Positions 1 through 64,000 of a stretch of DNA of 64,000 bases are shown here, piece by piece (position 1 is the first letter of the stretch; each line of letters opens with the position of its first letter). Source of the stretch: a virus (lineage: Duplodnaviria; Caudoviricetes). The translations under genes were made by a program, and so were the position numbers. The stretch is taken from the IMG/VR virus record IMGVR_UViG_3300034062_006701. The stretch is one strand, 5' to 3'. The notes beneath the pieces are model-generated. The model did not search any database, was not told where the DNA came from, and worked only from the letters and a program-made list of their open reading frames with translations.

Positions 1-62
1 TTAATATTATTTTGGTAATCACCCTCCATATAGATATTTAACTGCCTTTCTTGCTTTTGAAA

Positions 63-1358
63 CTATATGCCGAAATTAACTGATGAAGGATGTGTAGCGG
101 CGTAAAATGGACTACCAGCAGCTGCACGTTCAGGGAGGGTCGTAGCGGTTGACGTTGTGGTAGGAACGACTCCCGGTGTAGCTATAGCTGTTTCCACCAC
201 ATTGTGATTACTAATCATATGTTGCATGAAGTTTTTTGTATTTGCTGTCATACTTTTAAGCGATATTCTTACACGGTATGCATCAGGTATAATCGCCTTC
301 ATAGGTGTGGATCCGCTTGTATAGCCTAAAAATTGACCAGCTACATCTCCTAAGAACGATGACGTGCTATTGCTTGTAGGTACATTAATAGTCATTTCAC
401 GTCTTGATCCCATAAAGTCAATAGTTATTGCTGTTATATAACAAAACGGGAAAAACTTTGTACCTGGTATCTCTACTTGATATATTACCGGTTGATCAAC
501 AGTATTTTTGCCTGTCTTACCTGGTCTGTTTTGATACACAAGTAGAAATAAAAATTGCCAATTTTTAATTACGTCATCATATGTAACTTCACCAGTATTG
601 ATTAATGGAAATTCAATATTAATATCTTCACCTTCTGTCGGGTAATTATAAAATTTTGTTTTTTCAATATAAGTGATTTGTGTAGGTGCATTGATTGAAG
701 CAGTGACCTCAGCTGCTTCTGTTACCATTCCAAGAAGAGGAGCTGCTGCATCTCCTAGACCACCTACCTTACCGGATTCAGAAAAGGAATTAGCTTGATT
801 AGCGTAGTTGTTATCAAAATACGGTAGAACATATACCCATCCAGTAGGATCTGTTAGATATAAGTTACGATATGGCTCAAGCCATTTACTCTTATTAACA
901 GTTGGGTTATTATCATCACCAAACTGATCTGTAAACCTACCGATAAAAGTATCAATCTGATCGGGCGCGGCTGCTGCTGCATTTTTTAATTTTCCAATAA
1001 AATCGCTTATGTTAGGTTGATTGTTATTACTTGCAAATTGCTGTATGTTTGCGAGAGTTACTGTTGAATTGTTAAATGTCTCACCGAGGGAGTACTTAAG
1101 CTGACTAACAAGCGCGTTTGTGCGTAATTTTCTTTCAGTCAAGATAACTCTCGGCACTTCCTGTCTAGCTTCACCGAGCTTAGAATATGTCCAGTAAAAG
1201 TCCCTAACAACATTAATCTGTGTAGTTGTTGCACCTACACCTGTATTTGTTGAGTTAGCAACGCTCACAGGCTTAATAGTGGGGAGTGAAAGGGTGGGTT
1301 GACTAACACTACCGAGACCGGTATTATTATTTACAAACCCCCATAAAAAGTTTGGCAT
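63..1358 (-). CDS. Baseplate/tail-tube junction protein, gp48-like (tube fold)
   Basis: Directly downstream of the tape measure gene; 'IEKTKFYNYP...INIEFPLINT...VIYQVEIPG..FPFCYIT.I.IDF.G' resembles tube-fold cap proteins; TAAATA 5 nt upstream of the ATG. Confidence 0.5.
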   Translation of the reverse strand: MPNFLWGFVNNNTGLGSVSQPTLSLPTIKPVSVANSTNTGVGATTTQINVVRDFYWTYSKLGEARQEVPRVILTERKLRTNALVSQLKYSLGETFNNSTVTLANIQQFASNNNQPNISDFIGKLKNAAAAAPDQIDTFIGRFTDQFGDDNNPTVNKSKWLEPYRNLYLTDPTGWVYVLPYFDNNYANQANSFSESGKVGGLGDAAAPLLGMVTEAAEVTASINAPTQITYIEKTKFYNYPTEGEDINIEFPLINTGEVTYDDVIKNWQFLFLLVYQNRPGKTGKNTVDQPVIYQVEIPGTKFFPFCYITAITIDFMGSRREMTINVPTSNSTSSFLGDVAGQFLGYTSGSTPMKAIIPDAYRVRISLKSMTANTKNFMQHMISNHNVVETAIATPGVVPTTTSTATTLPERAAAGSPFYAATHPSSVNFGI

Positions 1359-1376
1359 ATTATTATTTATTCAATG

Positions 1377-3953
1377 CTATCTTGACAACAAAGATTCCCT
1401 AAACATCATACTCGTAACAGGATTTGACATAAATGTCGTCGGGCTGCTAACATTGTTAACAGTTACCGATTTACCTGTGTTTTCTTTAAAGGCTCTAAAC
1501 GCTTCTACTAGCTCCTTAGTATTATCGGATGTCTTTTTTTGTTGTTCGAGTTGACTAATGAAATATTTTGTTTGAGATTGAAATGCTTTAATAAGAGCTT
1601 CTTGATCAAACTTATTTCCCTCCATATATGTCTGAGCTTCAGGTGTTAGCTTCTGCTCTGTCGATGGCTTAATATTGGGTAAGTTTATTATCTTGCCCTG
1701 ATTTTCAACTCCTCTAATAACTGGCACATTATTGGTAGAATCTGCTTCAAGTTTATTATTAGTTGTAAAAGGTGTTGCATCTCTACTTGCGGCCGATGCT
1801 TTTGTTTTAGCTAATACATCAGGTTTTGTCTCTTGCTTTTCTTGTTTACCATCAACAGTTATAGGTGTTGTAGGTGGTAGAGTTGTAGTTGCTGCGGAGG
1901 CAGTTGTCGCGACATTAATACCAAGTACCTCAGCGACTTTTTGTTTTAAACTCCACTTACCCACTTTAATGTCAGGAATCATATCTAAGACAGCTCTAAG
2001 TAAACTGTCCTTTATAGTTGACCAAAAATCCGCAATATTATTAGTAGCAGTTACAGAGACAGCTTTTGCCCCACCAATAAGTAGATCACCTATGACGCGT
2101 AGTGGCTCTAACGCTTCACCTAAATACCCAAACGCATCGAGCCATCTACCATCACCGATGGATTCGCCTGCTTGTATGAGAGGACCTATAATAGGTATGC
2201 TTTTAGCTTTATCATAGAGCCATTTTCCTGCTGTCACTAACCAGTCACCTGCTACAGGTGCATATTCTTGTGCTTTTTCAAGTAACATTCCCCCGATATA
2301 TTGAAGAGGTTCTATAGCGCTTCCAAGGTAATTAAACCCTGCTTCCCAATCACCATTAAAAATTGATTCACCTGCTTTTATGAGTGGTCCTATAACAGGT
2401 ATTTCTTTAGCTTTATCATAAAGCCATTTTCCAGCTGTTGCGGTCCAATTACCTACAGCTTTTAAAACAGGTGGAGCATATGTCTTTACCCCTTGTAGTA
2501 TTACACTACCTATTTGCTGTAAAGGTGCTATAGCTTCACTGAGATATTTAAACCCTGTGTCCCAATCACCATCAAAAATAGACTTACCAGCTTTCATGAG
2601 TGGTCCGATTACCGGTACAGATTTTAATTTATCGTAAATCCATCCGCCCATATCTTTAAGTATGTCTAGCTTTTTAGTTGTTCTTTCTTTTCCTTTTGTC
2701 TCCCCTGCTTTAAAATCCAAGAATGCGTTAAGTGCGTCAAGACCTAGTGATATAGGTATCGCTAGAGGCGCTGCAGGTGTTAAAAAGAAGAGACCTGTTA
2801 GAGCGTTCAATACATCAACGACTCCACCGACAGTATCACCATTTTGAAACCGCGAATATGCAAATCCTAAACTTATTAAACTACCAATAAGAGGTATCTT
2901 CTTTAAAAAAGAACTAGTAATACCTTTTAATAATCCTTTACCACTTACTTTTGTTAGTGCTTTAAAACCTACAGCGAGAGCGCTATCACCCAACAGCTTT
3001 TTAAGTCCCTTAAATGGACCATCGTCCATCAGTCCGCTAAATAATCCCATTATTCCTCCAATAGTTGCACCAACACCGGCAATTACTGGAAGCAAATATT
3101 TAAAAAATTCACCAATTGTCTCTAAGAAGCCTTTTGGTTTTTCTTTTTCTTTCGGGCGATTACCCTTTGCAACACCGTCAATCAAATCATTATTATCTTC
3201 ATGCTGTCGATCAAAGAACGGCTTAAGAGTGTCACCGATTATATTTTGTAACTTAACTTCTGTTTCCGGTGGTATAACGATTTCGAGACTTTCTTTGTGA
3301 TATGGGGATATAGGTTCAGAGGAAGGGTCTTTTTCCTCTTTATTTTTTTTAAAAACACTAAAGAGCGATGAAAAAAGGTTGGTTGGTTCTTTGGTTGTCT
3401 CTTTTTGTTTTTCTTTTTTTGATTCAACAGGCATAACACCGTCTTTTTGTTTTTCAGCTTGTTGTAATTTATCTTCCTTGGGTTGAGTGAGAGACTTTGC
3501 AATAGTTGTTAATAGACTTGCAGCGACGGAATCATGCACTATTTGAGCTTTTTGCTCTGTTGGATTAATTAAGCGTACAGGTAATACCTTTAAACCGGTG
3601 GGTACGTCTTTTGACGAAGAAGAGACTAGTGTAATGTCGTCAAGCTTACTATTCTCTTTAGTTTTTTTAGTCTCCTTTTTTACTTCTGTTTTCTCCGTCT
3701 TTTCTTTTTCTGATGTTTTTACTTTATCAGGTGTTGATTTGTTTAGAAATTTGACCATTTCGTTCAGCTTACTGGTCGTGGCACGCTGATATTCAACGAT
3801 TGATTCTACCTTCTGACCGATTAGTTGCTGTACATTTTTTAGAGTATCAGTCTGCAGGGACTGTAAATTAATAATCCGCTCAAACGAGCTATTTAGATCG
3901 GGTACGCTCCCGTTAAGAGCTTCTTGAAGCTGGTCAAATGTAATGCCGTCCAT
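1377..3953 (-). CDS. Tape measure / baseplate hub protein (gp29-like)
   Basis: 858 aa, helical and amphipathic, with Trp-periodic internal repeats; lies between hub genes and the gp48-like gene; TATAAATA 7 nt upstream. Confidence 0.7.
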   Translation of the reverse strand: MDGITFDQLQEALNGSVPDLNSSFERIINLQSLQTDTLKNVQQLIGQKVESIVEYQRATTSKLNEMVKFLNKSTPDKVKTSEKEKTEKTEVKKETKKTKENSKLDDITLVSSSSKDVPTGLKVLPVRLINPTEQKAQIVHDSVAASLLTTIAKSLTQPKEDKLQQAEKQKDGVMPVESKKEKQKETTKEPTNLFSSLFSVFKKNKEEKDPSSEPISPYHKESLEIVIPPETEVKLQNIIGDTLKPFFDRQHEDNNDLIDGVAKGNRPKEKEKPKGFLETIGEFFKYLLPVIAGVGATIGGIMGLFSGLMDDGPFKGLKKLLGDSALAVGFKALTKVSGKGLLKGITSSFLKKIPLIGSLISLGFAYSRFQNGDTVGGVVDVLNALTGLFFLTPAAPLAIPISLGLDALNAFLDFKAGETKGKERTTKKLDILKDMGGWIYDKLKSVPVIGPLMKAGKSIFDGDWDTGFKYLSEAIAPLQQIGSVILQGVKTYAPPVLKAVGNWTATAGKWLYDKAKEIPVIGPLIKAGESIFNGDWEAGFNYLGSAIEPLQYIGGMLLEKAQEYAPVAGDWLVTAGKWLYDKAKSIPIIGPLIQAGESIGDGRWLDAFGYLGEALEPLRVIGDLLIGGAKAVSVTATNNIADFWSTIKDSLLRAVLDMIPDIKVGKWSLKQKVAEVLGINVATTASAATTTLPPTTPITVDGKQEKQETKPDVLAKTKASAASRDATPFTTNNKLEADSTNNVPVIRGVENQGKIINLPNIKPSTEQKLTPEAQTYMEGNKFDQEALIKAFQSQTKYFISQLEQQKKTSDNTKELVEAFRAFKENTGKSVTVNNVSSPTTFMSNPVTSMMFRESLLSR
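2080..2642 (-). repeat. Three degenerate 68-72 aa repeats in the tape measure protein
   Basis: W(I/L)YDK.K.(V/I)P(V/I)IGPL..AG.SI..G.W units; Trp codons at 2640-2642, 2424-2426 and 2220-2222 (216 and 204 nt apart); left boundary approximate. Confidence 0.9.
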
Positions 3954-3960
3954 CTGTTAT

Positions 3961-3968
3961 TATTTATA
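3961..3968 (-). promoter_or_regulatory. T4-type late promoter TATAAATA (tape measure)
   Basis: Exact T4 gp55 consensus 7 nt upstream of the ATG. Confidence 0.8.
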
Positions 3969-3995
3969 ATAACAGATAAGGACTTAATGTAAGTA

Positions 3996-4754
3996 TTATA
4001 TACTGAAGAAGCTGCCGTCGATTTCTATCGAGATGTCTCCGTATGTAGTAAACTTACTTTCAAGATCTCTATAGTTTTTAATGAACTGTAAGATTTTATT
4101 GGTAAGAGTGGACGGTATTTTCTCTATAATAGATATTTTTTCATCTATTTTAAGTGTATTGAATGGTACAGCTTGATTAACAGCAGGCAACTTAAACGTT
4201 ACCGTTTTTATATATTTTATAATTTCATATACAAAAAGCTCACCTACGAGTGATTTAATATCTCTATCCTGTATCGTTTTAAGTTTATTAATCGTTAGGT
4301 TGCTAATATCTCTGTCATATCCTAGACGTGGTACTTCGAGATCAATACTAATATCGCTTGCCTCTATGCTAGAGGTAAAAACGTCTGTTACAGGAATTGC
4401 TGCTATGTCTTTAATGATATCATGTAAATTAATTGTTGTGTCTCCGCTCACATACTCGCTATTCAAACCGTTAGCGCGCAACGCGATTGCAATTGCTGAG
4501 CGGTCAAACGCATAAAGAGTATTTACATCTATCTTGTCAATTACATTGTCATGAATAATGTTAAAAAAATTAACAATAAAGGATAGTTTAGTTAGTGTTT
4601 CGTCAACAGATGATTTGAGAAGATCCTTCTGTTGCTTGAGATTGAGATTCTTGAACTTAATTGTTTTCTTGAGAGAGGGAACATACACATCAATACCTGT
4701 CGATTCATTTAATGAATCAAGTTGTTTAAGAATGTCATTAATGTTGGTACTCAT
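3996..4754 (-). CDS. Baseplate hub assembly protein (gp26/gp51-like)
   Basis: 'YVPSLKKTIKFKNLNLKQQKDLL...D..AIAIALRA...DLEVPRL' pattern; paralogous to the adjacent upstream gene. Confidence 0.55.
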   Translation of the reverse strand: MSTNINDILKQLDSLNESTGIDVYVPSLKKTIKFKNLNLKQQKDLLKSSVDETLTKLSFIVNFFNIIHDNVIDKIDVNTLYAFDRSAIAIALRANGLNSEYVSGDTTINLHDIIKDIAAIPVTDVFTSSIEASDISIDLEVPRLGYDRDISNLTINKLKTIQDRDIKSLVGELFVYEIIKYIKTVTFKLPAVNQAVPFNTLKIDEKISIIEKIPSTLTNKILQFIKNYRDLESKFTTYGDISIEIDGSFFSI

Positions 4755-4766
4755 AATAATATATAA

Positions 4767-5648
4767 TTACGGTGCATGGAGATTCAACCCTTTATTAGCT
4801 TTGTTACGAGATTCTTCATCTCGTTTTTCGTCTTTAAACAGATTAATGTAGATATTGAGTTCTGCTAATGTTGAATTTTTGATTAAATCAAAATCTATGT
4901 GTAATTTGCTTATAAGGAAATATTCTAATTCGTATAGAGAAATAAGTCCTCGTTTAAAACACATCTTTAAAAAATCTAAAATAGAGTTTGCAAATAGATT
5001 AAGTGGAACCTGAATATTATTGTTTTCGTTAGTATACGGTGATAATATATCTAATAGTTTTATATCACGTATAGTATTACTGAGGTATAAGACGTAGTCA
5101 CTTATATCCTTAAGCACTGACATTGGTAGATGCTCAATAAGTGTGTGTTTATCTACTGTAACATCATTACCATTAATTGTAAGTTTCTTTATAACAGCGC
5201 TGATAAGGTTAAAATCTTCTTGATCTAGGGTTATTTTACCAGGCATTCCTAATTCTATAATTAATTTATTGTCGTTATATGTTTTTTTAGTAGAGTATAT
5301 ATCAGAAGAAAGATTAAGTGTAGATAAATTATTAATTATATCAAATATTTGAATGTTTGTATTAAACGTTTTGTCTGTAGCAGGGCATGTTACTGTCAAT
5401 TCTAGATCGGGTGATATACAGACAGCACGGATAGTGAGTAAAACTATAATCTTATCTATAAAAGTAAAGAGAGAAGTGTCACCTTCACAGGAATTTTTTA
5501 TTAAATCTTCAAAGAAATCAATAGTAACATGATTGTTATCATTAGTTAATGTCTTTACTAACTGCTTGTAATCAAAATACAAGAGCTCTTTGATATTAAT
5601 TACCTTATTACAGGAAGGAAGCTTAGCTGTATAAGTAAATCGTCTCAC
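4767..5648 (-). CDS. Baseplate hub subunit gp26-like
   Basis: 'LPSCNKVINIKEL...DKIIVLLTIRAVCISPDLELTVTCP' matches the gp26 layout; GTG start. Confidence 0.6.
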   Translation of the reverse strand: MRRFTYTAKLPSCNKVINIKELLYFDYKQLVKTLTNDNNHVTIDFFEDLIKNSCEGDTSLFTFIDKIIVLLTIRAVCISPDLELTVTCPATDKTFNTNIQIFDIINNLSTLNLSSDIYSTKKTYNDNKLIIELGMPGKITLDQEDFNLISAVIKKLTINGNDVTVDKHTLIEHLPMSVLKDISDYVLYLSNTIRDIKLLDILSPYTNENNNIQVPLNLFANSILDFLKMCFKRGLISLYELEYFLISKLHIDFDLIKNSTLAELNIYINLFKDEKRDEESRNKANKGLNLHAP

Positions 5649-5683
5649 ATGAGATACTTAAACATGTGACGGAGAAACGCCAA

Positions 5684-6580
5684 TTAAACCGGTGAGTTGA
5701 AGCCTTTAAATAGACTTGGATTACCTATTGAAGGTGCACCATTTTGAGCAAAATTATTAATAATATCAATAATTGGTAGGTATAGATTGTTTGATACAGT
5801 GTAATTTGAGTACGTCCACCGTGTATTAAAGTTCATTAGCTTTTCTTCCGTATATTCTAGCGTTTCCTCGTTAACCGTAAACGGTACACAGTTATAAAAA
5901 TTCCAAATTTTTCTAGGTACCTGTGAGACACCAGCTCGTGTGCGTGTATATTGCATGATATGCACGTTAACTTTCATGTTTTTAAGCGCTTCGTTAGCGT
6001 CATTGGGATTTCTAGCAACAAAACCGTAATGTGATGCAAGTATTACCCAAGGTCTGATTACGAAATCTATAAATGATGTGTTTGTTTCACGGAATTGAAG
6101 ATCAAGTACGGGAGCTTCAAGATTTCTACCACCTGCAATGACGCCTGGTAAAAATCCTCTGTTGTTATCTACAGAGGCACTTTCTACAGCGTATCCTTCA
6201 TTGGGTATAGTAACAGAACTTGCAAATAAACAACCAATAACTTTTTGTAAAGGAAATGATGTCAGTATATTCTTCGCACCGTCTATATCGAAGCCGGTCT
6301 TCGATCCATCTATACGTTCAAGACCCTGTATTAAAGATGACTTAAGACCTGATGGGTACCTGTCAATTAACACTATCCATTGTGTCGACATTGGAATCGA
6401 GGTAAACCATGATTCCATTTGCGTGAGAAAGTAATCACGTGTACTAATAATTGGTACACCGGGTAGATTTAACCCAAGTAATTGTGTTATTTGTGGCGCA
6501 AATAGCGGATTAGATCCAGAGCCGATACCGGCAATATTCTGTCCTAGACTATTAAGTGCACTACTAAAGGGGTCGTTCAC
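5684..6580 (-). CDS. Tail tube initiator, gp54-like
   Basis: Tube fold ('LDLQFRET...W...VHIMQY...WNFYNCVPFTV...L.Y...FNTRWTY'); immediately downstream of the tube gene. Confidence 0.6.
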   Translation of the reverse strand: MNDPFSSALNSLGQNIAGIGSGSNPLFAPQITQLLGLNLPGVPIISTRDYFLTQMESWFTSIPMSTQWIVLIDRYPSGLKSSLIQGLERIDGSKTGFDIDGAKNILTSFPLQKVIGCLFASSVTIPNEGYAVESASVDNNRGFLPGVIAGGRNLEAPVLDLQFRETNTSFIDFVIRPWVILASHYGFVARNPNDANEALKNMKVNVHIMQYTRTRAGVSQVPRKIWNFYNCVPFTVNEETLEYTEEKLMNFNTRWTYSNYTVSNNLYLPIIDIINNFAQNGAPSIGNPSLFKGFNSPV

Positions 6581-6608
6581 TTAATTATTTAGCTTATAAG
6601 CTAATCTT

Positions 6609-7175
6609 TTAGGGTGATGTTCTTGTAAAGTAATGATATGCCATTGTAGCAGTAAACTCAATTGTTTGACCTGTACCAGCAGCCATTGAATATGTAAGAG
6701 CACCGACACTACGTGGTGAAACACCGATGAGTGAATACTCTGCAACTCTTTCCATCTTATTATTAAGCTGGAGTAAGTTGATAACGGATGTCTGCTTAGG
6801 CGTGAGGTAATCACCTGTACTGTTTGCATCATCAAACGTGTAGCGTGACCAATCCTCGAATTTCTGTCTGAGCTGTGAATTTGCGTCAGCATAGAACGTT
6901 AAGCCATATCCTTCAGATCCTGGATACACTGCGTTACCAGGTAGATTGAAGTTAAGACCCATGTAAGGTACTGCAACGTTGGTAATAGCTCTCTCAGGTA
7001 GTGTTGCTGTCTTTGCATACACAAGATCGTCATCACCGAATGTTATAACGTTCCCTGCAGCGTCTGTTGCACCACCTGTACTGATTGAAAGTACACGAAA
7101 GTTAAAATCACGAGCAAATTCACGGTTTGCTGCTACTCTATAAAAATCTTGAATTAATTGATTAGTATCGGCCAT
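6609..7175 (-). CDS. gp19: Tail tube protein
   Basis: 'YAKTATLPERAITNVAVPYMG..FNLPG...LTFYAD..LRQKFEDW...F..T.AY' gp19 pattern; follows the sheath gene. Confidence 0.85.
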   Translation of the reverse strand: MADTNQLIQDFYRVAANREFARDFNFRVLSISTGGATDAAGNVITFGDDDLVYAKTATLPERAITNVAVPYMGLNFNLPGNAVYPGSEGYGLTFYADANSQLRQKFEDWSRYTFDDANSTGDYLTPKQTSVINLLQLNNKMERVAEYSLIGVSPRSVGALTYSMAAGTGQTIEFTATMAYHYFTRTSP

Positions 7176-7207
7176 ATTATGTAATTATTTAGGGTTTCTT
7201 GGTTACT

Positions 7208-9658
7208 TTATGCTACGATTTCAGAGAAGTTTTGGCTTGTTCTTGTTGCGTAGAAGTTAACTAGTATGAACTCAGCTGTTCTAACCGGTTTGATATAAAC
7301 ATCAATTACGAGTGTATTATCATCAATCACAGAAGATGTATTGTTTCTTTCGTCACAGATTAGCAAGTAATCATATAAACCAGCTGTATTCTTTGCATTA
7401 TCAAAGATTGGTGTGAGTAGGTTTTTAATCTGTGTTCTCGTAAAGAGCGTATTAGGCTCAAATACGAATGCTCTTGCAACAGTGTTAGTCTGATTTTCGA
7501 GAGTTAAGAACAGTCTACGAACATTAATGCGATCAAAGGCACTTGGCTGCTTCTGTGCTGTCTTTTGTCCGTAGATTACAAATCCTTCATTCGGGAAGAA
7601 TACTACAGGGTTAAGTGCAATCTTGTAGAGCTGGTCGCGTTGCTTTTGCTTTGGATAAAACGCGAGATCTGTTATACCTGTTACTACACCGCGTGTAAAC
7701 CCAGCAGGTGCAGACCAAGGCCGGTAATTCGCATCTGTACCAGCTATCGCAGCTGCAGCAAAGCCGGAGAACGGTACCCATACCTGTCTATTCGAGGCTT
7801 GATCCGCTACCTTGACTGCGTTAGCGTAGATGGCTGTGTAGCTATTGTTTATGAATGAGAATTGGTTGCGGAGCGGCCAGTAGATGTTGTCCGAGAAATT
7901 ATTCGTCGGGTCATCTAAAGTCTTAACACCGTTCTCAACAAGTATATTCGTTAATGGGTCAGCAATAAAGAGGTGATCCTTACGACGGCTTGCAGCAAAG
8001 CTTACAAACTGACTTGCTACAGCTGCGTAATTTTGAGCGATAGCTGTATTTACACCAGATCCATCCTGAGCTGTAAGTCCGTTGACATCGGTACCGACAT
8101 ATGGTACACTATCATCGAAGTAGCCAGACGTAGCAGGGTTAAATGAATTTGCGTAGACTGTACCAAGACCTCCTTCGAGTGTTAGTGAGAGAGGATATAT
8201 CTCGCTATTCTCGATAGTATTAAACATGTTAGTTAGCTTCTGTGGTACATTACCTATCTTTTGTGTTGAAAGATCAATGGTACTGTAATCACCGAGAGCT
8301 ATAAGCTTATCGTTTGAACCATATGTATTTACTAGAGCTCCATAAGCACCTGATGTTGCACCCATTCTTGTTGCGTATGTATCAATGAATGGTGGAAGCG
8401 GAATGTTGTTCAGTGCGCTAGCGCTTAATACATCGACAGCTGTTGGTGTAATACGAGGTGCGCTTAGGAAACGAACACGACGTGTCGGTACCCCTTGTGC
8501 GTCTAACCATGTTCCAATGTTCTTACCTGAGATAAATGGGTTAACAATTGTTACGATATTTGAAGACGCATCATCAACATTTTCTACATAATAGCTGATT
8601 GCCGGTCCACCGTTTGTATCATTAATCTGACGATAGTAGTCGAAGGATGCATTATAGCTTTCCTGTAAAATGTAGTCAAGCTGAATTGTATCGGGTGAGA
8701 ATGTTGATTGACGGAGCTTAAATACACCGAGGTTAATAGTGTCGTTATAGTTACTGGATGATGTATCGAATGTCGCGATGTTTTCAACAACTTCAGATAC
8801 ACTATTGCTTATACCTGACGATGTAGCGGAGAGCGCGAAATTTAAGCGCTGACTTGGTACGTTAATGTAATTTGCTGGAGATATAAACGTACTCGTGTTG
8901 TTTACCGAATTTACACCGTTGAAGTTATCAAATGATGTTGAAGGGTTAAGGGCAGAATTATCAATAATTCCGAGATAAGATCCTTCAAAACGTGAGTTGA
9001 TTGATGACTGTGACTTGTTTAATACGACGAGACCGGCATTACCGAGACTTGAAAGTGTATTAAATGATGTTACAGGGCTTGCATCTGGTCCGCTAATTGT
9101 TGCGGATAGACCGGCGGAGGATGACCATGCAAATGCATCTCCGCGAAGAACAGATAGATACTGTTCCTCTGAAAGAGTTACGTGTGTAGGTGCACCGAAA
9201 TTGTATGTAATTCCTGTAGCGGAAGCAGGGTAACTGAGGTTAGTAGATGTAAGTGTTACAAACCCTGTACCGGTAACAGAAGGATAGCCTGTAGCATTAA
9301 GACTGTCAATAAAGCCGGCGGAGAGCTGAGTAACGACAACCGGGTAAACAAGAGCGCTGTACTGGTTTGAATAACCAAGTCCTGCGTTTTCACCGTACGG
9401 TAGACGATATACAGTTACGTTTGATGGTGATTGGAAGACAGCCTTTGTTGTATGATAGAAATATCTTTCAGCTGCATTCGTCGGTGTACCAAAAATCTGT
9501 TCGAATTCTGATAACGTGCTAACTTGTACCGGGTCGGATGATGGGCCTTTTGAGGCGAAGCCAGTTACTAAAACATTTGTTTGTGAGCCTAGATTTGCTC
9601 TGAGTGAAAGATCGACTTCACTGATCTGAACTCCAGGACTTTGAATTGTACGTGCCAT
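7208..9658 (-). CDS. gp18: Tail sheath protein
   Basis: N-terminal 'SPGVQISEVDLS'; C-terminal 'WSAPAGFTRG...LNPVVFFP..G..IYGQKT...AFDRINVRRLFL..E...FEPN'. Confidence 0.97.
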   Translation of the reverse strand: MARTIQSPGVQISEVDLSLRANLGSQTNVLVTGFASKGPSSDPVQVSTLSEFEQIFGTPTNAAERYFYHTTKAVFQSPSNVTVYRLPYGENAGLGYSNQYSALVYPVVVTQLSAGFIDSLNATGYPSVTGTGFVTLTSTNLSYPASATGITYNFGAPTHVTLSEEQYLSVLRGDAFAWSSSAGLSATISGPDASPVTSFNTLSSLGNAGLVVLNKSQSSINSRFEGSYLGIIDNSALNPSTSFDNFNGVNSVNNTSTFISPANYINVPSQRLNFALSATSSGISNSVSEVVENIATFDTSSSNYNDTINLGVFKLRQSTFSPDTIQLDYILQESYNASFDYYRQINDTNGGPAISYYVENVDDASSNIVTIVNPFISGKNIGTWLDAQGVPTRRVRFLSAPRITPTAVDVLSASALNNIPLPPFIDTYATRMGATSGAYGALVNTYGSNDKLIALGDYSTIDLSTQKIGNVPQKLTNMFNTIENSEIYPLSLTLEGGLGTVYANSFNPATSGYFDDSVPYVGTDVNGLTAQDGSGVNTAIAQNYAAVASQFVSFAASRRKDHLFIADPLTNILVENGVKTLDDPTNNFSDNIYWPLRNQFSFINNSYTAIYANAVKVADQASNRQVWVPFSGFAAAAIAGTDANYRPWSAPAGFTRGVVTGITDLAFYPKQKQRDQLYKIALNPVVFFPNEGFVIYGQKTAQKQPSAFDRINVRRLFLTLENQTNTVARAFVFEPNTLFTRTQIKNLLTPIFDNAKNTAGLYDYLLICDERNNTSSVIDDNTLVIDVYIKPVRTAEFILVNFYATRTSQNFSEIVA

Positions 9659-9664
9659 ATAAAG

Positions 9665-9672
9665 TATTTATA
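9665..9672 (-). promoter_or_regulatory. T4-type late promoter TATAAATA (sheath)
   Basis: Exact consensus 6 nt upstream of the ATG. Confidence 0.85.
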
Positions 9673-9701
9673 ATTTACTGAGAAATTTTTTAAACAAATT
9701 A

Positions 9702-10322
9702 TTAATTTTCTGTCTCAGTAAGTGGTTGGATCAATAATTGCGAGTAATTTAGTGTGAAACTCGACTCCACTTCACCAGCGTCTCTATATGAATAATTAAT
9801 ACCACCTATAGCTGATGGAAACGCATCGGTGTACTTGAACTCTATAACACGTTTATCATATTCATCTAATCCAAATATAGAGATTGTTGATTTATATTGA
9901 TAGAAAGATGAATTTACACCGTTATTTACTGTTGATCTGGTAGGTGTTGTGAGTTGCTTGCTATCATATAAGCCATCTGCGCTGTTATTGAGCATGTCGA
10001 GCCAAGTATATATCACCCAGTAATTATTAAACCGATTATCTACAGTGAAATTTACATTAATAGGGGGATAGGGTTCACGTGAATGACTAGTGTGACTTAG
10101 AGTTTGACCACCGTATCTTGTCTGTATCGCGGGTACAGATACATCGGGAATTACTGTACCGTATACTGAAAATTGTAAAGTGTCAGGTAGTATTGTTTCT
10201 GCTGTTCTTTCAAATTTAGTAGCGATCTGTCTCAACGCTAACGGTATATTCATTACCATTAGAAACTTGTCTTTTCTCGTCTTATTGAATGGACTCTGCG
10301 TGTATGTAATGTTGTTTCCCAT
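9702..10322 (-). CDS. Tail completion / sheath stabiliser, gp3-like
   Basis: 'LQFSVYGTVIPDVSV...Y.PINVNFTVD..FNNYW.IY.W...F..AFP..IGGINY' tube-fold gp3 pattern. Confidence 0.65.
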   Translation of the reverse strand: MGNNITYTQSPFNKTRKDKFLMVMNIPLALRQIATKFERTAETILPDTLQFSVYGTVIPDVSVPAIQTRYGGQTLSHTSHSREPYPPINVNFTVDNRFNNYWVIYTWLDMLNNSADGLYDSKQLTTPTRSTVNNGVNSSFYQYKSTISIFGLDEYDKRVIEFKYTDAFPSAIGGINYSYRDAGEVESSFTLNYSQLLIQPLTETEN

Positions 10323-10328
10323 GTATGT

Positions 10329-12050
10329 TTAATTTAGATATGCCCATCCTTGTTGCTGAAGATATGTGAGATCTGTTTGATCTGGCTCGTTACCTGTACT
10401 AATTAATATAGGCAGTGGAATTGCGTTGTCAGAGTCTCTCTCGTTACTATACATGGATGTAGGGTTAATAAAATATTTAATCCCATAGTCCATAGACTTA
10501 ATAACTTGCGGGCGCTTGTTGTCATCGAGCTCTACGATTTCATAATATTTTTCTGTAACTTCATTCTCTAAAATCATTAATGTCCAAATAAGACTCATAA
10601 CCCTATCATCGTGGCTATCACTACCTGACTTTGCAGCCCATGTACCGTTCGGGTATCTTACAAATCCCTTGAGTTCAGCTAATGTTTTTATGTCACGTAT
10701 ACGGACAACGTTAAGTTCATTAATCCAATAGCGCATATTAGTCACACCTTTGTATTTGGTGTTTGTATGCGCAACAACCCCAGGCTTGTTAAAAATTTTA
10801 TCACCGGCCTTTGAACCGTAATTTACAATATTTTCATATCTTAGGTTATTTTTTAGCTGATCTACAACCTGTGCACCGCAATTATTTCGTTCAATTAATG
10901 CCGGGGGGTTTCCCCAGTGTTGTAGAATTTCATGTAGTTTTGTTGTAAAATTGTATGGGCTAATGTTACGGTTATGGTAAATTGCAACCTGTTCTATATT
11001 ACGTAAATCGGTAATATCTAGAACCTGTACGACAGATGCAGCTTCACCGACACCCTCAGCTACATCGACACCAACTACATATAACCGCTCCTTATCTGGT
11101 TCTCTCCATAATAGATAATGTCCTTCATCAAACACAAATGTCGGCTCTGCGCATTCTGCCTTTAACTTTTCGAAGAATGCTTCGTCAATAGCGCTCTCAC
11201 CAGTTTGTAGGAAAGTATTGCCAAATTCTTGGTCAAACTTTTCTCTACTACCCATCTCGCGAATGGTTTTATTTTTCCATTTTTCATCTCTACCCGGCAC
11301 CTCCCACCAATCAACACGTTCTGCTTTCCACCCATTATGTTTTTCAGGGTCCTGCTCCATAGCTCCTGAATACAGATCATGAAATAAATTACCTGTGCCG
11401 TTTGGTGTACTAGCTACAAATATTTTTGATTTTTTAGATGAAGATATAATAGGGTATACAGATGCCCAAAATTCCTCTACTAAATGATTATCAATAAAGG
11501 CTAGCTCATCAAGTAAAACAACGTTTACAGAATCACCTCTACCTGCATCACTGCTTGTGGTACTGATACCAATACTCGACCCATTTGCTAAAGACATTGA
11601 TGTTTTACCATATTCAATGACACCTGGCTTTAAATAGTTCGGTAGTTTTTCATATGCCATTCTAACACGCTTAAAGATATTAATAGCGGTCGACTCTTTA
11701 TTTGCCACAATAAGCACGCGTTGATCTTCTTGGAAACAAACGATCCAAAGAGCGTAAATTGTGAAGAGAGTCGTTTTACCACTCTGTCTACTTGATAACA
11801 TACACACAAACCGACTGTCACGTAGTGATCGGAGAATTCTCTTTTGATATAAATGAAGCTGAATCTTTATTTTACCTTGATCGAGATTAGTAATATAAAA
11901 GAAGTTCTCTGCAAAATATAAAATGTTTTTTTTACATTTTTCAATATCCTTAACCCATTCAGGGTTTGCACCATAATCAAACATTGCGTCTGGTGTCGGT
12001 AGACTTTCATTACCTAGATAAAACTGCTGTTTCTCTTTTTTATTAGCCAT
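10329..12050 (-). CDS. gp17: Terminase large subunit
   Basis: 'SRQSGKTT' Walker A, 'VLLDELAF' Walker B, 'ASTPNG' motif, RNase H nuclease 'VGVDVAEG' and 'HDDRVMSL'; start moved to MANKK (12050). Confidence 0.97.
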   Translation of the reverse strand: MANKKEKQQFYLGNESLPTPDAMFDYGANPEWVKDIEKCKKNILYFAENFFYITNLDQGKIKIQLHLYQKRILRSLRDSRFVCMLSSRQSGKTTLFTIYALWIVCFQEDQRVLIVANKESTAINIFKRVRMAYEKLPNYLKPGVIEYGKTSMSLANGSSIGISTTSSDAGRGDSVNVVLLDELAFIDNHLVEEFWASVYPIISSSKKSKIFVASTPNGTGNLFHDLYSGAMEQDPEKHNGWKAERVDWWEVPGRDEKWKNKTIREMGSREKFDQEFGNTFLQTGESAIDEAFFEKLKAECAEPTFVFDEGHYLLWREPDKERLYVVGVDVAEGVGEAASVVQVLDITDLRNIEQVAIYHNRNISPYNFTTKLHEILQHWGNPPALIERNNCGAQVVDQLKNNLRYENIVNYGSKAGDKIFNKPGVVAHTNTKYKGVTNMRYWINELNVVRIRDIKTLAELKGFVRYPNGTWAAKSGSDSHDDRVMSLIWTLMILENEVTEKYYEIVELDDNKRPQVIKSMDYGIKYFINPTSMYSNERDSDNAIPLPILISTGNEPDQTDLTYLQQQGWAYLN

Positions 12051-12073
12051 TTGATATAAATAATTAAGCATTT

Positions 12074-12949
12074 ATGAACAAAACACGCAATCTCGTTGAA
12101 ATGGGTGAATTTTATTCTTCAACCGTACTTACAGAGTCTAAGAAGAACAGCCAGTCTAAATTCCCTGGCAAGGATACATTTACAAAGCCTGGTAAGACTG
12201 TCGATGCAGAAACAGTAAAGACAGGAAAAGCATTTAATGATGCAGGTCCTGTCCGCAACAACAAAGAAGCTCTCGTAAAGGCGCAGGAGCCTGTTGCCGT
12301 GAAAGATAAGGAAACATTTACAGGTGTGGAAAATTTTTCTCAAGTATCTGGAAAAAAATTAAAGGAGAATATAAATACTTTTATGAACAAATCTATTTTT
12401 GATCGCTTATACGAGGACGTAATGTCCGATAACATTAATTCACCAGCTGATCTCGAACAGGCTGACGCAGAGGCTCTTGAGCTTCCTGGTACAGAGGTTG
12501 AGGAAGGCGAAGTAACAATCACACTTGATCGCGAGCTCGCAAAGAAGCTTCATGACGTTCTTATGACCGTTCTTGACTCAGAAGAAGAAGCGCCTGAGAC
12601 TGAAGAAGAAGGTGCACCTGAAGAGGGTGAAATCTCTGATGAGGCAGCTGAAGATGAGCATGAAGATGAAGAGCATGAAGATGAAGAGCATAAGGCAAAG
12701 TATGAAGCAACTGAACTCACTGAGCTTCCAGCTAGCAAAGGTCACTCTTTAACAGGTAAGAGCAACAAGGTTCACGGTACAGCTACAAGTCTTGTATCAA
12801 AGGGTGAGGGTGAAGGCAAGGTTAAGGGTGAAATCGATGCAAAGGGCTCTGATCTTAGCGACAGCAAGGGTCATTCCTTAACAAGCAAGAACAATAAGGT
12901 TACATCAAAGACATCCAAAGTTGGATCATACCTCGCGGGTCTTAAGTAA
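12074..12949 (+). CDS. Acidic late protein, possible prohead core/scaffold-type component
   Basis: TATAAATA at 12055-12062; E/D-rich centre, K-rich ends; strong terminator follows. Confidence 0.5.
   Translation: MNKTRNLVEMGEFYSSTVLTESKKNSQSKFPGKDTFTKPGKTVDAETVKTGKAFNDAGPVRNNKEALVKAQEPVAVKDKETFTGVENFSQVSGKKLKENINTFMNKSIFDRLYEDVMSDNINSPADLEQADAEALELPGTEVEEGEVTITLDRELAKKLHDVLMTVLDSEEEAPETEEEGAPEEGEISDEAAEDEHEDEEHEDEEHKAKYEATELTELPASKGHSLTGKSNKVHGTATSLVSKGEGEGKVKGEIDAKGSDLSDSKGHSLTSKNNKVTSKTSKVGSYLAGLK
12370..12377 (+). promoter_or_regulatory. Intragenic late promoter TATAAATA
   Basis: Exact consensus 5 nt upstream of an in-frame ATG. Confidence 0.6.
12383..12949 (+). CDS. Putative nested in-frame short isoform (from Met104)
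   Basis: Perfect TATAAATA at 12370-12377, then 5 nt, then an in-frame ATG; AGGAG also upstream at 12363-12367. Confidence 0.5.
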   Translation: MNKSIFDRLYEDVMSDNINSPADLEQADAEALELPGTEVEEGEVTITLDRELAKKLHDVLMTVLDSEEEAPETEEEGAPEEGEISDEAAEDEHEDEEHEDEEHKAKYEATELTELPASKGHSLTGKSNKVHGTATSLVSKGEGEGKVKGEIDAKGSDLSDSKGHSLTSKNNKVTSKTSKVGSYLAGLK

Positions 12950-12975
12950 TATTAACAAAAAATAGATTATAAATT

Positions 12976-13007
12976 AAAAGGGCCTTAGCAATAAGGCCCT
13001 TTTTTTT
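12976..13007 (+). terminator. Rho-independent terminator
   Basis: GGGCCTTA-GCAA-TAAGGCCC stem-loop followed by T8; A4 on the 5' side. Confidence 0.9.
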
Positions 13008-13021
13008 GCTTAAATACTTAC

Positions 13022-13402
13022 GTGAATAGTTTCAAAGTTTTTTTTGAGCGTAATAACTTTAACCCGAACATAAACAGTAAGGGTGATTTTGTAAAATCTA
13101 GGCATCTAAATATTACAGGTGTTCCTGATCATAGTCCCACCAGTCGTCAATCAAAGAATGTAGCTAAATTTGTGCCTGATAGTCATCGCACTATACATTC
13201 CAATAATAAACTCAAAGCATTACTTAACAATGGTAGCACAGCACCGGTGAAGATAACTGACGCTGATGTCCGTCAAATTGAAGCAGAATTTCCACCGGTT
13301 AAATACGATCCAAGCAAACCAAAAAAGCTTGGCAATACAGGTGTAGTTCTAAGATATGATCATGCACTTAATAGCCCTGTAATCGAAAAGCCTGCCACAT
13401 AA
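13022..13402 (+). CDS. Hypothetical late protein
   Basis: TAAATA 5 nt upstream of the GTG; N-terminus MNSFKVFFE. Confidence 0.7.
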   Translation: MNSFKVFFERNNFNPNINSKGDFVKSRHLNITGVPDHSPTSRQSKNVAKFVPDSHRTIHSNNKLKALLNNGSTAPVKITDADVRQIEAEFPPVKYDPSKPKKLGNTGVVLRYDHALNSPVIEKPAT

Positions 13403-14136
13403 TGAGTACTATAACAAAAGAATATTACACAGGTGATCCTGAGCCAAAGGTATATCCTCTTACATTTGAGGATAATACTTGCTTCCGTTATACTGACAAA
13501 GAAAATAACGCAAGTGAGCGTATTATATATTCTAATTACTGGCGTGAACAGATTAACCTCTACGGACAAAAAATACAATACTATGTAAATACGTTTAGCA
13601 CGCTTTCTGCGGACATGCTTTACGGTGAACAACCAACACAACAATTTGCACCGCCGCTTCCACTCATTATTGCAGTTAACCTTAATGAGAATGCTCTCAT
13701 GCTTAGTAAATACGGTCTATTATCAGAAGATGAAGTTACTGCATTTGTTCATATTAGTGCTTTTTATGATCGCTTTGGCTGGGGAAGAGAACCGAAGTCT
13801 GGCGATGTATTTCAGTTATCAGAATACGGGAGTGATAGACCGGGTGGCAGAGATGGTAGGTTTTACGAAATTACTGAACGCCTCGATCAGGATATTGCTC
13901 AAATAAATCCTTTAGCCGGTCATTACGTCTGGCTAATAAAGGCAAAACGGTTTGAATGGTCCTTTGAGCCTGGTTTATCAGGAAGCGCAGTTAATCAACA
14001 GGTGTATGATGATACACTTGCCCCTGGTGTTCTAGGTGCACAGAAGCCATACACGTTTGATGTAAATCAGGCATCTCGCAATATTTTCGACTACACGCAG
14101 ACCGATTATAGTGATGTGTACGGCGGGTACATGTAA
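13402..14136 (+). CDS. gp14: Neck (head-tail connector) protein
   Basis: 'EQINLYGQKIQYY...YGE...LSKYGLLSEDEVT...EPKSGD...FYEIT...YVW.IKAKRFE' gp14 pattern. Confidence 0.8.
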   Translation: MSTITKEYYTGDPEPKVYPLTFEDNTCFRYTDKENNASERIIYSNYWREQINLYGQKIQYYVNTFSTLSADMLYGEQPTQQFAPPLPLIIAVNLNENALMLSKYGLLSEDEVTAFVHISAFYDRFGWGREPKSGDVFQLSEYGSDRPGGRDGRFYEITERLDQDIAQINPLAGHYVWLIKAKRFEWSFEPGLSGSAVNQQVYDDTLAPGVLGAQKPYTFDVNQASRNIFDYTQTDYSDVYGGYM

Positions 14137-14415
14137 TTAAATGTCGTTACTTCTCGATGCATAACGAGCATCATAATCAGGCAAAATTTCATTACGCAGC
14201 CCTGCAATAAATAGATCAGCTTCACGCGCAGAATTAAATTGCATTTCAACGTTGCTTTTATCTGCACCTGTGAATGTGTACTGTAGACCTGTATCACAGC
14301 TCTTGATTGTAGCTAAGCGATATGCAGTGTTTACTGAAAATACGTTTTCTTTTGATTTGTAGCCGCGTTTTGGATCTGGTTTTACGCTAAAGCTAGTGCC
14401 TGTGATGTAGTGCAT
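14137..14415 (-). CDS. Hypothetical protein
   Basis: ORF in a tightly overlapping minus-strand run. Confidence 0.6.
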   Translation of the reverse strand: MHYITGTSFSVKPDPKRGYKSKENVFSVNTAYRLATIKSCDTGLQYTFTGADKSNVEMQFNSAREADLFIAGLRNEILPDYDARYASRSNDI

Positions 14416-14693
14416 GGTATACGGACGTTATTAATTTCTTTAATACGTTCAATCTCTTCTAAATCAGATTTCATAGAAAGAAAACGCTCATCGATATATT
14501 TCTGAAACGCTAAGGGCTTAATCCAATCTATATCATTACCTGGAGAACGTCGTTTGAGTTGCTCCACTCTCTTCCCAACAAGATCAATTCCTTCTAGCAG
14601 ACAAAGCCATCTTGCGTATTCATCATACGACATGCTGTGTTGGCTTGCTTCAACTTCTACATTACTTGTTCTTTTTGACGATATCGATTGCAT
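14382..14693 (-). CDS. Hypothetical protein
   Basis: ORF overlapping both neighbours; 'WIKPLAFQKYIDERF' looks protein-like. Confidence 0.6.
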   Translation of the reverse strand: MQSISSKRTSNVEVEASQHSMSYDEYARWLCLLEGIDLVGKRVEQLKRRSPGNDIDWIKPLAFQKYIDERFLSMKSDLEEIERIKEINNVRIPCTTSQALALA

Positions 14694-15105
14694 ATCCGAG
14701 TATTATGTAGGAAAATTTAAGAACGTCAATAATATTCTCACTCTTATTCAAAGTACATGTCAATGTATGTAATGATGTAAGATTACCAATGATACTAATA
14801 ATATTTTTTTTGTATGTATTAACGATTTCTGGTTTTATATCTTCATTTATTTTACTTTCAGCTATCGCTTTAATCATAGTCTCACAATAAAGATGTAAGA
14901 GATTATTAATGTAATTAATACCTGCTGTGTCTTTTTTATAGAAAGCTAATCCTTCTTCTAATGATTTATAATATTGAGACGGTGTTATCTGTCGTATACG
15001 ACTCTCTATTTCGTTAAATGAAACGGTGCTTTCAGACGACTGAGGGATAAACGGATCTGATACTCTATCAACCGTTAATTCATTAATACTATCGGGTATG
15101 TTCAT
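14662..15105 (-). CDS. Hypothetical protein
   Basis: ATGA overlap with the upstream gene. Confidence 0.6.
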   Translation of the reverse strand: MNIPDSINELTVDRVSDPFIPQSSESTVSFNEIESRIRQITPSQYYKSLEEGLAFYKKDTAGINYINNLLHLYCETMIKAIAESKINEDIKPEIVNTYKKNIISIIGNLTSLHTLTCTLNKSENIIDVLKFSYIILGYAIDIVKKNK

Positions 15106-15515
15106 ACTTTACTGTTGGGAATAGGAGGTAACTCTATATTTGCAATAGTTTCTGTAATTAACGCTGTCTCAGGCACTATATATACACCGATATGTTTCGT
15201 GCAGTGATTGCATTTATATGAATTATTTGTGTTGAGAACGATAGGTACATACTCTGTTTTCTTGAGAGAACATGGGCATGTGACTTCGAGTCCCTGTAAG
15301 GAGAATTCCTTTATACGCTCATTTTCGAGTTGTTTATTTTTTAGTTGTACTACAGCCTCGAGACATAGGATAAATGCATAATACAAACCAAACTGGCTAA
15401 TGATACACGCCAAGAACCCCATTACAGCACTTATACCGAGCTGTTGTAATATTATTGAACCTACAGTCGCGACAGTGAGTAGTATTAAAATTTGTGTGAT
15501 GAATCTAGCTGCCAT
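15102..15515 (-). CDS. Membrane protein with CxC/CxxC zinc-ribbon motif
   Basis: Two hydrophobic N-terminal segments; 'VTCPCS...YKCNHC'. Confidence 0.6.
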   Translation of the reverse strand: MAARFITQILILLTVATVGSIILQQLGISAVMGFLACIISQFGLYYAFILCLEAVVQLKNKQLENERIKEFSLQGLEVTCPCSLKKTEYVPIVLNTNNSYKCNHCTKHIGVYIVPETALITETIANIELPPIPNSKV

Positions 15516-15543
15516 TATCTATTAATATAGATCATTTAATCAA

Positions 15544-15918
15544 TTAATCAAGACCGTCTTTTAATACAGTGAATATCTTTTTTAGTTCTGTGAGTGAATT
15601 ATTGAGACAGTCAATTACGCTTTTAATCTCGGCAACAGCTTTATCGTCTTCTTTGATGTTCGGGTTATTAAGAGCTGTTTTAAACATGTTTACACAGTTA
15701 CTGTGATTTGTCATTAAATCACCTAGAACGGGAACGACATTAGGCAGTGGGTACGCTAGTAAGTCATCTGCCTTTGAATTGTTAGGGCTCTGATCAGATA
15801 TATTACCAAACAGGTCTTTGAATTTCGTGCGCTGAGCGCTAAATTCACGACTTGCTTGTCCGGAAACCCATTTATTATAGTACGATACTGTATCCTCAAA
15901 TAGAACCTTCTTTTTCAT
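15544..15918 (-). CDS. Hypothetical late protein
   Basis: TAAATA 7 nt upstream of the ATG. Confidence 0.65.
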   Translation of the reverse strand: MKKKVLFEDTVSYYNKWVSGQASREFSAQRTKFKDLFGNISDQSPNNSKADDLLAYPLPNVVPVLGDLMTNHSNCVNMFKTALNNPNIKEDDKAVAEIKSVIDCLNNSLTELKKIFTVLKDGLD

Positions 15919-15925
15919 GTGAAAT

Positions 15926-15947
15926 TATTTAATCGCTGCAATAAATA
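15926..15947. promoter_or_regulatory. Back-to-back late promoters
   Basis: TAAATA on the minus strand (15926-15931) and the plus strand (15942-15947), 7 and 5 nt from their starts. Confidence 0.75.
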
Positions 15948-15952
15948 CTATT

Positions 15953-16354
15953 ATGAGTTATTTTAAGTCAAGATTCGACTATATTTTAGAGGCTGACAGT
16001 GAAGAAGCGCCGGTGCCTTCAACGGACCGTGAAGCAATGGCTCAGCAACTTGATACAGCGGCTCCTGAAGATCTCGACGTACGGCCTGCCGAAAGAGCCG
16101 CACGAATTGATCACTCAAAATTAGAACAAGCTAATGCTCTTAACGATTGGATTAAACAGATAGATGTGTTTATAAATTTTTTAAACGGTACAGACAGCAC
16201 ATCAATACAATCTCAACTACACGCTGCGTCTTGTGATACAATGTTTGAAGATATAGCGAGAAGTGAAAAAAAGAAAATTGCACGTCTTGCTGCTGAACTT
16301 AGCTCGCTTAGTGAGTCTTTCAAAGGTTATCTTATTTCATCAAACGATCGCTGA
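15953..16354 (+). CDS. Hypothetical late protein, putative internal head protein
   Basis: TAAATA 5 nt upstream; N-terminus MSYFKSRFDYILE-AD. Confidence 0.65.
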   Translation: MSYFKSRFDYILEADSEEAPVPSTDREAMAQQLDTAAPEDLDVRPAERAARIDHSKLEQANALNDWIKQIDVFINFLNGTDSTSIQSQLHAASCDTMFEDIARSEKKKIARLAAELSSLSESFKGYLISSNDR

Positions 16355-17371
16355 TAACATCAGCTTTGCTTTTAACCCGTTGTGTGAGTTTCTTATAAAG
16401 AAATCAGGCGATATTTGGTTAATGTTTGCAGCTATACAAACATCATTTATATCCTTATAAGATTTACCAATTTTTTCCGGCCACATAAATACAGTCTCAC
16501 CGTTATCTATTAATTTTTTAGTTTTCAATTTACTTGCTTTATCCAGCCATTGGCTGTCTAATACCCATATTCTTTTATGGAATTTGAGATTATTGATTTG
16601 CGATTCCTGAATACCTGAAAACATTTTATCGCTCTTTTCTTGTATACCTGCAACAGCTGTACCGTTTTTCACAAAAAAAGCATCTATCGGACCCTCAAAT
16701 ATAAAAATATATTCAAGATCGGCTGTTATTTCATTAATGTTGTAGAGAGACTTGTCACCGTTTATTTTGCTCAAATATTTCGGTGTCTTGTCTAAATTAG
16801 ATTTAATAATTGTTCTAGATTGATAGAAGGTAATTTCATCTTCGGTGTTGTAAAACGGTATTACAAGACGATTCTTATGCACTTTATCAGTTAAAGAAAT
16901 CCATAATGACCTTGGTCTATTAATAGCGGTATCGAGCTTACGCCGTTGTATTAATTCAATTGCCTCTTTAACTACGTGATTGTCTCTATGGTATTCCACC
17001 TGCATTGGATCAAAGAGATTAATGCAATCAAGAGGTAGCTTGTGCTCATGTTTCTCAGTTATACCTACAGGTTCTTCACGCGAGATATCTACAGGTAATA
17101 CATCATAGGTATTAATTTCATTGAGTATCTCCCTATAAGTCTGACCAGATAACTCCTGTATCCATTTTACCGGGTTACTGTACCAACCACAATTGTGACA
17201 ACAAATTACATTATCTTTCGTTAGATAGTAACATCTACGCTTCTTAAGCCAGGAGTTACCTTCACGACAAATAGGACATGAGCCTTGATACGTATGATTA
17301 TACCCATTGTGCTTTACACCACCTGAGTATGTATAAAACTTCTGTACAACGTATTCTTGAGGTATAGTCAC
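16340..17371 (-). CDS. gp61: DNA primase
   Basis: Zinc finger 'CPIC..G...CCHNCG'; TOPRIM 'IFIFEGPIDAFF', 'WVLDS', 'KDIND'. Confidence 0.93.
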   Translation of the reverse strand: MTIPQEYVVQKFYTYSGGVKHNGYNHTYQGSCPICREGNSWLKKRRCYYLTKDNVICCHNCGWYSNPVKWIQELSGQTYREILNEINTYDVLPVDISREEPVGITEKHEHKLPLDCINLFDPMQVEYHRDNHVVKEAIELIQRRKLDTAINRPRSLWISLTDKVHKNRLVIPFYNTEDEITFYQSRTIIKSNLDKTPKYLSKINGDKSLYNINEITADLEYIFIFEGPIDAFFVKNGTAVAGIQEKSDKMFSGIQESQINNLKFHKRIWVLDSQWLDKASKLKTKKLIDNGETVFMWPEKIGKSYKDINDVCIAANINQISPDFFIRNSHNGLKAKLMLSAIV

Positions 17372-17409
17372 AAATATAATTTTATATTATATTTGCAAAG
17401 ATAACAAGT

Positions 17410-17595
17410 CTATTTTTTGGTTTCTGAAATATCTCTTACAGAGACAATACCTTTACGAATAAAGGATCCAGAGGCGGGGTCAATATATTCTGCTTCAACG
17501 ATTTCTTGTTGATTGCGAATATATGTCTTAAGTCTCGGCTTAACGGGTTCACCGCTAATAGGTGATTGAATAATCTTCGGTTGAATTAGATCCAT
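17410..17595 (-). CDS. Small hypothetical late protein
   Basis: TAAATA 5 nt upstream of the ATG. Confidence 0.65.
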   Translation of the reverse strand: MDLIQPKIIQSPISGEPVKPRLKTYIRNQQEIVEAEYIDPASGSFIRKGIVSVRDISETKK

Positions 17596-17603
17596 GTAAT
17601 TAT

Positions 17604-17915
17604 TTAATCTTCACTGCGTTTCGATTCAACTTTGTTTTTTTTGTGTTGTAGCTTACAGGTCGCATAAACGTATCTGGGTAACCTCTCAACGACCTCGAGT
17701 ATATGCTCACTAATACCTATTACAAATTTCTCGTGCGAGATTACTCTGTTCTTCATATCAGGTAATGATAGGAAAGAATGTTCATCCTTCACATCTTCGA
17801 TGTATACCAGTAACTCACCGAGTAGCGCACCTTTAGTAACAGCATAAATATAGCCTGGATGCGGCTTTTTATTTTTCTTAAAAAGATTCTTAACCTTGTT
17901 CGCTAGTGTCTTCAT
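17604..17915 (-). CDS. Hypothetical protein
   Basis: ORF in a packed operon. Confidence 0.6.
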   Translation of the reverse strand: MKTLANKVKNLFKKNKKPHPGYIYAVTKGALLGELLVYIEDVKDEHSFLSLPDMKNRVISHEKFVIGISEHILEVVERLPRYVYATCKLQHKKNKVESKRSED

Positions 17916-18225
17916 CTATGTGATGATTATGAAAATATTTGTTAATTAACGTCACTAGTGAGTCTGCTTCTTGTTGATTCCGCGCCGATATACAGTGTAT
18001 TGGTTCGCCGTCAAATGTATACCCAAGGATCATAAACGAAGATAAAAACTCCTCTACGACTGAAGAGAGTGTGCGCAAGTCTTTTTTAACGATAGATTCA
18101 TTTTTAAGCTTTTCCTGTAAAGAAGCAGCCATGGCTTGCTTAATTAGCTCTTTCGCTTGAGGATCAAGACTCGTGTCAAATTTCTTTAATTTTGTTTTTT
18201 TATTCTGCTTCTTGTCGCTCATCAT
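17890..18225 (-). CDS. Hypothetical protein
   Basis: TAAATA 3-6 nt upstream of tandem ATGs. Confidence 0.65.
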   Translation of the reverse strand: MMSDKKQNKKTKLKKFDTSLDPQAKELIKQAMAASLQEKLKNESIVKKDLRTLSSVVEEFLSSFMILGYTFDGEPIHCISARNQQEADSLVTLINKYFHNHHIDEDTSEQG

Positions 18226-18574
18226 TATTATTTAATCCCTTCGATATGTATCTAGAGCGACCGTGGTACACCGCGTTATTACAAACACCGTGTGAGAGAA
18301 GGTAGTCAATAATAACTTCAATGCTGTCTGTTTTTATACTAAAATTTTTCGGAATACGTGCACCACCGTCGTTTAATTCAAATAAGATCTCACCGAGGTC
18401 ATTCTTGTTATTATAGCATGTTATAATAACGGAGCTCTCACTAGGGTTAACCATTATTGTCCATCTACGGGGATCGCTTTTTGCATAAACGGAGAATAAG
18501 CGTAATACGATAAATCCATTGTCGCGTAAACGTTTAATAAAATAGCTAGGTGTTTTTATTTTGTTGTTACTCAT
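18200..18574 (-). CDS. Hypothetical protein
   Basis: Globular-looking ORF directly downstream of the clamp gene. Confidence 0.65.
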   Translation of the reverse strand: MSNNKIKTPSYFIKRLRDNGFIVLRLFSVYAKSDPRRWTIMVNPSESSVIITCYNNKNDLGEILFELNDGGARIPKNFSIKTDSIEVIIDYLLSHGVCNNAVYHGRSRYISKGLNNNDERQEAE

Positions 18575-18581
18575 ATGTATA

Positions 18582-19316
18582 TTAGTTTTGTAACGCAGAT
18601 GCTATAAATTTAATTTTAGTATTATCTGTGTCTGATGTGAGGATTAATAATCCACGCTTTGATGCAATATCGACTGCTAGAGTTTTAAACTTCACACTAG
18701 AAATTATTCTAAATAATTCAAAATTCAAGGGTATATGTAAATTTATTTGTTCTCCAGTAAAATCTGTTGATATTTTAATCCCATATGAATCTGTATTAGC
18801 GCGAGACTTATCTGTTAATTCTCCGTACACATCACCGTCTTTAAATGATAGATAAATTTTATTTGTTTCTGTAGCTATTGAACTACCTTTAATAAGAGAG
18901 CCTAAGGATATATGTGATATGGTAAATCTACCATCATATGGCATATCCGCCAATTTATCAAAATTAATCTGTTTCGATGTTTTGATAATATTGTCTTCAT
19001 AAAGATGATACTTAAACTTAACATCTGAAGAGGTATAACTAATATTATTAAGAGATACATCTAGATCACAACTCGATTCTTCAATGCATGATAGCACACG
19101 GCACAGCTTTTTAACATCAGGTATGTTAAGGTTTTTTTGGCTTTCAAACCCAATATTAGTGTACTCTAAATACACAACAAGAGTATTATCACTCGTTGTT
19201 ATAATAGCAGAAACCTTATTTGGTGTTAGCTTTAATACAGCGCTATCTGCAACTCTGCTCACAGGTGCGAGGAAATTAGTTAAAAATTCTTCTCGGTTTT
19301 TTAAATTAAAAATCAT
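18582..19316 (-). CDS. gp45: Sliding clamp
   Basis: 244 aa beta-rich clamp-like pattern ('LNIPDVKKL..VL', 'KFKYHL', 'FIASAL') in the replication cluster. Confidence 0.75.
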   Translation of the reverse strand: MIFNLKNREEFLTNFLAPVSRVADSAVLKLTPNKVSAIITTSDNTLVVYLEYTNIGFESQKNLNIPDVKKLCRVLSCIEESSCDLDVSLNNISYTSSDVKFKYHLYEDNIIKTSKQINFDKLADMPYDGRFTISHISLGSLIKGSSIATETNKIYLSFKDGDVYGELTDKSRANTDSYGIKISTDFTGEQINLHIPLNFELFRIISSVKFKTLAVDIASKRGLLILTSDTDNTKIKFIASALQN

Positions 19317-19321
19317 GATTT

Positions 19322-19350
19322 ATTATAAATTAATCTTGTAATAAAATCAA
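19322..19350 (-). promoter_or_regulatory. Sigma70-type early promoter (gp45)
   Basis: TTGATT-17-TATAAT, 5 nt upstream of the ATG. Confidence 0.8.
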
Positions 19351-19363
19351 TTAGTTTGATTAG

Positions 19364-19813
19364 TCAGCTACCTTCTTTCTTACTGTTAAGAATTGACTTG
19401 ATATCTGTCTGTAGCTTTAATATCGTTTCTATTTTTTTCTCTATTGATTCAATACGCTCAAATACTTGTATGGTATATGGGTTATTATTGAAATCAAATT
19501 CAAGTTGATTCTTATCCTTTTCTTGCGTTGTAACTGGTACAGGTAGCGACGGCACGGCAATTGGAGTAAGTTGTGGGTGTTGTGTAACAGGTACGTTTTC
19601 TATCTGGGGTACATGTTGTATCTGTTGAGAGGGTGCTGGAGGAGCGATTGAGTTCAACACAGCATGTGGATTAAGAACCATGCCATTTAGTGTATTCGTC
19701 TTCGTAATTAGATTTTTATCTAATTCCTTTAGCTCACCCATGTTTTGACCCATAAACTGAAGCGTTAAGTACTTCAGTTCATCGGGTGATAGATTATCAT
19801 TAAATGTATCCAT
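19364..19813 (-). CDS. Hypothetical protein with QLEFDF motif
   Basis: Between gp32 and gp45; Pro/Gln-rich linker, then QLEFDF, then a coiled coil. Confidence 0.65.
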   Translation of the reverse strand: MDTFNDNLSPDELKYLTLQFMGQNMGELKELDKNLITKTNTLNGMVLNPHAVLNSIAPPAPSQQIQHVPQIENVPVTQHPQLTPIAVPSLPVPVTTQEKDKNQLEFDFNNNPYTIQVFERIESIEKKIETILKLQTDIKSILNSKKEGS

Positions 19814-20679
19814 TAATCAAGTCCCTTGAGGAGATCATTAATATCATCATCATCAAGACTCGCAGGTACTGGTGCTTCCTTTACTGCGGGTGGTTGAGCG
19901 ACGGGTTTTTCAATAATACGAGGTTGTGATTGAGTCTCGGTATTAGATTCTGTAGTAACCACATCTTCATTACAGTGATAGTGTAGATTAAGTGTCTCCT
20001 TTAATTCATCGTAGCTCTTAACCGCGAGGTATGATTCAAGATCAAAAACGTTACCGTAAATTTCATCGTACGAATCAGAATCTAATCCTGTAACCGCTTT
20101 AGGTAGAGCAAATTTAGATGAAACGTAAGTTGGAAAATCACCCTGCTTCTCTACCTTAATTCTAAGGCTACAACCAGCAGGGGAAAGATCAAAAATTCTC
20201 GGACCAAAATCCGCTGCATCGTCACCCTCAATGGCATCCATAATAATCTTGTTGAGCTGGCGACCAAATCGGAGAATTTTAATTTGACCGTTATTTTCTG
20301 GCTTAGTAGGATCGTTCTCTACGTAGACATTAACCATCCAATTTTCCTTACGATTCAACGCCTGTGCCTTCGCTTTATCTTCTTCTGTTCCTGATCGGCG
20401 AATACGATAACCTTCTTCCGCGATCGGATCGCGTTGATTCCACGTCGTAGGACTAACAACGTTAATCAACTTACCATCTGCAAAGCTTTTCCAGCTATAT
20501 GAATAGTAATGCAAAAATGTCTTATTAGGGTCCTTAACGTTAGGCAATATACGTACAGTATATGTATTACCGGCTTCAGTTCTAAGGAAGTCCTTAAATT
20601 TTGTATTGGTGTTTTCGGTTTGCTTCGTAAGAGCAGATTTAATGCTATCGAACATTGATGATGTGAATGAGGTGGTCAT
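19813..20679 (-). CDS. gp32: Single-stranded DNA-binding protein
   Basis: 'YTVRILP', 'NVYVENDP..PENNGQIKILRFG', 'GCSLRIKV...FPTY..SKF' and acidic tail 'DDDDINDLLKGLD'. Confidence 0.9.
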   Translation of the reverse strand: MTTSFTSSMFDSIKSALTKQTENTNTKFKDFLRTEAGNTYTVRILPNVKDPNKTFLHYYSYSWKSFADGKLINVVSPTTWNQRDPIAEEGYRIRRSGTEEDKAKAQALNRKENWMVNVYVENDPTKPENNGQIKILRFGRQLNKIIMDAIEGDDAADFGPRIFDLSPAGCSLRIKVEKQGDFPTYVSSKFALPKAVTGLDSDSYDEIYGNVFDLESYLAVKSYDELKETLNLHYHCNEDVVTTESNTETQSQPRIIEKPVAQPPAVKEAPVPASLDDDDINDLLKGLD

Positions 20680-20707
20680 ATTTTTATTTTATAATAGGTT
20701 GGTTAGT

Positions 20708-21382
20708 TTAATTTTCAAGTTTATTTTCAAGTTTATTTTTTAGTTTTTGTATACCGGCTTTAACTAAGATCTTAGCTGTTTTACTTGCGAAGAACTTTAA
20801 TCTAAACGTAGGTATATTGTTTAGGAATTCAATACCAAGTATAAACTCTAAAATATCGTTATCAACTAATTTTAATTGTTTATCAAATTGCGTGAACCCT
20901 AAAAGACAATAAACATTTACTCTATGTTCCTTGAGATGCAAGATAAAAGATGGTGTGTTATTACTTCGGTGTGTTATGTAATCGTCTATCTCAATGTCGT
21001 TGTCGTGACAGTAATTCGATATATATTTCAATGACTCTACTATATTAGTCAATTGCTCAGGAGCATCAGGATCGAGAAAAAGTTTTTTTCTTTGGTAAAG
21101 TGTATACGCTTTTGTTGCTTTAAGGGTAGTGTAGTATTCTATATCAAAGTAACTTTCATCAGGGTATATAACATAAGGAGCTTTAATAAAATCGTCCAAT
21201 GATATGTGGCTATGCTTTGTTAAAAATATTGAGATTTTTTTTAACTGTCTAATTATAACAGGGTCGATATTACTAAAATCTTTTCTGAACTTAAAGGGTT
21301 GTGATCTTTGAGATCGGGAAATTCTTAAATGAGTATTATAAATGTGCTGATCAAAATCTGTCAGGCTAAGTGCTACATCCAT
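20708..21382 (-). CDS. Hypothetical protein, possible gp59-like helicase loader
   Basis: Lies between gp41 and gp32; helical, about 220 aa; only weak resemblance. Confidence 0.35.
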   Translation of the reverse strand: MDVALSLTDFDQHIYNTHLRISRSQRSQPFKFRKDFSNIDPVIIRQLKKISIFLTKHSHISLDDFIKAPYVIYPDESYFDIEYYTTLKATKAYTLYQRKKLFLDPDAPEQLTNIVESLKYISNYCHDNDIEIDDYITHRSNNTPSFILHLKEHRVNVYCLLGFTQFDKQLKLVDNDILEFILGIEFLNNIPTFRLKFFASKTAKILVKAGIQKLKNKLENKLEN

Positions 21383-21385
21383 TTA

Positions 21386-21709
21386 TTAGATGGTAATCTT
21401 CTTTTTTGAGGAATTCAAGTATTTCATTACATATTTGCTTTTATATAGACCAGGATCAAACATCGTAAATGCTTGTACAACAGCGAAATCACTATTTATA
21501 TCACAATATATTTTAAATAAATCTCGTAATTCTTTTTTTTGAAGGATAAGTAAAAACACATTTGCTATATTCAATTTTTTTGCGTTTATTAATGTAAGAA
21601 ATGAACAAAATGAGAGGAATAAGTGTTCATACTCATAGTTTATTAATGTGCTGTTTATATTATCAGGCTTCACTAGATAACTAATTATCAGAAGCCTTAT
21701 AAAAATCAA
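21386..21709 (-). CDS. Hypothetical protein (start uncertain)
   Basis: Fills the gap in the replication operon. Confidence 0.5.
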   Translation of the reverse strand: MIFIRLLIISYLVKPDNINSTLINYEYEHLFLSFCSFLTLINAKKLNIANVFLLILQKKELRDLFKIYCDINSDFAVVQAFTMFDPGLYKSKYVMKYLNSSKKKITI

Positions 21710-21711
21710 TG

Positions 21712-23028
21712 TTATTCACTTGATAGAGAAGCGAGTGCATTAATAGTTGATGCACTCGCTGCAGTATCGTTTATATGCTCATCCTCACTCAATGTCAGTG
21801 TTGAATAATCTATGCGCATAATGCATTGCCCGAAATTTGGTCCGAACCGATTTTTCATCATCCCCATTTTAATTACACCTAATTCACGGTCTGTCGGCTC
21901 CTGCCATATACTCATAAGGACATCAGCTGTGTGAGCAAGCCCCATACTCTCTGAAATAGTATTCATGCCTGGATCTGATGTACCATACCCGCTTCGGTTA
22001 AGCTGAGTCGCGGAGATGATAGGGCAATTAAAGATATATGTAAGTGACCGTAGTTGTTCGGTTATTTTTTTAACCTTTTCATAACTATTACTTTCACCGG
22101 GGTAGTGAAGTAGATTGACGTAGTCGAGTACAATCGCGTCAAATTTCATACCCTTATTTCGTAATTTCTTAATATACGATTGAAGAAATCCGACAGTAAT
22201 AGATGAAGGCGGAAACTCTTTAATTAAAATTTTAGCCTCAGGATTACCGGAAGCGTACTCTTCAAGAGCGTTCTTTAATGTTGGTACTTCTGTTTTAATT
22301 TTACTGAGAGGTATTTTTGTTATATTTGAGCTTAGTCTCTGCGCATATATCATTTCAGGCATTTCAAGTGAAATAAGTAACACACTCTTTCCTTGCTTTG
22401 CAATATTAATTGCTACATTACCGAGAAAAATACTCTTACCAATATTCGTTTCACCTGTAAACACATACATTGCTCTACCTTCCTGAAGAAACCCTCCACC
22501 TATTCTTTCATCTAACCACGTCCAGCCTGTTGGGATAAAATTAACTTGTGAATTTAGATTATCGGCAATTGCATCTACTTCGTTAAACAGATCTAATCCA
22601 ACTTCTGTCGTTAGAGAAATATTACAAGCAACTTCAAACTTTTCTAAAACTTGCGTTGTATCCATGTCTGGCTTCTCAACGACTTCAAGCATTGTATGAT
22701 ACACAGCTTTTTCCTTTAGAAAAGTTTCTGTATTTTGATACAGCTCATCAGTGTTAATATTTTTATCTATACCCTTAAATCCTTCGACGGTCCTTTTAAA
22801 GGAATCTTTGAGCTCTGTTGTTGTAAGACAGGCCTTTATTTCTGTTAACGTTGGGCATGTATTGCGCCTATTAAAAAAATCTTTTATAATTTCAAAAACC
22901 GGTTTAATGTCCTTATCCTTAAAGTAAGCCGGTTTCACATAATCAACGATAGAAGCAAGATACGTCTCGTCTGTTAGTGCTCTATGCACCATGACCTTTT
23001 CAAAATAATCGTGATCAATCTTTGACAT
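21712..23028 (-). CDS. gp41: Replicative DnaB-like helicase
   Basis: 'GETNIGKS', 'ISLEMPE', 'IVLDYVNL', 'SATQLNRSG', 'KNRFG'. Confidence 0.95.
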   Translation of the reverse strand: MSKIDHDYFEKVMVHRALTDETYLASIVDYVKPAYFKDKDIKPVFEIIKDFFNRRNTCPTLTEIKACLTTTELKDSFKRTVEGFKGIDKNINTDELYQNTETFLKEKAVYHTMLEVVEKPDMDTTQVLEKFEVACNISLTTEVGLDLFNEVDAIADNLNSQVNFIPTGWTWLDERIGGGFLQEGRAMYVFTGETNIGKSIFLGNVAINIAKQGKSVLLISLEMPEMIYAQRLSSNITKIPLSKIKTEVPTLKNALEEYASGNPEAKILIKEFPPSSITVGFLQSYIKKLRNKGMKFDAIVLDYVNLLHYPGESNSYEKVKKITEQLRSLTYIFNCPIISATQLNRSGYGTSDPGMNTISESMGLAHTADVLMSIWQEPTDRELGVIKMGMMKNRFGPNFGQCIMRIDYSTLTLSEDEHINDTAASASTINALASLSSE

Positions 23029-23054
23029 TCACTCTATAATATTACCTTATGCTA

Positions 23055-23735
23055 TTAATAGCTAGCATACTCTTGTAAAAACTTTGATTGGTTTTCAACG
23101 AATGTTTTATCATTAATATCTCTCAACCCAGGTGAATTATGGTACGATAAAATCGGTACAACTCCAATCTTAAGTTTTTTCTTATTAGCGTCTATGCAAC
23201 TCGAGATATCGTAATGGTGAAATGTATAGTTCTCGTTGAACATCCATTTTACTTCTTTAGTTTTGTTGACGTTAACCGACATAAATGCACCATCAATTAT
23301 TGCAACTCTTGCAGGACTTGGTCCGAAATTTGTTATAGATGTTGTTACACCATCTGGTAGGTAATGACCTGCAAAGCCTCTTAAATTATTACCATGAAAG
23401 CCTCCGCACATGATATGCCATAGCGCTGGAGCTTTAATAACGGGGTTTAAACCCCCGGCTAAACCAATGATATCGTATTGCTTGTGACCTTCTTCAAGTT
23501 TTGTGAGAAAGCCTGCATCATCAATCCACATATCATCATGGATAAATAGAATTTGTGAGTAGTTCTTAGTAAGAAATTTATTGTACGCCTCCGATAAGCC
23601 TGTTTTATTTTTTGTAACAAATTGCAGTTTATCTAAGAACATTCCACTATTAGACTTCTCGAGTTTAGCGAGGCTTTTATAAAGAAGGGTTTCCTTATAG
23701 TCAGAGTGTTGTGTGCATGAGACAATAGCTATCAT
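23055..23735 (-). CDS. GT-A (family 2-like) glycosyltransferase domain
   Basis: 'GLSEAYN...ILFIHDD...YDIIGLAG...IDGAFM...FHHYDIS.C' pattern; ATGA overlap with the upstream amidotransferase. Confidence 0.7.
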   Translation of the reverse strand: MIAIVSCTQHSDYKETLLYKSLAKLEKSNSGMFLDKLQFVTKNKTGLSEAYNKFLTKNYSQILFIHDDMWIDDAGFLTKLEEGHKQYDIIGLAGGLNPVIKAPALWHIMCGGFHGNNLRGFAGHYLPDGVTTSITNFGPSPARVAIIDGAFMSVNVNKTKEVKWMFNENYTFHHYDISSCIDANKKKLKIGVVPILSYHNSPGLRDINDKTFVENQSKFLQEYASY

Positions 23736-24418
23736 ATAATAAAAAAGGGTGAATTCTTAATAAAACCGCCAACGGATGTTAATCCTTCCGGAGTTAACAA
23801 ATACAATACACCTTCTTCGAGTGGTTCAAGGTTGTTGTCTGGTAGTGAAGAAAAATCATTCGTAAGGAGGTTAGCATATAATGTACTGCCAGAGCGTGCA
23901 ATATAAATGTTATGTGATGTTTTACTATATATCCAGAGTCCGAATGTACCTTCAAGCTTCGATAGTGCTGTGCATATTACTTCAACTTCATTTCCCGGAC
24001 ACTGTTCTGAATATTTTTCAATTAAAGCAGGTATTACTGATGAGTCCACTTCATTGTATTTTGAAGTATCCTTTATAAGGGCTTTAAGCTTTAAATCATT
24101 AGTCAAAACACCATTATGTGCAACTACCCATTCTCCGCAATAAAATGGATGAGAAGTACTTTCATCAAAGATGCGCTTTGCGCTTGTCGGCGCCTGGGTG
24201 TGTCCGAGATAGAAATAGAAATCTGATGGCTTCATCTGAATATCACTGTTGTTTATAGTCATATTCTTTGACAGCTCGATAGCTCCTTCTTTCTTTATAC
24301 ATGCATCATACGTGTGGCTAAGAAATAAACCGCCGTATGCGAAGGTACCTCGTTCTCTACCCTTTTGATACAGCTTCGAATATACATTAAAATTTGCACT
24401 TCCAAAAATTGAACACAT
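23732..24418 (-). CDS. Class II (Ntn) glutamine amidotransferase, stand-alone
   Basis: N-terminal Met-Cys ('MCSIFG'), 'GHTQAPT', 'HPF', 'AHNGV', 'DS', 'LEGTF'. Confidence 0.9.
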   Translation of the reverse strand: MCSIFGSANFNVYSKLYQKGRERGTFAYGGLFLSHTYDACIKKEGAIELSKNMTINNSDIQMKPSDFYFYLGHTQAPTSAKRIFDESTSHPFYCGEWVVAHNGVLTNDLKLKALIKDTSKYNEVDSSVIPALIEKYSEQCPGNEVEVICTALSKLEGTFGLWIYSKTSHNIYIARSGSTLYANLLTNDFSSLPDNNLEPLEEGVLYLLTPEGLTSVGGFIKNSPFFII

Positions 24419-24427
24419 CTTAATAAT

Positions 24428-24455
24428 ATTATACTGTTAAGAATAAATAATTCAA
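24428..24455. promoter_or_regulatory. Interleaved early (minus) and late (plus) promoters
   Basis: Minus strand TTGAAT-16-TATAAT for gat; plus-strand TAAATA (24444-24449) lies inside its spacer. Confidence 0.7.
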
Positions 24456-24459
24456 GCAT

Positions 24460-25338
24460 ATGAATACAGACGTTAACCTTATTTTTGAAGCTTATAGAAA
24501 TAATATTCTCGGTGAAATGGCCTTACAGGTAAAAGATAAGACAAACGCTGAAAAATCACTTATAGATGCGATTACACACGGCATTGAAACAAGAACCGGT
24601 GATACCTATCTTTTTAAGGGACTACAGGGAGAAGAGTTAAAGCAGAGGGTAGAAGAGTTAGTTGTACCTATCATCAGAGACCTCTTCCAGGATGGCGTGT
24701 ATGCAGGTCGTTCAAGTGGAGATCTTAAAGAGTTAGAATATGATCTTCTCGAGAAGTTAGCGGCTTCAAACCCGAGAGCGAAGTCTCAGTATACAGCGAG
24801 AATTTTAAGAAGCTTTATCGCTAGCGTCGTTGATGAGGTTGAAGGTTCTGTAGAGCAGGGCGAAACAATAGAAAATGCTTCCGATGATATCGCAGACGCT
24901 GTTGTTGACGGGGCAGAGAAGTCAGACGAAATTGCTCAGTCAGAAGCTCCAAGTGATTCAGAACAAGAACCGGTAGCAGCTCCATCAGACCGTATTACAA
25001 CAAGAATTGAAAAACTAATCGCTGATCTCGTTGATGATTCAGGTGTTCTCGAGACAGGTGTCGTTAAGGACGTGGGGCAGCAAATTCTTGATAGCGGTGG
25101 TCTTGGTCTTCAGGAGGGTCAAATTACCGGTAAGGTTAAAGCTATCGTCAATGACCTCGTTAAAAAGCAGGTATTTGAAAGAAAGGGCCAGTATTTAAAG
25201 CTCGGCAGTAATTTTGAAAAATTCGAGCAAGGTGGTAGTGACTCTTCTGTTTTATCCGATGAAGATTTAATAACTACTGTCACTGGCTACGGTCAACGAC
25301 CAACATCAGGTCGCGAGTTCTGGGGTGGACAAGAATAA
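24460..25338 (+). CDS. Acidic hypothetical late protein
   Basis: TAAATA 10 nt upstream; inserted on the opposite strand between gat and queC. Confidence 0.7.
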   Translation: MNTDVNLIFEAYRNNILGEMALQVKDKTNAEKSLIDAITHGIETRTGDTYLFKGLQGEELKQRVEELVVPIIRDLFQDGVYAGRSSGDLKELEYDLLEKLAASNPRAKSQYTARILRSFIASVVDEVEGSVEQGETIENASDDIADAVVDGAEKSDEIAQSEAPSDSEQEPVAAPSDRITTRIEKLIADLVDDSGVLETGVVKDVGQQILDSGGLGLQEGQITGKVKAIVNDLVKKQVFERKGQYLKLGSNFEKFEQGGSDSSVLSDEDLITTVTGYGQRPTSGREFWGGQE

Positions 25339-25344
25339 TTCGAT

Positions 25345-26043
25345 CTAGTCGATTAACTTCTCCCATGGAATACTCTTTGAATAAGAGAGTGGGTCTCTAG
25401 TTCCTGCTTGTATAAACCCTTGAAGGCGTAAAGAGCAAGCCGTGCATTCACCGCACGCTGTGTCAGTACCTTCATAACAAGTCCATGTCTGGTTAAAATC
25501 AACGCCTAATGATATACCCATTTCAATAATTTCCTGCTTTGATTTTGTAATTAACGGTGCCTCTATATTAATTTTATTCATGCGATTTAACTTTATAACA
25601 TCGTTAATTGCATGAATAAATGAATCCGCACCATCCCAAAAACCTGCAACACTATCAGCCTGTGCGGCTCCGTGATAAACAGTACTTGCACCAAAGCTCT
25701 CTGCAAACGAGCATGCAATACTTAACAACATCATGTTTCTAAACGGTACATAATTTACTGTTTGCGCCTCGCCGCATACGTCTCTTGTCTTAGCTACATT
25801 AATACTGTGGTCAGTTAGTGACGATGCACCTATGTCCTTAAAAAATGGTAAGTTAATAATTTGATGCTTGCGGATTTTATCCTTTAAAGCATTTACCTGA
25901 AATTGTGCGCATTCGAGCTCTTTAATATGTCTCTGACCATAATCAAAAGAGATAGCATACACGTCGTCATAATTCGCAGCTGCATGGTGTAGTAACACAG
26001 TACTATCCATACCACCGGAAATTGGCACAACAACGCCGCTCAT
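25345..26043 (-). CDS. queC: 7-cyano-7-deazaguanine synthase
   Basis: 'SGGMDS', 'FDYGQRH', 'YVPFRN', 'TWTCY...CGEC.AC..R'. Confidence 0.95.
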   Translation of the reverse strand: MSGVVVPISGGMDSTVLLHHAAANYDDVYAISFDYGQRHIKELECAQFQVNALKDKIRKHQIINLPFFKDIGASSLTDHSINVAKTRDVCGEAQTVNYVPFRNMMLLSIACSFAESFGASTVYHGAAQADSVAGFWDGADSFIHAINDVIKLNRMNKINIEAPLITKSKQEIIEMGISLGVDFNQTWTCYEGTDTACGECTACSLRLQGFIQAGTRDPLSYSKSIPWEKLID

Positions 26044-27173
26044 TATTCTACTTCTGCCTCAACTGTATCATCCACAATCTCACTATCAGCTTGATGGTAT
26101 CTGTAATCTTCCTTAAGAGCTTTATCGAGCGCAGGTATTATAAATTCTTCATAAAAATTTGCATCTTTAGTAAAGTTTTTGGCATACCCGAGCTTATCAC
26201 CTTTCTTATACTTACCACCATCAACACCAATTGTGTATGTTGCACCGTTTTGTTCTACAATACCACGTGAAGCAGCCATTGCGAGAAGACCGCTATACTT
26301 ATTGAGGCCTGACTTAAATGAGAGATACATTTCAATCTCAAGAAATTGAGGAATAAATCGGTTCTTTGCAGTTAATGCACGGAGAGTTACTCCACTGTAT
26401 TTGTTGGCTTCTGATAGTTTTTCATCTTCAACGTTAGAGAACTCACCTTCACCGGCTTTCTCATTTCTCTTCGCAAGCTGTACTAGGATGCTCGCCATAT
26501 AAACCGGGCCAGATCCGCCAGCCTGTGACTTAATCAACGATGGATACATCGCTGCAGGGTCAGAATATGTATGATTAACAAATAATATTGTTGTTTGCGC
26601 TTTTGCAGCCTTATAGGTTAGTGTTCGAAGCATCGATTTCAATGCTTTAGCGCGCATACCCATATCCACCGCAGACTTGTCCTTCAATGCGTCGTCAAGT
26701 TCCTTTTGTGATGCTAGATTACCCAGACTATCAATGCAGATTATTATCTTACCATGTTGGTTATTCGCTATCACTTTATCTAAAAGTGCTGATACTTGAT
26801 TACGACACTTCTCGATTGTATCGATTGGTACGTATTTCACTCTTTCAGGATCAAGACCTACACCGCGTACAGAGTTTTTATCAACAGCGATCTCAGAGTC
26901 AAAAATAACCGGGATAACACCCTTTTTCTGAGCGTTTGCAAGAATCTTACCTGTAATGAGAGTTTTACCTGTACCGGATTCACCGCTAAAGCCTATAATT
27001 CTACCCTTAGGTACTCCGCCATTTCGAAGATCACCAGTAAGAATAGCATTTAAGGCATAGCACCCTGTATCAAAGCATTCAGTAAAGTTACTAAGAGCGT
27101 TTTCAGAGAGAAAACATGCATCTGAATTATGCTCGTCAATGATTGCTAGAGTCTTGAGTAGGTCTTTATCCAT
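26043..27173 (-). CDS. uvsX: RecA-like recombinase
   Basis: 'GESGTGKT', 'FDSE', 'IDSLGNL', 'NHTY', 'AGGSG', 'KNRF'. Confidence 0.93.
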   Translation of the reverse strand: MDKDLLKTLAIIDEHNSDACFLSENALSNFTECFDTGCYALNAILTGDLRNGGVPKGRIIGFSGESGTGKTLITGKILANAQKKGVIPVIFDSEIAVDKNSVRGVGLDPERVKYVPIDTIEKCRNQVSALLDKVIANNQHGKIIICIDSLGNLASQKELDDALKDKSAVDMGMRAKALKSMLRTLTYKAAKAQTTILFVNHTYSDPAAMYPSLIKSQAGGSGPVYMASILVQLAKRNEKAGEGEFSNVEDEKLSEANKYSGVTLRALTAKNRFIPQFLEIEMYLSFKSGLNKYSGLLAMAASRGIVEQNGATYTIGVDGGKYKKGDKLGYAKNFTKDANFYEEFIIPALDKALKEDYRYHQADSEIVDDTVEAEVE

Positions 27174-27180
27174 ATCACAT

Positions 27181-27208
27181 ATTGTAGTATATCAAATAAT
27201 GTAATCAA
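27181..27208 (-). promoter_or_regulatory. Sigma70-type promoter (uvsX-queC)
   Basis: TTGATT-16-TACAAT, 7 nt upstream of the ATG. Confidence 0.7.
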
Positions 27209-27209
27209 C

Positions 27210-27246
27210 AAAAAAAAAAACACCCGTAGCTATAGCTACGGGTGTT
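27210..27246 (-). terminator. Rho-independent terminator for the pol operon
   Basis: Perfect 28 bp palindrome at 27219-27246 followed on the minus strand by an 11-T run. Confidence 0.9.
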
Positions 27247-27272
27247 AATCTGGTTTCGATTCAGATTACGAA

Positions 27273-27638
27273 TTACTCTTCATCAAAAAGTCGCACTACC
27301 TGTGGCTCATCTGACGTAACGAGCGATGAAGGTGCAGCGAAGAGCTTTGTGTACTGCTCTACAAGACGTGGATCGTTGTCAACGTCTACACCAAGAACGA
27401 CGCTCGAATAATGGTACTTCCATACCGTTCCATTTTCCTTTGACTTCTCACCAACAAATTCACGGAAGTAGAGAGGAATCGTCTGAACGTTAAGCTGTCC
27501 CTGTTGTGTTGGCTGAACGTGAATAATAGCGGGATTCTTTACGGTAAAAGAATGTCCGTTATCAACGTCGCTACCAAACTCACCAATAATGGTGCGGCCA
27601 ATGTGATCGATAAATGTAATAAGATTTGTATTGCTCAT
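27273..27638 (-). CDS. Hypothetical protein (possible Sm-like fold)
   Basis: 'GRTIIGE...VKNPAII.VQ...GQL...P' small beta-barrel pattern; TTGATT/TAATAT promoter upstream. Confidence 0.65.
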   Translation of the reverse strand: MSNTNLITFIDHIGRTIIGEFGSDVDNGHSFTVKNPAIIHVQPTQQGQLNVQTIPLYFREFVGEKSKENGTVWKYHYSSVVLGVDVDNDPRLVEQYTKLFAAPSSLVTSDEPQVVRLFDEE

Positions 27639-27676
27639 ATGTCGTATATATTATATATGCATAATCGAAAAATCAA

Positions 27677-30265
27677 CTACTCCATTCCTAAAAGATCAAA
27701 TAAATCAATCTGTGCATCATTACCAGGTTTTTTAACCGTCCAGTTTACTGATTCATAAAAACGTTCGATTACCGAGTATATAATTTTTTCAAACATTTTT
27801 TCGTAATCAATTTCAAATATAGATTGAAACTCCTTAGGGTAATAATATTTGTAACCGATTGCAGATAAACCAAAGCTGTTCGGTTTTCTTACGTAAAAAT
27901 ACCGTACCTTATCTCCCGATACTATTTTCTCATATTTTCTCTCAATGCCAAGACGATCTATTAGGATGTTATGGTAGTATGCAGCTTTAACATGGCTTGG
28001 CATGCCTTTGACTGTCTCGAATTCATTACTACGGTTTGCATACTTTTCATATCCCTTAACCCCCATAACAAATGCAACATCCTCTATAGGTAATTGTTTA
28101 AATATTTCATATGTCTCGTTAAAGACTTTATTTGTTTGATGATAATCCTTCGTAAGAAGCATGGTTTCAATAATTTTCTTTACATAGGGCTTAATCGGTG
28201 TAGGCATTGTTGTTCGAACAACTTCAACACCGGTGTATTTAAACTTCTTACCAGGTATACCTTCTACATCGAGAGTATGTAAAACGTATCGTTTCTTTTG
28301 AAGAAACAAACCAACATCGGCAATAGCTTCACGCTTAAACACGAGACGACAGTCCTTGGAACCAAGAGCTCTTTTACCCCACAATGTAATTTCTCGGTTG
28401 AGATATTCTTCAATATCTGATACTGCTTTATAGTATTGAGGTGTAATATTACCGGCGTTGTCATGTACAGGTATATTCTGTCTCTCGATTAAGTGCTTGA
28501 TGGAAATATATGAACTGTCTGTGTCATTATATATGATGGGGTTATGTTTTATAAGCTCCTCATCACTAAGACCGGTGTTGGTTTTTATGTACTCGGTAAG
28601 AATACGGTTTGATTCCTTAATAACAGCCTGACCTGTAAGTGTGATTGATTCGGCTAATTCATCGTCACCGAGCGGACTATGCTTGTTCCCGAAGTAACCA
28701 TATACCGTATTGACGAGAATCTTGATTGTGTGCTGATGTATATTGAGCCTATCTATTTCAAGCTGATTATTGGCATATTCCTCTGTACCTTCAGTTAGGG
28801 TAAGTGATTTCTTCTTTGCCTTTGTTAATAATTTTTTAATTTCAACTCGCTTTTGATAATAGTGATCGACTGTATCAGGTATAATGCCTTTTTCTTTTTG
28901 CGTAAATAAGATTTTCGCACGCGATATTGCAATTTCCTCTTGCTGTACGAATTTAGCAAACTTATCATGTGTCAATGTAAACGTTTGTCCATTAACGTGC
29001 TTAATCGTTACATTATCGTTCGTCTTATCGATAATTTTACCTATCTTAGTCTCAGGGGATAGGTTTAAGGTAATCATTGTGTTCGGATATAGACTATTAG
29101 CATCGAATGATACGACATGTTCTTGAAACCCTCTCTGTGGTTCACCTACATATGCACCGGCGTTTAGTTTGTCTTCACGTATATCCTTAATAAAGGTAGG
29201 TATACGCTTGTCTCTAAGACGTGCACGAATTGCGCATAGACCGGTAATAACAGAGAGTGATCCAAGAGCACCTTCAAATGTAGTCAATCCAGCGTATGCG
29301 ATCATACGTAAAAGCTGTATATATTGTAACTTCTGTTCAAGACGAACAAGCAGATTAACGTCTTGAATATTGTAATCGACAAATAGTTCCCAGTTAGTAT
29401 CGGCTAGTTCTGAAAGATTCAGATCACCGTAATCAACCTTGCGTTCACCGAGCTCTACCTCTCCTACCGCATCGAGCTTATACGATTCACGTAGCGTCTG
29501 ACAGAACCGTTTGTATATTTCAAGATAGTCGACAAGTGATACACCTTCTACATGCCATCTTACCTGTTCTTTACCGAATTTACCCATAAACGCTCTTGAG
29601 CGTAGAGAACCAATAGGTGATAACCGTTGAACTGCTTCTTCACCGAGAACCTTTCTAATTCGATTGATAATATAAGGTATATCAAAAAACTCTGAATTCC
29701 ATCCCGACAGAATATCAGGGTAATCTTTTACAAAGAAATCTAAAAACTTCTTTAGGAGATCTTCTTCCGTTTTACATTCAACGTAGATGACATCTGGTGA
29801 TTTAGCTGTATACGGCTTTAGTCCCCATGAATAGAATTTTCTCGTCAAAGAATCATATACTGTTATGATATTAATAACATCACAAGGGTCTTGTGGATTT
29901 GGGAAATCATTAGGTGAGTATGTTTCGATATCAATGTAGTATACTTTGAGTGGTTGTTTTGAAAACTCTGTACCTTCACTCTCTCTCCAATATGCATCAA
30001 TAAGAAACTGCTGGTATATACCTAAATTTTCAAAAACACGCGTTACCTTATTATCTTTAAGATAACGTGAACGTTCATATTGATTTTTAAAACGCTTCTT
30101 CTTTAATTTCGTATTAAATATACTTACGGCATCCGGTGCATTGTTCGTCTCAAGATAAACATACGGCTCGTATGTTGATGGAACGGTAATACGCTTACCG
30201 TTTTCATCCCATGTATAAAGATTTATAGTTTGACTTTGAGGAGAATATGATATGTTCCTATACAC
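27677..30265 (-). CDS. gp43: Family B DNA polymerase
   Basis: Exonuclease 'DIET', 'GWNSEFFDIPY', 'YNIQD'; polymerase 'DANSLYP', 'KILVNTVYG', 'YNDTDS', 'KKRY'. Confidence 0.98.
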   Translation of the reverse strand: MYRNISYSPQSQTINLYTWDENGKRITVPSTYEPYVYLETNNAPDAVSIFNTKLKKKRFKNQYERSRYLKDNKVTRVFENLGIYQQFLIDAYWRESEGTEFSKQPLKVYYIDIETYSPNDFPNPQDPCDVINIITVYDSLTRKFYSWGLKPYTAKSPDVIYVECKTEEDLLKKFLDFFVKDYPDILSGWNSEFFDIPYIINRIRKVLGEEAVQRLSPIGSLRSRAFMGKFGKEQVRWHVEGVSLVDYLEIYKRFCQTLRESYKLDAVGEVELGERKVDYGDLNLSELADTNWELFVDYNIQDVNLLVRLEQKLQYIQLLRMIAYAGLTTFEGALGSLSVITGLCAIRARLRDKRIPTFIKDIREDKLNAGAYVGEPQRGFQEHVVSFDANSLYPNTMITLNLSPETKIGKIIDKTNDNVTIKHVNGQTFTLTHDKFAKFVQQEEIAISRAKILFTQKEKGIIPDTVDHYYQKRVEIKKLLTKAKKKSLTLTEGTEEYANNQLEIDRLNIHQHTIKILVNTVYGYFGNKHSPLGDDELAESITLTGQAVIKESNRILTEYIKTNTGLSDEELIKHNPIIYNDTDSSYISIKHLIERQNIPVHDNAGNITPQYYKAVSDIEEYLNREITLWGKRALGSKDCRLVFKREAIADVGLFLQKKRYVLHTLDVEGIPGKKFKYTGVEVVRTTMPTPIKPYVKKIIETMLLTKDYHQTNKVFNETYEIFKQLPIEDVAFVMGVKGYEKYANRSNEFETVKGMPSHVKAAYYHNILIDRLGIERKYEKIVSGDKVRYFYVRKPNSFGLSAIGYKYYYPKEFQSIFEIDYEKMFEKIIYSVIERFYESVNWTVKKPGNDAQIDLFDLLGME

Positions 30266-30271
30266 ACTAAT

Positions 30272-30300
30272 AGTATATTATACTACATATGCGTGATCAA
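30272..30300 (-). promoter_or_regulatory. Sigma70-type promoter (DNA polymerase)
   Basis: TTGATC-17-TATACT, 6 nt upstream of the GTG. Confidence 0.75.
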
Positions 30301-31514
30301 GCTACAATACCGTTTACGGCGTTGAGCAGTTTCCTGTCACGGTGTCCGAAGGGAAGTGTATGAAGCTCAACATATTTGTTAATATTATCCTCATTCTCGA
30401 GCCAGCGACCATCAGCTAGTTTCCGCATTTTTGATGATATATTCATGTACCGGCCTTTCTTTGAAAGGACATCATCAACGATATCTATCATCTCCTCGCC
30501 AGTATCAAACTTGTACGGAGCATTTTCGTACGTGACAATGTTCTGGCACGCAATAGGAAGACCGTAACTACATGCTTCAACAAACTTAAGATCTGACTTT
30601 GCTTTATTGAACGTATTGTCCTGGAGAGGTGCAACCATCATGTTGACATTTAAGTTCGCAATCTTCTCTGGATACCTGTAGAGTGTCTCCCAGGGGTGAT
30701 ACTCGAATTCTCTACTCTGTATAAGATCTTGCAACGGGAGAGGATATGCACCTAAGAACACCCATTGATACTTGTCTTTTGTTGCACGGATAACACGATT
30801 AACATGAGCGAAGTCATCATTCTGACCTACGCGGTTATCTACATCAAAGTGTGCTCCAGAGCCTGCGTATAGAATGCGTGGTTTTTTCTGATAACGGTCG
30901 TAGTTATCAGAAATCTTCTTTTCATTATAAAAATTACCCATCCAAAACTTTGGCGGGTAATTCGGTATTACAGTGACGTTTTTATTGGACGTCTTGCTCA
31001 TGTAATACTCCTTCATGAAATCACATGTTACTGTAACTTCATCACATAGCTCCATAATTTCCTGTGCTGTTTTTCGTATTTGTGGGTCAGTAAACGCGGG
31101 TTTAAATTTATTGTATTCCGGGATATCCTCACTGAATACAAGATCGTCAATCTCGTAAATAATTCTAAAACCTAGATCTTTACTAAGCTTCTTTAAAAAT
31201 TTAATAAATTCTAATTGATGTACTGTAGCTTGTCTTTGTATGCGAACACATTCAGCACCTCTAAAGTAATTGGGATCAAAACACATCATCGTACTACCGT
31301 GAACGACCATTTTCTGATGTGCATTTAGAATATGCTCAGGCCAGATCATTCGCCAAAAACCACACCCACTATAGTCAGCATAATAATTCATTACACGTTT
31401 AAGTGTTAGTTCTGGTGGTTGTGGTATAATAGGCGCTACAGGCTGTATCGGTTGCAGTCCAAAAGGTGAAACAAACGGCGACGCAAACGGTGATACAAAG
31501 GGACTTGAATTCAT
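30297..31514 (-). CDS. GT-B (family 4-like) glycosyltransferase
   Basis: 'IYEIDD', 'CDEVTVT', 'VIPN', 'APLQDNTFN..KS.LKFVEA...GLPI'. Confidence 0.8.
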   Translation of the reverse strand: MNSSPFVSPFASPFVSPFGLQPIQPVAPIIPQPPELTLKRVMNYYADYSGCGFWRMIWPEHILNAHQKMVVHGSTMMCFDPNYFRGAECVRIQRQATVHQLEFIKFLKKLSKDLGFRIIYEIDDLVFSEDIPEYNKFKPAFTDPQIRKTAQEIMELCDEVTVTCDFMKEYYMSKTSNKNVTVIPNYPPKFWMGNFYNEKKISDNYDRYQKKPRILYAGSGAHFDVDNRVGQNDDFAHVNRVIRATKDKYQWVFLGAYPLPLQDLIQSREFEYHPWETLYRYPEKIANLNVNMMVAPLQDNTFNKAKSDLKFVEACSYGLPIACQNIVTYENAPYKFDTGEEMIDIVDDVLSKKGRYMNISSKMRKLADGRWLENEDNINKYVELHTLPFGHRDRKLLNAVNGIVA

Positions 31515-31524
31515 GTATGTTTAA

Positions 31525-33336
31525 TTATAGTAGCGAATCTACGTAATCCAGGCGTCTTGTTATACCATTACTCTTTTCTAAGAAAATAACATCACCTGTT
31601 GCCGCCTTAATGCTTTCTTTTCTATGGCTAATAACCATTATACTTTCATTGTACTTATCAACACGCTCCTTAAGAACACTAATGACTAATTCAATTCCCC
31701 GGGCATCGAGGCTTGAATCAAATAGCTCATCGTAGATACTAAAATTAAAGCATACATCTCCCTGTAATCTCCTCATATCCATAAAAGTGAATAAACACGC
31801 GAGATCAATATTCTTTCGCTCAGCACCGCTAAAGTTAAAATACGAACACTCTTTACCTTTATTGTCGACAATCTCTTCTTCAAAGTATTCATTAAACTTG
31901 CACGTACAATTTGCATCCATTTTCTGAAGATAATAAGCTAACTTACTATTGAATAACTGTAATATTTTCTGCACTATATACGACTTGACGCCTTCTTCTG
32001 ATACTACAAATTTTACGACATCGAGAACATTGGTCATCGTTTTAATGTTTTCTAACTCTACATTAATTTTATTAAATTCTGCTTCCTTGTCAAGTATTAG
32101 CTGATCATATTGTGTTGATGCCTGATCAAGATCTATAAGATCCTGGTCAAGCATTATCTGCCATTCATTTAGCTGTATGAGACGTGATTCATGGTTCTTG
32201 AAGTCACGCATTTCAAGGTTATGTGCATGTATACTTTCTTCAAGCTTGTTAATTTTTAAATTAATCTTATTTTTCTTTTCAATAAGCGTCTTTTCCTCAA
32301 CCTCATGCTCTTTAATTTTTGATTCATGGTCGCATATATGCTCGTATATCTTTTTCTTCTCACTTTCTATGTGATCTTTATCACCATCTTTTATCGTGCG
32401 TAGACATGTAGGGCAAGTTTCCTTATTTGTACCAACGACAGAAATTTGTTTCTGAGCTTGATTTATAAGTGTAGTACTTTCACTCTTACGATGTCTTACA
32501 CCCTGTATTAATGAGTCAATTTTTGATATACCATCTCTTAGAGTATTAATGTTACTTCTAATATCAGCAATATCTTTTTCATTAAAATCATTTAGTTTGT
32601 TTTTTATATCGACAATTTCAAGCGCGTTATTCTTTTTTCGCTGTATATATTTCTCTCGTTTATTTTCACGTTCTTTTATCGCACTGTCGCGTTGATTTCG
32701 ATAACTTTCTAACGTCTTTTGAATTTCATCATACCGTGTACCGTAAATATCGAGTGATCTTTTATTTTCATTTAAATCATTTTTTAGTAAATTAGACATG
32801 CTACTAAAAACACTCAAATTAAAAATATCTTCAATAAACCTTCTCTTTTCTTGCTTCTTTTTAGCCATAAACGGTATTGTATTGTTTATGGTCATAATTA
32901 CACAGTTCTGAAATACTTCAGGTGTACAATTAAACTTTTTCATTATAAAAGACGTTGTATTAGAAATGCTATCACGCGTCTTATCTTCACCGTTAATGTA
33001 AATAAAACATTTAGATGGCTCTAACATACGTATAATCTTAATATCTTCGGTTACATCTAAATTTTTAACTGTCGCTTCTAATATAACCTCGCAGTTTTTT
33101 TTGTTAATATTATTGACAATATAATCCTTTTTTAGATCTCTTAGTGTTTCACCAAAGATTGCAAAATATACACCGTCAGCGATAGTTGATTTACCTACAC
33201 CGTTTTGCCGGTCTTCCTTATCTTTGTTAATTCCGGTTATAATGTGGAGACCACGTTTAAAATCAATTGATACCGGTGTATTGCCGACTGATAAAAAATT
33301 CTTTAATGTTATGTTTTTAAAATTTATGCTTTTCAT
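31525..33336 (-). CDS. gp46: Rad50/SbcC-like recombination ATPase
   Basis: 'NFLSVG', 'NGVGKS', coiled coil with 'CPTC' hook, 'FSGAE', 'DELFDSSLD', 'ISH'. Confidence 0.95.
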   Translation of the reverse strand: MKSINFKNITLKNFLSVGNTPVSIDFKRGLHIITGINKDKEDRQNGVGKSTIADGVYFAIFGETLRDLKKDYIVNNINKKNCEVILEATVKNLDVTEDIKIIRMLEPSKCFIYINGEDKTRDSISNTTSFIMKKFNCTPEVFQNCVIMTINNTIPFMAKKKQEKRRFIEDIFNLSVFSSMSNLLKNDLNENKRSLDIYGTRYDEIQKTLESYRNQRDSAIKERENKREKYIQRKKNNALEIVDIKNKLNDFNEKDIADIRSNINTLRDGISKIDSLIQGVRHRKSESTTLINQAQKQISVVGTNKETCPTCLRTIKDGDKDHIESEKKKIYEHICDHESKIKEHEVEEKTLIEKKNKINLKINKLEESIHAHNLEMRDFKNHESRLIQLNEWQIMLDQDLIDLDQASTQYDQLILDKEAEFNKINVELENIKTMTNVLDVVKFVVSEEGVKSYIVQKILQLFNSKLAYYLQKMDANCTCKFNEYFEEEIVDNKGKECSYFNFSGAERKNIDLACLFTFMDMRRLQGDVCFNFSIYDELFDSSLDARGIELVISVLKERVDKYNESIMVISHRKESIKAATGDVIFLEKSNGITRRLDYVDSLL

Positions 33337-34412
33337 ATCTCACTTGCTCGTTTATATAAATCTGAACAGTACTGTATTATACTGTCTTTATTTTCAATAT
33401 CTAATACTCTTACAAATTCCTCTATTGTCGCTTCCATATCAACACCTGTTGTATCATAATTTTTGTCGTCAATATTATAGTTATTTTCTGTATATGTATA
33501 GTCTGTAGTAAACGATAAAGGTCTGTATCCTGAAAACTTCTGTATTAAAGTATCAATGACTTCGCTATTCGCTTTTTTATCTACAACAAATTTTACAAAG
33601 TTACCGTTAATTATTTGATTAATGTCAGAGCTCGTTATATTTTTTGTATTTGTTAGTTCTGTGAGAGATATTTTTTTATGCTTTGGTGATAGATTGTTTT
33701 CGACAAAATCATACTTCATTTTTTCAATATCTAAAATATAGATACCCTTTGTACTGCCAGTATCACCGAAATCCATTTCAAAAGGATTGCCTACATATAT
33801 AATTGTACCGTTATCATATTTGCGTTCATCTCTAAGATGAAAGTGACCGGACATAATTAAATTTGATTTTTTAAGTAAATCCTGAGTTTTCATGCCATGA
33901 TCACATGTCTTGAAACTGTTCATCTTAAAGCTTTCGATCTCTAGGTGACCGAAAATAATATCCGCATCTTCAAGGTTAGAGATATCAGCGCTCCACGGAA
34001 GAAAGATACAAGTTCTGCCAAATAACCTGGTAACTGTTGTTTCACTTAATATTTTTATATTGTTCCTGCCACCTAAAATAGAAAGTGAATTAATATCAGA
34101 ACGCTGCTTGTAATATGAATCGTGATTACCGACGATCATTATTATATTGAAATCTTTTAATTTTTCTAAAATCACACTCGCAACATGAAGAGTGGATACG
34201 GAGACATCACTACGATGGTGATAAAAATCTCCGAGAAATATAATGTCTTGAATTTTTCGTTGCTGCAATTCTACAATAAACCAATCACACCAATCAATAG
34301 CTACTTGATGCCATGTTGTAGAGTCAAGATGTACACCTAAGTGTAGATCAGAAAAAATAGCGACTTTAGATTCATTTAAAAAAATGTCTGTAGCGGAATT
34401 ATTCTTCATCAT
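33333..34412 (-). CDS. gp47: Mre11/SbcD-like nuclease
   Basis: 'SDLHLG', 'LGDFYH', 'GNHD', 'GHLE', 'SGHFH'. Confidence 0.95.
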   Translation of the reverse strand: MMKNNSATDIFLNESKVAIFSDLHLGVHLDSTTWHQVAIDWCDWFIVELQQRKIQDIIFLGDFYHHRSDVSVSTLHVASVILEKLKDFNIIMIVGNHDSYYKQRSDINSLSILGGRNNIKILSETTVTRLFGRTCIFLPWSADISNLEDADIIFGHLEIESFKMNSFKTCDHGMKTQDLLKKSNLIMSGHFHLRDERKYDNGTIIYVGNPFEMDFGDTGSTKGIYILDIEKMKYDFVENNLSPKHKKISLTELTNTKNITSSDINQIINGNFVKFVVDKKANSEVIDTLIQKFSGYRPLSFTTDYTYTENNYNIDDKNYDTTGVDMEATIEEFVRVLDIENKDSIIQYCSDLYKRASEI

Positions 34413-35010
34413 CGCCTGTAGGTTCTATGTATATATGCGCACCACCGTTTTCATCAGGGTTGAGCATTAAATCATTGTATACCTTTTCTCTGTATTCATT
34501 CACCGCTTCATGGTGTTTCTTTTCCTTTTTAATTCTATTGATAAAAGCATGAAAAGCTATTGTAGTAAAGTATGAGAACGGGCTAAATCCGCAATCAATT
34601 TTAAATTTTTTGTTCTTTAAAGCGGAAAACATTTTTACAATAGCGTCACCCACCATCTCTTCTTTATAACTATAATTCATAAAATTCGGAGCGTATGATA
34701 AACCGTTGGCAATTTTATTAAGGCTTTCACACAATTTATCAGTCATGGTGTCGGTTTTATAATAACTCCTAATTTCGTCTTCAAATTCTCTACTATTTAC
34801 ATAGTGTACCTTATCCTTAGGCTTTATCTTCTTTTTTACCTCAACATCTTCACTACTAGTATCGGGTGCTACAGCTGGAATAAGCGTTTCGATATCCGGT
34901 ATTGGTGCGTCAATCTCTAGATCGAGGTCTAGAATTACAGGGTGTACTTCAGTTTTAGTATTATTTTTCTTTAATTTCTTTGTACGCAAAGGTAATGTGT
35001 TCTTTTTCAT
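34399..35010 (-). CDS. gp55: Late transcription sigma factor
   Basis: 'HYVN..EF...KIANGLSY.PNF.NYSYKEEMV.DAI...PFSYFTTIAF.AFI.RIKKEKK'. Confidence 0.9.
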   Translation of the reverse strand: MKKNTLPLRTKKLKKNNTKTEVHPVILDLDLEIDAPIPDIETLIPAVAPDTSSEDVEVKKKIKPKDKVHYVNSREFEDEIRSYYKTDTMTDKLCESLNKIANGLSYAPNFMNYSYKEEMVGDAIVKMFSALKNKKFKIDCGFSPFSYFTTIAFHAFINRIKKEKKHHEAVNEYREKVYNDLMLNPDENGGAHIYIEPTGDDEE

Positions 35011-36424
35011 AAAGTGCTCGTCGCTTTTGTGAATGTGCGGCGCTATAGCGAAGGTTATCAGCTATATCAAATATTATAAGCTTGTTTTTGTCCTTATGCA
35101 ACCTAAGACCTCTACCAATTGACTGCACGATTTTAATTTTTGCCTTACCTCCGCATGCAAAAATTATATAATGTAGATTTTTTATATTAACACCGGTGGA
35201 GAATATTTTAGATATTGCAACAACGACTACATCGCTATTACTCTCCATGAGCTGTCTAACTCTTTCACGCTCTGTTACATCAACTTCACCTCTTATAAAG
35301 AAACATTGCTTATCAGGTAATGTTTTCTGTATTAACTCGAATAATATTTCTCCATGCTGGATATAATCAACCATTATAAGGGTGTTTTGTTGTAACTTTG
35401 CTGATAGTTTCGCAATAATATCGTTTCGAAATTTACTCGTTACTAGATATTCGACCTCTTGTCTGTAGGCATTTACACCTTCCTCTTTGTGTGGGTAGCT
35501 CTTATGTATAAGATTTAAAATCTGTATTTGAACATTACTGACATAATTATCTTGTCGGAGATTAAAGCTATTTTTTTCATATATTATCGGACCGATCTTG
35601 CCTAGAATATTCCATTGATCTAATTTTTCTTCTGGCATAGTACCGGTAAATCCAAATCGAAATGGTGTTTTTATTTTTTTAAGAATATCGTTAATTTTAT
35701 TTCCTTTTCTTATTTTATGTACTTCATCAACAATAAGAACATCAACATCACAAAGCCAGTCTAGTGTACTTTTTTTGCTCTGTAAAATACCTAGATTCGA
35801 TATAATAACTTCCGTATTAAAATTCAATTCATCATCACCCGTCCACTTCGATACGCTAAAAGGTACACCATAATCTATAAAATCTTGATAAGTTTGAGAC
35901 ACAAGTCCGCGATCTGGTACAATAAACAGACATTTAAATTTACCCTTATTAAGATCGGATGTGTAAAGACTGTAAATTTTTGATAAGAGTGATGCGGATG
36001 TAAGTGTTTTACCTCCAGCGGTAGCAAGTATAATAGTCCCTCTACCCCTTTTCATGCATTCTTTTACAATGTCTTCCTGATAATCGCGTAAGATTAAATT
36101 TAGGGGATGTATAGTATCGGTATAGTCTAACTGTTGATGCCATGTATGTCTCGCAGGTACTATCTCTTCAAAAAACTCACGACTACATATTATTTCCCCT
36201 ACATACTGCTGACTTATAATATATTTTTTTATTTCAAAAAATAAACAAGGGTCAAATCTACCTGTAGGTGTAATGGCATATGTACGAGCTGGCATAAACC
36301 TGCCATACCTACGCATAAAGTGTGCTGCTTCATTTTTAACAGAAAAATACTCTCTTATTTCATCAAAGAGGTCACCGGATATAATCCCGAGTTTTTTTTT
36401 GGAATCGTACTCGAAATTTATCAT
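34961..36424 (-). CDS. uvsW: SF2 DNA helicase
   Basis: 'LRDYQ', 'ATAGGKT', 'DEVH', 'GFTGT', 'STGVNIKNL', 'QSIGRGLR'; start moved to MINFEY (ATGA overlap with uvsY). Confidence 0.93.
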   Translation of the reverse strand: MINFEYDSKKKLGIISGDLFDEIREYFSVKNEAAHFMRRYGRFMPARTYAITPTGRFDPCLFFEIKKYIISQQYVGEIICSREFFEEIVPARHTWHQQLDYTDTIHPLNLILRDYQEDIVKECMKRGRGTIILATAGGKTLTSASLLSKIYSLYTSDLNKGKFKCLFIVPDRGLVSQTYQDFIDYGVPFSVSKWTGDDELNFNTEVIISNLGILQSKKSTLDWLCDVDVLIVDEVHKIRKGNKINDILKKIKTPFRFGFTGTMPEEKLDQWNILGKIGPIIYEKNSFNLRQDNYVSNVQIQILNLIHKSYPHKEEGVNAYRQEVEYLVTSKFRNDIIAKLSAKLQQNTLIMVDYIQHGEILFELIQKTLPDKQCFFIRGEVDVTERERVRQLMESNSDVVVVAISKIFSTGVNIKNLHYIIFACGGKAKIKIVQSIGRGLRLHKDKNKLIIFDIADNLRYSAAHSQKRRALYEKEHITFAYKEIKEK

Positions 36425-36810
36425 GTTATTTCTAATTTCATAATTTCGATAATATTTTTTATATCGAATGAGCAACTGCTTAATGTTTTTTCAGATTTTT
36501 CAAGCAGTTCAACAAGTATCTCCGCATCTTGTATTTGACGTGTAATGTCTTGTACTTTGCTGTGTTTTTCAGCTGTAGCAGCTATCACGGGGTGTGTAAG
36601 CTTTACTGCGCTAGTATGATCAATCTCTGACATCACGTCATTTTTTACTTTCTCTCTTTGCTTTTTTAAAAGCAATATATTTGCTTTAAGTCGAATACAC
36701 CTACCGGTCCACTTATGTTTAAGTGCAGGTAGACGTAATTGATAGTCTTTAAGATTTAATTCATCAATTTTAAGATCTTCACTCAATTCTTTGATATATT
36801 CTTCAAGCAT
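36421..36810 (-). CDS. uvsY: Recombination mediator, UvsY-like
   Basis: 'DLKIDELNL...LPALKHKW...FDIKNIIE..K'; adjacent to uvsW; start moved to MLEEY. Confidence 0.65.
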   Translation of the reverse strand: MLEEYIKELSEDLKIDELNLKDYQLRLPALKHKWTGRCIRLKANILLLKKQREKVKNDVMSEIDHTSAVKLTHPVIAATAEKHSKVQDITRQIQDAEILVELLEKSEKTLSSCSFDIKNIIEIMKLEIT

Positions 36811-36845
36811 TAATCTTAAATATAATATAAGGTACATAAAAATCA

Positions 36846-37130
36846 ATGAGCTGCTTTAACAATCTTGTAAATAAAATTTTAATGGAAATGGCTGCTAACG
36901 TCGCTGGAGGTGCTGCTAGTGTAACAGGCCCTTCAACATCTGGAGATTATGGTAATCAATTTCCCTCTCAAAATAGTAAGGCGTACGCAGATGGTGATGC
37001 TCGTATAGCTGTACCTCTTGGGATGAAGAATCCTTACCGTAAACAAATACAAGGAAAGAAAAAATCTAGTAAAAAGGCAGTAAAAGTACCGATACAAAGA
37101 CGGTCTAGTGTTTATTTACCGGGAATGTAA
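36846..37130 (+). CDS. Hypothetical protein (putative processed head protein)
   Basis: N-terminus '...KILME-MAAN', low-complexity body, basic tail. Confidence 0.55.
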   Translation: MSCFNNLVNKILMEMAANVAGGAASVTGPSTSGDYGNQFPSQNSKAYADGDARIAVPLGMKNPYRKQIQGKKKSSKKAVKVPIQRRSSVYLPGM

Positions 37131-37142
37131 TATATACTACAC

Positions 37143-37568
37143 ATGGATTACGGGCATTGGATTTTAAATGAAGGTGTTATTATCGATAATACAACATTTG
37201 GCTTCATCTACCTAATTGTCAATAACATTACGGGTAAGAAATATATTGGTAAGAAACAATGTACAAGTCGAGTTAAGCGTAAGCCATTAAAAGGTAAAAA
37301 AAAGAGTAGAATAGATCATAAGGAATCTGATTGGAAAACATACACCAGTTCATCCAATGATTTAAACATTGATATTGCAAAGCACGGAAAAGAGAGCTTT
37401 ACATTTAGAATATTGCGTACATGTGATTCAAAGTGGGCTCTAGCATATTATGAAATAAAAGAGCAGTTAGGTGAGGACGTTCTTTTGCGCGAAGACTATT
37501 ATAATGGTATCTGCAACGTTAGGATCGGTAAAGCTCCTAAACAGGAGCTTGCAAAATTTAAATTATAG
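37143..37568 (+). CDS. GIY-YIG nuclease, endonuclease II-like
   Basis: 'GFIYLIVN..TGKKYIGKK...WKTYTSS...F.F.IL...E...YYN'; single short domain. Confidence 0.8.
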   Translation: MDYGHWILNEGVIIDNTTFGFIYLIVNNITGKKYIGKKQCTSRVKRKPLKGKKKSRIDHKESDWKTYTSSSNDLNIDIAKHGKESFTFRILRTCDSKWALAYYEIKEQLGEDVLLREDYYNGICNVRIGKAPKQELAKFKL

Positions 37569-37583
37569 TGTTATAATGTATTA

Positions 37584-38156
37584 GTGATTGATAGCTGCAC
37601 ATTTGCTCAGTTTAATTTAAAACTCATTGAATTTGATTCTGTCTTCAGATCGATCGAAGTGAATTTTATTAACGATCTATCGAAATATAATTTAATACCT
37701 GCAAAGAAAATTAATCGTGATATTAAAAAACTTCTTTATCATCATATTTTTTACGGTGTTAGTGAGTATATCCTTCAACATCCAACAAAAGAACGTATTA
37801 TCATTTTAAAGAAAAATGATGTACCGGAAGATCTTCTTTCTTTTCAATACTTCAGCAAGATAGATATACAAAAATACATTAATCAAGTCGTGTATAAAGT
37901 AGCTAAATTATTGCCTATCAACATTTACAGTTATGATAACTTTAATTTTAAGCATATAGAGGAGGAATATAAAGAGAGAAGAGGTGATGTGATTGAATTA
38001 ATAGAAAAAATAAGAATGTTTAGTTGGGGACATAATACAGTTCGTTCTGTATATACGTTCGCTAGAGTTAAAGATTTTGCAAAACGTAACGGGTTAACTT
38101 TTTTAAGTGAGAGATACTTTAATCAATTAAAAACAAAGCAACTTCTTATATCCTGA
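37584..38156 (+). CDS. Hypothetical early protein
   Basis: Sigma70-like promoter (TTGCAA-17-TATAAT) 6 nt upstream of the GTG. Confidence 0.65.
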   Translation: MIDSCTFAQFNLKLIEFDSVFRSIEVNFINDLSKYNLIPAKKINRDIKKLLYHHIFYGVSEYILQHPTKERIIILKKNDVPEDLLSFQYFSKIDIQKYINQVVYKVAKLLPINIYSYDNFNFKHIEEEYKERRGDVIELIEKIRMFSWGHNTVRSVYTFARVKDFAKRNGLTFLSERYFNQLKTKQLLIS

Positions 38157-38172
38157 AAGATAAATACTTCAT

Positions 38173-38622
38173 ATGAAGTTTTTAGATAGAATAAATGCAC
38201 AGATACAACTTCTTGAGGCTGATGTCAATACATCGGGCACTGAAGCGGTGGATGCTGCTGAGCCAGCTACTGATGTAAGTGCTGTTGCTTCAGATGCTGG
38301 TGTTGCACCAGTTGCTCCTGAAGGTTATGTTGATCTTGTTAAATTAATAGCGAAAGCCACAGCTATGAATTTTCCAGCTGGTGCACTTGATGAAATATTT
38401 CGGACTGAAATAACGGCTGAAAACGCATTTCCAATGCAACAAGCTTTAGAAGCAGCTATAAAACAAAACGAAATGTATTCAGATAATCCTGAACGATTAC
38501 AGAATATACATTATAAGCAGTTTACAGATAGTATTAACCCCGGTAATTTTATTCAAAAATATAAAACATTAATATCTACACTAAAGAAACAAGACCCCTA
38601 TATTAAAGATGCTAACATTTAA
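38173..38622 (+). CDS. Hypothetical late protein, putative internal head protein
   Basis: TAAATA 6 nt upstream; MKFLDRINAQIQLLE-AD. Confidence 0.7.
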   Translation: MKFLDRINAQIQLLEADVNTSGTEAVDAAEPATDVSAVASDAGVAPVAPEGYVDLVKLIAKATAMNFPAGALDEIFRTEITAENAFPMQQALEAAIKQNEMYSDNPERLQNIHYKQFTDSINPGNFIQKYKTLISTLKKQDPYIKDANI

Positions 38623-39850
38623 GACATATCACAATTATCTAGCTACACCGAGTAATCATCTTCTAGAGGAAGGTGGCGCGGCAGGACACATGTCACATCC
38701 GTTTGATTTGCCTACAGTCCGTACCGGTAAAGATCTCATTAATTTATTTGAAAAAATAAAACTATCACTTAAGGAAACACCAGCTGTAGTTAAGATTGAT
38801 GGTGTAAATGTATCAATAAAGCTTGTTACAAATGCAGATGGTAGTATGGAATTTGGATTAGATAGAGGTTCAAAGAACCCTCTTGATATTAAGGGAATTA
38901 CAATAAATGATCTTTCGTCGCGATTCGCAGAAGGTCATGGTTTACTCGAAGTAGGTAAAACTGTTTTAGAAATCTTTAATAAAGCCTTACCTATAATTAC
39001 TAAAGATCTTAACAAGCTAGGTCTTATTAAAAATAAAAATCTTATATTTAACACGGAATATGTTGCAGGTAGTACGAATGTTGTTGGATATGCAGAGAAC
39101 TTTCTCGCAATACACGGTGTTAATGAAGCGTACGAAGTTAAGAGTCCTGTTCGCGGTTCTGTATCAAGAAAAACACGTGAAGTATCATATAATAAAGAGG
39201 CTTTAGATGATATGATACAAAAAATTAATCCTATTGCAAAAAATTACGGATTCAAAGTATATAGCTCAATACCTGCTACAATAAAAGGTAATGTAAACTT
39301 ATTACCTATACTCAATACCGAATTAGTGGTCAAGTATACGTCAGAGCATGCAGAAGCTAAAACAATGAGAGCTTGGCTTGAGAGATGCGGTAATCCTGTT
39401 GGTACGTCTATTAAGACAGTACAAGGCAAAACAGTTGACGCAGTAAGTAAGGAGCTCTATTTAAAAATATTGAACGGTACACCTCTCGATCAAATCGTAA
39501 AAGATAATGACAAAGAGCAGGTTAATGCAGCTGTTTGCGGTGCGATTATCTATCACGCCACAAGATTACTTGGTCAGGCTATTTTAGATGCTATGACATC
39601 ATCAATTGGTGATCTTAATACTCAAGAAGGTATTGTAATACGCGACACAAAAATATCATCAACACCTTTCAAAATAACGGGTGAGTTTATTGTACGTGGA
39701 ATGGCAAGTGCGTTTAAGAAAGAGGAGGAAGAATCACAGCCTCTAACAAGAAAGTCTTACTTGAGCAATAAATCATTTTATGTAATTAACCCTCCGAGGG
39801 GACATGAGGGTGGAGCTAATACATATACACCAGGAATGGAGAATTGGTAA
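38609..39850 (+). CDS. Covalent nucleotidyltransferase (RNA ligase-like fold)
   Basis: Motif I 'VKIDG', Ia 'DRG', III 'FNTEY', IV 'EGIVIRD', V 'FKITG'; no C-terminal OB domain. Confidence 0.65.
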   Translation: MLTFKTYHNYLATPSNHLLEEGGAAGHMSHPFDLPTVRTGKDLINLFEKIKLSLKETPAVVKIDGVNVSIKLVTNADGSMEFGLDRGSKNPLDIKGITINDLSSRFAEGHGLLEVGKTVLEIFNKALPIITKDLNKLGLIKNKNLIFNTEYVAGSTNVVGYAENFLAIHGVNEAYEVKSPVRGSVSRKTREVSYNKEALDDMIQKINPIAKNYGFKVYSSIPATIKGNVNLLPILNTELVVKYTSEHAEAKTMRAWLERCGNPVGTSIKTVQGKTVDAVSKELYLKILNGTPLDQIVKDNDKEQVNAAVCGAIIYHATRLLGQAILDAMTSSIGDLNTQEGIVIRDTKISSTPFKITGEFIVRGMASAFKKEEEESQPLTRKSYLSNKSFYVINPPRGHEGGANTYTPGMENW

Positions 39851-40467
39851 TGAAGTACAATGTCCTTATCGAGAAGATACTAACTAGTCTTACACCTTCT
39901 ACAAATAAAGCTATTTTTATTTTCGGTAGGATGAATCCTCCTACCTTAGGACATGAATTATTAATTGCTAAAGCTGTAGAGTTGGGTAGAAAAGAAAACC
40001 GCGATTGTTATGTCTTCCTTACAAAGACACAGGACAGCAAAAAAAATCCTATACACTTTCCTGAAAAGCTAAAAGCAATTAATGCTGCACTACCATCTGT
40101 AAATTTTATTAATTCTGACAATATTAAGACGATTTTTGATGCTGTTGGTTTTTTAATAGATAGTGGCTATAATGATCTTGTTCTCGTCGCAGGTAGTGAC
40201 AGAGCAGGTGAATATGATTCGTTATTTCAAAAATATATTAATAACCCTGATCCAGAAAAGCGATTAAATTTAGTAAGTTTCCGTACTGCAGTAGCAGGTG
40301 AAAATAGAGACCCAGATAGTGATGATGCTTCTGGTGTTAGTGCGACGAAAGCGCGTAATTTAGCAAAGTCAGGTGACTTCACCTCCTTTCGTAAAGTACT
40401 ACCTACGGGTATGCCTGAGTCGGAGGCAAAAGTTCTTTTCGATCAAATCCGTCAAAACTTAAAATAA
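39844..40467 (+). CDS. HIGH-superfamily nucleotidyltransferase (cytidylyltransferase/NMNAT-like)
   Basis: 'FGRMNPPTLGH', 'VAGSDR', 'SATKAR'. Confidence 0.85.
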   Translation: MVMKYNVLIEKILTSLTPSTNKAIFIFGRMNPPTLGHELLIAKAVELGRKENRDCYVFLTKTQDSKKNPIHFPEKLKAINAALPSVNFINSDNIKTIFDAVGFLIDSGYNDLVLVAGSDRAGEYDSLFQKYINNPDPEKRLNLVSFRTAVAGENRDPDSDDASGVSATKARNLAKSGDFTSFRKVLPTGMPESEAKVLFDQIRQNLK

Positions 40468-40468
40468 A

Positions 40469-41086
40469 CTAAGCTTCAAGCATTTTTATCATACTATACA
40501 CAGCACCTTCAACTCGTTCCTTTGGCTGTGTTTGCATGATTTGTTTAATTTTATTAATTAGATCAACACCACCGTTGTCTATACTACTATATAGATCCTG
40601 TTCAGTCTTTTCTTCAATTTCAATGTCGTGGTCTACTCTTTGTTTAAACTCTTCATAATCTTTATAACTAAGAGCACTATTAATACCTTCAACAGCTTTG
40701 GATATTTTATCTGTTATCCATGGCTCAATTTCACTATCACAAGGAATAATATCATACAACATAGCAGACATTTTTGTAATCCTGTAGAGGTTTTGTTTGA
40801 CCATGTTTGATGCCTTTTCTACTGGATGTTCACCTGTCTCATGGTAGTCATCATATTCGGGTTGTGTTTCCTTTCTTGCTAACACAATGTCATCTTCTGA
40901 CGTAATCTTTCTTTTATCAATCATGCAGCCGCATTCTTCAGCGTCTTCACCTTCAACTTTACCACACTTACATGATCTAATAGGAGCTTCGTAATTTTCT
41001 GCTTTTGGTCCTAGACCAACATTTTCTTTTATCAAAATTCTACGAGTATATAGATTATTGAGTTCTTCAAGGTAACTGATTGACAT
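40469..41086 (-). CDS. Hypothetical late protein
   Basis: TAAATA 9 nt upstream; 'M....L..I...S..L...I....E...W...KI..A' helical pattern. Confidence 0.65.
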   Translation of the reverse strand: MSISYLEELNNLYTRRILIKENVGLGPKAENYEAPIRSCKCGKVEGEDAEECGCMIDKRKITSEDDIVLARKETQPEYDDYHETGEHPVEKASNMVKQNLYRITKMSAMLYDIIPCDSEIEPWITDKISKAVEGINSALSYKDYEEFKQRVDHDIEIEEKTEQDLYSSIDNGGVDLINKIKQIMQTQPKERVEGAVYSMIKMLEA

Positions 41087-41095
41087 AGGTAATAT

Positions 41096-41117
41096 TATTT
41101 ATTCTCAACACTAAATA
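41096..41117. promoter_or_regulatory. Back-to-back late promoters
   Basis: TAAATA on the minus strand (41096-41101) and the plus strand (41112-41117); same 10 nt gap as the pair at 15926-15947. Confidence 0.75.
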
Positions 41118-41122
41118 ATATT

Positions 41123-41398
41123 ATGCAATGTTTGTTTGAGCGTTATTTTATTGAAGAGTTAACCCTTGAGAGTGGTAGATGTACAAAAGTAACAAAACAA
41201 ATGGCATCATCTCGTGCAGATAAGAAGTATATGAGGTGTACACGTGTAGATGGTAAGCTTAAGCGTGTACATTATGGTGATCCAAATCTACGCATTAAAA
41301 AGAGTAATCCTAAGAAGAGAAAGTCCTTTAGAGCGCGTCATAAGTGCAGTACCGCAAAGCCCGGTACTGCAAAATATTTTTCTTGTAAAAACTGGTAA
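41123..41398 (+). CDS. Small basic Cys-containing late protein
   Basis: TAAATA 5 nt upstream; 'VHYGDP...RKSFRARHKC...YFSCKNW'. Confidence 0.7.
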   Translation: MQCLFERYFIEELTLESGRCTKVTKQMASSRADKKYMRCTRVDGKLKRVHYGDPNLRIKKSNPKKRKSFRARHKCSTAKPGTAKYFSCKNW

Positions 41399-41400
41399 TA

Positions 41401-41808
41401 ATGAGAACATTTAAGGAATATACAAATAATCGACCTGTGCTAGGTGTAATCGAAACAATCGTTGTTGATGGTGTAGGGGAAGTCTTAGCTAAAATAGACA
41501 GCGGAAACGAAGCTCATAATGTCCTACATGGTGTAGATATACAGTATAACGGGGACAGTATTACCTTTAATACTATTAATAATAAGCAATTAACTCTTCA
41601 GAAGACCGGTGAAATCGATATTAATATCGGTAGCGGTAACATCGAAAAAAGACCGACTGTTAGTCTAAATTTTGAATTAAAAAATCAGCCCTACCGTGAT
41701 ATAACTTTTAGTATCGCAGATAGGGCTGATAATGAACAACAAGTGTTAATAGGTGAGCCATTTATTCGTAAAATAAATGCTCTTATCGATGTAAAGATAG
41801 AGAATTAA
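41401..41808 (+). CDS. Retropepsin-like aspartic protease (RimK-associated type)
   Basis: 'LAKIDSGN', 'RP.V', 'FSIADR', 'VLIG..F'; N-terminus MRTFKEY. Confidence 0.75.
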
Positions 41809-42458
41809 GTCTTTTTAATATCAGCAATAAAGTTGTAAAACTCAGCACGTGTTGCTGGGTCATCAAGGAAATCACCACTAAGTTTACTCGTCTTCATCTC
41901 ACATCCATCGTGCTTTACCCCACGTAGACAGGCACATGTATGTGTAGCACTAATTACCACAGCGACACCCATATTCTTCTCACATACCTCATTAATTGCG
42001 TCATGAATTTGAACTGTTAGACCTTCCTGTATTTGAGGTCTACGGGCATAAAACTCTACAATTCGATTAAGTTTCGAGAGACCGATAACACGACCGTCGC
42101 TTGATGGTATATATGCCACATGCGCACGACCGGTAAATGCGAGGTGATGGTGTGAGCACATCGATTTAACAGGTATACCGCCTTGAAACACCATTCCATC
42201 ATATCCGTTACTCGGGAACGATGTAATCTTTGGTGGTACATCAAAACAACCGGCAGCTAGATCATTTACAAATGCTTTTGCAACGCGCAGTGGCGTATTT
42301 GTACTATTAGGGTCATTACGCCAGTCAAAACCGAGCGCATCCAGATACGCTTCATACGCCTTAGCTGCGTTAGTAATTATAGCTTGCTTCTCTTCAGGAG
42401 AATGTGGGTGGTTACCGTTAGCAAATTTAAGTTTATACTCTTTTGTATATTCAGACAT
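41805..42458 (-). CDS. folE: GTP cyclohydrolase I
   Basis: 'NTPLRVAK', 'SMCSHH', 'GLSKLNRIV...RRPQIQE', 'H.C..LRG'; start moved to MSEY. Confidence 0.96.
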
Positions 42459-42464
42459 AACGTT

Positions 42465-42500
42465 ATTATACATGTACTGCAATCATTTTCAACATAAATA
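42465..42500. promoter_or_regulatory. Early promoter (folE, minus) back-to-back with a late promoter (plus)
   Basis: TTGAAA-16-TATAAT on the minus strand; TAAATA at 42495-42500 on the plus strand. Confidence 0.7.
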
Positions 42501-42506
42501 ATATAG

Positions 42507-42947
42507 ATGATGAAATTTGATCGCTTAATGTTTGAAAGTATACAGAAGACGAATCTGAAAAAGGTTCGTATCAAAGTAGATCCCGCAAACGTCAGTGTAG
42601 CTGAAGATCTTGCGAAATGTAACGGTTATGAGGGATATGTATTAGCGGAAGGGCAGGCAGAAACTAAAATAATGGTTATTGTACCGGATAATATCAGTGA
42701 TATGCCAGTAATAGACGTACCGAATAATTGTATACAACAGCTAATACAGCGACCGGATTCAATGGAACTGGATAAATTCAAACAGTTTTTAATAAATTCT
42801 CTAAATGTTTCTGATGACGATCCACTATTAACTCACATCGTCTCTTGTAATACGATTGACGATATAGAAGTTTTTTTAAAGGATAGTAGCTTTACAGAAG
42901 AGGATATAACGAAACTTTATAAATATTATATAACCTATGGTGAGTGA
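42507..42947 (+). CDS. Hypothetical late protein
   Basis: TAAATA 6 nt upstream; MMKFDRLMFE-S. Confidence 0.7.
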   Translation: MMKFDRLMFESIQKTNLKKVRIKVDPANVSVAEDLAKCNGYEGYVLAEGQAETKIMVIVPDNISDMPVIDVPNNCIQQLIQRPDSMELDKFKQFLINSLNVSDDDPLLTHIVSCNTIDDIEVFLKDSSFTEEDITKLYKYYITYGE

Positions 42948-43743
42948 ATTTGATAATTTAGCAAGAGTTGCTCTAAACGAAGCAAGTCTCGGTGATTATA
43001 TGAAAGCAGTGAAAAGCGCTACAGCAAAAGCCGCTAAAGGTGTTGCGAAGAGTGCAGTTAGAGGTCTTGCTCAATTACCAGGCGCTGCGATTAAGGGAGC
43101 GGGTATGGCATATAGTGCTGTCGGTGGTAAGCAGGGCGGTGCATTAATGCAGAGAGCTGGAAGTGCTTTGCAAAAAGCAGGTCTCACGGCAGTTACAGCA
43201 CCGGTGAAGATGTGGAGGGATTTAAAGACAGCTGCAGAAAGACAAGAATATATTAGACAAAATTTAGAACCTATAAAACTTTTTATTAATAGTAATTTTC
43301 CAACACTTACGACGCGGCAGAGAAGAACTTTAAATCAGGTACAGGATTTTGAACAGCTCGATACGTTTGTTCGAACAAACATTAAGGGTAAGTCACTTGA
43401 TACATTAATAAGTGATTACAACAAGAGAGCAGTAGCACAAGCAAGATTGAAGCAGCAACAATCAACACCATCAACGGTACAACCTGCATCTGTACCCACC
43501 ACAGCACCAGCATCTAAACAATTTAAACCAAAGCTAAAAGCAAATAGATCGATGGTAAAGGATACAAAGAGCGGTATTGTTTATCGGTATCTCGGTCGGG
43601 ATCAAGGTGGCTGGTATATATATGACCCGCTCACTAAAAAGATCGACCCGGCGCCAATTGACTCTAGAGACCAAAAAGCTGTTACTGCTTTATGGCGTAA
43701 AAAGGAAATAGCTAATAAAGCTGCAAAGCAATCGAGCAAATAA
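42937..43743 (+). CDS. Hypothetical Ala/Lys-rich late protein
   Basis: Overlaps the upstream gene; N-terminus '...EFDNLARVALNE-AS'. Confidence 0.65.
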   Translation: MVSEFDNLARVALNEASLGDYMKAVKSATAKAAKGVAKSAVRGLAQLPGAAIKGAGMAYSAVGGKQGGALMQRAGSALQKAGLTAVTAPVKMWRDLKTAAERQEYIRQNLEPIKLFINSNFPTLTTRQRRTLNQVQDFEQLDTFVRTNIKGKSLDTLISDYNKRAVAQARLKQQQSTPSTVQPASVPTTAPASKQFKPKLKANRSMVKDTKSGIVYRYLGRDQGGWYIYDPLTKKIDPAPIDSRDQKAVTALWRKKEIANKAAKQSSK

Positions 43744-43744
43744 T

Positions 43745-43927
43745 ATGCCTTATAATATTAAAAAGCAAGGTAGTGATTTTAAAGTTTGTAAAAAAATTGG
43801 TAATAAAAAATGTTTACCAGGTAAGTCTAAATCTAAAGCAATGGCGCAAAAGAGGATAACGGCTATTCATATGAATGAATCTTTTAATCAACGCGTCGAT
43901 AGTATATTAAAATCTTTAGGTGAGTAG
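43745..43927 (+). CDS. Small basic hypothetical protein
   Basis: 60 aa ORF starting 1 nt after the upstream stop. Confidence 0.55.
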   Translation: MPYNIKKQGSDFKVCKKIGNKKCLPGKSKSKAMAQKRITAIHMNESFNQRVDSILKSLGE

Positions 43928-44056
43928 TTGATTTTTATATTACAGGAATAAGTAAAATAGAAGATTAGAAAGTAAGAGAGAGGGAAGGGACGATAGACAG
44001 ACGTTTTTTTCTGGCATTCCTGTTGATTTCTGCTTTTACTAAGTCATACTATCTTT

Positions 44057-44695
44057 ATGAATTATCAGAGTACTAAACTAATTGAACTTGGATCCTGTGC
44101 ATTTAGACAATTTGGAGCTACCCACAGTCATTGTCATCTCGTTCATGGTTACCAGCTTAAGGCAAAATTCTATTTTGGATGTAGTGAGCTCGATAGTAAT
44201 AACTGGTCAGTTGATTTCGGCGGACTTAAACAACTTAAACAAATCCTCAACGATCAATTCGATCATACACTCTGCATTGCTGAAAATGATCCCTTACTTG
44301 AAGTCTTTCAACACTTACATAATCTAGGCGGGTGCAACTTAAAAATAATGTCTGGTGTAGGTATTGAGAAAACAGCTGAATGGTGCTTCAATGCTGCTTC
44401 ACAATTTCTTAAGAATGTATATGGTGATCGATGCTGGGTAGAGAAAGTTGAAGTATATGAGCATGAAAATAATTCCGCCATCTATTCAAAACCAACTTCA
44501 ATAGTCGCTCCAGAACATGTTCAAGCTATGACAACTCCTGTTTCTCGTGAAGAAAATACACCGGCACCTACAATTCCAGTGGAAACTACTCCAGAACAAC
44601 AAGTAACACCAAACCACCCTGTTAATGTAGGTAACAGTCGTGTAACGTCTGGTTATTCAGGTCTCTTTGATGGTATTAGTTGGGGTAGTAGATGA
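44057..44695 (+). CDS. queD: 6-carboxytetrahydropterin synthase with C-terminal extension
   Basis: 'HCHLVHGY', 'VDFGGLK', 'DH', 'E..AEW', 'VEVYEH..NSA'. Confidence 0.9.
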   Translation: MNYQSTKLIELGSCAFRQFGATHSHCHLVHGYQLKAKFYFGCSELDSNNWSVDFGGLKQLKQILNDQFDHTLCIAENDPLLEVFQHLHNLGGCNLKIMSGVGIEKTAEWCFNAASQFLKNVYGDRCWVEKVEVYEHENNSAIYSKPTSIVAPEHVQAMTTPVSREENTPAPTIPVETTPEQQVTPNHPVNVGNSRVTSGYSGLFDGISWGSR

Positions 44696-45102
44696 ACTTT
44701 GAGCATTTACAACAACTTTATGGCGGGGAAATATCTGATTATGTAAAAATACAAAACAAAACAGCTCCGGAGTATCATAATCAGATAGATAATGGTGATC
44801 AATTATCTAACATATATAACGCACAGGTTAAATCGAAGGGAAGCGTAAATGTAACAAATTCTTTTTTATCTTTTAATCCAAGAAATTTAATAGATCGGCC
44901 TGCAGAAGACCCTATTACCGCTTCTTTAAAGGAAACACTCAACAAGATAGCCGCAGAAATAGGTTTATCAGATGCGGATGGTGTTACATATCACCCTGAT
45001 TACAATCCGATGCTTAAAGACCAAACCAGTAATGATGTACAACAAGCTAACGACGCTGTTCAAAAGGCTTTAGATGAACTTAAAGCTTTGGGCGAGATTT
45101 AG
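44692..45102 (+). CDS. Hypothetical protein
   Basis: ATGA overlap with queD. Confidence 0.6.
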   Translation: MNFEHLQQLYGGEISDYVKIQNKTAPEYHNQIDNGDQLSNIYNAQVKSKGSVNVTNSFLSFNPRNLIDRPAEDPITASLKETLNKIAAEIGLSDADGVTYHPDYNPMLKDQTSNDVQQANDAVQKALDELKALGEI

Positions 45103-45910
45103 ATTCTGACGGACTGTATTCTTTTGTGTTAGTAGCAGGCATTATACCTTTAAACACGTGAGTCACGTATCTGCAGAGTTCAGAGCGTACGATATGATCT
45201 TCTGTTAATTCAACACAGAATACACCGTGCTCCTTAGCATCCTCATTATCAAACGCCTTATAAACTGTGTTAAACCCTGACTTACCATAAGGTAAGTCTG
45301 ATTGATCAGGATCACCACATATTATCATCTTACTAAATTCACCCATACGTGTGAATAGTGTCTGAAGTTCACGTACAGTTAAATTTTGACTCTCGTCGCA
45401 GCAAACAAACTTTACTGCAAAATGTAATCCACGTGCAAAGTTAATAGGGCATATTGTAATTCTGTTATCTTTGTGTAAACGGTGAATTTGAGGTTCGATA
45501 ATGAGCTCAGAGAACTTTTCATTAAACGGAGTCATATATACATTTACCTTTTCATTGATATCACCCGGTAAATATCCAAGCTTTGAATCAGAGCTCTCAA
45601 CAGCAGAGCGAACAAGTACAATATCAGACACCTTCTTCATATTAAGAAGCTGTAACCCGAGATACATTGATAGAATTGTCTTTGATGTACCGGCGGGTCC
45701 TTTGAGTAGCATAAGCTTTGTCTTCTTATCTAGGAATAAATTAATTATTTCCTTCTGCTTATCTGTCCAAGGAAGCTCTCGAACATTTAATGAGAAATCA
45801 ATTTTTTCTCTTTGTGCTACGTAGGGTGAAGTATCTTTTCCTACCTCTTTATCAGTAGGACTAGATGTGACAACAGCTGCGGCTTTCGCCGTGCGTTTTT
45901 GTTTTTTCAT
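45080..45910 (-). CDS. phoH: PhoH-like ATPase
   Basis: 'GPAGTSKT', 'LGYLPGD', 'RG', 'DESQN', 'GD..QSD', 'DHIVRS'. Confidence 0.93.
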   Translation of the reverse strand: MKKQKRTAKAAAVVTSSPTDKEVGKDTSPYVAQREKIDFSLNVRELPWTDKQKEIINLFLDKKTKLMLLKGPAGTSKTILSMYLGLQLLNMKKVSDIVLVRSAVESSDSKLGYLPGDINEKVNVYMTPFNEKFSELIIEPQIHRLHKDNRITICPINFARGLHFAVKFVCCDESQNLTVRELQTLFTRMGEFSKMIICGDPDQSDLPYGKSGFNTVYKAFDNEDAKEHGVFCVELTEDHIVRSELCRYVTHVFKGIMPATNTKEYSPSESKSRPKL

Positions 45911-45917
45911 CTACAAA

Positions 45918-45966
45918 TATTTAATCAAATTGTGATCTTGATTATCTGTATAAAGTATCATATTAT
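45918..45966. promoter_or_regulatory. Late promoter (phoH, minus) and early promoter (queE, plus)
   Basis: TAAATA at 45918-45923 (minus); TTGATT-17-TATTAT at 45938-45966 (plus). Confidence 0.7.
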
Positions 45967-45976
45967 ACATGCATAT

Positions 45977-46735
45977 ATGATTGATATTAATACTGAATCA
46001 CTATTTCTTTCAGACGATAAAGTATTCTATACTATTGAAGGAGAAGGTGAGTATATCGGCGTACCATCGGTTTTTATGCGTATGTCAATGTGTAATTTGA
46101 CGTGCATTGGATTTGCATCTGAAGACTCGCCTAACGGATGTGATTCATTTGTCTCCTGGTCCGTTAAAAACAAAATGACCTTTGAAGAAATCTTCCAATT
46201 AATGGAAGAGAATAACTACATCGATCATCTTAAGCATAATGCTATTCTAAAGCTCACCGGTGGTGAACCACTTATTCAGCAAAAGCAGCTAATTAAATTT
46301 ATTCACGCTTTTAATGAGAGATATAATTTTATTCCACGTATTGATTTTGAAACAAATGCAACGTTAATGCCTGACCCTGAATGGAGAGAGGAATTTAAAG
46401 CTACGTTTACAACTTCTCCAAAGCTCCGTTCAAACGGAGATCCTGAAGATAAGACGTATAAACCTGAGGTTCTTAAGTGGCATGTAAAGCATGGATCTGG
46501 GTTTAAGTTCGTCATTAATGTTGCAGAAGATATTGAAGAGATCTGGGAGAAGTATATTAAAGATAATAACAATATTAATGTACCTCTCAAGCGTGTGTGG
46601 TTTATGCCTTGTTGCGGCTCGAGGCAAGAGCATACTGAGAGATCCGCTGCAGTAGCGGAATATGCTAAAGCGATGCATGTGAATTTTAGCCCGCGATTGC
46701 AATTAGTGATCTGGGACAAAGCGCTACGTGTGTGA
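45977..46735 (+). CDS. queE: 7-carboxy-7-deazaguanine synthase (radical SAM)
   Basis: 'FYTIEGEG..IG.PSVF.R...CNLTC....CD', 'TGGEP', 'ETN', 'SPKL'; start moved to MIDIN. Confidence 0.92.
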   Translation: MIDINTESLFLSDDKVFYTIEGEGEYIGVPSVFMRMSMCNLTCIGFASEDSPNGCDSFVSWSVKNKMTFEEIFQLMEENNYIDHLKHNAILKLTGGEPLIQQKQLIKFIHAFNERYNFIPRIDFETNATLMPDPEWREEFKATFTTSPKLRSNGDPEDKTYKPEVLKWHVKHGSGFKFVINVAEDIEEIWEKYIKDNNNINVPLKRVWFMPCCGSRQEHTERSAAVAEYAKAMHVNFSPRLQLVIWDKALRV

Positions 46736-46771
46736 TTTGATAATCTGGGTATTAAGAGTTAAATAAACAAT

Positions 46772-47527
46772 ATGAGAATAGCGATAAGCGGTAGTGCATG
46801 CCAGGGTAAGAGTACATTAATTGATGACATGATCAAAACATGGCCGATGTACAGTCGTTCCGCCGAGTCATATCGTAAAGCTATACGAGAAGAAAATATA
46901 CCACTTAACGAGAAAGTAACAAAAGATGGTCAGTGGCGCATTTTAAATTGTCTTATTGATGATATACAGAAAACATCTAGGGATGACAATATTTTATTTG
47001 ATCGTTGTGCTTTAGATAACATTGTATATTCTCTATGGTCTAATAGTAAAAAAGCTACAGATATAGATGATGAATTTATTAAGAAATGTATTCCTCTTGT
47101 ACAAGAGACGATGCACTCCCTTGATATAATATTCTTCACACCAATTACAAAATTTTCACCTATCCCGGTAGAGGCTCGTGAAACACGAAATGTAAATGAA
47201 GAATATATTAAAGAAATTGACAACATCTTTAAAGCAATATCTCATGGATACGCTAAGACTGGCGCATCTCCGTTTTTCCCTAAAGAGGATAGACCACCTA
47301 TTATTGAAGTATTTGGTGATAGAGAGCAAAGAATTGCAATGATGCAACTTTATATTGATAAAACAGGAGATATCGTATCTGATGAAAAAAGTGTGTTAAG
47401 CAATGAAAACATAGATCTCGTTGAGAAACTAATCAACGACCAAAAAGATGTGCAGCATGCTGAAGCTCAAGAAGAGAAATTTCGCTCTAGCATTATTAAA
47501 GCGAAAAATATAGAAGATATTAATTAA
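46772..47527 (+). CDS. P-loop nucleoside/nucleotide kinase-like protein (AAA_28-like)
   Basis: 'IAISGSACQGKSTL', 'FDRCALD.IVY'. Confidence 0.75.
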   Translation: MRIAISGSACQGKSTLIDDMIKTWPMYSRSAESYRKAIREENIPLNEKVTKDGQWRILNCLIDDIQKTSRDDNILFDRCALDNIVYSLWSNSKKATDIDDEFIKKCIPLVQETMHSLDIIFFTPITKFSPIPVEARETRNVNEEYIKEIDNIFKAISHGYAKTGASPFFPKEDRPPIIEVFGDREQRIAMMQLYIDKTGDIVSDEKSVLSNENIDLVEKLINDQKDVQHAEAQEEKFRSSIIKAKNIEDIN

Positions 47528-48270
47528 TACGTAATTAATACACGTACACCGAAGTTTGAAGATGCAGGTACGATCATCCCAGCATTTAGTACAAATGCAA
47601 TACTTCCGGTTGTTGCGCCAGGTGTACCGCTAATATTGGTAATAAAGGGTACGGTCGATAATGCAAATGCTAAGCTACTACCGTCACCGGGCATAATCGA
47701 AAATGAGCTAGCGTTTAGTCTGCTATTAACTTCGTTCGTGAAACCGGGTAAACCAGTCCAATTTATGGTACTAGATGCCGTTGCTCCTAGTGGTATGTTT
47801 ACTTGCGCGGTATAGTCAAAAATGTTTTTATATGTGGATTTTGTTGCAAGGCTTGCAGATGCAGCAGTTAACTGTGTATATAGAGATGTATATATAGGAT
47901 TACCTGTGAAGTCTGATACCGCTCTTGTAGCGCTTACAACAAGACCATTTACTATAGTGAAACTGTCATAATAATCATGTGTAGGGAACGGTGGGGTAAA
48001 GCCTGTCCGTCCGCCGGTAGTTGTAAACTGGGACGCAGATATTGACGGTGTCGTTAAACTACCAGTAAAAATAGCATTAGTACCAGTAAGAGTACCTGTA
48101 ACAGTAGCATTCCCGTTAATATCTGTTTTTACAACATTTAAATCTCTAAAGGAAATAATTTGTGTACCGTTATTTGTTTGTAATATAAAATCATCTGAAT
48201 CTACCGCTAACTGTGATGTAGGTAGATTTCTAATATTAACGGTTGTACTATTAGTAGGGTTGGTTGCCAT
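47524..48270 (-). CDS. Ser/Thr-rich late structural protein (fibre/decoration-like)
   Basis: TATAAATA 6 nt upstream; T/S/G/N-rich beta composition. Confidence 0.55.
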   Translation of the reverse strand: MATNPTNSTTVNIRNLPTSQLAVDSDDFILQTNNGTQIISFRDLNVVKTDINGNATVTGTLTGTNAIFTGSLTTPSISASQFTTTGGRTGFTPPFPTHDYYDSFTIVNGLVVSATRAVSDFTGNPIYTSLYTQLTAASASLATKSTYKNIFDYTAQVNIPLGATASSTINWTGLPGFTNEVNSRLNASSFSIMPGDGSSLAFALSTVPFITNISGTPGATTGSIAFVLNAGMIVPASSNFGVRVLITY

Positions 48271-48306
48271 TAAAGATATTTATAGTAATATATATGAATT
48301 AACCAT

Positions 48307-49176
48307 ATGGCCGCAAAAATAGGAGTTGGAATAATAACATGTAATAGACCCGCTTATTTAAAGGGGTTACTTGATTCAATCCCTCAGATATGTAATATCG
48401 ATGAGCTCATTATCGTTAATGATGGTACACCTTTGAGTAAAGATATAGCCTCAATAGGGGATGGATATGATTTCAGTCACGTAGCTTGGTTACAGAATAA
48501 TATAAATCTCGGTGTAGGTAAATCAAAAAATAAAGCTATAAAATACCTAATGGATAAAGAGTGTGACTATATCTTCCTTATTGAAGATGATATGATTATA
48601 CTCGATCCAACCGTTTTTCAACAATATATCAAAGCTAGTAAGCTAAGCGGTATACAGCACTTTAATTACGGCCCGGGATCACCTTTTAACCGCAAGCAAA
48701 AAATACAAAATTTTGATTTACATAACAGACATCTTCTTGATCAAAATACAGAACCGAATCCAAAAATTATAATTGACTACAAAGACTGTAAAGTCGCCCT
48801 ATATGAACATACGGTTGCAATGTTTTCTTTCTTTACAAGAGAAGTAATTGAAAAAGTCGGATATATCGACGAACAGTTTTATAATGCATGGGAGCACGTT
48901 GATCATACGTATTGTATTATTAAAGCAGGTTATCATCCACCGTTCTGGTGGTTTGCAGACCTAGCTAATAGCCATGAACTATTAACAGAAGCGCCAGGTG
49001 CAATAGATAATTCATCTATTGCCAATAAAACAGAACAATGGCAAAAAAATGTATATGGTGGCCGTGAATTATATCTCAAAAAACATGGACATTACCCGAA
49101 CCAGCCACCGTACACAACTAAAGAAGAAGTGATCAATACAATCAAACAAATTAAAAATAATTATGGTCAAAAATAG
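48307..49176 (+). CDS. GT2-like glycosyltransferase
   Basis: 'GIITCNRP..L..LL.S...IIVNDG...N.G....N...DYIFLIEDD...GYIDE.F...EHVD'. Confidence 0.88.
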   Translation: MAAKIGVGIITCNRPAYLKGLLDSIPQICNIDELIIVNDGTPLSKDIASIGDGYDFSHVAWLQNNINLGVGKSKNKAIKYLMDKECDYIFLIEDDMIILDPTVFQQYIKASKLSGIQHFNYGPGSPFNRKQKIQNFDLHNRHLLDQNTEPNPKIIIDYKDCKVALYEHTVAMFSFFTREVIEKVGYIDEQFYNAWEHVDHTYCIIKAGYHPPFWWFADLANSHELLTEAPGAIDNSSIANKTEQWQKNVYGGRELYLKKHGHYPNQPPYTTKEEVINTIKQIKNNYGQK

Positions 49177-49936
49177 CTGCATTTTTTATCTCGTCAACGA
49201 TAACCAGATTCATATAAAGAGGCTATATGATAGTCTAGAGTGTCTACAAAAAAACTTTTTAGCGGAGTTTCCATATCCCGTCGTTATTGGTCATGAAGGT
49301 ATCTCACAAAATATTATAGAAGGTATTAAGCAAAGACTTGACGTGCAGGTTGTTTTCTATAAAATTAATTTTAAAATACCAGATTACTCACAAGAAATTT
49401 TAAATCAAATACCTGAACGTTTTAAAGGACACTGGGATGAAAATGCTTTCTTTTCTATTGGATATAGACATATGTGCCGCTACTTTTCTGGTGAAATTTA
49501 TAAGGAGACTTTTTTTGAAAAAGTAAAGTATCTACTCCGTTTAGATTGTGATTCATATTTTACTAGTAAAGTTTCATATGATATCTTTCAGCGCATGGAA
49601 GATAACAAAGCTGTATACGGCACTGTAGGTAGAGACACGGATATGGAATACGTCGTCGAAGGCTTCAGTGATGCCTGTGAAGAGTTCTTTAAGAATAGTC
49701 CCGAGCAGTTAATTGAACCGACTGACATGTATCAGACACATTTCGACCTTACAGATGTTCAGTGGGTAAAAGATAGTGAGTATATGAAATTTTACGAATA
49801 TATTGATAAAACAGGCAACATTTATATTAAACGATGGGGCGATGCGGTAATTAAATTTCAAGGCATGTCTCATGTAACTCCCAGTAGAATTCACTTGTTT
49901 AGTGATCTACCATATAAACACGGAGGCGATTTATGA
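49163..49936 (+). CDS. GT15 (Kre2/Mnt1-like) mannosyltransferase-like protein
   Basis: 'YRHMCRYF.G', 'Y..R.D.DS', 'YEYID..G.IY..RWGDA'. Confidence 0.8.
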   Translation: MVKNSCIFYLVNDNQIHIKRLYDSLECLQKNFLAEFPYPVVIGHEGISQNIIEGIKQRLDVQVVFYKINFKIPDYSQEILNQIPERFKGHWDENAFFSIGYRHMCRYFSGEIYKETFFEKVKYLLRLDCDSYFTSKVSYDIFQRMEDNKAVYGTVGRDTDMEYVVEGFSDACEEFFKNSPEQLIEPTDMYQTHFDLTDVQWVKDSEYMKFYEYIDKTGNIYIKRWGDAVIKFQGMSHVTPSRIHLFSDLPYKHGGDL

Positions 49937-50694
49937 AAATAGCAATATTAGTACCATCAAGAGAAAGAATGAATAGAAGGCTTACCCTTCTGACATCAAT
50001 TATTACAACTGTCAGCGATATCAATAACGTCAATATATACTTTGGTGTTGATATGGATGACCCGACTCGTGAATTAATTTATAAAGTTTCAAAAGCTATT
50101 CCTTGTGTTAAGATCGTCGATATTGATAATAAGGGTGAGTTTATTGGTCTCGGAAAGATGTGGAATATTTGTACTGATAACTCCACAGAACAAATTATTT
50201 CTATGATTGGTGATGATATGGTATTTCGAACACCTAACTGGGATCTTGAAATTATTAAAGAATTTACAGAAAACTGCCCTGAAGATAAAATTAAGGCTAT
50301 TCACTGTAATGATGACTGTCATGGGGCAAAGCTTGCAGTAAATCTTTTTTGCCATAGAAAATATGCTGAAATTCTCGGTCGTTTTATGCGCGAAGAATTT
50401 AAGATCAACTGGGTTGATCAATGGATGCATCAAGTTTTTAGCGCCTTCGGTCGACTATCTTACCGTGGTGATATTATGATCGAACACCGTCATTGGGTAC
50501 TCGGTAAAGATAAACGCGATAAAACAGCTGAGAGAATGGCTGTAGCAGACGTTAATAAAATTAGCGATAAACTTTGGTTTGACTTAGTAGATGAGCGTAT
50601 CAAGGATGTTTGGAAGCTAGAGGATTATTTAAAGATGAAGGCTGACTGGTCTACAGTTGATGTCGAGCAAGCAACCCTAATTTATCAAAGATAA
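49933..50694 (+). CDS. GT-A glycosyltransferase-like protein
   Basis: 'ILVPSRER...D.DD...WN...MIGDDM...WD...W.D.W'. Confidence 0.75.
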   Translation: MKIAILVPSRERMNRRLTLLTSIITTVSDINNVNIYFGVDMDDPTRELIYKVSKAIPCVKIVDIDNKGEFIGLGKMWNICTDNSTEQIISMIGDDMVFRTPNWDLEIIKEFTENCPEDKIKAIHCNDDCHGAKLAVNLFCHRKYAEILGRFMREEFKINWVDQWMHQVFSAFGRLSYRGDIMIEHRHWVLGKDKRDKTAERMAVADVNKISDKLWFDLVDERIKDVWKLEDYLKMKADWSTVDVEQATLIYQR

Positions 50695-50702
50695 ACATTA
50701 CT

Positions 50703-51335
50703 ATGGGCGAGATAAATGAAAGCGATGAGTTCGGTAAAGTGATTATAGATGTTGTTAGACGATATAATCTGCAGAAGGTACTTGAAATCGGGTCCTGGGA
50801 CGGTACCGGGTCAACACAATGCTTTATAAAAGGTATGTCTGTCCTCGCAAGTCCTGATCTTACCTGTGTTGAAGTAAAAAGAGATAGATATGAAAAATTA
50901 GTTACAAATACACAAGCATATTCATGGGTAAAGTGTGTCAATCAGACGACTATTTCACTTAAAGCACTAATTGACAAAGATTTTGAATCTCTTTGGAATA
51001 GTACCTACTGTTGTATAAACAGCGATAAACCGACAGTAAGAGAATGGTTTGACCATGATATAGAGGAAATAACCAAGTATAACTACGGGTTTCTTGAAAC
51101 AGATCAACGTTTTTATGACGGTGTATTAATTGATGGGGGTGAGTTTTTTGGTTACAGTGAATATAAATTGGTGAAAGACAGAACTAATGTTTTATTTTTA
51201 GATGATTACTATAGCGCGTTTAAAAATAATCAATCTGCCCGAGAGCTCACAAAAGACCCTGAATGGGAAGTAGTTGCAGGTAATAGATATTGCCGTAACG
51301 GCTATGCTGTTTTTAAGCGTAGAAATTTTAAATGA
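50703..51335 (+). CDS. Class I SAM methyltransferase-like protein
   Basis: 'VLEIGSW.GTGST...VE', 'VLIDGGE'. Confidence 0.75.
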   Translation: MGEINESDEFGKVIIDVVRRYNLQKVLEIGSWDGTGSTQCFIKGMSVLASPDLTCVEVKRDRYEKLVTNTQAYSWVKCVNQTTISLKALIDKDFESLWNSTYCCINSDKPTVREWFDHDIEEITKYNYGFLETDQRFYDGVLIDGGEFFGYSEYKLVKDRTNVLFLDDYYSAFKNNQSARELTKDPEWEVVAGNRYCRNGYAVFKRRNFK

Positions 51336-52114
51336 ATAAGAAAGTAGTAGTCTGTGCAGCTGTAAGAAATATTCAGGACACAATTAAGCCTGTATTTGAT
51401 AATATTAATCGACTATCAGGTATATTCGAGGATGTGAGATGTATTCTCGTTGAATCAGACAGTTACGACAATACTCTTGCTTCCATTAAGCATTATAAAC
51501 CATATCTTAATTGTACGCTTGATGTTTATAGTTTTGGAAACATGGAACGTGTAGTTCCTAACAGAATGCAACGCATATGTAGAGCTAGAAATTATTATCT
51601 AGATATCGTGCAGCAGGAGTACAGTGATTACGACTACCTATTAGTTATTGACTTTAATGAGACAAATATCGAGCCTTACGATCTCGATCTTATAAAAAGT
51701 AATTTTGAATTATCCGTTGATTGGGATATGGTGTGTGCAAATCAAGAACTACTTTATTACGACCTTTATGCTCTAAGACATCAAGAATGGATGCCATTTA
51801 ACTGCTGGAACGCTATAGGCAATAGACCATCTTTTATGTCCTACGAGACTGCGCATAACATATATGTAAAGTCGAGATTTTTAAACATTAAGAAAACGCA
51901 TCCACCGATAAAGGTAATGTCTGCCTTCGGTGGGTCAGCGTTTATAAAAATTAGTAGTATCGGTCAAGCGCGACATAGAGCTGTTGACGATGGTAATGAA
52001 GAGGAGTGTGAGTGGGTATCTTTTTGCAAAGCTTTGCAGAATGTGTACATTAATCCAATGTTTATAAATATGCGTCGTCAAAGTCGACATGCAATGATTG
52101 CAAATACAAAATAA
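51332..52114 (+). CDS. GT-A glycosyltransferase (CAP59/Anp1-like)
   Basis: 'VESDS.DNT', 'RI..ARN.YL', 'YLLVID', 'YYDLYALR', 'SAFGG', 'CE.VSF'. Confidence 0.65.
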   Translation: MNKKVVVCAAVRNIQDTIKPVFDNINRLSGIFEDVRCILVESDSYDNTLASIKHYKPYLNCTLDVYSFGNMERVVPNRMQRICRARNYYLDIVQQEYSDYDYLLVIDFNETNIEPYDLDLIKSNFELSVDWDMVCANQELLYYDLYALRHQEWMPFNCWNAIGNRPSFMSYETAHNIYVKSRFLNIKKTHPPIKVMSAFGGSAFIKISSIGQARHRAVDDGNEEECEWVSFCKALQNVYINPMFINMRRQSRHAMIANTK

Positions 52115-52115
52115 T

Positions 52116-52904
52116 ATGAAACGCGTTGCCTTTACTATTATCTTTAACGGAATTAAACACCTACAGCATAACAATTATTATAATAAGTTAAGCTCTTGCG
52201 TAGATCTTTGGGTAATAATAGAAGGTTTATCTCTACCCAACGGCTCAACCTCATGGTGTAAAGAAATAGACGATGATTTCCACAATAACTTTTTATCAAG
52301 AGATGGAACGACAGAATTTCTAAACAAAAACCGTAAAGAAAATGTAATCGTTATAAGACCTGAGAATAGACCGTGGCTGAGTAAAGATGAACAGGTAAAT
52401 GCAGGTATAAGATGTATAAAAGAAAGATACACAGAAGCGATGCTATGGCAGATAGATATCGATGAACAATGGACAGAAGAGAGTATGTCATCTGCAGAAA
52501 ATGAACTTATAAAACATAATGGTAAAACAGGTTGTTTTAGATGTGACTATTTTGTCGGTCCTAATCAACAAGTGTTCGGTGAATGGGGTGAAAATACACG
52601 TGACCCCTATAGAAGATTGTGGCACTGGCAGAGCGAGGATTTTGAGACACATGAACCACCAAAGCTTCAAGGTAATAATGGTCCGAGATTTCTACTTCCA
52701 CAGCGCTTTAAACACTATTCATACTATTTTGAAGAAGATGTAATTTTTAAAGAACGGTATTATTCTTCATATGAAGGTTTGCATAGACGGTGGCTCGATG
52801 TACAAAAAAACACCGGTACTTTACCTGTAAGAAGTCTTTTGGGTGATAATGTCTGGTGGAGTAATACAAATACTATTATACAATATACGGGTCATGCTTG
52901 TTGA
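52116..52904 (+). CDS. GT-A glycosyltransferase-like protein
   Basis: 'S.DGTTEFL', 'WQIDIDEQW' (DxD); start moved to MKRVAF. Confidence 0.6.
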   Translation: MKRVAFTIIFNGIKHLQHNNYYNKLSSCVDLWVIIEGLSLPNGSTSWCKEIDDDFHNNFLSRDGTTEFLNKNRKENVIVIRPENRPWLSKDEQVNAGIRCIKERYTEAMLWQIDIDEQWTEESMSSAENELIKHNGKTGCFRCDYFVGPNQQVFGEWGENTRDPYRRLWHWQSEDFETHEPPKLQGNNGPRFLLPQRFKHYSYYFEEDVIFKERYYSSYEGLHRRWLDVQKNTGTLPVRSLLGDNVWWSNTNTIIQYTGHAC

Positions 52905-53724
52905 TGGTAATAATTTTATATCACACTTTCTTAAAAATAAGAAACCCTTTGCTGCTGGAAAAATCGGTGTCACGGAACTAAACTTATTGTACTGCTACGA
53001 AAACCTTAAAAATGGTGGTCAGCTCTTACCTCATCTTAAACACGAGGTAGAAAATATTGCCGGTCTATATCCGTACAACGAGACGACGGTTGCAACCTTT
53101 GCAGAGATGTTTTTATCTCTCTTACCAAATATTGATCTTATTCCGGTATGGAATCGAGTTATACCAACGTTTGAGAAACATATTCTTGATACATATTGCA
53201 AGAACAGTTACAGGACAACACTTGCGCAGCTTGAACCATATTTTGATGATAGACCATGGACAAACTACCTTCAAGGTAAGAAAGTGTTAGTGTTTAGTCC
53301 GTTTGCTAATTCTATTGAGAGAAACTATAAGCATCTTGATAAAATATGGAATAAAAAAATAACCAATAACTTTGAGTTAGAAGTCGTAAAGTATCCGTTT
53401 GCTATACCTATTAGCACAAAACCATCTCATGTGACCTCTGATAGTATATACAAGAAATATCTAGATATTTTACATGAAAAAGTATTTGATGTCGGTATAT
53501 TCGGAACAGGATATACTTCCTTACTATATACACTTGAGTGTAAGAAGATGGGTAGAGCTGGTATACATCTAGGTGGATCAACTCAAATTTTATTCGGTAT
53601 AAAAGGGCAGCGATGGAAAGAAATCGATAGGTTTAATACTGTGTTCAATGAACATTGGACTGAACCAGTGGAAGAAGAAAGACCGTCGAAGCTAACATTA
53701 GTCGAAGGAGGATGTTACTGGTGA
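52894..53724 (+). CDS. Putative glycosyltransferase (GT-D/DUF1792-like)
   Basis: 'KIGVTE', 'KKVLVFSPF', 'FDVGIFG.G', 'IHLGG' inside the GT operon; start moved to MLVDG. Confidence 0.45.
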   Translation: MLVDGNNFISHFLKNKKPFAAGKIGVTELNLLYCYENLKNGGQLLPHLKHEVENIAGLYPYNETTVATFAEMFLSLLPNIDLIPVWNRVIPTFEKHILDTYCKNSYRTTLAQLEPYFDDRPWTNYLQGKKVLVFSPFANSIERNYKHLDKIWNKKITNNFELEVVKYPFAIPISTKPSHVTSDSIYKKYLDILHEKVFDVGIFGTGYTSLLYTLECKKMGRAGIHLGGSTQILFGIKGQRWKEIDRFNTVFNEHWTEPVEEERPSKLTLVEGGCYW

Positions 53725-54485
53725 GTATTTTCGTAGAGTACGATCAATGGAGTAGGATGGGAAATAGAATGTTTCAATATGCTCTTGGTTATATACTATC
53801 ACAAGAAAAAAAAACTGTACTATATGCAGATGGTATACCGAATTTTGACATATCCTCGACAAGAAGCGGAATGACACCAAAAGACCCAATCTACACAAAA
53901 AGCCACGGTAACAATTATTTAAAATACAATGAACTACTCAATACCGAAAGAGATATTGTTGTAAATTCGTACGTACAGCGAGCACAATATTATATACCGT
54001 ATAGAGATATGTTAAAAGCAATCCTCGGTGTAAAAAATGAACCATGTATCAATTGTGATAGACTTGTAGTGCATATCCGCGAAACTGATTATACCCAAAT
54101 CAACTGCTTCCTTGGCTATGAATATTATCACAACCTCATTAAAGAATCAGGATACAGTGATATAATTATTGTAACAGATAATTCAAAGTGCGATACTGTA
54201 CAGCGGTTAATGGGTGATGGTTGTACTTTAAATACATGTGGTTACGTTGATAAATTTGAACACATATGTGATAATAGGGCGATGATGGATTTTATGACAC
54301 TTTTAAAGAGTGAGAATATTGCATTATCACAATCATCATTCTCTTGGTGGGCTGCCTTTCTCGGTCAACATGAAAAGATAATTTTTCCTTATACAGAACA
54401 GAAGTCTATGTGGCCATTGAATCCTGGTAAAGATGATATAAACTTATATTTTGACTTCGGATCGTCACAAAAATTTATAAAATGA
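53721..54485 (+). CDS. GT11 alpha-1,2-fucosyltransferase-like protein
   Basis: 'RMGNRMFQYA', 'VHIRETDY', 'DFMTL', 'SSFSWWAAFL'; GTGA overlap and GGAGG upstream. Confidence 0.85.
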   Translation: MSIFVEYDQWSRMGNRMFQYALGYILSQEKKTVLYADGIPNFDISSTRSGMTPKDPIYTKSHGNNYLKYNELLNTERDIVVNSYVQRAQYYIPYRDMLKAILGVKNEPCINCDRLVVHIRETDYTQINCFLGYEYYHNLIKESGYSDIIIVTDNSKCDTVQRLMGDGCTLNTCGYVDKFEHICDNRAMMDFMTLLKSENIALSQSSFSWWAAFLGQHEKIIFPYTEQKSMWPLNPGKDDINLYFDFGSSQKFIK

Positions 54486-55234
54486 ACGCAAAGAAATTTT
54501 CAGACTTAATGCTGCATAGCGGTGGATATAAGGGCAGAACAAAAATTGAAAATTGGAATATTCTAGAAGACCTATATAACCACATACAATTGTATACACA
54601 AAAGGAGCAGCGTATACCTAAGATAATACATCAAATATGGCTCGGTAGCGAAGTACCGACGTCGTTAAGACAACATATGGACTCAATTCAGCGGGTGAAT
54701 CTCGACTACAAATATATATTATGGACAGATTTGGAGGCTGATAAGTTCGATTTTAAAAATAAAGACTTATATAATAACTGCAAAAATTACGGTCAAAAAT
54801 CTGATATATTGCGATACGCTATACTTAACGAGTTTGGTGGTGTATATCTTGATACGGATTTCGTAGGATGTAAGTCTTTTGATGAGTTACTGAATCTTGA
54901 TTTTTTTACTGGCGTTTCTTATGATAAAGAACCGACCATGTTTAATGGGTTGATAGGATCCACGCCAGGTAACGCTATTATAACAGCGCTGAATGATATA
55001 AAAGAAGTAAGAGATGGTGACGGAATGGAAGTTATAAAAAGTACAGGACCGTGGTATCTTACAGATGTTGTATATAATAATATTATGAACGTAGAAAGAA
55101 TTGCAGTAATGCCCTTAGAATATTTTTACCCGTATCCAAATTTTAATCATGATAAGGTACTCGGCGACGATTACACAAAATACATCACCGAAAAAACTAT
55201 TTGTGTACACCTATGGCACTCACGATGGAACTAA
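54482..55234 (+). CDS. GT32 (OCH1-like DxD) glycosyltransferase
   Basis: 'IPKIIHQIW', 'SDILRY..L...GGVYLDTD', 'TGPW.LT', 'HLW'. Confidence 0.9.
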   Translation: MNAKKFSDLMLHSGGYKGRTKIENWNILEDLYNHIQLYTQKEQRIPKIIHQIWLGSEVPTSLRQHMDSIQRVNLDYKYILWTDLEADKFDFKNKDLYNNCKNYGQKSDILRYAILNEFGGVYLDTDFVGCKSFDELLNLDFFTGVSYDKEPTMFNGLIGSTPGNAIITALNDIKEVRDGDGMEVIKSTGPWYLTDVVYNNIMNVERIAVMPLEYFYPYPNFNHDKVLGDDYTKYITEKTICVHLWHSRWN

Positions 55235-56091
55235 GTCAATTTATCTCTGGCGAGCGGTTCCAGGCACTTGCAGATATAAGTTTTATACCACTGGGCAGCG
55301 GTAACGGTGAGAGCGAGTGCAGCTTTGTACAAGAGCAGCAACGCAATAACAATTATAGTGTATTTTACTATGATAATAATACAATAGCATTACCTGATTT
55401 AGAAGATGTTAAGACTATTTTTGTAAACACATGGACACTTGATAAATTTTTTAGTATTATTTTTCCTTTATTATTAGGTAAATACACATTTATATCTCAT
55501 AACTCAGATCTTGGATTTGAAGAAAAACATGCATCGTTTTTAGACAGCGAAAAAGTGATAAAGTGGTTTAGTCAAAACGCGTATATTGAACACAGTAAAT
55601 TAATTTCTCTACCAATCGGCCTAGGTAATCAACAATACCCGCACGGTAATATCGCGTTAATAAAACATATAATCGACAAAAATTTAAGTAAAGAGCTTCT
55701 TGTGTTTAAAAATTTTGACTGTAATACAAATTACGGTGAACGGAATAATATTAATCAAATCACTACAAGAAACAATATACACATGTGGCCTCATCACAGT
55801 CAAGAAGAGTATTTTATGAGACTTGCACAAAGTGCATTTGTTATTAGTCCTCCAGGTAATGGGGTCGATTGCCACCGCATATGGGAGAGTCTTTATTTTA
55901 AAACAATACCTATTGTAAGGAATCATCCATGCTTTAATCAGTATAGGGAACTTCCAATTCTATTTATAGATGATTGGAATGACGTAACAGAAGATTTTCT
56001 GCGTGTGAAATTAAAGAAATTTAAAGACAAACCGATACAACAGTTGTACCTAGATTACTGGAAAAATCTAATATATAATATAACCATATGA
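55225..56091 (+). CDS. Exostosin (GT47)-like glycosyltransferase
   Basis: 'SAFVISPPGNG.DCHRIWESL...IPIV...LPILFIDDW'; start moved to MELSQ. Confidence 0.75.
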   Translation: MELSQFISGERFQALADISFIPLGSGNGESECSFVQEQQRNNNYSVFYYDNNTIALPDLEDVKTIFVNTWTLDKFFSIIFPLLLGKYTFISHNSDLGFEEKHASFLDSEKVIKWFSQNAYIEHSKLISLPIGLGNQQYPHGNIALIKHIIDKNLSKELLVFKNFDCNTNYGERNNINQITTRNNIHMWPHHSQEEYFMRLAQSAFVISPPGNGVDCHRIWESLYFKTIPIVRNHPCFNQYRELPILFIDDWNDVTEDFLRVKLKKFKDKPIQQLYLDYWKNLIYNITI

Positions 56092-56729
56092 ACTCAAACT
56101 TCATGACGAATTGGGTTAGAGATAACTTAACCAAGCAGTCTATTATTGTAGAAGCAGGAATGTATGATGGAATTGATACCTGTATATTCGCAGATATAGC
56201 GACAGAGGGTAAGGTATATGGTTTCGAGCCAGTACCGGAGTGCTTTGCTTTATGTAAGCAATTAATTGGTGATAGATCAAATGTTGAAATTACCGAAGCT
56301 GCGCTAGCAGATAAAACAGGAACAAGTAATATTCATATAAGTGATCGTTTCGGTAAGCATTGGGCATCAGCATCTCTTTTAGCTCCAAAAAAACATCTAG
56401 ATGCATATACAGATATTACATTTAAGACACAAATCGAAATACCTACTATTAATCTTGATGAATGGTATAATGAAAAGCAAATTGGGATCATTGATCTTTT
56501 ATGGCTTGACACTCAAGGATTTGAATATTATATTCTCAAAAATGCACCGAGGGCGCTTTCAAATACGAGATATTTATATACAGAGGTTGCATATGTTGAA
56601 ACGTATGCAGACTGTAAATTATATAATGAATACAGGGAGTTTTTAGAAAAATCGGGATTTGTGGTTATTAATGAGGAAAAAGAAATGTACGAAGGCAATA
56701 TGCTACTTAAAAATATCAATTTAAATTAA
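56088..56729 (+). CDS. FkbM-family methyltransferase
   Basis: 'VEAG..DG.DT', 'GFEP', 'LD', 'LLWLDTQGFE', 'YTEV'. Confidence 0.9.
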   Translation: MNSNFMTNWVRDNLTKQSIIVEAGMYDGIDTCIFADIATEGKVYGFEPVPECFALCKQLIGDRSNVEITEAALADKTGTSNIHISDRFGKHWASASLLAPKKHLDAYTDITFKTQIEIPTINLDEWYNEKQIGIIDLLWLDTQGFEYYILKNAPRALSNTRYLYTEVAYVETYADCKLYNEYREFLEKSGFVVINEEKEMYEGNMLLKNINLN

Positions 56730-56735
56730 AAAACT

Positions 56736-57437
56736 ATGTTAGTACTCTCCCATGATAAAATTATTGAGTTGTATGAGCAATTCGTTAAAGCAAATTACAA
56801 CACTGACTTTACTGAAAGATATAACCCTTTACCGGTCCATAAAAATAATAAAAAATGGAGATGGGAAGGTAAGGATTTTCCACGTGTCATATCGCTCTTA
56901 GAGTTTGAGAGATATATTAACAAATATAATTTTCAAATTAATGATCTGTTAATTTTTAATGGTGAGGATGATCCTGAGATTGAATACCTTGATGACAGAA
57001 TCAAGACACTTCATAATTTTGATTATATGTCGGATACAGTAAATTATGATTTACACCAATTAAAGCTCCCACGTACAGATTATGATTTTGTTTGCCTGCA
57101 CCAAACGCTCGAACATATCTATAACCCATATCAATGTCTAACTAATATACGAAACCATATGAAAGAAGGCGGGTACCTCTATATTAATGTACCAGCGTGT
57201 AACGCACCACATAGCGAGCCATTTCACCACTTTACGGGATTTACACCTATGGGTCTCGTTGCAGTATCATATCAAGCTGGCTTCAAGGTATGTGAGGCTG
57301 GTCAATGGGGCAATACAGAATACCTCGTTAAATTATGGACGCGTAACCCGGGGTGGTCAGATTATAGCCAGTTAGCTAACCCTGGTATAAATGAAATACA
57401 TAATCCTGTTATAACCTGGGTTCTTTTACAAAAATAA
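56736..57437 (+). CDS. Class I SAM methyltransferase-like protein
   Basis: 'YDFV...QTLEHI.NP...L...MKEGG.L.I.VP...H.EP..F..FTP.GL'. Confidence 0.75.
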   Translation: MLVLSHDKIIELYEQFVKANYNTDFTERYNPLPVHKNNKKWRWEGKDFPRVISLLEFERYINKYNFQINDLLIFNGEDDPEIEYLDDRIKTLHNFDYMSDTVNYDLHQLKLPRTDYDFVCLHQTLEHIYNPYQCLTNIRNHMKEGGYLYINVPACNAPHSEPFHHFTGFTPMGLVAVSYQAGFKVCEAGQWGNTEYLVKLWTRNPGWSDYSQLANPGINEIHNPVITWVLLQK

Positions 57438-57441
57438 AAAT

Positions 57442-58287
57442 ATGTACGGTCTTTTATGTGTTGATGATATTTCTGTAGTGGGTCACAGCTTGTTTAATAA
57501 CTTTAGATTGGCTCTATATAATTTCTTTGATAAAAATAACATTAAAGATGTTAATAATGTAACTGATCTTCATAATGTAACACATTTAATTATTGTAGAT
57601 GAGCATCACATCCCTTGTGTAAATATATGGAAGAACGATATCTTTATAAATGAATTAAATACACGAAATATTAAAACGGTTGTGTTTAATTTTGAAAAGA
57701 TATTTAGCTCGAGTTTTCCTTGGAATGCCGATCATCAGCGAAAGCTCGAAACAATTAGAAATCTTGTACAGTTTGTAAGTGACATCGATGATGCTACAAT
57801 ACTAAACCAAACAACGATAAATAAGCAGTATCTATCAAGGGATACTTGTTTAGGTGTAAGTGAAATTAAAAAAATCGATAGAATACTGTTCATCGGTCAG
57901 TTAAATGAATACTATCCTACGAGACGTCAGCTGTTAGATAGTGCTAGTAGATCAGGACTACCTGTCGATATCATTATTACAGATCGTAAGCTTTCATATA
58001 ATGAATTTTTATTAAAACTAAATCAGTATAAATTTATTTTAAATCCTCTTGGTACAGGTAAATTTTTAAACTTACGCTTTTACGAGGCTTTAAAGCTTAG
58101 CTGTATACCGATACAACAAATAACTCCAGAGATGGTTTCTTGGTATCCTGAGCTAACTCAATCAATCAACTTTATTGATTTTAGCGAAATTACAGAAGAT
58201 ACATTGTCACGTCAAGTCACCCGCGATGAATTCTATCTAGAAGATTATTTTTCTATGATAGACTTGAATCAATATTTTAAATATTGA
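57442..58287 (+). CDS. GT-B/exostosin-like glycosyltransferase
   Basis: 'LFIGQL..Y..RR', 'YKFILNPLG...RFYEAL...CIPI'. Confidence 0.65.
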   Translation: MYGLLCVDDISVVGHSLFNNFRLALYNFFDKNNIKDVNNVTDLHNVTHLIIVDEHHIPCVNIWKNDIFINELNTRNIKTVVFNFEKIFSSSFPWNADHQRKLETIRNLVQFVSDIDDATILNQTTINKQYLSRDTCLGVSEIKKIDRILFIGQLNEYYPTRRQLLDSASRSGLPVDIIITDRKLSYNEFLLKLNQYKFILNPLGTGKFLNLRFYEALKLSCIPIQQITPEMVSWYPELTQSINFIDFSEITEDTLSRQVTRDEFYLEDYFSMIDLNQYFKY

Positions 58288-58311
58288 TTATTAAAGCGTA
58301 TACTATATAAT
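58284..58311 (+). promoter_or_regulatory. Sigma70-type promoter (DUF366-gp62-GroES operon)
   Basis: TTGATT-16-TATAAT, 6 nt upstream of the ATG. Confidence 0.75.
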
Positions 58312-58317
58312 GACCAT

Positions 58318-58905
58318 ATGATTATTAATGTACCTATCTACGACGGTGATCTTATTCACACCCGCTTTGCTTACAAGCATTTCCGTAAAAATACTCTCCC
58401 TATTGGTAATATTGTAGCCTTTAGGGCACCTATGAAGGTTGAGGCGGAAGGCATGATCGATCATGAGGATCTTATCAGTGCAGATTACATCTATAGTGAC
58501 GATGCTATTAATTTTTGTTGGGAGATCCCGAACCTGTGCCCGTTCGGTGCTGTTGCATTTCAGCGCCTATTAAACACACAGATAGCAAATATTCTTAGTA
58601 GTAAATATCTAAACACACCGATTGAGGTTGATGGTGATGACCTTATGGTACATAAGGAACACAACCAAGGCGGCGTAACTCAAATGACAGGTAAATGTAG
58701 TGTTAGTATTACCTATTCAAAGAATAATGTCGCTCTCGGTCATACCGGTATTAATATAACTGCTGGTAAGAAAGCGCCGGCTTTTGCCTTTTCTACTAAC
58801 CTGACTGACGAACAGGCGACTAATTTTATGCAGGATGTTATTAACCTGTTTTATGCAATGAATGATGATATTTTTATTCAAACTAGTAAGCTCACCGTTG
58901 CCTGA
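58318..58905 (+). CDS. DUF366-like protein (biotin/lipoate ligase-like fold)
   Basis: 'IVAFR.PM.VE...D.ED', 'S.DAINF..EIP', 'FQRL', 'GDDL', 'K.SVSI', 'H.GINI'. Confidence 0.7.
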   Translation: MIINVPIYDGDLIHTRFAYKHFRKNTLPIGNIVAFRAPMKVEAEGMIDHEDLISADYIYSDDAINFCWEIPNLCPFGAVAFQRLLNTQIANILSSKYLNTPIEVDGDDLMVHKEHNQGGVTQMTGKCSVSITYSKNNVALGHTGINITAGKKAPAFAFSTNLTDEQATNFMQDVINLFYAMNDDIFIQTSKLTVA

Positions 58906-58921
58906 GCAGGTTTAATGTAAA

Positions 58922-59293
58922 ATGGTAATATTTGATTTTATTACAAGCGTCCTCTTTACAAAGGAAAAAAATTGCTTACAGACGGTTGATCAAGAGAAAG
59001 ATTTTTCACCATACATGCTTAATAGGTGGGTAAGTATGTATTCACCGTCTGTAGCTGTTTTCAGTAATATATTAAACAGGTATTTAACTGTCTTTGAGAA
59101 TAAGACAGATTTATATAACCTGTTTATAGGTGTATTGCCGCATGTTATGTCGAAAAGAATAGCATACATAAAGAAGATAAAGCAAGAGAAGGTGGAAGAA
59201 AACTTAGATATTAAACTCATAGCAAATAATTTGGAATTATCTGAACGAGAAATAAACCAATACATTGCATTTATAGCATCAGAAGATAATTAA
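58922..59293 (+). CDS. gp62: Clamp loader small subunit
   Basis: 'F.PYM.NRW.S...N...Y..F...LP...YIKK...L...E...Y'. Confidence 0.7.
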   Translation: MVIFDFITSVLFTKEKNCLQTVDQEKDFSPYMLNRWVSMYSPSVAVFSNILNRYLTVFENKTDLYNLFIGVLPHVMSKRIAYIKKIKQEKVEENLDIKLIANNLELSEREINQYIAFIASEDN

Positions 59294-59299
59294 ACGTAT

Positions 59300-59767
59300 A
59301 TGGTTGCAGATATTGACATGCTTGGTCCTCTTCCGAAAAGTCTAATTGACTTTTCTTCACTCCCTAAAAATTCATTTAATTCTGTTTTTTATGGTTATAA
59401 CTTAAAGCAAGTTTTAGATGATATACTTCTCTGTACATTTGTTGATGAAACAGAAGACGGTACAAGTATTATCCGAAACGGGTTACATGTACCTGTTAAT
59501 ACAGATACCAAAGCATGGCGTATCGGTGAAGTTATCTTAGCAGGACCAAATGTCAAATACGCAAAGGTGGGTGATTTTGTTTGCTTCCCGAATAATCTCG
59601 GTGTACCGGTTTCAAATTTAGATATTGAAAATTACGGCACTCTAAAGAAAGGTATATTTTTAAATGAGCAGCGTATTTTTGGTATCTGCTCAACAAGAAC
59701 AAACGATAATGAAAGTGTCGCTGCCCACATTAAAAAGTCTTCTACTAAGCAACGTCGCAGAGATTAA
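59300..59767 (+). CDS. GroES-like co-chaperonin
   Basis: 'DDILL...RNGLHVP...GEVILAGPNVK..KVGDFV.FP...FLNE..IFG'. Confidence 0.75.
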   Translation: MVADIDMLGPLPKSLIDFSSLPKNSFNSVFYGYNLKQVLDDILLCTFVDETEDGTSIIRNGLHVPVNTDTKAWRIGEVILAGPNVKYAKVGDFVCFPNNLGVPVSNLDIENYGTLKKGIFLNEQRIFGICSTRTNDNESVAAHIKKSSTKQRRRD

Positions 59768-60086
59768 GTTTAACAGGAGACGTTTAAAGCCTGGTGCACC
59801 GTTAACCAGGCGCATGCTTTGCACAAACTCACTTGAATTGCTTAATAGTACTGAAGGTAGATTAGCGTTGAATTATAAGAGAGCAATTAATATGCCAAAG
59901 TTTAATCCTAATTTAAAGGACCTTATTATAACATGGGATATCTTTATGCAAGACTATCGATGCATTAATATGGTGGCATGCGATTTAATTCAAGTTATAC
60001 CTGCTAATAAAACATTCTGGAAATATTTCAATGAAAAGCTAGCTGGACTATCTGCACCACAAAAAATAAATTTCATGAACACATGA
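59709..60086 (+). CDS. Hypothetical protein (possible SH3/WYL-like barrel)
   Basis: 'AEIKF.RR...RRMLCT...WDI..QDYR.I'; start moved to MKVSL. Confidence 0.55.
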   Translation: MKVSLPTLKSLLLSNVAEIKFNRRRLKPGAPLTRRMLCTNSLELLNSTEGRLALNYKRAINMPKFNPNLKDLIITWDIFMQDYRCINMVACDLIQVIPANKTFWKYFNEKLAGLSAPQKINFMNT

Positions 60087-60433
60087 CATCCGTTGACGAA
60101 ATCGAACAGCATATAAAACCGTTTCTGCTCCGAACAGTAGAATTTTCGCTTGACGGTAGACAACTAAAGCAGGGTAAGCTTCAACTCTTTTGCGTAAAAG
60201 ACTTCTTTTGCGTCTTTACACTTATCAATCAAGATAAAAATAATAAAAAAATAATTTACGAGTTACCGTACCCTTTTAATATAAAAAACACAGGTAATAG
60301 CTTAGAACTTGATTATACAATTGAATCGTTTTGCATGTCAAACAAAGCCATAAAAGAGTGTGTAACGGCAATTAGATATCAAAAGATATCTAAACTTTTT
60401 AACAAAAAACTTATTGTTAATGCTATTGATTGA
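60083..60433 (+). CDS. Hypothetical protein
   Basis: ATGA overlap with the upstream gene. Confidence 0.6.
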   Translation: MTSVDEIEQHIKPFLLRTVEFSLDGRQLKQGKLQLFCVKDFFCVFTLINQDKNNKKIIYELPYPFNIKNTGNSLELDYTIESFCMSNKAIKECVTAIRYQKISKLFNKKLIVNAID

Positions 60434-60448
60434 GATTATAATGTATTT

Positions 60449-62083
60449 GTGACGTCAAATCTCATCTCTCAATTCCCACTAGATTATACACCGAGTAGAC
60501 AGCAGATCGATATTATATCGAGAATAGAAAAAGCCTTCTTAAATAAGAAAAAGTTCGTAATTTGCTGTGCACCAACAGGATCAGGTAAGAGTTTTATATC
60601 ACGTACAATAGGAAATTGTTCGAAAGAGCCGAGCTCAGAGTTTAATCAACTAATTAGTAGCTATGACGCGTATAAGATGGATTTTGACGGTAATTATAGT
60701 TACGAGCAAGAATGTAATAATGAACCACCATCCGGCACTTTTGCTTTAACAATTTCAAAATCTCTTCAAGATCAGTATCACGAGCTATTCACAGAAGCGG
60801 ATATATTGAAAGGGAAAACAAATTATGTTTGTGATGTAGATAAAAACTTTGATGTAGAGCTAGCACCTTGCACGTTTGCAACCTCGCTTAGAGATCAATG
60901 CTGGGAGGCTAATAGATGCCCCTACTATACAGCAAGAAACAACGCTCTATTATCACCGTTCTCTGTACTCAACTATAAAATGTTTCTCGCACTACCAGGT
61001 CATGTAAAGAGAAAGAATTTTATTGTCTGTGATGAAGCATCGGAGCTAGAGGACGAGTTAATACGTCAATTTTCCGCTGAAATATCATACGAAAAATTAA
61101 CACATTACAATATACCGCATACCACACTTGTTACAGATAGTAAGGAACGAGCTTTGATCTGGCTAAATGATTTGCTTGATCCTATTTCTACAGAAATATC
61201 TAGATTTGCTGACAAGGCATCAAATAAGAGTAAAAATCTTTTTACACAATCCGAAAAAATAAAATACCAGTTCCTTAAAAATCTACATCGATCCCTTAGT
61301 GTTATTGCTACCCATTGGAATGAATGTGATTATGTTGTAGATATAGATTCTAAGAGAGTCATTTTAACCCCACTTAAAGCAAATACATTATCGAAGTATA
61401 TCTTTGATTATGGCGATAAAATCGTATTGCTTTCTGCTACAATTATTGACCATAAGCATTTTGCACAATCACTCGGTATAAAAGATTATGAATACATTGA
61501 AGTCGAGAGTGTGTTCGATTCAAGCAAGTCGCCTATTTATATCTCAAGCAAATACAAGCCTAATTATAAAAATCTCAAAAACGTACTACCCGGTATTTGT
61601 GAACAGATAAAGTTGATTATGAACCATCATCATAGCGAAAAAGGTATCATACATACACACTCAAATGACATTACATCCTTTGTTAAGGACAGGCTTTCAT
61701 CAACTGGTAGACTTCTGTGCCGTGATACGAATAACACAAATGAAGATATTCTTAAATTACATAGCGAGACAAATGACCCTACGGTCTTAGCCTCACCGTC
61801 TCTTGTTTACGGTATCGATCTCAAGGACAGTTTAGCGAGATTTCAAATTATCGTCAAGCTACCGTTCTTACCACTTTCATCAAAGCGTATTAAAAAATTA
61901 TTTGAGCTCGATAAGGAGTGGTATGAAAATAAGATGCTTAACGCTATAGTACAGGCATCAGGAAGAGCTACGAGAGGTATAAATGATTATTCTACAACAT
62001 ATATTCTCGACGGAAATTTTATTAATGTTGTACATCGCGCTAAAAACAAATTACCAAAACATTTTATTGAGCGCATTCATTAA
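60449..62083 (+). CDS. DinG/XPD-like Fe-S helicase
   Basis: 'APTGSGKS', four-Cys cluster region, 'CDEASELE', 'LSATI', 'QASGRATR', 'ILDG'. Confidence 0.88.
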   Translation: MTSNLISQFPLDYTPSRQQIDIISRIEKAFLNKKKFVICCAPTGSGKSFISRTIGNCSKEPSSEFNQLISSYDAYKMDFDGNYSYEQECNNEPPSGTFALTISKSLQDQYHELFTEADILKGKTNYVCDVDKNFDVELAPCTFATSLRDQCWEANRCPYYTARNNALLSPFSVLNYKMFLALPGHVKRKNFIVCDEASELEDELIRQFSAEISYEKLTHYNIPHTTLVTDSKERALIWLNDLLDPISTEISRFADKASNKSKNLFTQSEKIKYQFLKNLHRSLSVIATHWNECDYVVDIDSKRVILTPLKANTLSKYIFDYGDKIVLLSATIIDHKHFAQSLGIKDYEYIEVESVFDSSKSPIYISSKYKPNYKNLKNVLPGICEQIKLIMNHHHSEKGIIHTHSNDITSFVKDRLSSTGRLLCRDTNNTNEDILKLHSETNDPTVLASPSLVYGIDLKDSLARFQIIVKLPFLPLSSKRIKKLFELDKEWYENKMLNAIVQASGRATRGINDYSTTYILDGNFINVVHRAKNKLPKHFIERIH

Positions 62084-62115
62084 TTAAATAATTTAGTTAA
62101 AGAGGAGAAAGTGTT

Positions 62116-62949
62116 ATAAAAGCAGAAACGTTCCATTTTGAAATTAAGGATCTTATAACGCAGTTTATAACTGCGTTTGATAATATTGTTATTAAGCGAT
62201 ATAACAATCAACGTGTACCGCAGAGTAAAGTACAGGTTAGGTACGTGTATTCACCAAAACAACGTGTGTTATATGATCTGGTAAACTATGCGCAGAATAT
62301 AACCTTGCCTGTTGTATCTGTTAGTATAGCTAGCATTAGCCGTGATGAAAGTCGTGTCTTTAATAAAATTAACGGATTTTATATTAGCAATGGTAAAAGC
62401 GATATAGATAAAACTCAAACGACAACACATTACCGTAGCCCTGTCCCTGTTAATATTACCGTAAACATGTCAATCTTAACAAAATTTCAGAGTGACATGG
62501 ATCAAATTCTTTCAAATTTCATCCCATATAATAACCCATATATTATACTTTCATGGAAAGTACCTGAAGATTTATCTATGTCAGGGTTTGCTGTACCGCA
62601 GGAAATTCGGAGTGAAGTTCTTTGGAGCGGTAGCGTCAACATGTCATACCCTACAGATATTGCAGCTACTGATAAATACAAAATCACCGGTGATACTTCA
62701 TTTACTATAAAAGGATGGCTGTTTCCAGCAGAGCGTGACCCTGTCGGTAATATTTTTTATATTAAAGAAAATTTCTATAATACACAATTGATAACATCGG
62801 TAGCAGAATTAACAGCAGCTGAGTTTAGTTACCCGAGTAATACAAATCTTACTACAGAGGTCGAAAGTATATCATCGTATGGTTACCCTCAAATCACGAA
62901 CTCTACCACATTTACTACATCAAATGCGTTAACTGATACGTATTTATAA
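62116..62949 (+). CDS. gp15: Tail terminator gp15-like (start probably ATA)
   Basis: Frame open from 62101: 'FHFEIKDLITQF..AFD.I.I.R...V.Y.Y.PKQR...LP.V.V.I.SI.RD..R..NK...VPVNI...SIL.KF..DMDQI..NF.PY'. Confidence 0.75.
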   Translation: MKAETFHFEIKDLITQFITAFDNIVIKRYNNQRVPQSKVQVRYVYSPKQRVLYDLVNYAQNITLPVVSVSIASISRDESRVFNKINGFYISNGKSDIDKTQTTTHYRSPVPVNITVNMSILTKFQSDMDQILSNFIPYNNPYIILSWKVPEDLSMSGFAVPQEIRSEVLWSGSVNMSYPTDIAATDKYKITGDTSFTIKGWLFPAERDPVGNIFYIKENFYNTQLITSVAELTAAEFSYPSNTNLTTEVESISSYGYPQITNSTTFTTSNALTDTYL

Positions 62950-62990
62950 TGGTATTATGCTAAATACTAATTAAGTAACTGTGATATATT

Positions 62991-64000
62991 ATGGTTGATT
63001 CAAATAGAGAAAGTACGTTCGGCAGAGGGTTGATGAAATACGTTTCATCAAAACTGCCCTACCAGTCGTATGATGTTAACGATAAAATTAACAGTTTAAA
63101 TCCAAAATATGAACTTTTCTTCAACCGTGGATCTGATAGAGTTGGTGCACTAACGAGACAATCTGTCTCATCATCTATATCTTTCTCTGATGATCAGTAT
63201 GCGAGCATATTACAGAACAAGGATTATCATGACTTCATGTACGCAAACATCCAGCCTGACAAGGGTAGGAGGCTTTCAGATTACCGCGTCATGGCTGCGT
63301 ATTCAGAAGTTGCAGATGCATTGGATGAGATTTGCGATGAGTTTATAAACAAAGACGATAATGGTGAAATCGCAAAACTTAATTTTATTGATGCAGGTTT
63401 ATCTGATTCGCAAAAAAATACGATAAAAAAAGAATTTCAAAAATATATTGGGTATTTTGATTTAGAGCATAAGGGATGGGAGTACATACGACAACTTCTT
63501 GTTGATGCAGAAATTTTTTGGGAACATATAATACACAAGAAATATCCCAAAGAAGGTATTTTAGGAGTTGTATCTATACCTTCTGATGTGATAGATCCTG
63601 TATATGAAAATGTACAGAATATGATTGTAAAAGGGTTTTTGTTACGTAAGCCCATTTACGATCCGAAGAATCCCGGTAAGATAGCTCGTACGGAGCTTAT
63701 ACCGATGGATATTAATCAGGTAACGTATATAAATTCCGGTATATGGAACGAGAATAAAAACATACGCCTACCGTTTATAGAAAATGCACGTAGAGCGTAT
63801 AGACAATTGAGCTTAATTGAAGATGCGATAGTTATATATCGTCTTGTACGTGCACCGGAGAGATTAGTGTTTAACGTCGATGTCGGTAATATGGCCCCAC
63901 CAAAAGCTGAGGCATATCTACGCAAGCTAATGACAAACTACTGGTCAAAGCGAACTTATGATGCTGACCAGGGAGCTACAGTACAAAAATTTAACCCACA
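62991..64000 (+). CDS. gp20: Portal protein (partial, runs off the window)
   Basis: Own translation: 'YRVMAAYSEVADALDEICDE...RQLSLIEDAIVIYRLVRAPERLVFNVDVGNMAPPKAEAYLRKLM'. Confidence 0.95.
   Translation, partial: MVDSNRESTFGRGLMKYVSSKLPYQSYDVNDKINSLNPKYELFFNRGSDRVGALTRQSVSSSISFSDDQYASILQNKDYHDFMYANIQPDKGRRLSDYRVMAAYSEVADALDEICDEFINKDDNGEIAKLNFIDAGLSDSQKNTIKKEFQKYIGYFDLEHKGWEYIRQLLVDAEIFWEHIIHKKYPKEGILGVVSIPSDVIDPVYENVQNMIVKGFLLRKPIYDPKNPGKIARTELIPMDINQVTYINSGIWNENKNIRLPFIENARRAYRQLSLIEDAIVIYRLVRAPERLVFNVDVGNMAPPKAEAYLRKLMTNYWSKRTYDADQGATVQKFNP

Follow-up and report, generated by a model that had tools for sequence, protein, structure and literature searches.

Experiments on the phage T4 capsid-targeting sequence (CTS) have assigned targeting to residues 4 and 7 of the leader and processing to residues 8 and 10, cleavage occurring after L/I-x-E (PMC9026906). 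T4 ejects its internal proteins (IPs) and Alt, and foreign proteins can be loaded by the CTS on its own (PMC3012670, PMC9026906). Read from the T4 genome (NC_000866), leaders are MKTYQEFIAE↓A in IPII and IPIII, MKTFKEFTSTTTPVSTITE↓A in IPI, MAKINELLRE↓S in gp24, MNEPQLLIE↓T in gp21 and MLKEQLIAE↓A in gp22 (below, the arrow marks the predicted cleavage position). In the giant phages phiKZ, 201phi2-1 and SPN3US, many head-internal proteins are cut after Glu by a relative of T4 gp21, and enzymes are packaged (PMC9026906).

We analyzed a 64,000-nucleotide stretch of DNA (hereafter, the window) from an uncultured freshwater T4-like phage, whose terminase is only 40% identical to that of the nearest cultured phage. 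About 12 unrelated late proteins start with short leaders similar to the T4 CTS. Because these leaders resemble the tag that loads T4 proteins into the head and is then clipped, the proteins carrying them are probably head-internal. The initial annotation had listed about 15 ORFs between 12074 and 45102. The N-termini it quoted are all present at the positions given, and leaders are real for most of these ORFs, but the count is ~13 rather than 15, and the final ORF of the range, 44692, has no leader. The ORFs had been described as otherwise unrelated, and all-against-all BLASTP indeed shows no similarity between candidate families. The candidates, named by their start position, are the following:

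12074..12949, plus strand: 291-aa acidic late protein, MNKTRNLVE↓M; TAAATA 11 nt upstream
13022..13402, plus strand: 126-aa basic late protein, GTG start, (V/M)NSFKVFFE↓R; TAAATA 5 nt upstream
15544..15918, minus strand: 124-aa late protein, MKKKVLFE↓D; TAAATA 7 nt upstream
15953..16354, plus strand: 133-aa acidic late protein, MSYFKSRFDYILE↓AD; TAAATA 5 nt upstream
24460..25338, plus strand: 292-aa acidic late protein, MNTDVNLIFE↓AY (second leader type, see below); TAAATA 10 nt upstream
36846..37130, plus strand: 94-aa basic protein, leader MSCFNNLVNKILME↓M (..KILME-M), copy of the N-arm of the major capsid protein (MCP), Lys-rich insert
38173..38622, plus strand: 149-aa acidic late protein, first gene of an operon, MKFLDRINAQIQLLE↓AD (..QLLE-AD); TAAATA 6 nt upstream
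38609..39850, plus strand: 413-aa RNA-ligase-like nucleotidyltransferase, MLTFKTYHNYLATPSNHLLEE↓GGAAGHM (MLTFKTY..LLEE-GG); coupled gene
39850..40467, plus strand: HIGH-motif (cytidylyltransferase-like) nucleotidyltransferase, MKYNVLIE↓K; TAATG overlap with the ligase-like gene
40469..41086, minus strand: 205-aa acidic late protein, MSISYLEELNNLYTRRILIKE↓NVGLGP (..ILIKE-N); TAAATA 9 nt upstream
41123..41398, plus strand: 91-aa basic Cys-rich late protein, MQCLFERYFIEELTLE↓S (..ELTLE-S); TAAATA 5 nt upstream
41401..41808, plus strand: 135-aa retropepsin-fold domain (PF05618, RimB-like), T4 IPI-like start MRTFKEY; coupled gene
42507..42947, plus strand: 146-aa acidic late protein, MMKFDRLMFE↓S; TAAATA 6 nt upstream
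42937..43743, plus strand: 268-aa basic Ala/Lys/Gly-rich late protein, MVSEFDNLARVALNE↓AS (..VALNE-AS); TAAATA 11 nt upstream

Late transcription had also been claimed, and a TAAATA box does lie 5-11 nt before the start codon of eleven candidates. These are among the 20 of 84 genes in the window that have TAAATA 3-14 nt before their start codon, versus 0.7 expected. The box of ORF 36846 is 23 nt upstream, and ORFs 38609, 39850 and 41401, which have no promoter of their own, are coupled downstream genes, second or third in their late operons: the TAATG overlap of 38609 and 39850 is directly visible in the sequence, and 41401 starts 3 nt past the ORF 41123 stop codon. Throughout the lineage the candidate genes are conserved in syntenic positions, and replication genes lie between them.

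Leaders take three forms. The one closest to the T4 CTS has 9-10 residues and reads M-x-(T/S)-F-x-x-(F/Y)-hydrophobic-x-E; in another, a longer helix terminates in LLE↓(A/Q)D and leads into a disordered acidic linker; the last, hereafter the second leader type, reads M-N-x-D-x-x-L-I-F-E↓A-Y. The motif [LIVMF]-x-E, with Glu at residues 8-16, is present in 12 of 20 late-promoter genes versus 12 of the 64 others in the window (p = 7e-4); at internal control positions, the hydrophobic-x-Glu rate is ~11-15% in late-promoter genes and others alike. Starts of the form ^M..F[KE] were observed 4 times versus 0.55 expected. A strict CTS regex, built from the determinants of the T4 CTS and searched in 1239 proteins from the window and its relatives, matched 15 N-termini versus 1.5 expected. 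For the second leader type, 11 matches were found in the window and relatives versus 0.08 expected, on at least 5 unrelated families, 10 of them preceded by a TAAATA box and one by TAAGTA. Across nine pieces of related genomes, the position of this Glu has its peak at residues 8-10 (5.5/7.1/7.7% in late genes versus 1.4/2.2/3.9% otherwise), as in T4 gp21, gp22, gp24, IPII/III and Alt. The leader pattern is more than chance. The loose motif alone is unspecific: in T4 (68 kb), 36 of 113 ORFs (32%) match it, of which only ~8 are head proteins. Tail sheath, tail tube and portal proteins, also behind late promoters, have no such leaders.

Could the pattern be chance combined with nucleotide constraints that act on the opening codons of late mRNAs, an A/T-rich ‘downstream box’ carrying no protein signal? 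Most late start codons follow TAAATA by only 5-7 nt, so that late mRNAs are almost leaderless, and the codons for Lys, Asn, Phe and Ile are rich in A/T. However, tail and baseplate genes with equal promoter spacing lack the pattern, whereas it is found in the promoterless operon-internal genes 38609, 39850 and 41401. Moreover, the amino-acid class is kept at positions 4, 7, 8 and 10 while neighbouring positions vary, and the Glu peak falls past any plausible initiation region. We hold this explanation to be highly improbable.

Down to ~30-45% identity, orthologues still have an aromatic residue at position 4, hydrophobic ones at 7-8 and the Glu that ends the leader, and those of unrelated families retain a CTS-like start and Glu. 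The conserved positions are those shown by experiment to matter in the T4 CTS. ORF 13022, whose leader is T4-CTS-like and matches the strict regex, has orthologues that keep F4 and FF7-8, and Glu in 5 of 7. Orthologues of ORF 41123, which matches a PHROG family of unknown function (7595), start with MKTFETIFLE↓S and MKSFETLFLE↓S, both strict matches. ORF 42507 matches the strict regex as well, and its P1 Glu and P1' Ser are found in 5/5 orthologues. Of 25 ORF 15918(-) orthologues, 23 have Glu at P1 and 21 have Asp at P1'. The Glu of ORF 41086(-) is kept in 3/3 orthologues; the orthologue in relative G001 carries the second leader type, MFRRDAELITE↓AY. The single orthologue of ORF 42937 starts with MSSFDNLVSVALDE↓AS, and no usable relative of this ORF was found in the protein Atlas. 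ORF 12074 is a weak member of the set: it occurs in 49 related loci, 20 of 29 orthologues have Glu and the other 9 Asp at the putative P1, and no Pfam or PHROG family matched it.

Two acidic members, ORFs 15953 and 38173, look like prohead-core or scaffold-type proteins. In ORF 15953, a leader helix is followed by a disordered acidic linker and then a helical domain: in the AF2 model, residues 2-14 are helical, 15-44 are of low confidence and 45-132 are confidently modelled as a helical domain. An alignment of 28 orthologues shows an invariant F8 and an E13 conserved to at least 90%, with an indel-rich linker after them. In ORF 38173, a low-complexity linker follows the leader, and orthologous leaders end in ..SLFLE↓VD, ..SLVTE↓AD and ..LSLE↓QD.

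ORF 36846 aligns by BLASTP with the MCP of a relative (E = 3e-10, 54% identity over 41 residues), from the predicted maturation site of the MCP (..WCME↓A-NVAGG) to ..IQRR..LPGM. As the alignment begins at the predicted MCP cut, the leader of ORF 36846 occupies the position of the MCP propeptide. Among 23 homologues, 20 start with M-x-x-F and reach a Glu shortly before NVAGG. A stand-alone copy of the MCP N-arm suggests a structural role for this protein.

That the set includes enzymes, as initially proposed, holds in so far as leaders are borne by an RNA-ligase-like enzyme, a HIGH nucleotidyltransferase and a retropepsin-fold domain. The 413-aa protein (ORF 38609) has a KxDG motif with K62, and its top structural matches are ligases (T4 Rnl1, Z = 8.6). 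Its family counts 1377 homologues, typically starting with MITFKQFLLE↓GG; in 33 distinct 10-residue leaders, F4, F7, [LIV]8 and E10 are invariant while residues 2, 3, 5, 6 and 9 vary. ORF 39850 matches Pfam PF01467 (E = 4e-4), and its orthologues start with MTFKRFLAE↓Q and MKFYELVLE↓I. In Microcystis phage Mel-JY01, the ligase-like and HIGH enzymes are fused in one protein. ORF 41401 belongs to a family in which 5/5 members hit PF05618 (best E = 7.6e-11); the profile of this family matches PDB 9g58 (E = 2e-7), with the domain beginning at about residue 10, and D33-S34-G35 is present. Orthologues begin with MKTFKKFIQE↓R and MKTFKNFFIE↓K; the window copy has Asn instead of Glu at residue 10, and its Glu18 sits within the PF05618 domain.

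The enzymes bear on another explanation, in which the leaders are amphipathic helices with a different role (oligomerisation, another late partner or chaperone, the protein's own fold) and the Glu is structural and uncut. In the ligase-like family, the Glu directly precedes the invariant motif GG-x-x-GHM-x-HPFD, and in the fused Mel-JY01 homologue the same I-A-E↓GG junction lies within the protein; this Glu may therefore be conserved for structural reasons. The position of Glu18 in ORF 41401 and the frequency of the loose motif among non-head T4 proteins go in the same direction. Nevertheless, the same short pattern occurs at the same distance from Met1 on unrelated folds, and it equals the experimentally mapped T4 determinants. 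Leaders also lie outside the folded domains, in the ligase-like AF2 model (residues 2-25 have pLDDT < 50), in that of the 133-aa protein and ahead of the PF05618 domain. Furthermore, the lineage's own protease and scaffold bear the pattern: a gp21-type (PF03420) protease and a gp23-type MCP are encoded in 5/5 large relatives, where the protease (MALRLIVE↓T) and the scaffold (MSTIIDVLKE↓AT) begin like those of T4 (the copies of the present genome lie outside the window). We consider such a different role unlikely.

The likeness to T4 capsid-targeting and prohead-protease leaders noted in the initial annotation is real and holds up under testing. The analysis establishes the sequences, their late promoters, the enrichment, orthologue conservation and the presence of the protease in relatives. 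With a probability of roughly 60%, we propose that most of these late proteins (~10-12 of 13) carry T4-type N-terminal propeptides. Within the prohead under assembly, each short amphipathic leader would dock its protein into the scaffolding core; the gp21-type (S77) prohead protease of the phage would then remove the leader after the terminal Glu, and the mature protein would stay inside the head. Docking, cleavage and head residence are inferred by analogy with T4. The three enzyme-like proteins might be ejected with the DNA, and ejection into the host is speculative.

A broader version, that all ~15 ORFs encode cargo which is packaged and, in the manner of T4 IPI*, injected into the host together with the DNA to serve as effectors or against host defences, has the T4 precedent cited above in its favour, as well as the leaders on ligase-like, HIGH nucleotidyltransferase and PF05618-fold proteins. 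Several members are also small and basic like the T4 IPs (pI 9.9-10.3). The set is functionally mixed: some members are acidic and core- or scaffold-like, one is a capsid-lining MCP N-arm copy with a basic tail, others are small and basic, and three are enzyme-like. However, several members look structural or core-like (the MCP N-arm copy, the acidic leader-linker-helical proteins), and in T4 core proteins of that kind end up degraded instead of being injected. The genes are part of the conserved syntenic core and not effectors of fast turnover; ORF 12074 is a weak case, and ORF 44692 lacks a leader. We find injection of the whole set quite unlikely, and the term “cargo set” was too strong.

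Compared with the propeptide-bearing proteins proposed here, the giant phages differ by an S/A/G-x-E motif and long propeptides, where we find hydrophobic-x-E and very short leaders; their genome organisation is not T4-like, and their case is proven by proteomics, ours being read from sequence. The T4 prohead core and shell proteins gp22, gp21, gp67, gp68 and gp24 have short leaders that end in hydrophobic-x-Glu at residues 6-10, and T4-type short leaders are kept in the protease and scaffold homologues of the lineage. The acidic ORFs 15953, 38173 and 12074 resemble gp67/gp68 in size and charge, with no sequence homology to them detected by PHROG or Pfam. Unlike the T4 core and shell genes, the candidates are scattered among replication genes, outside the head module.

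Relative to T4 IPI, IPII, IPIII and Alt, there are ~13 families in 33 kb here against 4 in all of T4, three leader forms against one, and several acidic or structural-looking bodies, known so far as predicted proteins; whereas the ip loci of T4 are hypervariable, the lineage conserves these genes in synteny. The common features are a 10-19-residue leader with an aromatic residue 4, hydrophobic or aromatic residues 7-8 and a terminal L/I-x-E, so that MRTFKEY.. and MLTFKTY.. in the window, and the family-typical MITFKQFLLE and MKTFKKFIQE are close to MKTFKEFT.. and MKTYQEFIAE of T4. Both sets are also expressed late, have otherwise unrelated bodies and include at least one enzyme (Alt in T4), and both lineages encode a gp21-type protease.

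Most of the late candidate ORFs, named here by their start coordinates, probably encode proteins with T4-type propeptides that direct them to the prohead core and that the prohead protease then cuts off; we put the probability of this reading, which rests on sequence analysis, at about 0.6. The N-termini quoted in the initial annotation are all present in the sequence as written there, and its description of the ORFs as otherwise unrelated holds, since an all-against-all BLASTP shows no similarity between candidate families. The observation holds for most of the ORFs listed within the proposed range, 12074-45102, but ORF 12074 at its start is a weak case and ORF 44692 at its end has no leader.

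The N-terminal motif fared unevenly when late genes were compared with other genes. In the window, [LIVMF]-x-E with Glu at residues 8-16 was found in 12 of the 20 late-promoter genes versus 12 of the 64 others (p = 7e-4), and at internal control positions in about 11-15% of late and other genes alike. The F or Y at residues 3-5, in contrast, did not discriminate, late genes being no richer in it than the others (32% versus 31%). When Glu positions were counted over 9 genome pieces (326 late genes, 882 others), a peak was found at residues 8, 9 and 10, with 5.5, 7.1 and 7.7% in late genes versus 1.4, 2.2 and 3.9% in others, which is also how far from the start the leaders of T4 end. A strict capsid-targeting sequence (CTS) pattern, built from the determinants mapped in T4 and not from the window (aromatic at 4, hydrophobic at 7 and 8, Glu at 9-10), matched 15 N-termini among 1239 proteins, for 1.5 expected from its internal frequency. 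Likewise, a start of the type M..F[KE] occurred 4 times in the window, for 0.55 expected. Pooled p-values overstate the case, because orthologues are not independent; the positional peak, like the tests confined to the window, does not hinge on pooling in that way. In a T4 control (68 kb), the loose hydrophobic-x-Glu motif marked 36 of 113 ORFs, only about 8 of them head proteins, and it was dropped as a diagnostic, while the strict pattern marked only the internal proteins IPII and IPIII. By itself, then, the loose motif is no proof for an individual gene, and every candidate has to be backed by other evidence.

Promoter positions suggest that the candidates are expressed late, along with head genes. 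TAAATA is found 3-14 nt 5' of 20 of the 84 start codons in the window (0.7 expected by chance), mostly 5-7 nt from the late start codons. Among these 20 genes are those for tail sheath and tail tube, and also 11 candidates, whose own boxes lie 5-11 nt upstream; for 36846 the distance is 23 nt. In their late operons, 38609 and 41401 come second and 39850 comes third, translationally coupled to 38609 via a TAATG overlap. In early genes, a TATAAT-like box precedes the start codon by about 6 nt. PhoH (45080-45910, minus strand) has a late promoter. With promoter boxes so close to start codons, most mRNAs would be nearly leaderless, and the N-terminal pattern might be a nucleotide-level artefact of such messages. 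We consider this very improbable: operon-internal genes have the pattern too, it is missing from the tail sheath, tail tube and portal proteins, whose genes share these promoters, and conservation is at the amino-acid level.

In the CTS of T4 IPIII, residues 4 and 7 serve targeting and residues 8 and 10 processing, the cut falling after L/I-x-E; with Asp at position 10, cutting is blocked while targeting persists (PMC9026906). The T4 record gives MKTYQEFIAE↓A for IPII and IPIII and MKTFKEFTSTTTPVSTITE↓A for IPI (arrows mark predicted cuts after Glu). Aromatic or hydrophobic residues at 4 and 7 were seen in 13022, 38609, 41401 and 42507, and in orthologues of 36846, 39850 and 41123. The 413-aa family, comprising 38609 and its 1377 homologues, none of them named, typically starts MITFKQFLLE↓GG; among its 33 distinct 10-residue leaders, F4, F7, [LIV]8 and E10 are invariant and positions 2, 3, 5, 6 and 9 vary, so that the invariant positions are those used by IPIII for targeting and processing. 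Orthologues start similarly for 41401 (MKTFKKFIQE↓R, MKTFKQYIQE↓K, MKTFKNFFIE↓K), 41123 (MKTFETIFLE↓S), 13022 (MKSFKVFFE↓R, MLTFHKFFE↓N) and 39850 (MTFKRFLAE↓Q), and the E↓S of 42507 is kept in 5/5. Glu precedes the predicted cut in 23/25 orthologues of 15544, 28/32 of 15953, 3/3 of 24460, 3/3 of 40469, 5/5 of 42507, 2/2 of 42937 and 6/6 of 38609, plus most of 120 homologues of the latter; at this residue, 12074 orthologues have Glu in 20 cases and Asp in 9.

The longer leaders (15953, 38173, 40469, 42937) and the other type found in 24460 have a hydrophobic pattern in another register. The longer form, a helix ending LLE↓(A/Q)D with an indel-rich acidic linker behind it, heads the 15953 and 38173 families; in 28 aligned sequences of the 15953 family, F8 is invariant and E13 at least 90% conserved. 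The third form, M-N-x-D-x-x-L-I-F-E↓A-Y, heads 24460 and occurs 11 times (0.08 expected) in at least 5 unrelated families, 10 times behind TAAATA and once behind TAAGTA. Leader variants of the lineage include MITFKQFLLE, MKTFKKFIQE, MNTDVNLIFE and MSYFKSRFDYILE. Within the 291-aa acidic protein encoded by 12074, a second, internal leader-like MNKSIFDRLYE↓D is found at residue 104 (12383-12420), at the start of the best-conserved part, with a Glu/His-rich acidic run behind it; it may mark a start site or a cleavage site within the ORF. The idea that 12074 is a gp13-like neck protein found no PHROG match in support.

The leaders could instead be N-terminal helices with a structural or other role, which we regard as unlikely. 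They are 8-21 residues long, sit at the extreme N-terminus, and stand apart from the fold in two AF2 models. In that of the 133-aa protein 15953, a leader helix is followed by a disordered linker and a confident helical domain; Foldseek of this model against viral structures returned only the protein's own near-identical uncharacterised entry. In that of 38609, residues 2-25 have pLDDT <50 and the folded part begins near residue 24.

Targeting by T4-type propeptides would call on T4-type prohead genes, which we read in relatives because this genome's own head module lies just beyond the end of the window. The window is part of a 221.7-kb contig of an uncultured freshwater T4-like myovirus. Its large terminase shares no more than 40% identity with those of cultured phages, Sinorhizobium phage phiM9 coming closest; no near-identical DNA was found in the phage collection. 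A terminase query gave 80 related IMG/VR loci (56-90% identity), and 8 large related contigs (G001-G007 and G009, 79-185 kb) were fetched in full; gene by gene, they follow the order of the window. A related-locus search with the 413-aa protein alone found no relatives among viral contigs. Protease and major capsid protein (MCP) were read in five relatives with 58-73% terminase identity: a PF03420 gp21-type (S77) protease is present in 5/5 of these large syntenic contigs, beside a scaffold-like gene and a gp23-type MCP. The relatives' protease starts MALRLIVE↓T, compared with MNEPQLLIE↓T for T4 gp21, and their scaffold MSTIIDVLKE↓AT, compared with MLKEQLIAE↓A for T4 gp22. A complex prediction for the G001 scaffold and a 96-aa leader protein returned no answer (score 0.00), which speaks neither for binding nor against it. 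ORFs 60449 and 62245, considered as portal and protease, proved to be a helicase and a gp15 homologue.

The window has other features as well. A glycosyltransferase and methyltransferase block (48307-58287, plus strand) is mostly without counterpart in syntenic relatives: 8 of the 11 genes between 49163 and 58287 have no tblastn match there and 2 more have weak partial ones only. With the flanks on both sides conserved, the block looks, at the sequence level, like a lineage-specific insertion. A SegE-type GIY-YIG homing-endonuclease-like gene (37143-37568, plus strand; PF19835, E = 2e-29) lies between late genes at a position conserved in 5/5 relatives examined, which is unusual for a mobile gene. 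Interspersed with the late genes are genes for making 7-deazaguanine (queuosine precursor).

7-deazaguanine synthesis genes in the window
25345-26043, minus strand: putative QueC-like gene, judged from its N-terminal motif
41805-42482, minus strand: GTP cyclohydrolase I
44057-44695, plus strand: QueD/PTPS
58318-58905, plus strand: DUF366 gene

Behind their leaders, the candidates are diverse: 6 are basic (pI 8.7-10.3), 7 acidic (pI 4.4-5.0), and 15544 is near neutral (pI 6.6). PHROG and Pfam scans matched almost nothing, no recognisable family was found for candidates other than 38609, 39850, 41401 and 15953, and a Protein Atlas search with 42937 gave no usable match. By its motif and model, 38609 is a divergent RNA-ligase-like nucleotidyltransferase. 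Its KxDG motif is VKIDG, with K62, D64 and G65 invariant in 31 sequences, and ligase domains make up nearly all of its best 50 structural matches, led by T4 Rnl1 (Z = 8.6, rmsd 4.7 A over 186 residues); Foldseek E-values were no better than 0.025. As it scores below the curated cut-off of Pfam RNA_ligase PF09414 (14.5 bits for a cut-off of 27, E = 0.04), it is best described as a ligase-like divergent relative and not as a member of that family. ORF 39850 encodes a HIGH-motif nucleotidyltransferase. In the Microcystis phage Mel-JY01, where an S77 protease is also present, both enzymes are fused, in opposite order, into one 639-aa protein; the two enzymes therefore probably work together, which suggests that 38609 and 39850 act in one pathway. 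The fused protein has an internal junction, ..NIIAE↓GGLGGHMNHPFD, which is either an internal processing site or the Glu of the enzyme's own conserved motif.

Paired and fused forms of the two enzymes
Window 38609-40467, plus strand: ligase-like and HIGH nucleotidyltransferase pair, joined by TAATG overlap
Mel-JY01, PP395634.1 11243-13162 (L147:1808-3727): fused ligase-like and HIGH nucleotidyltransferase

ORF 41401 has a PF05618 Zn_protease/RimB-like retropepsin-fold domain with D-S-G, starting at about residue 10. All five family members match PF05618 (best E = 7.6e-11), the window copy alone scoring 15.2 bits, below the cut-off of 27, and the family profile matches PDB 9g58 (E = 2e-7); D33 and G35 never vary, and position 34 holds Ser or Thr. 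Hydrophobic-x-Glu occupies 8-10 in the four aligned orthologues (in G003, Phe-Phe-Glu at 7-9 takes its place), while the window copy has Thr-Asn-Asn at 8-10, with Asn in place of Glu10. By the T4 rule, this copy might be targeted to the head yet stay untrimmed.

ORF 36846 (36846-37130, plus strand, 94 aa) is a free-standing copy of the MCP N-arm, with a Lys-rich insert. Its alignment with the relatives' MCP (BLASTP E = 3e-10; example L130:11592-13082) begins at the last Glu before the mature N-arm, ..ENQEKWC(M/F)E↓A-NVAGG.., passes GNQFPSQN..AYA..D.R and ends at ..IQRR..LPGM, equivalent to ..MIRRTFPEL in the MCP. We infer the MCP cut site, WC(M/F)E↓A, from this last Glu before the conserved N-arm; an alignment with T4 gp23 was rejected as a residue-for-residue guide, the region being gap-rich. 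Because the alignment runs from the predicted MCP cut site, the 36846 leader sits at the place of the MCP propeptide, and by sequence its predicted cut is homologous to that of the MCP. Among 36846 homologues, 20/23 start M-x-x-F and reach a Glu just ahead of NVAGG, and the gene is conserved in all relatives covering the position. Such a free-standing N-arm copy is a separate structural oddity.

The conserved syntenic genes, the acidic core-like members and the N-arm copy indicate a mixed set that includes assembly and structural components. The injected cargo set of the initial annotation is too strong a reading, and ejection of these proteins into the host is speculative. A more specific proposal, which we hold to be rather doubtful, is that a conserved enzyme kit (the ligase-like and HIGH nucleotidyltransferases and the retropepsin-fold protease) is loaded into the capsid by T4-type leaders and delivered with the DNA, and that, separately, the N-arm copy with its basic tail is a new kind of capsid-lining, DNA-contacting protein. 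Such a kit would act before any phage gene expression, for instance in RNA repair or modification after host anticodon nucleases, or in host protein cleavage.

The T4 capsid-targeting sequence is the textbook route for smuggling phage proteins into the host with the DNA. To our knowledge, nearly all work on it has been done in T-even phages and has dealt with four cargo proteins. If most candidates are indeed targeted by such leaders, the tag would be an ancient one, widespread among distant T4-like phages that abound in the environment, and the head-internal proteome, in this case some dozen families in one half of the window, would be predictable from sequence alone. It would include nucleic-acid enzymes and a protease. 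Specific proteins could then be proposed as injected counter-defence or take-over factors of uncultured phages, and natural leader variants would be available for protein packaging in T4-type capsids. The concept that T4-like phages may load varied proteins via the CTS is already in the literature, where a review suggested it (PMC9026906). To this, the present analysis adds a distant freshwater lineage with about a dozen conserved families and three leader forms, enzyme-like members, and a copy of the capsid-protein N-arm.

Follow-up and report, generated by a model that had tools for sequence, protein, structure and literature searches.

The DNA of phage immuto contains 345,000 fdPreQ1 per 10^6 nucleotides, with dG undetectable (PMC10516641). 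Campylobacter phages CP220 and CPt10 (Eucampyvirinae) have DpdA3 and QueC*, and the literature gives dADG as the CP220 product. In phage 9g and its relatives, as in Crenarchaeota, a class-II (Ntn) glutaminase is fused to QueC (Gat-QueC), and the products are dG+ and archaeosine. The stretch of DNA analysed here (the window, 64 kb) comes from an uncultured T4-like aquatic myophage with a genome of about 220 kb, of which the reading covered about 85 kb. Its deazaguanine-system genes are spread over three loci, and we take the probable reading, though one held with some reserve, to be a DpdA3-type 7-deazaguanine DNA modification system in which a glutaminase aids QueC. The phage has the same seven enzyme families as immuto; like CP220 and CPt10 it is a T4-like myophage, and it has the family B polymerase gp43, UvsX/Y and gp41, unlike immuto, which has a family A polymerase. 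It also differs from immuto in its division among three loci, with QueC embedded between uvsX and gp41. The genes in the window are the following.

23055-23735, minus strand: GT-A glycosyltransferase, 226 aa (PF13712, E 1.9e-9, full length)
23732-24418, minus strand: class-II (Ntn) glutamine amidotransferase, glutaminase domain only, 228 aa (PF13522, E 3.7e-9; PF13537)
24460-25338, plus strand: fast-evolving acidic ORF, 292 aa, in a variable slot between queC and the glutaminase gene
25345-26043, minus strand: QueC, 7-cyano-7-deazaguanine synthase (PF06508, E 5.9e-63; TIGR00364)
26043-27173, minus strand: UvsX recombinase, upstream gene of the uvsX-queC unit (PF00154, E 2.6e-21)
41805-42482, minus strand: FolE, GTP cyclohydrolase I (PF01227, E 7.3e-48)
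44057-44695, plus strand: QueD/PTPS, 6-carboxytetrahydropterin synthase (PF01242, E 2.2e-14, residues 22-144)
45899-46735, plus strand: QueE-like radical SAM enzyme, 7-carboxy-7-deazaguanine synthase (QueE NCBIfam models, below cut-off)
46772-47527, plus strand: P-loop AAA_28 kinase-like protein, 251 aa, directly after queE (PF13521, E 1.1e-8)

A first-pass annotation had placed folE, queD, queE and queC, which together would convert GTP to preQ0, in this window, and profile matches bear it out. FolE is 55-56% identical to the FolE proteins of immuto (56%) and phage phiST; its true start is probably downstream of the called TTG at 42482, and a promoter-like site (42492-42465, 11/12 matches) overlaps the called start. 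QueD, 37-38% identical to its counterparts in immuto (38%) and phiST, has a Pro/Thr-rich C-terminal extension of about 70 aa. The top NCBIfam matches of the QueE-like protein are to five QueE models, none of which (1e-13 to 2.5e-8) reaches its cut-off; the protein carries the motif TIEGEGEYIG and a Cys cluster, has its probable start at the ATG at 45977, and is 22-25% identical to QueE of immuto and phiST. Its orthologues are 59-84% identical in four of five related genomes, with a 30% match in the fifth, and the queE-AAA_28 neighbourhood is kept in all five. The AAA_28 protein of that pair is 25% identical to the "thymidylate kinase" of the immuto DpdA operon.

QueC scores 184.5 bits against TIGR00364 (cut-off 150.3), and its PP-loop residues S9, G10, G11, D13 and S14 are invariant. 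It has FWDGA where immuto has YPDCR and where QueC* of CP220, 33% identical, retains FPDCR; its product could differ, because this motif replaces the canonical phage (F/Y)PDCR. Co-transcription of queC with uvsX, as had been proposed, is plausible from the layout, because uvsX and queC overlap by one base (26043, common to stop and start) and uvsX is closely preceded by a strong terminator (27246-27219) and a promoter-like site (27208-27181). The broader proposal of a sigma70-type transcript for each pathway gene is not confirmed, with 17 and 21 promoter-like sites against 15.5 +/- 4.5 and 24.9 +/- 4.5 in shuffled sequence; a few are well placed, among them those before the glutaminase gene (24455-24428) and before FolE.

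The ORF at 24460-25338 is probably an inserted cassette rather than a pathway enzyme. It has no Pfam, NCBIfam or PHROG match and no phage tblastn match, and it is 26-63% identical in relatives whose adjoining genes reach 54-93%. Conserved N-terminal LIFEAY and YTARI and C-terminal GR.VFGGEGG flank an acidic linker. In other relatives the same slot has no gene at all, or is occupied by an IMPDH/GMP-reductase-like or a GIY-YIG gene.

The first-pass annotation had seen no DpdA. This stands for the 64-kb window, where tblastn with DpdA3 of phiST and of five relatives finds nothing better than E 0.3. For the genome it does not stand: the absence is a window-edge effect, because contigs identical to the window end carry DpdA3 about 10 kb past the right end. 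Public contig L092 is 100% identical to window positions 52245-64000, and contig L097 is 100% identical both to the window (2,244 bp) and to L092 (11,193 bp). L097 carries the following operon.

7.8-10.9 kb past the right end of the window, minus strand: five genes, in order a 270-aa protein, a PF00551 formyltransferase, a 115-aa protein, an AAA_28 protein and QueF (QueF_N/QueF)

The 270-aa protein is 41-42% identical (E 3e-54) to the annotated DNA guanine transglycosylase of immuto_2-6A and 44% identical to CP220 gp056, the DpdA3 of that phage. The Pfam TGT model does not detect it, and the top 50 PDB folds for its model (pLDDT 92) are all tRNA-guanine transglycosylases (E 4e-10, TMq 0.63-0.70). 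By sequence and predicted fold it is DpdA3, a minimal TGT-fold transglycosylase. A single match to phrog_19058 occurs in each of five related genomes (E 1e-45 to 1e-60), joined in four of the five by a match to phrog_20335, the family of phiST DpdA3. Of the two places proposed for the insertion enzyme, outside the window or among enzymes of a new type, the first is thus correct and the second is not. The order DpdA3, DpdN, P-loop protein, QueF is that of immuto, at 42, 41, 30 and 38% identity. QueF has the NADPH motif ESKSAKLY and C-x2-T-x-Q-x-D with a catalytic-type Cys, and is by these motifs a true QueF. Each of the five related genomes, of which two are at least 91% complete, encodes DpdA3, DpdN and QueF, and the operon recurs in 76 IMG/VR loci. 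CP220 differs, with no tblastn match to this QueF or DpdN in 10.7 kb around its DpdA3.

With a DpdA3 operon on the same genome, modification of the phage DNA with a 7-deazaguanine is very probable, as had been suggested. Some phages have preQ0 genes without a known DpdA (PMC6884629), and no transglycosylase is visible within the window, which would fit a pathway serving tRNA queuosine or the host preQ0/preQ1 supply in a phage with unmodified DNA. We find that reading scarcely credible, given that DpdA3 shares an operon with QueF and DpdN in this genome and that bacterial-type TGT (PF01702) is absent from the five related genomes. A formyltransferase, moreover, has to our knowledge no role in queuosine synthesis.

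We infer that the product, whatever the extent of replacement, is most likely fdPreQ1 (or dPreQ1) and not the dG+ suggested earlier, because the DpdA3 operon supplies a true QueF as well as a formyltransferase of the DpdN type; the assignment rests on homologues about 40% identical. QueF would reduce preQ0 to preQ1, DpdA3 would swap guanine in DNA for the deazaguanine, presumably after replication, and DpdN would formylate the aminomethyl group. Nearly all 76 loci, even those without QueF and DpdN, have a P-loop kinase-like gene adjacent or close to DpdA3; such a gene also accompanies DpdA in immuto and adjoins it in CP220 (both "thymidylate kinase"), CP220 adds an upstream HD-domain/P-loop fusion, and a second AAA_28 gene always follows queE. 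Together with the full replacement in DpdA3 phages and the ADG nucleoside reported in CP220-infected cells (PMC10516641), these genes would suit a pre-replicative route, in which free nucleotides are the substrate of DpdA3 or a phosphoribosyltransferase, AAA_28 proteins phosphorylate the modified nucleotide and the phage polymerase incorporates it. That route seems improbable to us: the DpdA3 fold is that of enzymes exchanging bases in polymers, the published model places the exchange after replication (PMC10516641), the kinases might just as well return released guanine to GTP, and the 85 kb read revealed no enzyme that destroys dGTP.

What this phage adds to the immuto set is a stand-alone glutaminase and a GT-A glycosyltransferase; neither immuto (by tblastn) nor CP220 has a match to the glutaminase. 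The first-pass annotation had correctly described a free-standing Ntn amidotransferase about 0.9 kb from queC: its N-terminus, MCSIFG, holds the Ntn cysteine, and 927 bp with an opposite-strand ORF separate the two genes, which in Gat-QueC systems are one. Its R23-G24, H101-N102-G103, V124-D125 and R175/G177/S178, catalytic residues included, are invariant in 22 relatives. At E<1e-30 a search yields 141 representative clusters, almost all of 205-240 aa, and in the best 150 of 1.8 billion representatives length and match layout leave no space for QueC as a fused domain.

Of 58 related loci that span QueC to gp41, 57 have the glutaminase gene between the two, and 15 of these have it immediately after QueC. 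(Gene order shared within a single lineage may reflect common descent and not function.) The predicted QueC-glutaminase complex scores 0.47 against 0.00 for the best of three controls, with at least 89% contact agreement between runs and partner pLDDT of at least 87. This is a weak pass: 58 of 80 solved complexes reach the mark, as do 2 of 110 mismatched pairs, and passes scoring 0.60 or less comprise only 7 of the 80 solved complexes but both passing mismatches. We infer that the glutaminase probably feeds ammonia to QueC.

Descent from Gat-QueC by gene fission, as a split amidotransferase would imply, is not borne out. The glutaminase profile gives E. coli GlmS 51 bits against 45 and 34 for the Gat domains of phage Gat-QueC proteins, so that the protein is no closer to Gat-QueC than to GlmS. 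A split glutaminase and QueC making the archaeosine base, with dG+ in the genome alone or beside preQ1 derivatives, would follow the precedent of phage 9g, where fused Gat-QueC with DpdA yields dG+ (PMC6884629). Among cultured phages, tblastn with the glutaminase finds the Gat-QueC genes of Alteromonas phage R7M and two phages of about 60 kb (Klebsiella vB_Kpn2-P2 checked), five unannotated Listeria phage records and nothing else; the pairwise matches to the Gat domains of R7M and Kpn2-P2 are E 1.4e-12 and 7.5e-10, and the Cys-Arg of PDCR is absent from Gat-QueC and this clade's QueC alike. We nevertheless regard dG+ as very improbable, since QueF and DpdN, which are conserved together with the glutaminase in each of the five related genomes, require preQ0 and preQ1 rather than G+, and since the glutaminase has neither special kinship to Gat nor a fused form among its 150 best relatives. 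The transglycosylase here is DpdA3 and not DpdA1. In relative L077, moreover, QueC keeps the clade's motif and has as neighbours an AAA_28-like gene and two genes of DpdA3 and QueF size, and a 17-kb stretch of this relative contains no glutaminase. Judged by this stretch, the glutaminase is not essential.

A stronger competitor, though still an unlikely one, is that glutaminase and glycosyltransferase form a sugar or amino-sugar module of their own (for a glycan or glycosylated product, for example), unrelated to QueC and placed there by inherited synteny. The two genes overlap (ATGA) behind their own promoter-like site, among solved structures the glutaminase matches GlmS glutaminase domains best (E 1.4e-12; NCBIfam GlmS models also match), and the phage is rich in glycosyltransferases, with another at 30297-31514 (phrog_7162) and a glycosyltransferase/methyltransferase cluster at 48.3-58.3 kb. 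Translational coupling of the glutaminase to the glycosyltransferase, not to QueC, fits a sugar-related role equally well. The glycosyltransferase model (pLDDT 93, pTM 0.90) finds Majastridin with UDP (2qgi/2nxv, TMq 0.70) and then other GT-A transferases as best PDB folds, and H66-D67-D68 is invariant in 20 relatives; position 23055, where the first-pass annotation began, belongs to this gene, absent from its text. The glycosyltransferase is found in 44 of 57 related loci having the glutaminase and is dispensable in part of the lineage. Against a separate module, 13 loci keep the glutaminase after losing the glycosyltransferase, the reverse occurring once; no sugar-isomerase (SIS) or other synthase domain turned up in the window; and the placement directly after QueC and the complex prediction favour QueC as partner.

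This phage has a known type of gene set for swapping DNA guanine for 7-deazaguanine, and only the stand-alone glutaminase and the sugar transferase beside QueC are new relative to known sets. The glutaminase would most likely hydrolyse glutamine and pass the ammonia to QueC, an arrangement analogous to, and not derived from, the fused Gat-QueC, by which preQ0 synthesis would become glutamine-dependent.

The window is a T4-like myophage stretch, encoding a DnaB/gp41-like helicase, UvsX, a family B polymerase (about 30% identical to cyanophage gp43), gp46/47-like nuclease subunits, a helicase and UvsY, as well as gp32, tail sheath and baseplate proteins and a large terminase of T4 type. A SegE-like GIY-YIG homing endonuclease (37143-37568, plus strand; PF19835, E 2.4e-29) adjoins uvsY. 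A blastn search of positions 23055-27173 against 50,697 phage records gave no DNA-level match, and the phage has no close relative in culture; 80 related IMG/VR loci, several on contigs of 119-201 kb, were gathered via QueC. Profile searches find the four preQ0-pathway genes where the first-pass annotation had placed them, with the scores for QueE below the cut-offs:

25345-26043, minus strand: QueC (PF06508, E 5.9e-63, 212.6 bits; TIGR00364, 184.5 bits against a curated cut-off of 150.3)
41805-42482, minus strand: FolE (E 7.3e-48)
44057-44695, plus strand: QueD (PTPS, E 2.2e-14)
45899-46735, plus strand: QueE-like radical SAM protein (QueE models are the best matches, below cut-offs)

The QueE-like gene likely starts at the ATG at 45977. 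The five best NCBIfam matches of its product are all QueE models (34-51 bits against cut-offs of 200-300), its only Pfam match is Fer4_12, and it matches the annotated QueE proteins of Flavobacterium phage immuto_2-6A (hereafter immuto) and Cellulophaga phage phiST at E 7e-8 and 2e-7. The adjacency of QueD and QueE is conserved in the related complete genome G003. The C terminus of QueD itself is extended by about 70 residues (145-212) that are rich in Pro/Thr and end in GLFDGISWG; alignments with its homologs from immuto and phiST cover only residues 1-145. The stop codon of uvsX and the start codon of queC overlap by one base, and a terminator and a promoter-like site lie upstream of uvsX. 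The assignment of each pathway gene to a sigma70-type transcript is not confirmed, as sigma-70-like sites taken as a set are no commoner than in shuffled sequence.

According to a 2023 paper, all phages whose DNA contains 7-deazaguanines encode a DpdA (PMC10516641). Searches by tblastn with DpdA3 of phiST and of the relatives yield no transglycosylase-like gene in the window, and therefore both the relatives and the window's own flanks were examined. The models PF01702 (TGT) and PF20314 (DUF6610/DpdA4) give zero matches in five related genomes, even at E 10. This null result is a false negative for DpdA3 and no evidence of absence; DpdA3 is a very divergent subfamily, found by HHpred in phiST (CGPG_00065), in Campylobacter phages and in immuto (PMC10516641). 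The phiST DpdA3 belongs to phrog_20335 and weakly matches phrog_19058 also. The latter family identifies a single ORF of 270-282 aa per genome in the five relatives (E 1e-45 to 1e-60), about 50 kb away from queC, and phrog_20335 has matches in four of the five. When the last complete genes of the window were looked up by exact protein match, its own flanks emerged on two public contigs: L092 (ENA, 221.6 kb), 100% identical to window positions 52245-64000, and L097 (JGI), whose identity is 100% over 2,244 bp shared with the window and over 11,193 bp shared with L092. Both lead to the following feature, past the portal-to-gp23 head genes:

71,757-74,929 (window-equivalent positions, on L092/L097), minus strand: DpdA3 operon, encoding a 270-aa protein, a PF00551 formyltransferase, a 115-aa protein, an AAA_28 P-loop protein and a QueF_N/QueF protein

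Among the head genes beyond the window's right end is also an ORF with a TnsA-like endonuclease N-domain (PF08722; L092:14609-15076, plus strand), flanked by the prohead protease and by a 324-aa ORF that follows a gp13-like gene.

The 270-aa protein is 41-42% identical to the annotated DNA guanine transglycosylase of immuto (E 3e-54) and 44% identical to gp056 of Campylobacter phage CP220. Its AlphaFold model (pLDDT 92, pTM 0.89) is a barrel of eight beta/alpha repeats, and all of its top 50 PDB fold matches are tRNA-guanine transglycosylases (E 4e-10, TMq 0.63-0.70). No PDB sequence matches a profile built from the family, so that fold comparison alone revealed the relationship. Residues D55 (LDNS), D86 (VPD), Q121-G122 (VQG), H188-G191 (HLLG) and D213 (CDTS) do not vary among 26 sequences; judged from motifs, they may include the counterparts of TGT Asp102, Asp156 and Asp280. 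The CxCxxC...H zinc motif is not present in the DpdA3 sequence. The statement of the first-pass annotation that no DpdA is visible is thus correct within the window, but it does not extend to the genome, since contigs that match the window at 100% identity carry DpdA3. Its alternative of an insertion enzyme of a new type gives way to a DpdA3 with TGT fold and counterparts in immuto and CP220. An apparent exception is thereby removed: the pathway has its transglycosylase, consistent with the published DpdA rule. Because both Pfam models are blind to DpdA3, calls of "no DpdA" that depend on the TGT and DUF6610 models are unsafe.

The operon is colinear with the immuto genes for DpdA, DpdN, "thymidylate kinase" and QueF (42, 41, 30 and 38% identity, respectively) and, with variations, is found in 76 IMG/VR loci; DpdN-like and QueF genes occur in all five related genomes. 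The DpdN-like formyltransferase adjoins DpdA3 (E 2.6e-43 to immuto YP_010114479) and contains YNLHPG and VDEGEI, presumably the Asn/His/Asp of PurN. The QueF protein has the domains PF14819 (QueF_N) and PF14489 (QueF, a faint match), with ESKSAKLY and C-R-H-T-K-Q-K-D both present. The NADPH motif of QueF is E(S/L)K(S/A)hK(L/Y)(Y/F/W), accompanied by a catalytic Cys in the two-domain form; since ESKSAKLY and the Cys-containing motif are present, the protein is of the reductase type and not QueF-L.

By the most likely route, the genes of the window would convert GTP to preQ0, QueF would convert preQ0 to preQ1, DpdA3 would put the base into DNA, and DpdN would formylate it to give fdPreQ1 as the end product. 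Gene content and homology are direct results of this analysis, whereas this product and the extent to which it replaces dG are inferred. In immuto, fdPreQ1 replaces dG fully, at 345,000 per 10^6 nt (PMC10516641). In nearly all of the 76 loci, DpdA3 has a P-loop kinase-like gene next to it or nearby, as in immuto and in CP220 (which has an HD/P-loop fusion in addition), and a second AAA_28 gene always directly follows queE. Such genes would suit insertion of the modified base before replication, which the first-pass annotation had raised as a possibility, but they are equally compatible with the recycling of released guanine into GTP, and we consider pre-replicative insertion improbable. A phosphoribosyltransferase gene (PF00156, 156 aa) ends at the locus edge (L097:1-10, plus strand), about 18.7 kb past the window's right end, and immuto likewise has a phosphoribosyltransferase beside FolE; this enzyme might salvage the guanine that DpdA3 releases. 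In one related locus (L077:6638-10721), an opposite-strand ORF comes after queC, and beyond it are three genes of 269, 187 (AAA_28-like) and 314 aa, which from their size and order might encode DpdA3, the P-loop protein and QueF. The glutaminase, the transferase and the formyltransferase are not seen within the 17 kb of that locus, and it may therefore represent a compact dPreQ1-type arrangement.

The core of the pathway outlined here is the DpdA3/DpdN/QueF system already described in 2023. What is new is a T4-like genome as its carrier, the splitting of the genes over three loci, and a conserved stand-alone glutaminase with a coupled GT-A transferase (the latter not mentioned in the text of the first-pass annotation) beside QueC:

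23055-23735: GT-A glycosyltransferase, coupled to the glutaminase
23732-24418, minus strand: class-II (Ntn) glutaminase, PF13522 and PF13537 above cut-offs
24460-25338, plus strand: opposite-strand ORF of 292 aa, acidic, in the interval from queC to the glutaminase, no family match

The glutaminase and queC are separate genes on the same strand with 927 bp between them. The protein begins MCSIFG (MC(S/G/A)IFG among relatives), and R23-G24, H101-N102-G103 and D125 are strictly conserved in 22 relatives. Its family comprises 141 representative clusters at E<1e-30, and the 150 best relatives are nearly all free-standing proteins of 205-240 aa; a search limited to longer proteins, a weak method for finding fused or longer relatives, returned no match. 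Among the 58 loci that extend from queC to gp41, 57 have the gene, which in 15 loci comes directly after queC. It had been read as one half of a split Gat-QueC. Its profile, however, scores 51 bits against the glutaminase domain of E. coli GlmS versus 45 and 34 bits against the Gat-QueC proteins of phages R7M and Kpn2-P2, and thus shows no special kinship of the glutaminase to the phage Gat domains. QueC has the invariant SGGxDS PP-loop and a segment reading FWDGA (clade consensus YWDGS), where CP220 QueC* and immuto QueC have (F/Y)PDCR and Gat-QueC has YPDNE; as this motif also occurs in a relative that lacks a glutaminase nearby, it does not go together with the glutaminase.

The archaeosine (dG+) product that went with the split-enzyme proposal also fares poorly, since the glutaminase stably coexists with QueF and DpdN, which points away from G+ as the end product. 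The amide and nitrile chemistry of QueC requires ammonia. With G+ disfavored, the best reading is therefore that the glutaminase takes ammonia from glutamine and supplies it to QueC, a role to which we would give somewhat less than an even chance. Prediction of a complex of QueC and glutaminase gave a score of 0.47, against 0.00 for the best of three controls, with at least 89% contact agreement between runs and a partner pLDDT of at least 87. Of 80 solved complexes, 58 pass the mark set for this score, as do 2 of 110 mismatched pairs; passing scores of 0.60 or less came from only seven of those 80 complexes and from both passing mismatches. The prediction lends the pairing weak support. The main alternative is a sugar-related role for the glutaminase together with the GT-A transferase. 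The stop of the glutaminase gene overlaps the start of the transferase gene, and 44 of the 57 loci with the glutaminase have both; 13 have the glutaminase without the transferase, and a single locus has the transferase alone. The model of the transferase (pLDDT 93) adopts a GT-A fold whose nearest match is UDP-bound Majastridin (TMq 0.70), and H-D-D is invariant. The two enzymes might even modify the deazaguanine side chain, as free base or in DNA, to give an undescribed 7-deazaguanine (e.g. amidino- or sugar-bearing) instead of or beside fdPreQ1, although we regard this as a long shot. Searches of the literature for aquatic phages with a split GATase next to QueC gave nothing, and no paper on the glutaminase/GT-A pair came up. 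If ammonia supply is indeed the role of the glutaminase, QueC would be glutamine-dependent, a new nitrogen feed into preQ0 synthesis.

Other sugar-related genes occur in the window. A 405-aa glycosyltransferase (30297-31514, minus strand; phrog_7162, E 3.5e-26) lies between the polymerase and the gp46-like gene, and holds the same position in all 12 related loci examined in full. About 12 same-strand genes of 210-296 aa each (48307-58287, plus strand) include GT2, an alpha-1,2-mannosyltransferase-like GT15 (E 1.6e-32), a weak GT11-like match, a DXD sugar-binding transferase, an RXYLT1_C-like protein, an FkbM methyltransferase and a class-I methyltransferase; from its sequence, the region looks like a large glycan-building cluster. 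Just past it is a 195-aa protein (58318-58905, plus strand) with a precomputed DUF366 (PF04017) match.

The slot between queC and the glutaminase varies among relatives, holding the acidic 292-aa ORF (freshwater group), an IMPDH/GMP-reductase-like gene, a GIY-YIG gene or nothing. The 292-aa ORF evolves far faster than its neighbors, with motifs LIFEAY, YTARI and GR.VFGGEGG conserved around an acidic linker. It was considered as a hidden DpdA and rejected, being acidic, of low complexity, fast-evolving, without family or phage matches, and replaced or absent in relatives. The GIY-YIG match, in locus L015, is weak (E 0.007, below the Pfam cut-off). The IMPDH/GMP-reductase-like gene (PF00478, E 7.8e-61, 318 aa; L035:10662-11618, plus strand, in G003) has no copy in the window. 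It occupies the slot in a second set of relatives, G003 among them, and it lies within the DpdA3 operon in other sub-lineages (L111-L147; 43-46% identity). Its occurrence in either locus links the DpdA3 operon to the queC locus.

The DpdA3/DpdN/QueF system thus sits in a large lineage of uncultured T4-like phages from lakes and seas, represented by 76-80 IMG/VR contigs. Aquatic viromes may therefore commonly contain genomes with complete G substitution, which, if so, would influence restriction, sequencing chemistry and nanopore base-calling.

Follow-up and report, generated by a model that had tools for sequence, protein, structure and literature searches.

Thirteen genes in an uncultured, large and distant T4-like myovirus of freshwater lakes form a mosaic island of predicted glycosylation genes that recurs throughout a phage clade. 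These genes (g1–g13) are co-oriented and fill positions 48,307–58,287 of the stretch of 64,000 nt analyzed here (the window). Our favored reading, held tentatively, is that their products would assemble a methylated hetero-oligosaccharide stepwise in the cytoplasm on a protein of the virion.

The locus and its phage

The genes are packed as the earlier note described, overlapping or separated by gaps of at most 8 nt. When the likely true starts of g6 (52116), g7 (52894) and g10 (55225) are used, the successive junctions measure -14, -4, +8, -4, +1, -11, -13, -4, -10, -4, +6 and +4 nt (Table 1). Sheath, terminase, portal and T4-type replication genes confirm that the contig is a tailed phage, and its TerL is at most 40% identical to that of any deposited phage. 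The cluster lies outside the structural operon in a neighborhood of FolE, QueD, PhoH, QueE-like and P-loop genes.

An origin by mis-assembly of a host LPS locus into a phage contig, or as a set of decayed genes, is so improbable that we set it aside. Nothing was found in its favor. Reading frames are intact in all 13 genes, which are conserved with synteny in many phage contigs, and their GC content does not differ from that of the flanks. Lake metagenomes from 2016 to 2024 repeatedly contain the locus, one 58-kb contig covers 44,000–62,281 without differences, and contigs from other runs bridge the fibre/g1 junction (48,051–49,837) and the g13/DUF366 junction (57,125–58,418). Because the locus recurs in lakes and independent contigs span both of its ends, the cluster is not a product of mis-assembly.

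Table 1. Features of the island and its borders
Feature	Position	Strand	Assignment
Left border	46772..47527	+	AAA_28/thymidylate-kinase-like P-loop protein (Pfam AAA_28, phrog_2107)
Fibre gene	47524..48270	-	Small, Ser/Thr-rich (28%) modular fibre-like protein; divergent late gene
Cluster promoter	48264..48291	+	Sigma70-type, TTGCCA-16 nt-TAATAT, 15 nt before g1 start
g1	48307..49176	+	GT2-family GT-A glycosyltransferase; first island gene in all relatives
g2	49163..49936	+	GT15, Kre2/Mnt1-type alpha-1,2-mannosyltransferase fold; catalytic domain only, without membrane anchor
g3	49933..50694	+	GT-A-like glycosyltransferase; most conserved gene (71-87%)
g4	50703..51335	+	Probable class I SAM methyltransferase, motif EIGSWDG; weakest assignment
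g5	51332..52114	+	CAP59/Anp1-like GT-A glycosyltransferase; specific to own lineage
g6	52116..52904	+	GT-A glycosyltransferase; invariant DID motif
g7	52894..53724	+	GT-D-like glycosyltransferase (Atlas features point to PF22882 clusters)
g8	53712..54485	+	GT11-like (fucosyltransferase family) glycosyltransferase
g9	54482..55234	+	GT32-type DXD glycosyltransferase; variable part
g10	55225..56091	+	RXYLT1/GT47-like glycosyltransferase (Pfam RXYLT1_C 6.7e-8); variable part
g11	56088..56729	+	FkbM-family methyltransferase (Pfam PF05050 1.5e-20, phrog_8156 7.2e-26)
g12	56736..57437	+	Class I SAM methyltransferase (Methyltransf_23 8.3e-9, Methyltransf_11 1.8e-7)
g13	57442..58287	+	RXYLT1/GT47-like glycosyltransferase, distant g10 paralogue (Atlas features)
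Right border	58318..58905	+	DUF366 protein (Pfam PF04017 6.9e-21); also right border in L002

Enzymes of the island

Ten glycosyltransferases (GTs) and three methyltransferases had been called from the letters of the window, and each call now has support from at least one tool. The family assignments hold across Pfam, phrog, PDB-profile and Foldseek matches, Atlas features and matches of orthologues, with g2 the strongest and g4 the weakest. The first gene, g1, matches Pfam PF00535 (1.6e-7; 31.8 bits against a cut-off of 23.3) and the GT family phrog_2456 (3.9e-27), and is 61–75% identical across 10 loci. The g2 protein matches PF01793 (1.6e-32) and the profiles of Kre2/Mnt1 (PDB 1s4n, 7.8e-40) and Ktr4, and retains the YRHMCR motif and the C-terminal His. 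A tblastn search with g2 gave no hit in 50,697 deposited phages. Its 56 relatives are all metagenomic, on contigs of up to 220 kb, and a pattern-based scan, which may miss kin, placed relatives in five of 185,579 prokaryote species genomes (Methanoperedens and CPR, 30–35% identity).

The g3 protein, with an invariant GDD, belongs to phage GT family phrog_14945 (1.9e-24). Its distant kin among deposited phages (tblastn) reside in Pelagibacter phage HTVC008M and in Streptomyces phages, where they are annotated as glycosyltransferases. No Pfam or PDB sequence match was obtained for g4 itself; two of its orthologues match Methyltransf_24 at 0.0096.

Structure prediction was informative for g5 and g6. 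The AF2 model of g5 (pLDDT 96.8) adopts a GT-A fold resembling COLGALT1 (1e-9) and Mnn9 (TM 0.62) in a set of 1798 representatives; 29 of 45 g5 homologues match CAP59_mtransfer and two match Anp1. For g6, the model (pLDDT 84) again has a GT-A fold, and Foldseek returned SunS (5.8e-6), TarP, TarS and WrtF; its closest Atlas clusters are viral, a minority of them carrying GT2. The g7 protein has no PDB sequence match, and two of its orthologues match PF22882 (2.2e-4). The g8 match to PF01531 (3e-4) falls below the cut-off, and phrog_2644, a GT family, is matched at 2.9e-11.

In the 3' part, g9 matches Gly_transf_sug (3.6e-13) and Caps_synth (1.5e-8) and has a DTD at residue 124; the DXD region also matches the protein-glucosylating domain of TcdA/TcdB (5e-10). 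The g13 orthologue in L002 matches RXYLT1_C at 0.0037, and hhalign aligns g13 with g10 over the C-terminal nucleotide-binding motif (E 0.0017). A possible internal promoter, TATAAT, lies 8 nt before the ATG of g11. Most of the Atlas clusters closest to g6, g7 and g13 are viral, giant viruses included, and the enzyme families of the island as a whole appear virus-rich rather than borrowed from the host.

None of the 13 proteins has a 19-residue hydrophobic window at membrane-segment level, which indicates, as the earlier note held, that the enzymes are soluble. Polytopic membrane proteins were not found anywhere in the 64 kb.

A mosaic island across the clade

The island is found in synteny at 40–87% amino-acid identity across 10 IMG/VR loci. 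Its inner block consists of g1–g4, one swappable slot and g6–g8, and its 3' part is variable. In relatives, the slot filled here by g5 holds an unrelated gene family (A7) of ~235 aa. No g5 orthologue occurs in the compared IMG/VR loci, hhalign finds no match between g5 and A7, and bacterial kin of g5 exist in Nostoc (~36% identity). The P-loop gene is at the same position to the left in all relatives, and in L002 a DUF366 protein 73% identical to that of the window lies directly 3' of the g13 orthologue. A conserved core with a variable periphery is as expected of an exposed glycan that is subject to diversifying selection.

The window lacks flippase, polymerase and sugar-nucleotide genes, as previously noted. 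Contrary to the earlier claim, the locus is not self-contained, because some relatives hold sugar-nucleotide genes within the island. L012 has HAD+NTP_transferase, L019 has GDP-mannose-dehydratase-type epimerases and a UDP-galactopyranose mutase, and L021 has DegT and epimerases.

An early promoter beside a late fibre gene

By its sequence, the cluster promoter is early (sigma70-type) and not late. The g1 homologue of L002 has a perfect TTGACA-17-TATAAT placed 5 nt before the ATG, that of L008 has TTGCCA, and the late motif TAAATA is absent at late-gene distance from all 13 gene starts. The DUF366 gene has an early-type promoter of its own (TTGATT-16-TATAAT, 6 nt, ATG).

Divergent from g1 is a fibre gene whose late promoter, TATAAATA, lies at 48,277–48,284, 6 nt before the ATG. 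The encoded protein is the most Ser/Thr-rich of the window ORFs tested. Its N-terminal module is conserved, its C-terminus is swapped among homologues, and its positional counterparts in L002 and L005 match phage tail and tail-fibre families. The fibre is modelled as a trimer with a score of 0.81, against 0.00 for the best control, and pLDDT of at least 71; the mark used was reached by 20 of 30 true pairs and 1 of 23 single chains, and the runs share at least 83% of contacts.

The slot adjoining g1 is occupied by a fibre gene here and in L001, L002, L005, L008 and L013, and homologues chosen by fibre alone (L020–L022) lie beside a GT island in three of three cases. In four loci (L006, L007, L009 and L010) the island is present but the fibre gene is missing. 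L022 pairs a fibre of the window type with an island of the L020 type. Because fibre C-terminus and island content thus vary independently, the link may be mere co-location in a hypervariable region, and Ser/Thr richness is common in fibres. The fibre is a candidate glycan acceptor or simply a co-located host-recognition gene.

What the glycan may be attached to

We propose that the 13 genes form one early-transcribed operon for three SAM methyltransferases and ten soluble Leloir-type GTs. Of the GTs, seven have family or fold matches of GT-A type, one resembles GT-D and two resemble GT47/RXYLT1. Sugars would be added singly in the cytoplasm of the infected cell, from host-made nucleotide sugars that probably include GDP-mannose (g2) and GDP-fucose (g8), and O-methylation of some of them would yield a hetero-oligosaccharide of up to about ten residues. 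In the presumed order of assembly, g1–g4 and g6–g8 would build an inner part common to the clade, and the slot gene (here g5) and mosaic 3' genes (here g9–g13) a strain-specific outer part. The acceptor would most likely be a phage virion protein, with the trimeric fibre as a concrete candidate, and the particle would end up coated with glycan, as are chloroviruses, mimiviruses and some mycobacteriophages.

This virion-protein reading is supported by the enzyme identities and the lack of membrane segments, by relatives that by their entry names act on protein-linked glycans (Kre2/Mnt1, the peptide S-GT SunS, COLGALT1 and Mnn9), by the conserved core, variable periphery and virus-rich families, by the late modular fibre next to g1, and by the physical reality of the locus. 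GT-D enzymes are known from serine-rich adhesins and RXYLT1 from dystroglycan. The earlier note nevertheless overstated the virion target: the cluster is not part of the structural operon, and a sigma70-type promoter without a late TAAATA suits host take-over or nucleic-acid modification at least as well. The four loci without a fibre gene also count against it, as does the published interpretation of similar islands as putative host O-chain modifiers (PMC7029224). Genes expressed early could still serve a late virion target, as in PBCV-1, whose GT genes are early and whose soluble, cytoplasmic GTs act on the capsid protein (PMC5408694).

The main rival, a doubtful but live possibility, is remodelling of the host envelope. 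The soluble GTs would work on undecaprenyl-linked intermediates of O-antigen, capsule or S-layer glycans of the host on the inner side of the membrane, and export of the product would fall to the host's initiating enzyme, its flippase or ABC transporter, and its ligase. The resulting early change of the cell surface would keep out superinfecting phages or prevent progeny from adhering to debris. An early-type promoter fits such a take-over function. The Nostoc kin of g5 also count in favor of remodelling. The pairing of island and host-recognition fibre in a hypervariable region resembles the host recognition cluster of pelagimyophages (PMC7029224), and cyanomyophage GT sets have been read likewise (PMC12801897).

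The earlier note took the lack of membrane proteins to exclude this route. That argument fails: O-antigen GTs are usually peripheral and generally lack membrane segments, so that their absence is not decisive, and the host could provide a lytic phage with an initiating enzyme, a flippase and a ligase. What weighs against remodelling is that no initiating phosphoglycosyltransferase, flippase, polymerase, ligase or transporter was found in the 64 kb or in annotated relatives, that ten GTs far exceed known seroconversion needs, that the enzymes belong mostly to viral or eukaryote-like families instead of closely copying bacterial envelope genes, and that an inner block shared by phages 40–87% identical would need an equally conserved host acceptor.

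Another acceptor altogether (host cytoplasmic proteins, a lipid, a small molecule, or a free or secreted methylated oligosaccharide) is improbable. The sequence defines no acceptor, and the TcdA/TcdB-like region of g9 and the resemblance of g6 to peptide S-glycosyltransferases would suit such targets. However, genes for an exporter, a lipid-carrier enzyme or a peptide precursor were not recognized in or beside the island, and surface-exposed glycoconjugates seem the more typical products of conserved multi-step pathways whose outer part varies.

Less likely still is DNA as the target, with the glycan built on a modified base such as a 7-deazaguanine derivative. The window encodes FolE, QueD, a QueE-like radical SAM enzyme and QueC, the cluster adjoins them with its early promoter, and phage GTs can place mono- to trisaccharides on 5hmC; known DNA glycans, however, have at most three sugars, against ten GTs here (bioRxiv 10.1101/2023.12.21.572611). 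A cytosine methyltransferase/dioxygenase or hydroxymethylase was not seen among the scanned neighbors, packaging would be difficult if a common base bore about ten sugars, and two other GTs in the replication block of the window, at 23,055–23,735 (beside GATase) and 30,297–31,514, are better candidates.

Comparison with known systems

The locus type is less unexplored than the earlier note supposed, since GT islands beside fibres have been described in pelagimyophages (PMC7029224) and cyanomyophages (PMC12801897). Those of pelagimyophages hold mainly GT8, and cyanophage S-SCSM2R has 13 GTs (PMC12801897). Like the present island, these are putative-function, non-syntenic mosaics of fibre genes and many GTs in T4-like aquatic myoviruses, with sugar-nucleotide genes in some members, and in HTVC008M the g3 homologue lies inside a small GT/methyltransferase/carbamoyltransferase/UDP-glucose dehydrogenase group. 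They differ in position, lying between VrlC and gp14, whereas the present island is flanked by the P-loop gene and DUF366; queuosine-precursor genes lie beside it, and gp15 and the portal gene follow ~4 kb further on. They also differ in family content, with GT15, CAP59-like, GT-D-like and RXYLT1-like enzymes found here, and the clade, with the TerL divergence given above, is a separate freshwater lineage with larger genomes.

The analogy with giant viruses drawn earlier is fair. Chloroviruses (PBCV-1 A064R, A111/114R) and mimivirus fibrils involve soluble viral GTs without signal peptide or membrane segment, methyltransferase activity, early genes, eukaryote-like families and a late structural target, which is putative here (PMC5408694, PMC7826918, PMC9614988); the Atlas clusters closest to g7 and g13 include giant-virus proteins. 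In contrast, those viruses infect eukaryotes, their glycan structures are solved, and their genes lie dispersed or are fused into multidomain proteins, unlike the 13-gene operon here.

Among phages, Che8, Corndog and Myrna are reported to use their own GTs to glycosylate capsid and tail-tube subunits (Freeman et al. 2023, cited in PMC12619734). These cassettes of Actinobacteria phages have two to four genes in or beside structural genes, unlike the 13 with an early promoter outside the structural operon here. Searches of deposited phages with g2 and g3 (tblastn) gave no mycobacteriophage match.

In bacteria, the GtfA/B-Gtf3-dGT1 pathway of serine-rich-repeat adhesins and flagellin islands use soluble GTs for cytoplasmic elongation on Ser/Thr-rich protein, and GT-D-type enzymes and FkbM-type methyltransferases are found in protein O-glycosylation islands. 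The present setting is instead a phage, and an initiating enzyme of GtfA/B or Maf type was not recognized in it. What is new is a clade-wide mosaic island with an early-type promoter, adjoining a late modular fibre modelled as a trimer.

Composition of the glycosyltransferase island

The island comprises 13 co-oriented open reading frames, g1 to g13. If the starts of g6, g7, and g10 are placed at the first ATG past the preceding stop codon, successive genes are joined by overlaps of 4–14 nt or separated by gaps of 1–8 nt. The earlier note had assigned ten of these genes to glycosyltransferase (GT) families and three to methyltransferases. All of its family calls were borne out by Pfam, PHROG, Atlas, profile, and fold evidence, with g4 matched only by motifs and weak orthologues. 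Profile searches with g3, g4, g6, and g7 against PDB sequences gave no meaningful match, and NCBIfam gave none for g4, g5, g13, or the fiber, DUF366, and AAA_28 proteins.

Features discussed in the text, with window coordinates unless another sequence is named
Feature	Coordinates (strand)	Assignment	Evidence or remarks
GT and amidotransferase genes	23055-24418	Glyco_tranf_2_5 GT	overlaps class II glutamine amidotransferase gene
QueC	25345-26043	preQ0 pathway	
GT gene	30297-31514	405-aa PHROG glycosyltransferase	between polymerase and SbcC-like genes
FolE	41805-42482 (-)	preQ0 pathway	
QueD/PTPS	44057-44695	preQ0 pathway	
QueE-like	45899-46735	radical SAM, preQ0 pathway	top NCBIfam matches are QueE models, far under cut-off
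AAA_28	46772-47527	P-loop gene	left border
Fiber gene	47524-48270 (-)	248-aa product	divergent from g1
g1 promoter	48264-48291	TTGCCA-16-TAATAT	late motif absent
Island	48307-58287 (+)	g1 to g13	
g1		GT2	Pfam
g2		GT15	Pfam PF01793 1.6e-32; profile vs Kre2/Mnt1 (PDB 1s4n) 7.8e-40
g3		phage GT family	PHROG
g4		probable class I methyltransferase	motif and weak orthologue matches only
g5		CAP59/Anp1-like	CAP59_mtransfer match in 29/45 homologues; AF2 pLDDT 96.8; best folds COLGALT1, Mnn9
g6	start 52116	GT-A fold	AF2 pLDDT 84; fold matches SunS, TarP, TarS, WrtF
g7	start 52894	GT-D-like	Atlas features, orthologue matches
g8		GT11-like	under Pfam cut-off; PHROG GT match
g9		GT32-type	Pfam
g10	start 55225	RXYLT1_C	Pfam
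g11		FkbM methyltransferase	Pfam
g12		class I methyltransferase	Pfam
g13		RXYLT1/GT47-like	Atlas features, hhalign, orthologue match
DUF366	58318-58905	DUF366 protein	right border; own early-type promoter
Helicase	60449	early gene	
L008 fusion	L008 2656-4134	492-aa g1 homologue	extra C-terminal part resembles FkbM methyltransferase g11 (24% identity, 2e-5)
HTVC008M group (L011)	125017-132312 of that phage	headed by distant g3 homologue	methyltransferase, Nol-like carbamoyltransferase, UDP-glucose dehydrogenase

By sequence, g2 is a member of GT15, scoring 113.6 bits against PF01793 (cut-off 25) and covering profile positions 55–323 of 325. Its GYRHMCRY lies opposite SYHNMCRF of Ktr4 and its YKH opposite YHH, and the glutamate of the Ktr4 ‘LEPN’ is replaced by aspartate in the ‘LDCD’ of g2. 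The catalytic site of GT15 enzymes presumably involves the YxxMCRF block, a metal-binding acidic residue, and a C-terminal histidine. At 257 aa, g2 begins at the catalytic domain and has no hydrophobic segment, and thus lacks the Golgi type II anchor and stem of GT15 enzymes. Likewise, no membrane-strength hydrophobic stretch occurs in any of the 13 island proteins, and no polytopic membrane protein is encoded within the 64-kb window.

The island had also been described as self-contained, and this part of the claim did not hold. There are no sugar-nucleotide synthesis genes in the window, whereas the islands of three relatives include them: L012 has a HAD and nucleotidyltransferase combination, L019 has UDP-galactopyranose mutase and dehydratase/epimerase pairs, and L021 has DegT with epimerases. 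On the gene content of the 64-kb window, the island would draw on host nucleotide sugars. We propose with fair confidence that soluble Leloir GTs and methyltransferases would act step by step in the cytoplasm to produce a methylated hetero-oligosaccharide.

Genomic setting and physical reality

Judged by its genes for sheath, TerL, a gp41-type helicase, family B polymerase, gp32, a UvsX-like protein, and the gp20 portal, the window is part of the genome of a distant T4-like myovirus, whose large terminase is at most 40% identical to that of any deposited phage. The 10-kb island stretch has no megablast match among deposited phages. It is present in lake-water and freshwater metagenomes from 2016 to 2024, and no RNA run is among those listed as containing this stretch or g2–g3.

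The earlier note had named a mis-assembled host LPS locus among the outcomes that would overturn its reading. One 58-kb contig matches 44000–62281 without difference, contigs from other runs span the left (48051–49837) and right (57125–58418) junctions, and GC content is even over the island borders. These bridging contigs and the even composition exclude such a locus for practical purposes, and we regard the chance of an artifact as negligible.

Contigs of two lake runs (X8 and X10) follow the window as far as 48722, a position within g1, beyond which they share the same unrelated sequence. In other contigs the match begins at 56316, inside g11, after a common unrelated sequence. The pattern points to a co-existing strain that has other DNA in place of the island part between g1 and g11.

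Related islands

Ten loci came from a g2 scan of IMG/VR. Contig look-ups added three more: L012 and L013, which belong to the clade of the window, and L019, whose T4-like lineage is more distant. Wherever a locus of this clade reaches far enough, the order FolE, QueD, PhoH, QueE-like, AAA_28, island is kept, and island gene content is mosaic across 12 loci. Conserved in relatives are g1, g2, g3, g4, g6, g7, and g8, at 41–87% identity. Between g4 and g6, where the window has g5, relatives have an unrelated family (A7) of ~235 aa with a GT9-like N-terminal motif recognized by eye. Four loci have additional genes between g2 and g3, the middle block is replaced too in L006, and toward the 3′ end the loci combine g9–g13 with other genes in varying mosaics, GT90 in L013 being one example. 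Kinship between g4 and g11, g5 and A7, or g5 and g6 was considered, and hhalign found no relation in any of these pairs.

Several further features of these loci can be recorded. The g1 homologue of L008 is a natural GT–methyltransferase fusion, like the architecture of chlorovirus A064R. FolE, QueD, the QueE-like protein, and QueC make up a full preQ0 pathway scattered in the window. The DUF366 gene follows the island also in L002, where its product is 73% identical. DUF366 is a family known mainly from archaea, and a literature search on it gave no paper other than ones on DUF3669.

Origin of the enzymes

All 56 relatives of g2 are metagenomic, on contigs of up to 220 kb, and g2 has no relative among 50,697 deposited phage records. 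A pattern-based scan of prokaryotes, with one genome per species, found relatives in only five (three Methanoperedens and two CPR), at 30–35% identity. These five (L014–L018) are genome bins, and the CPR pair belongs to Minisyncoccia/Paceibacterota. In the Atlas, most of the clusters nearest to g6, g7, and g13 are viral, giant viruses included, and the large g5 family has some bacterial members (e.g., Nostoc, ~36%). From their sequence relationships, the island enzymes look like virus-resident lineages and not like recent copies of a host envelope locus.

Among deposited phages, tblastn matches to g3 are confined to Streptomyces and Pelagibacter phages. In Pelagibacter phage HTVC008M, a distant g3 homologue heads a small gene group. 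This phage is already in culture, and the group could serve as a cultivable model for such islands.

Promoters and timing of expression

Gene starts in the window show two clear contexts. Late genes (such as those for the sheath, PhoH, AAA_28, the fiber, and three other virion proteins) carry (T)ATAAATA 5–7 nt upstream of the start. Early genes (such as polymerase, helicase, and DUF366) carry a TTGACA-like box, a spacer of 16–18 nt, and TATAAT near the start, with TATAAT ~6–9 nt upstream and often followed by (A/G)ACCAT-ATG. Both contexts suggest very short or absent leaders. The predicted promoter of g1 is of the early type, and the g1 homologues have a perfect TTGACA-17-TATAAT in L002 and TTGCCA in L008. 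In L006 and L009, AAA_28 abuts g1 on the same strand and an early-type promoter lies at AAA_28 itself. A second TATAAT is found 8 nt upstream of g11.

Over the window, the T4 late consensus TATAAATA is not enriched (12 found, 12.8 expected) and is informative only by its position 5–7 nt before starts. A sigma70 scan of the window likewise showed no enrichment (79 found, 81.6 expected). The promoter calls rest, for this reason, on position and on conservation in relatives, from which we infer early expression of the island. Such timing is compatible with a virion target: in PBCV-1 the soluble GTs are early, and they act on capsid protein (PMC5408694).

The neighboring fiber gene

The product of the late gene divergent from g1 has the highest share of serine plus threonine (28%) among the window ORFs tested. 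Its N-terminal ~45 residues are kept in its positional counterparts in L001, L008, L013, L002, and L005, while the remainder differs; those of L002 and L005 match phage tail and tail-fiber families. The 48 relatives obtained from a database search fall into two classes, homologous either over the full length or over the N-terminal ~145 residues only, with another C terminus. Three loci picked by the fiber alone (L020–L022) all have it between AAA_28 and a divergent GT island, the content of which differs.

Three copies of the protein are modeled as an intertwined trimer with a score of 0.81, against 0.00 for the best control, with at least 83% of contacts shared between runs and pLDDT of at least 71. 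Of 30 true pairs, 20 attained the mark set for this score, as did 1 of 23 single chains. These models support trimerization of the putative fiber. Co-variation of fiber type with island content was sought among the fiber relatives and L020–L022 and was not found, and the fiber gene is absent beside the island in L006, L007, L009, and L010. For these reasons, a functional link between fiber and island is only suggestive.

Acceptor of the predicted glycan

We place a virion protein first among possible acceptors, as a tentative choice that falls a little short of probable. The enzymes come from virus-resident families, their solved relatives act on protein-linked glycans, a conserved core with a variable periphery fits an exposed structure, and the adjacent fiber gene offers a concrete candidate acceptor.

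Ranked second, and rather unlikely, is remodeling of the host envelope. An early promoter fits this function, as does the published reading of similar islands (PMC7029224; PMC12801897). A conserved host acceptor would be required, however, and there is no initiating, flipping, or exporting gene: neither the window nor the Pfam tables of six relatives (L012, L013, L019–L022) contain genes for an initiating phosphoglycosyltransferase, flippase/polymerase, transporter, or chain-length/ligase protein. Acceptors of other kinds are improbable. DNA is more doubtful still, because known DNA glycans are mono- to trisaccharides (bioRxiv 10.1101/2023.12.21.572611) as against ten GTs here, no cytosine methyltransferase with 5mYOX and no dCMP/dUMP hydroxymethylase family occurs in the cluster or its neighbors in the visible part of the genome, and the two other GTs in the replication block suit DNA modification better. 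A small share of the probability is assigned to none of these readings.

With a virion protein as acceptor, the glycan would be a hetero-oligosaccharide with O-methyl groups, similar to those of giant viruses, which a whole clade of freshwater jumbo T4-like phages would assemble on its own particles inside the bacterial cytoplasm; either the adjacent Ser/Thr-rich trimeric fiber or the capsid could bear it. Golgi-type families (GT15, CAP59/Anp1-like, GT32, GT47/RXYLT1, GT11, and GT-D) would have evolved within viruses, and phage ‘glyco-serotypes’, differing among co-existing strains, would arise from a constant inner core combined with an exchangeable outer part. Taken as a whole, this more detailed proposal is possible but speculative.

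Comparison with known systems

Of the systems described so far, the island comes closest to the hypervariable ‘host recognition cluster’ that pelagimyophages and cyanomyophages carry, in which fibers and many GTs are joined and to which a putative function has been assigned (PMC7029224; PMC12801897). Both are hypervariable, non-syntenic fiber and GT islands in T4-like myovirus genomes, represented here by mosaic content and a modular fiber in the adjoining slot. They differ in position, family content, and phage lineage: the host recognition cluster sits between VrlC and the neck gene gp14, whereas the island described here is flanked by AAA_28 and DUF366/helicase, with the portal gene beginning ~4 kb downstream.

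In its predicted mode of action, the island would most resemble the cytoplasmic glycosylation of chloroviruses and mimiviruses, sharing with giant-virus machinery virus-encoded GTs that lack a signal peptide or membrane segment. The virion cassettes of mycobacteriophages are far smaller, and their GTs are late and lie in or beside the structural operon. The island, in contrast, has a sigma70-type promoter and nucleotide-metabolism neighbors, and its sole adjoining late gene is the one for the small fiber. No homology to Che8/Corndog-type enzymes was detected by tblastn of g2 and g3, the two genes searched. Wzx/Wzy- or ABC-transporter-dependent O-antigen and capsule loci have export, initiation, and sugar-nucleotide genes that are absent from the window. 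Finally, phage clusters for DNA sugar hypermodification have few GTs linked to a base-activating enzyme, whereas the island has ten GTs and no such enzyme adjacent.

Biological significance

Wherever the glycan is attached, the eight conserved core genes, bordered by more variable ones, offer a well-delimited set for heterologous expression, and g2 would be a directly assayable, soluble GT15 enzyme of a bacterial virus. Were the host surface the destination of the glycan, no known phage seroconversion system would come near the island in size. If instead the glycan is carried on the particle, glycosylated virions could no longer be viewed as a curiosity confined to a few mycobacteriophages: abundant lake phages, whose hosts are probably Gram-negative, would have the trait too, in a complex form that varies with the strain. 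It would have consequences for adsorption, grazing, and host range as well as for the stability of the particle. The glycobiology of phages and giant viruses would then be linked through shared, virus-rich enzyme families.
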